A DNA stretch of 14,136 nt from contig JAYENX010000059.1 in assembly GCA_034722435.1 (NCBI GenBank), positions 11,131 through 25,266 of the forward strand, written 5' to 3'. Within the stretch, counting starts at the first letter, position 1. Every line of letters starts with the position of its first letter. The stretch is from Nanobdellota archaeon (lineage in GTDB: Archaea > Nanobdellota > Nanobdellia > Woesearchaeales > JAHWHD01). The position numbers were made by a program, and so were the translations under genes. Below are positions 1 through 14,136 of the stretch, in pieces. A model generated the notes under the pieces. That model saw nothing but the letters and a program-made list of their open reading frames with translations. It did not search any database and was not told the DNA's origin.

Positions 1-828
1 GTTGATTATGATGATTCGGATTGTCCGTGTGATTATACGTTTATTATTTGGCAGGACCTGGATGGAGATGGGCATGGAGATTCTACTGTTTCAAGAGAGG
101 TTTGTGTGATATTTGGTGATATTTTTATTCCTGAACCTGTTCCTACTTGTGCTGATGGTATTGAGTATTGTTTGACTTCTGGCGATTGTATTGCTAATGG
201 TTATTATTGGTATAATGATATTTGTAATGTTGTTCCTGAACCTACTTGTGCTGATGGTATTGAGTATTGTTTGACTTCTGGCGATTGTATTGCTAATGGT
301 TATTATTGGTATGATGATATTTGTAATGTTGTTCCTGAACCTACTTGTGCTGATGGTATTGAGTATTGTTTAACTTCTGGTGATTGTATTACTAATGGTT
401 ATTATTGGTATGATAATGATTGCCATACTGTTCCTGAACCTGTTCCTACTTGTGCTGATGGTGTTGTATATTGTTTGACTTCTGGCGATTGTATTGCTAA
501 TGGTTATTATTGGTATGATAATGATTGTCATGCTGTTCCTGAACCTTTGATTTGTTGTAATCCTGGTCCTAGTGCAGATAATCGTGATTATGATATATGT
601 CAAGGTGGAAGTATAGTATTAGGTTGTAATTCTAAAAGTACTCAATATGATCAAGCAGCAGCAATTGCAAATTGTATAGCTTCACGTACTAAATATGATT
701 CATCACTACCTTTAAGCACATGGATTTATGCATGTGAAACAAATTGGGATTATCATTATTGTAGTGATATAACTAGAACTGGTTCACCAGTTGAACCTTA
801 TTGTATGGTGCAAGAAGCAGCAGATTAA
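1..828 (+). CDS. 5'-truncated Cys/Asp-rich surface protein with a PF11617-like DxDGDG motif, four tandem 33-aa Cys repeats and a unique C-terminal domain
   Basis: The frame of ORF 106..828 stays open back to the window edge and reads LDYDDSDCPCDYTFIIWQDLDGDGHGDSTVSREVCVIFGD..., so GTG106 is probably an internal Val and the gene starts upstream. W-x-D-x-D-G-D-G-x-G matches the start of the 'putative metal-binding motif' (PF11617). Stop TAA at 826-828. Confidence 0.85.
   Translation, partial: VDYDDSDCPCDYTFIIWQDLDGDGHGDSTVSREVCVIFGDIFIPEPVPTCADGIEYCLTSGDCIANGYYWYNDICNVVPEPTCADGIEYCLTSGDCIANGYYWYDDICNVVPEPTCADGIEYCLTSGDCITNGYYWYDNDCHTVPEPVPTCADGVVYCLTSGDCIANGYYWYDNDCHAVPEPLICCNPGPSADNRDYDICQGGSIVLGCNSKSTQYDQAAAIANCIASRTKYDSSLPLSTWIYACETNWDYHYCSDITRTGSPVEPYCMVQEAAD
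142..546 (+). repeat. Intragenic tandem repeat, 4 copies of about 99 nt (units start at 142, 241, 340, 445), encoding PTCADG(I/V)xYCLTSGDCIxNGYYWYxxxCxxVPE
   Basis: Read directly. Copies 1 and 2 differ at one base (AAT/GAT). Copy 3 is 105 nt because of an extra CCTGTT (Pro-Val). Each unit has 4 Cys. Confidence 0.97.
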
Positions 829-830
829 GA

Positions 831-2360
831 ATGAAGAAAATAATTATTATTGGAATTTGTATGATGGTTTTGTTAGTTAGTGTTGTTAGTGCTGGAGAAG
901 TTCTAATCGAAGGGTTTGAAAATAATGCAGATTGGGATGGGTGGCAAGGACATTTTAGAACAGCAACACATACGCAAGGATCTTATGCAATATCACTTCA
1001 AAAAACAACTACCAGTAGTTGGGCAACAATGATGGCCAAAAGTATAAGCCCGTTAGATTTATCTTCATACACTTCTTTTAGTATAGATTATTATGTTAAT
1101 CAACCATTATCAGTAATTGGTTTATATCTAGAAGATTCAGATACTATTTGTGCTTGGTTTAAATTAGCAGGTCATATAAACGGATGGAATACTTTTTCTT
1201 TTACTCCAAGTACACCGGCATGTTACATACCTGGTACAGGCATTAGTGTACCAGTAAGTGATTTAGATTATAATAATATTATAAGCATAGACACTTACTA
1301 CAGTACAGGCTCAACAGCAACAAACACTAATGGAATATATTTTGATAATTTTATAGGCACAATTCCTTGTGCATGTACAGGCACCTCATGTAACCCTGCA
1401 AACAACGGTCAGAAATGTGATGGTTGTATTTGGGTTAGTGCGCCTGCTGAAGTTTGTGGTGATGGTGTTGATAATGATTGTGATGGTCTGATTGATGAAG
1501 ATTGTAATGTTGATCCGGTAGGTAATTTAGATGGAGCTAATTGTGAAGGTATTTGGGGTTGGGCAAGAGATCCTGATTATCAAGCAGCGGGAGAGTATAT
1601 TGATGTACATTTTTATGCTGATGGTCCTGCGGGAACTGGTACTTATATTGGTGCTGTAACTGCTAATCAACCTTCTGAAGTAGGAGTTGGTGGTAATGGT
1701 AATCATCGTTATAGTTTTTTAACGCCAGTTAGTGTTTTAGATGGTATGTCACATGATGTTTATGTTTATGCTATTAATAATCCTTCAGGGAATAATCCCG
1801 TTCTTACAGGTTCTCCAAACACTATTACTCCTGTTGCTGAAATATGTGATAATGGTTATGATGATGATTGTGATGGGTTAGTTGATTATGATGATGTTAT
1901 TGATTGTTGCATATGTTCAGCGGTTGGTTGCGTTGATGTTATTAATCAACCAGGAGTGAGTTGTAACGGTTGTAATTTTGTTGTTGATGAAACGTGTGTT
2001 GAGAGTGGCTGGGTTAATATTGGTGATGATTGTGATGATACTAATCCTGATATTTATGCTGGTGCACCTGAACTTTGTGACGGGATAGATAACCAGTGTA
2101 GTGGTGATGTTGGATATGGAGAAATAGATGAAGGGTGTGATGTTGAGGATACTTCAATTACTGATTGTGGTTTTCGTTTGAATAATGGAACTGAAACTAT
2201 TACAATTGCGTGTGAAGCAGAAATTGCAACATCTCCTGCGAGAGTTTATAAAAATAGTAAAATCTGGGGTCTGGTATTAGTTGATATTACTGACTCGAGT
2301 GCGACACAGTTTAGAGTACAGACTAAAGATGGCGTGAAAGCTTTGATGAGGTTTTCATGA
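831..2360 (+). CDS. Secreted modular surface protein: signal peptide, carbohydrate-binding-module-like beta-sandwich, PF11617-like motifs, Ig-like 'GWAxDPD' domain, small C-terminal beta domain
   Basis: Start moved from 801 to ATG831, 2 nt after the upstream stop, which gives a classic signal peptide MKKIIIIGICMMVLLVSVVSA. Motifs: DLSSYTSFSIDYY...GIYFDNF (CBM/galactose-binding-like); EVCGDGVDNDCDGLIDE, EICDNGYDDDCDGLVD and DCDDTNPDIYAGAPELCDGIDNQC (PF11617-like); PVGNLDGANCEGIWGWARDPD...HDVYVYA (Ig-like). Confidence 0.85.
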   Translation: MKKIIIIGICMMVLLVSVVSAGEVLIEGFENNADWDGWQGHFRTATHTQGSYAISLQKTTTSSWATMMAKSISPLDLSSYTSFSIDYYVNQPLSVIGLYLEDSDTICAWFKLAGHINGWNTFSFTPSTPACYIPGTGISVPVSDLDYNNIISIDTYYSTGSTATNTNGIYFDNFIGTIPCACTGTSCNPANNGQKCDGCIWVSAPAEVCGDGVDNDCDGLIDEDCNVDPVGNLDGANCEGIWGWARDPDYQAAGEYIDVHFYADGPAGTGTYIGAVTANQPSEVGVGGNGNHRYSFLTPVSVLDGMSHDVYVYAINNPSGNNPVLTGSPNTITPVAEICDNGYDDDCDGLVDYDDVIDCCICSAVGCVDVINQPGVSCNGCNFVVDETCVESGWVNIGDDCDDTNPDIYAGAPELCDGIDNQCSGDVGYGEIDEGCDVEDTSITDCGFRLNNGTETITIACEAEIATSPARVYKNSKIWGLVLVDITDSSATQFRVQTKDGVKALMRFS

Positions 2361-2375
2361 TGGTTAATTTATGTA

Positions 2376-2443
2376 AATTTAAAATTATAATTATTAGGGG
2401 TGTATCATAATGAAAAATAAAAAATTTAAACAATTATCTCATG
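2376..2443 (+). repeat. Duplicated leader, copy 1: AATTTAAAATTATAATTAT, RBS, then ATGAAAAATAAAAAATTTAAACAATTATCTCATG
   Basis: 2410-2443 is identical (34/34 nt) to 3584-3617. 2376-2394 matches 3548-3566 at 18 of 19 nt. Confidence 0.93.
2396..2402 (+). promoter_or_regulatory. Putative ribosome-binding site AGGGGTG
   Basis: Lies 7 nt upstream of ATG2410 and resembles the archaeal GGAGGTGA consensus. Confidence 0.55.
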
Positions 2444-3549
2444 TTGAAGCTGTTGTATTTACAGCGATAGGCTTTTTAGTGGTTGCCGCTATATATGTAG
2501 GTGCTACCGGTTATATTGCAGGTACTCCTTCGCATAGTACTTTGTATGTTGATACTATTACTGGTAAAAGTGGAGGTACTGTTACTGTTCAGGATAATTT
2601 AGATGTTGTAGGTAGTCTTACAAGCGTAGGTACTATTTGTGATGCAAGCGGTTGTATTGGTTCGGCTGGTTCAACTTGGTTTGATGATGGTGTTAATGTT
2701 TATCGAGATACTGGTAATGTTGGAATTGGTACAACTTTGCCTTTAACAAAATTGGATATTAGTGGTAATCAGATTAATACGTTTACTGGCGCTACACGAG
2801 GAATATTAACATTACAAGCTCCGTATGTTGCGGGTAGTTATACTGCGCTTGATTTTCTTTATGGTATAGATTCTGTTCCTACTGCGAGAATTGCTGCGTA
2901 TCATGATGGTACGGGTTCAAGATTGGTTTTAGGAACTTCTAATAATTATGCAACAGGTATTACTAATGAAGCTTTGACTATTAATAATGCGGGTAATGTT
3001 GGTATTGGGACAAGTACTCCTGATAATAAATTAGAAGTTGATGGTGCTATTGAAATACAGGTAGAAGATGCGGATAGCAGGTTACGGTTTCATGATCCTA
3101 ATAATGTTTGGTACTCAATGGGTATTGATGTTTCTGATGGTAGAAAGTTTAAGATTAATAATGGTGGGAGTGTTGGTGAAACTGCTGGTCTAGTTTTGGA
3201 TACTTCGGGTAGAGTAGGTATTGGAACGACTGCACCTGCTCAGAAGTTAGATGTTGCTGGAAATATAAAAGCATCCGGTACTGTTTGTGACGGTTCTAAT
3301 AATTGTTTGAATAATGTAGGTGGCGGTGGCGGAATTACTGCGACTACAACTGATTCAGTGACTTGTACTAGTGGTGTGTTTAGCTCAAGTACTTGTTCAG
3401 TTGTTTGTCCTGCTACTTATTATCGAACAGGGTGTTCGGGAACATATGGTCCTATACCTATTTCAAGAGGATGTCAGGTAACAGTGCCGGGTCATTGTAG
3501 TGATTGTACTCCGAATAGAGCTACAATCTTTGTTTATTGTGCGAAGTAA
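2410..3549 (+). CDS. Membrane-anchored or secreted tail-fibre-like protein with three GxVGIGT repeats and a Cys-rich C-terminal tip
   Basis: Basic N-terminus followed by a hydrophobic helix (AVVFTAIGFLVVAAIYVGA). Repeats GNVGIGTTLPLTKLDISG, GNVGIGTSTPDNKLEVDG and GRVGIGTTAPAQKLDVAG. Two GTxCDxSxxC motifs. A Gly5 linker (3319-3333) precedes an 8-Cys terminal domain. Confidence 0.85.
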   Translation: MKNKKFKQLSHVEAVVFTAIGFLVVAAIYVGATGYIAGTPSHSTLYVDTITGKSGGTVTVQDNLDVVGSLTSVGTICDASGCIGSAGSTWFDDGVNVYRDTGNVGIGTTLPLTKLDISGNQINTFTGATRGILTLQAPYVAGSYTALDFLYGIDSVPTARIAAYHDGTGSRLVLGTSNNYATGITNEALTINNAGNVGIGTSTPDNKLEVDGAIEIQVEDADSRLRFHDPNNVWYSMGIDVSDGRKFKINNGGSVGETAGLVLDTSGRVGIGTTAPAQKLDVAGNIKASGTVCDGSNNCLNNVGGGGGITATTTDSVTCTSGVFSSSTCSVVCPATYYRTGCSGTYGPIPISRGCQVTVPGHCSDCTPNRATIFVYCAK

Positions 3550-3617
3550 TTTAAAATTGTAATTATATTATAGGTGATTCATGATGAAAAATAAAAAATT
3601 TAAACAATTATCTCATG
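3548..3617 (+). repeat. Duplicated leader, copy 2 (overlaps the stop codon of 2410..3549)
   Basis: AATTTAAAATTGTAATTAT at 3548-3566 plus a 34-nt coding start identical to 2410-2443. Confidence 0.93.
3572..3578 (+). promoter_or_regulatory. Ribosome-binding site AGGTGAT
   Basis: Close match to the archaeal SD. It is 5 nt from ATG3584 and only 2 nt from ATG3581, which favours 3584 as the start. Confidence 0.7.
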
Positions 3618-4759
3618 CAAAGGTGCTGGTTTTAGTGTCTATTGCTTTTTTAATTATAGCTGCAGTTTTTGTATCTGCAGAATATACTAGCGTTCCTAAA
3701 GGTGGGCATACTGCCGATAAAATAGTTGTGCTAGATAAGGATGGCGTTCAAAAGTCTTTACAGCAGTCTATTGATGAACAAACTTTATCTTCAGGTTTTG
3801 ATGGAGGTATAATCGAAGCTGATGCAGGTATTTTTTCAAAGTCGGATGATGGTTGTAATGCGGGTTATGTAAACATTTGGGACAGTTCTGATAACCGTGG
3901 TTGGCAGTTAGTTAATAGGCAAGCTGGTTGTGGTGTTGCGAATGATGCTTTGAATTTTTTCTTTTATGACGGTGCTGCTTGGTTACATAGAATGACTATG
4001 TTACCTGACGGGAATGTTGGGATAGGTACTGGTAATCCGGCTGCTAAGTTAGAAACTAATTTAGTTAATTCTGATGGTTGGTCAGGAAATACAAAAGCTT
4101 TGAGGATATCATCTCCTGATAATAATTATTATTTAGATTTGGATACTTATGTTGTTGGTGCAGGAAATGTTGGTTATCATTTTTCTCCTAATAATAATGC
4201 TGGTTTAGTAGTTACCACTCCTGGTGATGTGGGTATTGGAACAACTGCTCCGGGTGCAAAACTTGATGTGCAGGGTAATTTGAAGGTGGTTAATCATTAT
4301 TTTGATGCTGATGATGATAGTTGGTTAAGGCTTAGAACTTCTAATGGTGGCGCTTATAAAGATCTTGCAGTTGGACAATTATATTCAGCTACTGGAATCA
4401 CTCTTGGTGGAGTTCATAGGAATTCATGGCCTTCTGGTTGTGAATTAGCTTGGGTTGGTAGTACTTCATATGCTTTTGTTCCTATGAATGTACCTTCGAG
4501 ATGTAGTTCTGGTTGTGAGCTTAAGATTTTTTATACGCCTTACACAGCAGGAATTTCTGCAGTGACTTATTTGCGATATTCGGGTAATACTTGGATATCT
4601 GAAACGGGAGGAGGAACTAATGGGGATATTACTCCCTCTCTTATTGCTAGTTTAGCTAGACTTTGGCTTTATGATGATTATAGTGCTACTGAAACTTCGT
4701 CAACGCAATGGACTGTCCGTACTCAAACAGGAATAACGGGGTATATTTATGCTTGTTAA
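3584..4759 (+). CDS. Paralogous tail-fibre-like protein with two GxVGIGT repeats and a different C-terminal domain
   Basis: Same MKNKKFKQLSH start, then a hydrophobic helix. Repeats GNVGIGTGNPAAKLE and GDVGIGTTAPGAKLDVQG. ITLGGVHRNSWP precedes a roughly 107-aa tip with no visible similarity to that of 2410..3549. Confidence 0.85.
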   Translation: MKNKKFKQLSHAKVLVLVSIAFLIIAAVFVSAEYTSVPKGGHTADKIVVLDKDGVQKSLQQSIDEQTLSSGFDGGIIEADAGIFSKSDDGCNAGYVNIWDSSDNRGWQLVNRQAGCGVANDALNFFFYDGAAWLHRMTMLPDGNVGIGTGNPAAKLETNLVNSDGWSGNTKALRISSPDNNYYLDLDTYVVGAGNVGYHFSPNNNAGLVVTTPGDVGIGTTAPGAKLDVQGNLKVVNHYFDADDDSWLRLRTSNGGAYKDLAVGQLYSATGITLGGVHRNSWPSGCELAWVGSTSYAFVPMNVPSRCSSGCELKIFYTPYTAGISAVTYLRYSGNTWISETGGGTNGDITPSLIASLARLWLYDDYSATETSSTQWTVRTQTGITGYIYAC

Positions 4760-4798
4760 TAATAAAATTATTGTGAAAATTTTGAAAATGAAATTCAG

Positions 4799-7700
4799 AT
4801 GAAAAAATTATTTATTTTTGGAATTTGTATCTTTGTTTTGTTAGTGTTAAGTATGAATGTTTTTGCGGCTGAGGAGGTTATTGAGTATTTATCGGGTTCA
4901 AACTCGTTTACTTTTTATAGTGTGGGTGATAGAGTTTGGAGGTCTCATACTTTGTTTAAGATGGGTAGAGATTGGCAAAATATTCGTAGTTGTACTGGTG
5001 CATTAAGTGTTCAACATCAATCAATAGGTGCGGTGTCATCGGCTTTTAATTATCATTGGACTGGTACTTATTTTTATGAAAGTCCTGATATCACTGCGTA
5101 TAATGCTGGTGGCGGCTATGGAATTTCCTATAAATATTATACTCATATGATTCCTGTTTTGTCAAAGAATTATGCCTCTTCTTATAACCAAATGTGGGTT
5201 ACCAGTGTAGATAGATTGGGAGATGGATATTTGTACATGGTTCTTTGGGATGCAAGTGCGATAGGTGGTAGATGGCACGTTGTGAATTATAACTGGAACT
5301 GTCAATCTGTACAGTATAGATATTATAGAGATGCTGATGCTGATGGTTATGGAAATCCTAGTGTTAGTGTTGTTGCTCCGAGTAGGCCGGCGGGGTATGT
5401 AGATAATAAATTAGATTGTAATGATGGGAATTTTAATGTTAAACCGGGTGCAATCGAGATTTGTAATGGAATAGATGATAATTGTGTTAATGGTGTGGAT
5501 GAAGGAGGTATCTGTCCAACTTTAACTTATTATTGTGATAACGATAATGATGGTTATATTTCTGATGTAATTAGTGGAACTTGTGCGTCATTTAATTGTG
5601 TGCCTGCTGGTTGTGTTGAAGTGCAAGGTAGTGATTGTGATGATACTTTATTTGCAATTAATCCTGGTGTCAATGAATTGTGTGATGGTATAGATAATAA
5701 TTGTGTTAACGGTGTGGATGAAGAGAATGCAGCTGATTGTATTAATTATTATGAAGATACTGATTTAGATGGATATGGGGAGAATGTAAGGTGTATGTGT
5801 GCACCTGAAGATCCTTATAATGTTCTTCAGGGTGGAGATTGTATGGATACTTTTGATTTAGTTAATCCTGGTATGCCTGAGGCTTGTGACTGGGTTGATA
5901 ATGATTGTGATGGCGAGGTTGATGAGAATTGTGGTGGTGCGTGCACTGTTCGAGAGACGTGTGAAACTAATGAAAACGATATATTTCATATACATAATGT
6001 GATTGATGGTCATGCAGAGCTTAATAATGAAACAAATTTTGATTGGAAAGTTTGTTGTGTTAATATTACTAGTTCAATAGTTTACGGACAGGAAGAGATT
6101 CTTGGTTTTTCTGATTCAACAGAGGCGCATGTTGAAGTTAATACAGAAACTAATTTTCCGTTTAGATTATATTTAGATGCGCCAGATGGTGCTCTTGATT
6201 GTATATACTCAACAGTTTGTGCAGCACCTAATGTTTGTGTTGCGGGTATAAGTCCTGGTGATACTGAGTTACATGTTGGAACTTGTGATAATCAGGATAA
6301 TAAAGTTTGTTGTGATTTTGTACCTCTTATAGGGGCTTGTTCTATAAGGACAGATTGTGAAGTGACTGAGAACGATCTCTTTCATATTTCTGATTTGGTT
6401 GATGCTCATGCAGGTCTTAATACAGAGACTGAGTTAGAGTATAAAGTTTGTTGTGAAGGTATTGTGTCTAGTACAGTGTCCGGTCAGAATGAAGTTCTTG
6501 GGTTGTCAGATGTTACAGATGCGCATATTGAAAAGAATACTGAATTTAATTATCCTAATAGAATTTTTTTAAGTGCTGAGACGGGCGTTTTAGATTGTTA
6601 TTATTCAAATGTTTGCGAGTTACCTAGTGCCTGTGTGATTGGAATTGCCGAGGGTGATACTAATACTCATGCGGGTAGTTGTGCTAGTTACGATGAAAAG
6701 TTGTGTTGTGATTTAACTGAGTGTATTGATGTTGATAGAGATGGTTATTCTGTTGAAGGTGGACTTTGTGGACCTGTTGATTGTGATGATACTAATCCTA
6801 ATATTAATCCTGGTAAGGCTGATGTTTGTAATGGTATAGATGATGATTGTAATGTTACAACTGTAGATGGTTCAGGTGAACCTGCCCCTTTAAACTCTTT
6901 ACAGAATGGTGTGTGTACTGGTTCAAGGCAAGTCTGTAATGGGGTAGTTGGTTGGCAGGGAGATTATGGTATACCTAATTATGAAATTGTTGAAAGTTTA
7001 TGTGACGGTCTTGATAATGATTGTGATGGCGATGCTGATGAAGTTTGTGATGTTTGTTCAGTTAAGAGTTCGTGTTATGCAATTGAATATGAAATTTTGA
7101 ATTTTGATAAAAGAAGGGATGCGCATGTTGAACTTCCAAGTTATCCTAATTTTAATAATGTACTTTGCTGTAGAGATGTTGATTATTCAATAATTTCAGG
7201 TGACCAGAAAGTTTTAGGGCTTTCAGCTGAGAATGATGCGCATGTTCAGAAAGAATTTGTTGAAACTTATGTAGTGGATTTTTATCTTGACTCGCAAATT
7301 CCTGGAATGGCAGTAAATTGTAGTTATCGTGATACTTGTGTCGGTGTTGAATTTTGTGTACTTTCGTTAAGTGCGGGTGATACTGATTTACATGTTGCAA
7401 GTTGTGAACCTGCTGAATCTTTTACAACTAAACTTTGTTGTGAACATGTAGTAGGTTGTGATGATTTTGATGGTGATGGTTACGGTATAGGTGATGATAG
7501 AGCTGGTTGTGTGAACGGAGATGCTATTGATTGTGATGATGATACTAGCGATGACCCTGTAGGTTGTCCTTTAGACTCTGCATCTTGTACGGTTGCTACT
7601 CAAGATTGTGCAATATGTATATATCCTGGTTATCAAAATATTACTGATGTGTTTGGTTATGGGGATGTAGGCAGGTGTCAAGTACAAATGGATACTTGTA

Positions 7701-8752
7701 ATGGGTTGACAGGATTGTTTGAAATTTCGCAAAATGCAATTGGACCAATATCTGAGAATTGTAATGGTGTGGATGATGATTGTGATGGTTCAATTGATAA
7801 TGATTTGGATCCTGGATTAAACACTAATCAGGAAGGTGTGTGTGCAGGTTCAACTAAAGAATGTATTGATGGTGGATGGGAGAATTATTATAGCGATATT
7901 GAAGGTTACGAGGTTCCAGAAGAAAGTTGTGATAATCTTGATAATGATTGTGATAGTGTGATTGACGGTTTAAGTAGGTCTTGTTATACTGGTCCTGCAG
8001 GTACTGAGAATATAGGTTTATGTAGAAGCGGTACCGAGACGTGTCCTGAAGGTCTTAAGACTTTATCAAGATATGGACGGTGCGAGGGAGAGATTATTCC
8101 TGGTGAAGAGGTTTGTTGGAATGGTGTTGATAATTCTGGAAATGGATTAGATGAAGATTGTGATGGTACGTTAGATAATGGTTGTTCTGTATCGCCTGGT
8201 GCTAGTAGTATAACTGTTCATGTTTTTAATAGTACTAATCCTCCTGAATATATTGCTCAAGCAGAAGTTGAGGTTAGATCTGGAGTGTCTTATGTATACA
8301 CTGGTTTAACAAATACAACTGGAGGAATTACCTTTACAGATTTAGATGCTAGGGATTATATTATTACTGCTACAAAACTAGATTATACTCAAGATTGGAA
8401 ATCTAGAACTTTAGCAACTGGTGAAGATATATTTGTTGATATGGAGATTGATAAGGATTATGGTGTTGGATGTTTTGGTTGTGTGAAAGCTGGAGTTGGA
8501 CTTTGTGATTGGGCTTGTAGAGGTACTTGTGCAACTATGTCTAGAGATTGTGATGGGTATGAACCAGGTTCTCAGTATATGGATTATGCAGGTAATCTGG
8601 TGAATTGTACAACAAGTTGTAAAGCTGAACGAACTATTTTTACGAAGGAGCTTGAAGTTCAGACTGATCTTGAAAATGTGGTTCGGACAGAAACTATTGT
8701 AATAATCGATGGCATACCTTACAAAATGGTGGTGCTTACTTATGCGAAATAA
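4799..8752 (+). CDS. Giant (1317 aa) secreted Cys/Asp-rich surface protein or putative adhesin: unique aromatic-rich N-domain, about 8-9 full or partial PF11617-like motifs, three copies of a ~130-aa His-triad domain, a carboxypeptidase-regulatory-like beta domain and a pilin-like C-terminus
   Basis: Signal peptide MKKLFIFGICIFVLLVLSMNVFA. Repeated YYxDxDxDGY...DCxD...NPG...ExC(N/D)GxDxxC...DE. SSITVHVFN...GLTNTTGGITFTDL..RDYIITATKLDY (about 8204-8449) resembles CarboxypepD_reg (PF13620). At least 8 N-x-S/T sequons. No C-terminal TM helix is visible. Confidence 0.9.
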   Translation: MKKLFIFGICIFVLLVLSMNVFAAEEVIEYLSGSNSFTFYSVGDRVWRSHTLFKMGRDWQNIRSCTGALSVQHQSIGAVSSAFNYHWTGTYFYESPDITAYNAGGGYGISYKYYTHMIPVLSKNYASSYNQMWVTSVDRLGDGYLYMVLWDASAIGGRWHVVNYNWNCQSVQYRYYRDADADGYGNPSVSVVAPSRPAGYVDNKLDCNDGNFNVKPGAIEICNGIDDNCVNGVDEGGICPTLTYYCDNDNDGYISDVISGTCASFNCVPAGCVEVQGSDCDDTLFAINPGVNELCDGIDNNCVNGVDEENAADCINYYEDTDLDGYGENVRCMCAPEDPYNVLQGGDCMDTFDLVNPGMPEACDWVDNDCDGEVDENCGGACTVRETCETNENDIFHIHNVIDGHAELNNETNFDWKVCCVNITSSIVYGQEEILGFSDSTEAHVEVNTETNFPFRLYLDAPDGALDCIYSTVCAAPNVCVAGISPGDTELHVGTCDNQDNKVCCDFVPLIGACSIRTDCEVTENDLFHISDLVDAHAGLNTETELEYKVCCEGIVSSTVSGQNEVLGLSDVTDAHIEKNTEFNYPNRIFLSAETGVLDCYYSNVCELPSACVIGIAEGDTNTHAGSCASYDEKLCCDLTECIDVDRDGYSVEGGLCGPVDCDDTNPNINPGKADVCNGIDDDCNVTTVDGSGEPAPLNSLQNGVCTGSRQVCNGVVGWQGDYGIPNYEIVESLCDGLDNDCDGDADEVCDVCSVKSSCYAIEYEILNFDKRRDAHVELPSYPNFNNVLCCRDVDYSIISGDQKVLGLSAENDAHVQKEFVETYVVDFYLDSQIPGMAVNCSYRDTCVGVEFCVLSLSAGDTDLHVASCEPAESFTTKLCCEHVVGCDDFDGDGYGIGDDRAGCVNGDAIDCDDDTSDDPVGCPLDSASCTVATQDCAICIYPGYQNITDVFGYGDVGRCQVQMDTCNGLTGLFEISQNAIGPISENCNGVDDDCDGSIDNDLDPGLNTNQEGVCAGSTKECIDGGWENYYSDIEGYEVPEESCDNLDNDCDSVIDGLSRSCYTGPAGTENIGLCRSGTETCPEGLKTLSRYGRCEGEIIPGEEVCWNGVDNSGNGLDEDCDGTLDNGCSVSPGASSITVHVFNSTNPPEYIAQAEVEVRSGVSYVYTGLTNTTGGITFTDLDARDYIITATKLDYTQDWKSRTLATGEDIFVDMEIDKDYGVGCFGCVKAGVGLCDWACRGTCATMSRDCDGYEPGSQYMDYAGNLVNCTTSCKAERTIFTKELEVQTDLENVVRTETIVIIDGIPYKMVVLTYAK
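5936..7447 (+). repeat. Three copies of a ~130-aa domain (about 5936-6319, 6332-6715, 7049-7447)
   Basis: Copies 1 and 2 are exactly 396 nt (132 aa) apart at their first Cys (5942, 6338). All copies share [DE]xH[AVI], LG(F/L)S...AH[VI], GDTxxH[AV] and two xxCC ends (KVCC, KLCC, VLCC). Confidence 0.9.
8728..8734 (+). promoter_or_regulatory. Putative ribosome-binding site GGTGGTG inside the upstream gene
   Basis: Lies 7 nt before ATG8742. Confidence 0.5.
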
Positions 8753-9224
8753 GAAAGGGTTTAGCATTTTTACACTTGATTCGATTGTAGCTGTTTCTAT
8801 AATTGCAGTGGGTATTATACTTGTATTCTTCAGGATAAGTGCTTTTGAACCCGTACAGAAGCCAACGCTTGATGCTGGTCAGAACTTTTTTACATTTATA
8901 TCAAAAGTTAAAATGGAGAATGCGCAGATTGGTATAGTTCCCGGAGTTAATCCTGAACTTCTCGTAATTGAACAGCTTGGTGAGTTTTATCATAAAGGGG
9001 ATGTGGTTGCAGCTGTTATGTTATTAAATTTGTTAGGTGATAAAATTATATCGCCTGATTTGGGTGTTCAGATTAATATTGATGATCCTCCTGTACTTAT
9101 ATACGGCTCAGAACCGCCTGAAGATGTTACATTACTTATCCCTTTTAGAAAGATTGTGTATGGGTCAATTGGTAAAGGTGATTTTTATTCATATGTTGTT
9201 GAGGTGTTGGTTTGGCAAAAATGA
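8742..9224 (+). CDS. Type IV pilin-like (class III signal peptide) protein, probable minor pilin
   Basis: Start moved from 8709 to ATG8742, giving MRNKKG^FSIFTLDSIVAVSIIAVGIILVFF: a basic N-region, Gly at -1 and a hydrophobic helix. It overlaps the upstream stop by 11 nt and ends in a beta-strand (YSYVVEVLVWQK). Confidence 0.8.
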   Translation: MRNKKGFSIFTLDSIVAVSIIAVGIILVFFRISAFEPVQKPTLDAGQNFFTFISKVKMENAQIGIVPGVNPELLVIEQLGEFYHKGDVVAAVMLLNLLGDKIISPDLGVQINIDDPPVLIYGSEPPEDVTLLIPFRKIVYGSIGKGDFYSYVVEVLVWQK

Positions 9225-10270
9225 ATAAGAAAGGTATGCTTTTTTCAATCATGGCAGTTATCTTAATAGCTTTTTTTATATCTTCAATACCGCCTCCGCA
9301 AGAAGCGTTTATAGGTGATAATGGTCCGGATCTTCTTAAAGTTGAAAGTTTGAATAGTTTAATTCTTGATTTGGATAGTGCTTATTTAGATAGTTTATTG
9401 GTTGCAATTTCTGAACAAGCCATTAATGCATCTATTGAATATGTGTATAGAAAAGAGGATAATGTTATTGATGTGGATGAGACTTTTTTTGATGTTTTAA
9501 TCAATGGTACGATAGAAGACGATATTTATTTGCAAAATGCTTTGCCTGAACGAATGGATGAGCTTGCTGATTTTATATATTTAGTTGAAGGGGTTGATTT
9601 TGTTTATAATATACATAATGTTGAACTTTATCAACAAGATGTTTGGGATTTAGAAGTAGTTCTTAACATGAGCTATGCAATAAAATCTAACGTGGCAGTA
9701 TGGGGTAGAACTATTTTAGTTAATTCAACAGTCGATATTAGAGGGTTTCAGGATCCTTTGCTTAAAAGGTTAGGTGTTAATAGGACAATTAATAATTTTT
9801 TTGAAGATAATGTTGAGACTAATTGGTACTCTGAGCCTGAAAATATCTGGACATATGATCGTTTTAAAGAGATGTTTTCTTCATCGTTAGTAGCGCCCAG
9901 TACTGGAGCGCCTGATTTTTTGGACAGGTTAAGAGGTGATTTTGATTCTGATTCTGTATATGGATATGAAGGGTTTTTGAATGCTAGTGATGTTGATACT
10001 TTAATTTCTTTAGGTGTTGATGTGGATATGCATGTTGACCATCTTTATGATGAAAAGAAGTATGCCTATATATTTGATGATTCTGATACAGGTTATCTTC
10101 AAGATTTTAAAAAACCACCTTATGAATTTTTAATACATGATTCAAGATTGAATGATTATAATCTTTGTGATAAAGATATAGTAATGCCTGCAGACCCAAT
10201 TGGAAGTCCTGGAGATAGGGAATGGGCAGATGCTTGTCCTAACTATGGAAATCCTTATTATCCTAGATAA
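9212..10270 (+). CDS. Larger type IV pilin-like (class III signal peptide) glycoprotein-like protein
   Basis: NKKG^MLFSIMAVILIAFFISS. The start is either TTG9212 (GAGGTG at 9201-9206) or ATG9221 (ATGA overlap with the upstream stop). Six N-x-S/T sequons (NAS, NGT, NMS, NST, NRT, NAS). The DPL...NRTI and APxFLxRLxG segments recall DPANN pilin-cluster proteins (from memory, unverified). Confidence 0.75.
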   Translation: MAKMNKKGMLFSIMAVILIAFFISSIPPPQEAFIGDNGPDLLKVESLNSLILDLDSAYLDSLLVAISEQAINASIEYVYRKEDNVIDVDETFFDVLINGTIEDDIYLQNALPERMDELADFIYLVEGVDFVYNIHNVELYQQDVWDLEVVLNMSYAIKSNVAVWGRTILVNSTVDIRGFQDPLLKRLGVNRTINNFFEDNVETNWYSEPENIWTYDRFKEMFSSSLVAPSTGAPDFLDRLRGDFDSDSVYGYEGFLNASDVDTLISLGVDVDMHVDHLYDEKKYAYIFDDSDTGYLQDFKKPPYEFLIHDSRLNDYNLCDKDIVMPADPIGSPGDREWADACPNYGNPYYPR

Positions 10271-10454
10271 TTATATGGTTTTTAGAAAGGGTTAACATTT
10301 AAATGAATAATAAATTATGTTCTGTGGAAAGTTTTTTGTTCAAAGTTGTTGAGTAATAAATTAAGATATCTGTGCATTATAATTAATCGCTTTTTATGTA
10401 TTATGATAGATAATGTTTTCGCTGTGCTTTTTTATTAAACTTTAATTAATCACT

Positions 10455-11477
10455 TTAAATAAGTCCTGCGAAGATTAGTGCAAGACCTTCTGAAAATATT
10501 AAGAATAAACCAACAGATCCTAGTATGAATAATGGGATGTATTTAATACCGCCAATTATCTTTTCTTTGCTTATTATTGAGATTATCATTGAAGAGAATA
10601 ACGAAATAACCATAATGGCAAGGTATGAAAATTTCTTAAATTCCATGGGGTCAATACTTAAGTTCGTAATAGCTGAAAGAATTGATAATGAACCGAATGA
10701 TGCAGCCCCTCCCGGGATAACTATTTTAGCTGCTATTTTTGAAACTATAAGTAGAAGGTTGTAAGATAGAGCGAATAAAAATGGTGCGATTACCACTACT
10801 ATACTTGTGATGAAAATTACATAAGATAATGAAGCAGCTTGCATTTCTTTTTTTAGATAAATAGTTTGTTCAATATTTTCTACAACTCTGTTGATTATAT
10901 TAGCAAGTTCACCACCTGACCTAATACCTTCAATTATCAAGTCAATAGCTCTGTTAAGTATTAATGAATCGTATTTTTGGCTGAATTTACGTAAAGCGTC
11001 GCTAAGATCTTTACCTGTTGTTACTTGTTTAGCAGCGAGTTTAATTTCTTTTGTTAGGATACCAAATTCAGGGGTAGCACCTTCCCATAAAGCTTTATTT
11101 ATTGTCATACCTGATTCAAGGTTACTTGAAACAATGCTTAAGTAATCGGGAAGTACTTTTTCTATTTCTTTAGTACGTTTATAGTTGATCAGGTTATAGT
11201 ATTGAATATATGCGAATATTGCAATACCTATAGATATCACAATAAAAGCTGTACTTTTGAAAATGTGTTGTAACACGCTAAAGTTTTTGAATACTGTAAA
11301 TAATAAAATTGTGTCAATAATGATTGCTGCAAGAATGGCTGTTATGAATATTATTCCTATATGGTAAAATGGTGTTCTATATATTCCTCTTTTTTCAAAG
11401 AAACGTGATACTTTTAATTCTAGAAAGTTGGGTACTACAAATCTTCCTAAGACTGTTATGGTGTGTTTTAGTTTCAT
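10455..11477 (-). CDS. Type II secretion system F-family membrane platform protein (TadC/FlaJ-like)
   Basis: T2SSF signature IEKVLPDYLSIVSSNLESGMTINKAL...FGILTKEI...G.LA, with multiple TM helices on both sides. 4-nt ATGA overlap with the upstream gene. Confidence 0.9.
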   Translation of the reverse strand: MKLKHTITVLGRFVVPNFLELKVSRFFEKRGIYRTPFYHIGIIFITAILAAIIIDTILLFTVFKNFSVLQHIFKSTAFIVISIGIAIFAYIQYYNLINYKRTKEIEKVLPDYLSIVSSNLESGMTINKALWEGATPEFGILTKEIKLAAKQVTTGKDLSDALRKFSQKYDSLILNRAIDLIIEGIRSGGELANIINRVVENIEQTIYLKKEMQAASLSYVIFITSIVVVIAPFLFALSYNLLLIVSKIAAKIVIPGGAASFGSLSILSAITNLSIDPMEFKKFSYLAIMVISLFSSMIISIISKEKIIGGIKYIPLFILGSVGLFLIFSEGLALIFAGLI

Positions 11478-12340
11478 ACTATCACGGATTTTCTTTGGTT
11501 TTTATATAATGATAGGAACATTGCTTGTAAAAGTGCAAGGAAAAAAATTACAATAAGTAAATCGTTGAAAGTTATTTGGAGATTGATAAGGCTTGACATT
11601 ATGGTTGCCATTGCAATTCCTATAGATGGTACGACAACTCCAACAACAAGATAAAAAAGTGTGAGAGAGTTCATTTTTTTACTATATCTTTTGATATTTA
11701 TTTCTCCTTCGCCTGTTAACTCTTTGATAAACCTGTTCATGGCAGTACTAATATCTGTACCGATCTTTAGAGAGTTTTGCATCTCTAGTAAGATTTTAGT
11801 AAGATTGTCGGAAGGGCTTCTATCTATAGCTCTTTGTAAAGATTCGGGGATTCCCGTGCCTACTTTGATATCGTCAACTATTTCTTCAAACATGATACCT
11901 GCAGTATGGTATGAAGGGATAGCAACTTTTGAGAGCGTGTTCACTAATGTTTCTCCTGAATCGATAGAGATAAGTATATGTCTTACAAGGTATAGAAGTT
12001 GTCTGTCTATTTCTCTTTTAAGTTTTAAACTTATTACATCGGGCATTCTTAGGAAGAACCAAAATAAGAATATGAATAATACAGTGAAGCTTAACGGAAT
12101 TAAATAATAATATTGCCCTAATCTAACAATGAAAATAGATAGGATGAATGTAAGTACTATTGATAACTGTACAGAAAAAAGCAATCCTTTTTTGAAATAT
12201 TCTTCTGCGTTATATTTTGATCGGGATTTTGCTAATTTTTTTTTTAGTTTAGGGAAATATTTTCTAACTATTTCTATGATAAATAGGTTTGGTTGTTTTT
12301 TTTTTTTACGCTTTTTTTTATTAAGAAAAGATAATTTCAT
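11474..12340 (-). CDS. Type II secretion system F-family membrane platform protein (TadB-like)
   Basis: Two N-terminal TM helices; REIDRQLLYLVRHILISIDSGETLVNTL...FEEIVDDIKVGTGIPESL; C-terminal TM helices. Sits between the ATPase and a second T2SSF gene. Confidence 0.88.
   Translation of the reverse strand: MKLSFLNKKKRKKKKQPNLFIIEIVRKYFPKLKKKLAKSRSKYNAEEYFKKGLLFSVQLSIVLTFILSIFIVRLGQYYYLIPLSFTVLFIFLFWFFLRMPDVISLKLKREIDRQLLYLVRHILISIDSGETLVNTLSKVAIPSYHTAGIMFEEIVDDIKVGTGIPESLQRAIDRSPSDNLTKILLEMQNSLKIGTDISTAMNRFIKELTGEGEINIKRYSKKMNSLTLFYLVVGVVVPSIGIAMATIMSSLINLQITFNDLLIVIFFLALLQAMFLSLYKNQRKSVIV
12296..12319 (-). repeat. Homopolymer tracts A12 (12296-12307) and A8 (12312-12319) on the coding strand near the start of the TadB-like gene; A10 also at 12236-12245
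   Basis: Read directly as T runs on the + strand. They encode KKKRKKKK and KLKKKL. Confidence 0.85.
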
Positions 12341-13800
12341 TTTTGATAATATTTTGCCATTATAAGACCTATTTCGTTAACATCAGATATTTTTTTCTTG
12401 ACTAAATCTTTTAATATATTCATTTTGTCTATTTGATCTTTTTTTATCTCTTGTGGTGTGAATCCCGTATATAGGTTAAGAGTGTCCATGAATGTTTTTG
12501 AACGGTTCATTTTTCTGAATATGTCTCGTTTAGGGTCGTGTTGAATTAGAACGTTGGCGTCTCCAGTTTCGAGAATTTCTGCAACTTGTAAAGTTCTTCT
12601 AATTCCTGTACGTCTATTTCTGTTTTGGATGAGGAGTAGTGATAATGCAGGAAGGACTGCTTTAGGAAGGGCAATAGGGGGATTGGTAAGTCTTGATATT
12701 GTTTCTTTTGCATTGTTAGCGTGTAGCGTGCCGTATACTGAATGGCCTGTTTGCATAGCTTCCATAAGTACTTCTGCTTCTTTTTTTCTTCTTATTTCTC
12801 CCACTATAATTCTATCAGGTCTCATTCTTAATGAGTTTACAACAAGGTCGAGCATTGTAACTCCTCCCTTACCTTCAGGGTTTGGTTCACGAGTTTGCAT
12901 AGGGACCCAGTGTAAGTTTTTCGGAAGTGTAATTTCTCTTGTATCTTCAATACTGATTATTCTTTGGTTTGGTGGGAAAAAGTTTGCAATAGCGTTAAGC
13001 ATGGAAGTTTTTCCTGAAGCTGTACCTCCTGAAACTATTGTTGAGAGTTCGAATTGTACACCTTGCCAGATTATGGCTGCCACTTCAAAGCTTAATGTTT
13101 TGGCGCTTAAGAAATCTGTCATGCTCCAAGGTTTTCTTCTAAATCTTCTTATTGTGATGGTATTTCCAAAGTCCGAGATAGGTTTCAAAGTAGCATTTAC
13201 TCTGTCACCTGTTAATAAGTGTGCATCGAGAAGAGGTTTTAAGACGGTTATCTCTTTACTAATGTCTTTAGCTATCATGGTTGCATAATGACGAATCATG
13301 TCTTCAGATTCTACTTTAATGTTAGTTTTTAACCAGCCATGTTTTTTATGGTAGACCCAGATAGGTTCTTTTGAACTGTTGATGACAATTTCTTCAAGAA
13401 ATCCGTCTTTAAGCAGTGTTTCGATATCTCCTAATCCTAGATCTTGTTGAATAATGTAGTGAGTGAGTAGTTTGTGTGAATTTTCGTTAATGTTTGGAAA
13501 ATATCTTGTAAGTAGGTTTCCAATATCTTTTTTGAACCTTTCTTTAAGTGATAATGCTTCTTCAGATTCTGTATATTTTATATGTCCTAGTTTTATTTCT
13601 GATACGAATTCATCACGAATTTTATCAAGAATTATTTGTGTAGCTGGACTGATATTTGTTATAGTTACCTTATAAGTAGGGACAAAGTCTCCTACTTTAT
13701 TGAATATGTTTACACGTACTTCAATATCGTTTACCTTGACAGTGTAAGCATCAAGCATCTTTAAAGATGTATTTTTTTTTATGTTTATCTTTTTTTTCAT
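12337..13800 (-). CDS. tadA: Type II/IV secretion (Tad/T4P) assembly ATPase, CpaF/TadA/VirB11 family
   Basis: Walker A SGGTASGKT, Asp box IISIEDTRE, LRMRPDRIIVGE (Walker B), His box TGHSVYGTLHAN, plus LEEIVINS and GDRVNATL..I....TITIRRF. Directly upstream of two T2SSF genes. Confidence 0.95.
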   Translation of the reverse strand: MKKKINIKKNTSLKMLDAYTVKVNDIEVRVNIFNKVGDFVPTYKVTITNISPATQIILDKIRDEFVSEIKLGHIKYTESEEALSLKERFKKDIGNLLTRYFPNINENSHKLLTHYIIQQDLGLGDIETLLKDGFLEEIVINSSKEPIWVYHKKHGWLKTNIKVESEDMIRHYATMIAKDISKEITVLKPLLDAHLLTGDRVNATLKPISDFGNTITIRRFRRKPWSMTDFLSAKTLSFEVAAIIWQGVQFELSTIVSGGTASGKTSMLNAIANFFPPNQRIISIEDTREITLPKNLHWVPMQTREPNPEGKGGVTMLDLVVNSLRMRPDRIIVGEIRRKKEAEVLMEAMQTGHSVYGTLHANNAKETISRLTNPPIALPKAVLPALSLLLIQNRNRRTGIRRTLQVAEILETGDANVLIQHDPKRDIFRKMNRSKTFMDTLNLYTGFTPQEIKKDQIDKMNILKDLVKKKISDVNEIGLIMAKYYQK

Positions 13801-14136
13801 CTCATATCAAGACTCTTTAATTTGATATCGTTATCAACAATCATGAGTTCTTCTTTTAGAATATTCTTAGAAATTTCATCTAGTTTGATTTTTTTGAGTT
13901 TAGATTTAATATCTCTTAAATATTTTTTTGCTTCTTTAAGTTGTTTTTTCTTGATAAGTTGTCTGCAAATAAATATCCTCTTGTTAATCTGTTGTTTATT
14001 GTTGAGACTTGTGGGAATCTTGAATGAAATCTTTTTAGGTTTTCTTTTAACTTTTTTCTTTTTGATAGGTTTTGGTTTAGTTTTCTTTATAATTGGTTTT
14101 ATTTGTTTAGTTTTTTTGATTATTGGTTTTTTATTT
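13797..14136 (-). CDS. 5'-truncated, extremely Lys-rich hypothetical protein coupled to the ATPase (absent from the ORF track)
   Basis: My translation from 14135 downward is open for 112 codons: NKKPIIKKTKQIKPIIKKTKPKPIKKKKVKRKPKKISFKIPTSLNNKQQINKRIFICRQLIKKKQLKEAKKYLRDIKSKLKKIKLDEISKNILKEELMIVDNDIKLKSLDMR*. Its TGA (13799-13797) forms an ATGA overlap with the ATPase start, the same junction used by the next two genes. Confidence 0.8.
   Translation of the reverse strand, partial: NKKPIIKKTKQIKPIIKKTKPKPIKKKKVKRKPKKISFKIPTSLNNKQQINKRIFICRQLIKKKQLKEAKKYLRDIKSKLKKIKLDEISKNILKEELMIVDNDIKLKSLDMR

What the first reader, a model, noticed from the sequence alone, without database searches (positions are those of the whole stretch)
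1..14136. Candidate DPANN host-attachment system: modular adhesin array and minor pilins converging on a Tad/T4P assembly operon
Seen: five consecutive exported Cys-rich or fibre-like genes run into two class III signal peptide proteins through 11-nt and 4-13-nt overlaps, facing a fully ATGA-coupled operon (Lys-rich protein, ATPase, two T2SSF proteins). Established: a CpaF/TadA ATPase plus TadB/TadC-type platforms assemble type IV pili from class III precursors, and DPANN archaea are mostly host-dependent. Inference: the + strand block supplies tip pilins and exchangeable adhesins for this machine, which would make a pilus-based host-recognition apparatus built from phage-fibre-like and myxobacteria-like modules. 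I am not aware of this combination being characterised. No major pilin or prepilin peptidase lies in the window.
Basis: partly seen in the sequence, partly recalled or inferred. Interest (0 to 1): 0.82.

Follow-up and report, generated by a model that had tools for sequence, protein, structure and literature searches.

The report
DPANN pilus locus with adhesin array
A tiny, probably host-dependent archaeon (Woesearchaeota-like) carries a real type IV pilus gene cluster. A variable battery of exported sticky-looking proteins has been inserted into its pilin operon, and one of them appears to carry the missing end piece of a truncated pilin, which suggests how an adhesin could be plugged onto the pilus.

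Summary
The window has five exported Cys-rich or fibre-like genes. They run through 11-nt and 4-nt overlaps into two class III signal-peptide proteins (W6, W7). These face an ATGA-coupled operon: X protein, FlaI-like ATPase and two T2SSF platform genes. The genome is archaeal, and its nearest named relatives are Woesearchaeota.

The wider contig changes the picture. Four more pilins, including the likely major pilin, lie 4-6 kb upstream on the same strand. The adhesin array therefore sits inside a roughly 16-kb pilin operon.

W6 and W7 are conserved members of a DPANN-wide pilus operon. W7 matched beside the ATPase in 12 of the 20 related genomes that had a match. In most relatives W6 carries a 750-1090-aa VWA-bearing insertion. 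Here it is short, and separate Sec-exported proteins take that place: three fibres like Bdellovibrio MAT prey-recognition fibres, plus MopE-motif proteins.

W5, the protein just upstream of W6, ends in the beta-hairpin that the local minor pilin pilD lacks. That suggests docking by strand complementation, which is an inference.

The same convergent layout occurs in two sister genomes (unpublished), so the junction is not a chimera. DPANN pilus loci and adhesin-bearing archaeal pilus loci are already described. This is a new variant, and neither host recognition nor attachment to the pilus has been shown.

The parts
1..828 (+). w1: 3' part of an exported Cys-rich protein. It has four 33-aa repeats encoded by 99-bp tandem repeats at 142-546. 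The gene starts upstream at C59:9796 with a Sec signal peptide and a propeller-like repeat region, and is interrupted by a 100-N scaffold gap.
831..2360 (+). w2: Sec-exported protein with three MopE-type motifs and 27 Cys. An alternative TTG start lies at 801.
2410..3549 (+). w3: fibre protein with a Cys-rich C-terminal tip. Its repeats are homologous to Bdellovibrio MAT fibre Bd2133 and to phage tail-fibre families. No S74 domain was found.
3581..4759 (+). w4: second fibre protein, a paralogue of w3 and of the 675-aa fibre upstream (C59:7064-9091).
4799..8752 (+). W5: 1317-aa Sec-exported protein with 91 Cys. It has MopE motifs and three roughly 130-aa Cys repeats. Its C-terminal module of about 260 aa is conserved in the orthologues of G001, G002 and L010, and its last ~180 positions also match the VWA protein of G012.
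8672..8749 (+). C-terminal tail of W5 (26 aa). It matches the last hairpin of complete pilD minor pilins of other DPANN loci. The local pilD lacks that hairpin.
8742..9224 (+). W6: short (160 aa) class III signal-peptide minor pilin. It equals the pilin part of the 919-1253-aa VWA-bearing W6 of other DPANN loci.
9221..10270 (+). W7: 349-aa class III signal-peptide protein. It belongs to a large family with no Pfam model that lies beside the pilus ATPase in relatives.
10271..10454 (.). Convergent intergenic spacer. No RNA family, repeat or stable fold was found.
10455..11477 (-). Platform protein 2 (T2SSF, TadC/FlaJ-like half).
11474..12340 (-). Platform protein 1 (T2SSF, TadB/FlaJ-like half).
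12337..13800 (-). Pilus assembly ATPase (T2SSE). It is closest to archaeal GspE/FlaI, then CpaF.
13797..14135 (-). X: C-terminal 112 aa of a conserved protein that always precedes the ATPase. In relatives it has a winged-helix-like N-terminus, a Lys-rich middle and a helical or TPR C-terminus. Here it is cut by the contig end.

Best explanation
The window is the distal two thirds of an archaeal type IV pilus locus of the two-platform-gene, Epd-like 'system 1' kind, in a Woesearchaeota-like DPANN genome.

**Shown**
- A FlaI-like ATPase, a split platform and a conserved partner protein X face a co-directional, tightly packed pilin operon of about 16 kb.
- That operon starts upstream of the window with four Q+1 class III pilins (pilA-D). 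It ends with two conserved class III proteins, W6 and W7.
- Between pilD and W6 lies a lineage-specific array of eight Sec-exported genes. They include three fibres of the Bdellovibrio MAT or tail-fibre type, several MopE-motif Cys-rich proteins and a small lipobox protein.
- In most DPANN relatives W6 carries a large VWA-bearing insertion before its last strand. Here W6 is short.

**Inferred**
- pilB-D, W6 and W7 form the priming or tip complex of a pilus made of pilA.
- W5, the exported protein translationally coupled to W6, supplies the last beta-hairpin that the truncated local pilD lacks. It would so be fastened to the tip by strand complementation.
- The fibres and the other MopE proteins are co-expressed, exchangeable binding heads. 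How they are attached is unknown.
- The likely role of the whole is attachment to a partner cell or surface.
For: **Identity**
- Pfam, NCBIfam and PDB matches identify the ATPase and platform.
- The genome has archaeal rRNA, an A24 peptidase and Woesearchaeota as nearest named relatives.

**Operon membership of W6 and W7**
- About ten public loci share the order pilB-pilC-pilD-W6-W7-X-ATPase-F1-F2-pilA.
- In 30 relatives, 14 of 25 W7 matches lie within 7 kb of the ATPase, in 12 of the 20 genomes with a match.
- The W7 profile finds 2019 cluster representatives. None of the ten representatives scanned has a Pfam model for the W7 part, and all the names seen are 'hypothetical'.

**Array inside the operon**
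- The same arrangement occurs in L010 (public), G012, and G001 and G002 (unpublished).
- The 11-nt W5/W6 overlap is kept in G001 and G002.
- In this genome the fibre genes occur only at this locus.

**Modularity**
- Long W6 has a VWA domain. It ends in the same strand as short W6.
- The short-W6 HMM covers only the N-terminal ~145 aa (about residues 14-158 in L015) of long W6.
- G012 has short W6 preceded by a Sec-exported VWA plus CarboxypepD_reg protein.

**Split pilin**
- Complete pilD ends in a conserved hairpin. In this clade pilD stops at HMM position about 125-129 of 160.
- The HMM of the W5 C-terminus hits the G012 VWA protein through to its last residue (E 1e-9). It also hits the tails of L015 and L016 pilD (E 1e-5 and 1e-4).
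- A profile-profile comparison aligns end to end (P 1.2e-4).

**Fibres**
- w3 matches PDB 8ond, Bd2133 (E 7e-9), and PHROG tail-fibre families.
Against: - The array proteins carry ordinary Sec signal peptides, not class III ones.
- MopE-motif proteins also occur at two other places in this genome.
- None of 80 metagenomic loci holding MopE relatives of W5 has a pilus gene nearby.
- Bdellovibrio MAT fibres are thought to sit on the cell surface through their own N-terminal domain, not on pili (PMC10769870).
- The tail homology is short. It spans 24-40 columns, the hhalign probability is only 55%, and the pilD-HMM hit on the G012 protein has i-E 0.06.
- The predicted folds of W6 and W7 gave no clear pilin match. 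The best Z scores were 7.7 (Cache/PDC sensors) and 5.9 (GspK), both within the tool's noise range.
- A second ATPase with a 734-aa polytopic membrane protein on contig C8, and other pilin clusters (C41), mean that the pairing of machine and pilins is not certain.
- No expression, imaging or host data exist.
Confidence: 0.6

Rival explanations
1. The pilus locus is real, but the exported Cys-rich and fibre proteins are ordinary cell-surface or S-layer-associated adhesins that merely landed in, or are co-transcribed with, the pilin operon. They are not physically part of the pilus, and the tail resemblance between W5 and pilD is convergent or trivial.
For: - The signal peptides are Sec-type.
- MopE proteins occur elsewhere in the genome.
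- In 80 metagenomic loci with MopE relatives, no pilus genes lie nearby.
- MAT fibres in Bdellovibrio are cell-surface fibres.
- The fibre family is widespread in bacteria, including Patescibacteria and Bdellovibrionota.
Against: - The array is embedded between minor pilin genes, with 4-63-nt gaps or overlaps, in four or five genomes of at least three genera.
- The 11-nt W5/W6 overlap is conserved.
- Tail-less pilD and tail-bearing exported proteins have complementary distributions: 4 of 4 loci against about 10 loci with complete pilD and no W5.
- An adhesion (VWA) module occupies the same operon position, as an insertion in W6, in other lineages.
Confidence: 0.28
2. The machine works as a secretion-type pseudopilus (type II secretion-like) or a DNA-uptake device rather than an adhesive pilus, and the neighbouring exported proteins are its cargo.
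For: - The ATPase and platform families are shared with secretion and competence systems.
- The array proteins are first exported by Sec, as type II substrates are.
Against: - No outer membrane or secretin is expected in an archaeon.
- The locus has a PilA-type pilin next to the platform genes in most relatives.
- Archaeal systems of this layout are described as adhesive pili (PMC4858521, PMC13705601).
Confidence: 0.06
3. The convergent arrangement is an assembly chimera, or the contig is bacterial or viral.
For: - There is a scaffold gap on the same contig.
- A bacterial-type sigma-70-like gene lies upstream.
- In more distant relatives the machinery is co-directional with the pilins.
Against: - The same W7-to-platform convergent junction occurs in independently assembled G001 and G002 (unpublished genomes).
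- The genome has archaeal rRNA and the contig carries Elp3.
- No relative of w3 was found in viral contigs.
- The sigma-like gene has paralogues on two other contigs of the genome.
Confidence: 0.02

Closest known systems
Archaeal type IV filament 'system 1' / Epd-like pilus (Makarova et al. 2016, PMC4858521; PLoS Genet 2026, PMC13705601)
   Same: - A FlaI/VirB11-family ATPase.
- A platform encoded by two genes.
- Several class III pilins with Gln at +1.
- Adhesin-like accessory genes.
- Reported in some Nanobdellati (DPANN).
   Different: - No dedicated peptidase lies in the part of the cluster that is held.
- W6, W7 and X match no Pfam or NCBIfam model here, and no described family was found for them.
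- A long array of Sec-exported adhesins lies inside the pilin operon.
- The ATPase's clade was not placed by phylogeny.
Conserved type IV pilus loci of cluster 2 DPANN (Hamm et al. 2024, PMC11291902)
   Same: - Two loci with a CpaF-like ATPase and TadC-like platform across Woesearchaeota and allies, one of them with PilA-type pilins.
- This genome also has two such ATPase loci, on C59 and C8.
- That paper proposes a role in host interaction.
   Different: - That paper stresses coiled-coil proteins resembling viral sigma-1.
- The passages read mention neither fibre nor MopE arrays, nor the VWA insertion in W6, nor a split pilin.
- Equivalence of its locus 1 with this locus was not tested, because its sequences were not at hand.
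Minor-pilin/PilY1 tip complex of bacterial type IVa pili and GspK of type II secretion (recalled knowledge; GspK structure 3ci0)
   Same: - A set of minor pilins is encoded together.
- A Sec-exported non-pilin adhesin is encoded within the minor-pilin operon.
- VWA modules occur.
- A large domain is inserted into a pilin fold, as in GspK.
   Different: - There is no sequence relationship.
- The structural match of W7 to GspK is weak (Z 5.9, rmsd 3.5 A, 95 residues).
- I know of no report that PilY1 docks by donating a pilin's last hairpin.
Mosaic adhesive trimer (MAT) fibres of Bdellovibrio bacteriovorus (Caulton et al. 2024, PMC10769870)
   Same: - w3 shares fibre repeats with Bd2133 (8ond, E 7e-9).
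- It is of the non-S74 type, ending in a distinct tip domain.
- There are several paralogues with different tips.
- The organism lives off other cells.
   Different: - The proteins here are much shorter (379-675 aa against about 1000).
- The tips are Cys-rich.
- They are archaeal.
- They are encoded inside a pilin operon.
- Trimer formation and the N-terminal anchor domain were not tested.
Modular type IV pilins with grafted adhesion domains, e.g. the vWA-bearing pilin of Streptococcus sanguinis (recalled knowledge)
   Same: The long W6 of DPANN relatives is a class III pilin that carries a VWA module.
   Different: - In long W6 the module is inserted before the last strand rather than appended.
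- In this genome the module is missing and separate proteins stand in its place.

Membership tests
Archaeal type IV filament system 1 (Epd-like) | FlaI/VirB11-family assembly ATPase | tested here: met
   - T2SSE at 1e-37.
- The best NCBIfam model is FlaI at 265 bits, below its equivalog cut-off.
- PDB matches: afGspE 224 bits, FlaI 194 bits, CpaF 165 bits.
Archaeal type IV filament system 1 (Epd-like) | Platform protein encoded by two genes | tested here: met
   Two adjacent T2SSF genes, ATGA-coupled.
Archaeal type IV filament system 1 (Epd-like) | Class III signal peptidase | tested here: met
   A Peptidase_A24 gene lies on contig C36 (58 bits). It is not in the cluster itself, unlike EpdA in Methanococcus.
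Archaeal type IV filament system 1 (Epd-like) | Pilins with a class III signal peptide | tested here: met
   - pilA-D have K/R-G-Q followed by a hydrophobic stretch.
- W6 and W7 have K-K-G followed by a hydrophobic stretch, conserved in homologues.
- Cleavage itself cannot be tested here.
Archaeal type IV filament system 1 (Epd-like) | ATPase falls in the system 1 clade of the ATPase tree | not tested
   No reference sequences of the named clades were at hand.
Bacterial Tad/Flp pilus | Short Flp-type major pilin | tested here: not met
   The pilins here are 135-154 aa, with a Q+1 archaeal-type signal.
Bacterial Tad/Flp pilus | CpaF/TadA ATPase plus TadB and TadC | tested here: inconclusive
   Two platform genes are present. 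The ATPase scores higher with FlaI (265 bits) than with the TadA-family model (197 bits), and both scores are below cut-off.
Bacterial Tad/Flp pilus | Secretin RcpA, TadZ and TadE/F/G pseudopilins | not tested
   Not searched. The organism is an archaeon.
Type IV pilin fold (W6, W7) | N-terminal hydrophobic helix followed by an alpha/beta globular domain resembling solved pilins | tested here: inconclusive
   - The models have pLDDT 75.6 and 79.6, each with a long N-terminal helix and an antiparallel sheet.
- Foldseek found no hit at E<=0.001.
- VIA-align best for W7: 2ia7 at Z 6.0 (putative tail lysozyme); GspK, the pilin-relevant hit, is rank 2 at Z 5.9, rmsd 3.5 A, 95 aligned.
- VIA-align best for W6: Cache/PDC sensors at Z 7.7, rmsd 2.5 A, 83 aligned.
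MAT fibre superfamily (Bdellovibrio) | Fibre repeat region homologous to solved MAT fibres | tested here: met
   - w3 against 8ond Bd2133: E 7.1e-9 over 140 residues.
- 8oml and 8on4 match at about 5e-5.
- u8 matches weakly.
MAT fibre superfamily (Bdellovibrio) | Conserved N-terminal domain of about 130 aa after the signal peptide; trimeric assembly | not tested
   No MAT N-terminal domain sequence was compared. Trimers cannot be tested with these tools.
MopE-type metal-binding motif proteins (PF11617) | Repeated PF11617 motif above the gathering score | tested here: met
   w2 scores 55 bits and W5 scores 121 bits, against a cut-off of 27.
PilY1-like non-pilin tip adhesin | VWA domain plus C-terminal propeller | tested here: not met
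   W5 has neither domain by Pfam. The equivalently placed G012 protein has VWA. The resemblance is one of position and presumed role only.

The most novel reading that the evidence does not exclude
In this Woesearchaeota family a minor pilin (pilD) has been split. Its last beta-hairpin now sits at the end of a Sec-exported, freely diversifying adhesin (W5), which snaps onto the truncated pilin at the pilus tip. MAT-type trimeric fibres, like those a bacterial predator uses to recognise prey, are co-deployed from the same operon. Together they would form a plug-in, exchangeable host-recognition head for a DPANN pilus.
Probability: 0.3. Interest if true: 0.75.

Novelty: new variant of a known kind. 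Interest (0 to 1): 0.57.

Why it matters
How DPANN archaea find and hold their hosts is largely unknown. Pili are suspected but not dissected. This locus gives concrete, testable parts:
- A conserved five-member minor-pilin set, including two large uncharacterised families: W6, and W7 with about 2000 sequence clusters and no Pfam model.
- A site in the operon where adhesion modules are swapped. It holds a VWA insertion in some lineages and separate MopE proteins and fibres in this one.
- A possible way of attaching a Sec-exported adhesin to a pilus.

It also extends the MAT-like fibre family, known from bacteria including a bacterial predator, to an archaeal symbiont-type genome.

Tried and rejected
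- **RNA and spacer.** An Rfam scan of the window found nothing. The 184-bp convergent spacer has no repeat in the genome and no stable fold. Terminator and promoter scans were at chance level.
- **W7 searches.** A word-indexed homology search with W7 found only itself; the profile search was needed. Foldseek of the W7 model against the PDB gave no hit at E<=0.001.
- **W5 against long W6.** BLASTP of W5 against long W6 gave no significant similarity. BLASTP of the W5 C-terminus against the G012 VWA protein also gave none; only the HMM showed the shared C-terminal module. The idea that long W6 is a simple fusion of short W6 plus W5 was dropped, because the gene order is reversed and no similarity was found.
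- **PDB sequence search.** W5 found nothing.
- **Viral contigs.** They hold no relative of w3.
- **Metagenome scan with W5.** It returned only motif-level MopE relatives, with no pilus genes in 855 kb of flanks.
- **'Only pilus machine in the genome.'** This idea was dropped after contig C8 showed a second ATPase beside a 734-aa polytopic membrane protein.
Full report
**What is in the window**

- Pfam and NCBIfam identify 12337-13800(-) as a T2SSE ATPase. Its best model is FlaI at 265 bits. A TadA-family model scores 197 bits. Both scores are below the equivalog cut-offs.
- 11474-12340(-) and 10455-11477(-) are T2SSF platform halves.
- The closest solved ATPase relatives are Archaeoglobus GspE (2oap, 224 bits), FlaI and then CpaF.
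- The three - strand junctions are ATGA overlaps. w5/w6 overlap by 11 nt, and w6/w7 by 4 nt from ATG 9221.
- w2 and W5 carry the MopE-type motif PF11617.
- w3 and w4 match phage tail-fibre PHROGs.
- w1 holds four 99-bp tandem repeats encoding 33-aa Cys-rich units.

**Where it lies**

The window is G000:C59:11131-25266 and ends at the contig end.
- The genome is 1.30 Mb and 94.5% complete. Its SSU rRNA is archaeal (1395 bits, full length), with an archaeal LSU beside it.
- The nearest named relatives of the ATPase are Candidatus Woesearchaeota MAGs, at 65% identity or less. Named members of the W7 family are also Woesearchaeota.
- A bacterial or viral origin is therefore excluded.

**The rest of the contig changes the picture**
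- Upstream on the same strand are four small proteins with K/R-G-Q class III signal peptides, pilA-D, at C59:5285-7056.
- They are followed by a 675-aa fibre protein, a small lipobox protein and a small membrane protein.
- Next comes an exported propeller-like protein. Its reading frame runs into a 100-N scaffold gap inside a MopE motif and continues as w1.
- From pilA to W7 all gaps are 63 nt or less, or are overlaps. The adhesin array therefore lies inside a pilin operon of about 16 kb, between pilD and W6.
- A Peptidase_A24 gene is on contig C36.

**W6 and W7 are conserved pilus-locus genes**

Twenty-two public loci were fetched around ATPase relatives. They were annotated by tblastn and by iterated HMMs.
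- They show a recurrent operon in Woesearchaeota, Micrarchaeota and Iainarchaeota MAGs: pilB, pilC, pilD, W6, W7, X, ATPase, F1, F2, pilA.
- In 30 genomes of the same order, 14 of 25 W7-profile matches lie within 7 kb of a FlaI-like ATPase on the same contig. These are in 12 of the 20 genomes with a match. Most of the other matches are on short contigs, where linkage cannot be judged.
- A W7 profile finds 2019 cluster representatives at E<=0.001 and 708 at E<=1e-30, among 1.84 billion. They are about 300-340 aa long. None of the ten representatives scanned has a Pfam model for the W7 part. All the names seen are 'hypothetical'.

AlphaFold models were built on alignments that include G001 and G002 rows.
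- W7 (pLDDT 79.6) and W6 (pLDDT 75.6) each have a long N-terminal helix followed by an alpha/beta domain.
- Fold searches were not decisive. Foldseek gave nothing at E<=0.001.
- For W7, VIA-align gave GspK at rank 2, among tied rows led by 2ia7 at Z 6.0 (Z 5.9, rmsd 3.5 A, 95 aligned). For W6 it gave Cache/PDC sensor domains (best Z 7.7, rmsd 2.5 A, 83 aligned). All are inside the noise range the tool states.

**Modularity at W6**
- In most relatives W6 is 919-1253 aa and has a VWA domain.
- Here, and in G001, G002, G012 and L010, it is 157-197 aa.
- An HMM of the short forms covers the first ~145 residues of the long forms (E 1e-20 to 1e-11).
- The long forms end in the same final strand as the short forms: a W-G-P...E-V-x-V-W-Q ending.
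- Long W6 is therefore short W6 with a 750-1090-aa insertion before its last strand.
- The long W6 query finds only the short w6 in this genome.

**What stands in its place**
- In G012 the gene before short W6 encodes a Sec-exported VWA plus CarboxypepD_reg protein.
- In G002 the W5 orthologue has five MopE motifs plus CarboxypepD_reg.
- W5 orthologues differ in length (806-1505 aa) and in their N-terminal two thirds. They share the last 260 aa or so.
- An HMM of that C-terminal module hits the G012 VWA protein from the CarboxypepD_reg domain to its last residue (E 1e-9, in a 507-protein set).
- Unexpectedly, it also hits the C-terminal tails of the pilD proteins of L015 and L016 (E 1.3e-5 and 1.5e-4).

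**The split-pilin reading**
- Complete pilD proteins (154-218 aa, eight loci) end in a conserved hairpin.
- pilD of this genome, G002, L010 and G012 aligns to the pilD HMM only up to position 125-129 of 160, so it lacks the hairpin. The G012 VWA protein matches positions 132-160 with its last 38 residues (i-E 0.06).
- A profile-profile comparison of the five tails with complete pilD aligns end to end: 24 columns, P 1.2e-4, probability 55%.
- In L015 and L016, pilD itself carries an insertion of about 215 aa before the tail.
- In the four loci where both genes can be seen, a tail-less pilD always goes with a tail-bearing exported protein. About ten loci with complete pilD have no such protein. 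These groups are phylogenetically clustered, so this is not a statistical test.
- I read this as a fission: the adhesive insertion plus the last hairpin of a minor pilin became a separate exported protein. If so, W5 could dock on pilD by strand complementation. This step is inference.

**The fibres**
- w3 matches the solved Bdellovibrio MAT fibre Bd2133 (8ond, E 7.1e-9) and two further MAT entries. u8 matches weakly.
- MAT proteins are trimeric surface fibres with swappable tips. The predator uses them to recognise prey (PMC10769870).
- Relatives of w3 are widespread in bacteria, including Patescibacteria and Bdellovibrionota. Many of them have the S74 chaperone domain, which w3 lacks.
- No relative was found in viral contigs.
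- In this genome the fibre genes occur only in this locus.
- MopE motifs also occur on C12 and C56.

**Junction and variability**

These points rest partly on unpublished genomes.
- G001 (same genus) and G002 (same family) have the same convergent layout: array, W5, W6 and W7 meeting F2, F1, ATPase and X. G002 has the whole operon from pilA.
- The junction is therefore not a chimera. This claim rests on G001 and G002. So do the conservation of the 11-nt W5/W6 overlap and the family-level identity figures. Both genomes may not be published without their depositors' permission.
- One G002-like W7 protein appears in NCBI nr as MBW3015316.1, on a contig of the same length as G002:C5.
- Identities to G001 and G002 are: ATPase 78-80%, platforms 66-73%, pilA-D 44-55%, W6 41-48%, W7 35-43%. 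Array proteins are 28-56% identical over parts only, and their gene counts differ.
- Public L010 (JBAZLJ010000001.1) and G012 show the same pilD-to-W6 insertion site, but with the machinery co-directional. An inversion or translocation of the machinery block therefore occurred in this family.

**Limits**
- In 80 metagenomic loci holding MopE relatives of W5 (855 kb), no pilus gene was found. The MopE module as such is not a pilus marker.
- The genome has a second FlaI-like ATPase followed by a 734-aa polytopic membrane protein and small coiled-coil-like proteins on C8. It also has further class III-like clusters, notably seven ORFs on C41. Which pilins each machine assembles is open.

**Comparison with the literature**
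- Two-platform-gene 'system 1' (Epd-like) filaments occur in some DPANN. Archaeal filament loci often hold adhesin-like genes (PMC13705601; PMC4858521).
- Hamm et al. 2024 reported two conserved pilus loci in cluster 2 DPANN, including Woesearchaeota, and proposed a role in host interaction (PMC11291902).
- The kind of system is thus known.
- In the papers searched I did not find the embedded MAT-like and MopE array, the VWA insertion in W6 and its loss, or the split-pilin tail.

**Verdict**

This is a real locus, correctly spotted. It is a new variant of a known kind. It offers an attractive but unproven mechanism for fixing an exchangeable adhesin to a DPANN pilus.

Noticed in passing
G000:C59:976-3456 (upstream of the window, L008 976-3456): An 826-aa ORF with bacterial Sigma70 region 2 and region 4 domains in an archaeal genome. 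Weaker paralogues lie on contigs C9 and C56.
   Followed up: partly
G000:C41:4239-14979: A second cluster of seven ORFs with class III-like N-termini (K-K-[GA]-Q then a hydrophobic run; 81-345 aa), with no ATPase or platform gene nearby. More singletons lie on C25, C38 and C36. The pilus machine(s) may serve several pilin sets in trans.
   Followed up: partly
G000:C8:22371-28097 (L130): A second FlaI/TadA-like ATPase (736-765 aa) is followed by a 734-aa protein with at least 8 predicted membrane segments and no family match. It is flanked by small coiled-coil-like proteins. This may be the 'locus 2' of DPANN pilus loci described by Hamm et al. 2024.
   Followed up: partly
L008 about 10990-11090 (just before window position 1) and window 142-546: The 100-N scaffold gap falls inside a MopE motif. 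The gene also holds four 99-bp repeats at 90% identity. Repeat collapse is likely, so the true length of this gene is unknown.
   Followed up: partly
window 2410-2520 and 3581-3690; also L044 261-833 and L046 10923-11579: The short fibre proteins share an unusual N-terminus: a basic stretch, then S-H-(V/I/A)-(E/K) just before the hydrophobic segment. In three of four proteins Glu sits five residues after a possible cut site. It is not a canonical class III signal, because no Gly or Ala is at -1. Its meaning is unknown.
   Followed up: no
L008 9091-9462; L044 821-1081; L046 10498-10926: A small Cys-rich protein with a lipobox-like signal (hydrophobic run, then G-C) is conserved inside the array in all three genomes of the family.
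   Followed up: no
window 9221-10270 and relatives: The W7 family has about 2000 clusters at 50% identity in public data. The 30 nearest ESM Atlas clusters were all archaeal. No Pfam model was found for it, so it is a candidate for a new family definition. A few members are fused to CARDB and InlB-type repeat domains (P0050, 741 aa).
   Followed up: partly
window 1-10000 versus 10000-14136: GC skew on the + strand is strongly positive (0.3-0.43) across the adhesin genes. It is near 0.04-0.13 across the - strand machinery genes. This probably reflects Gly, Asp, Val and Glu-rich coding.
   Followed up: no
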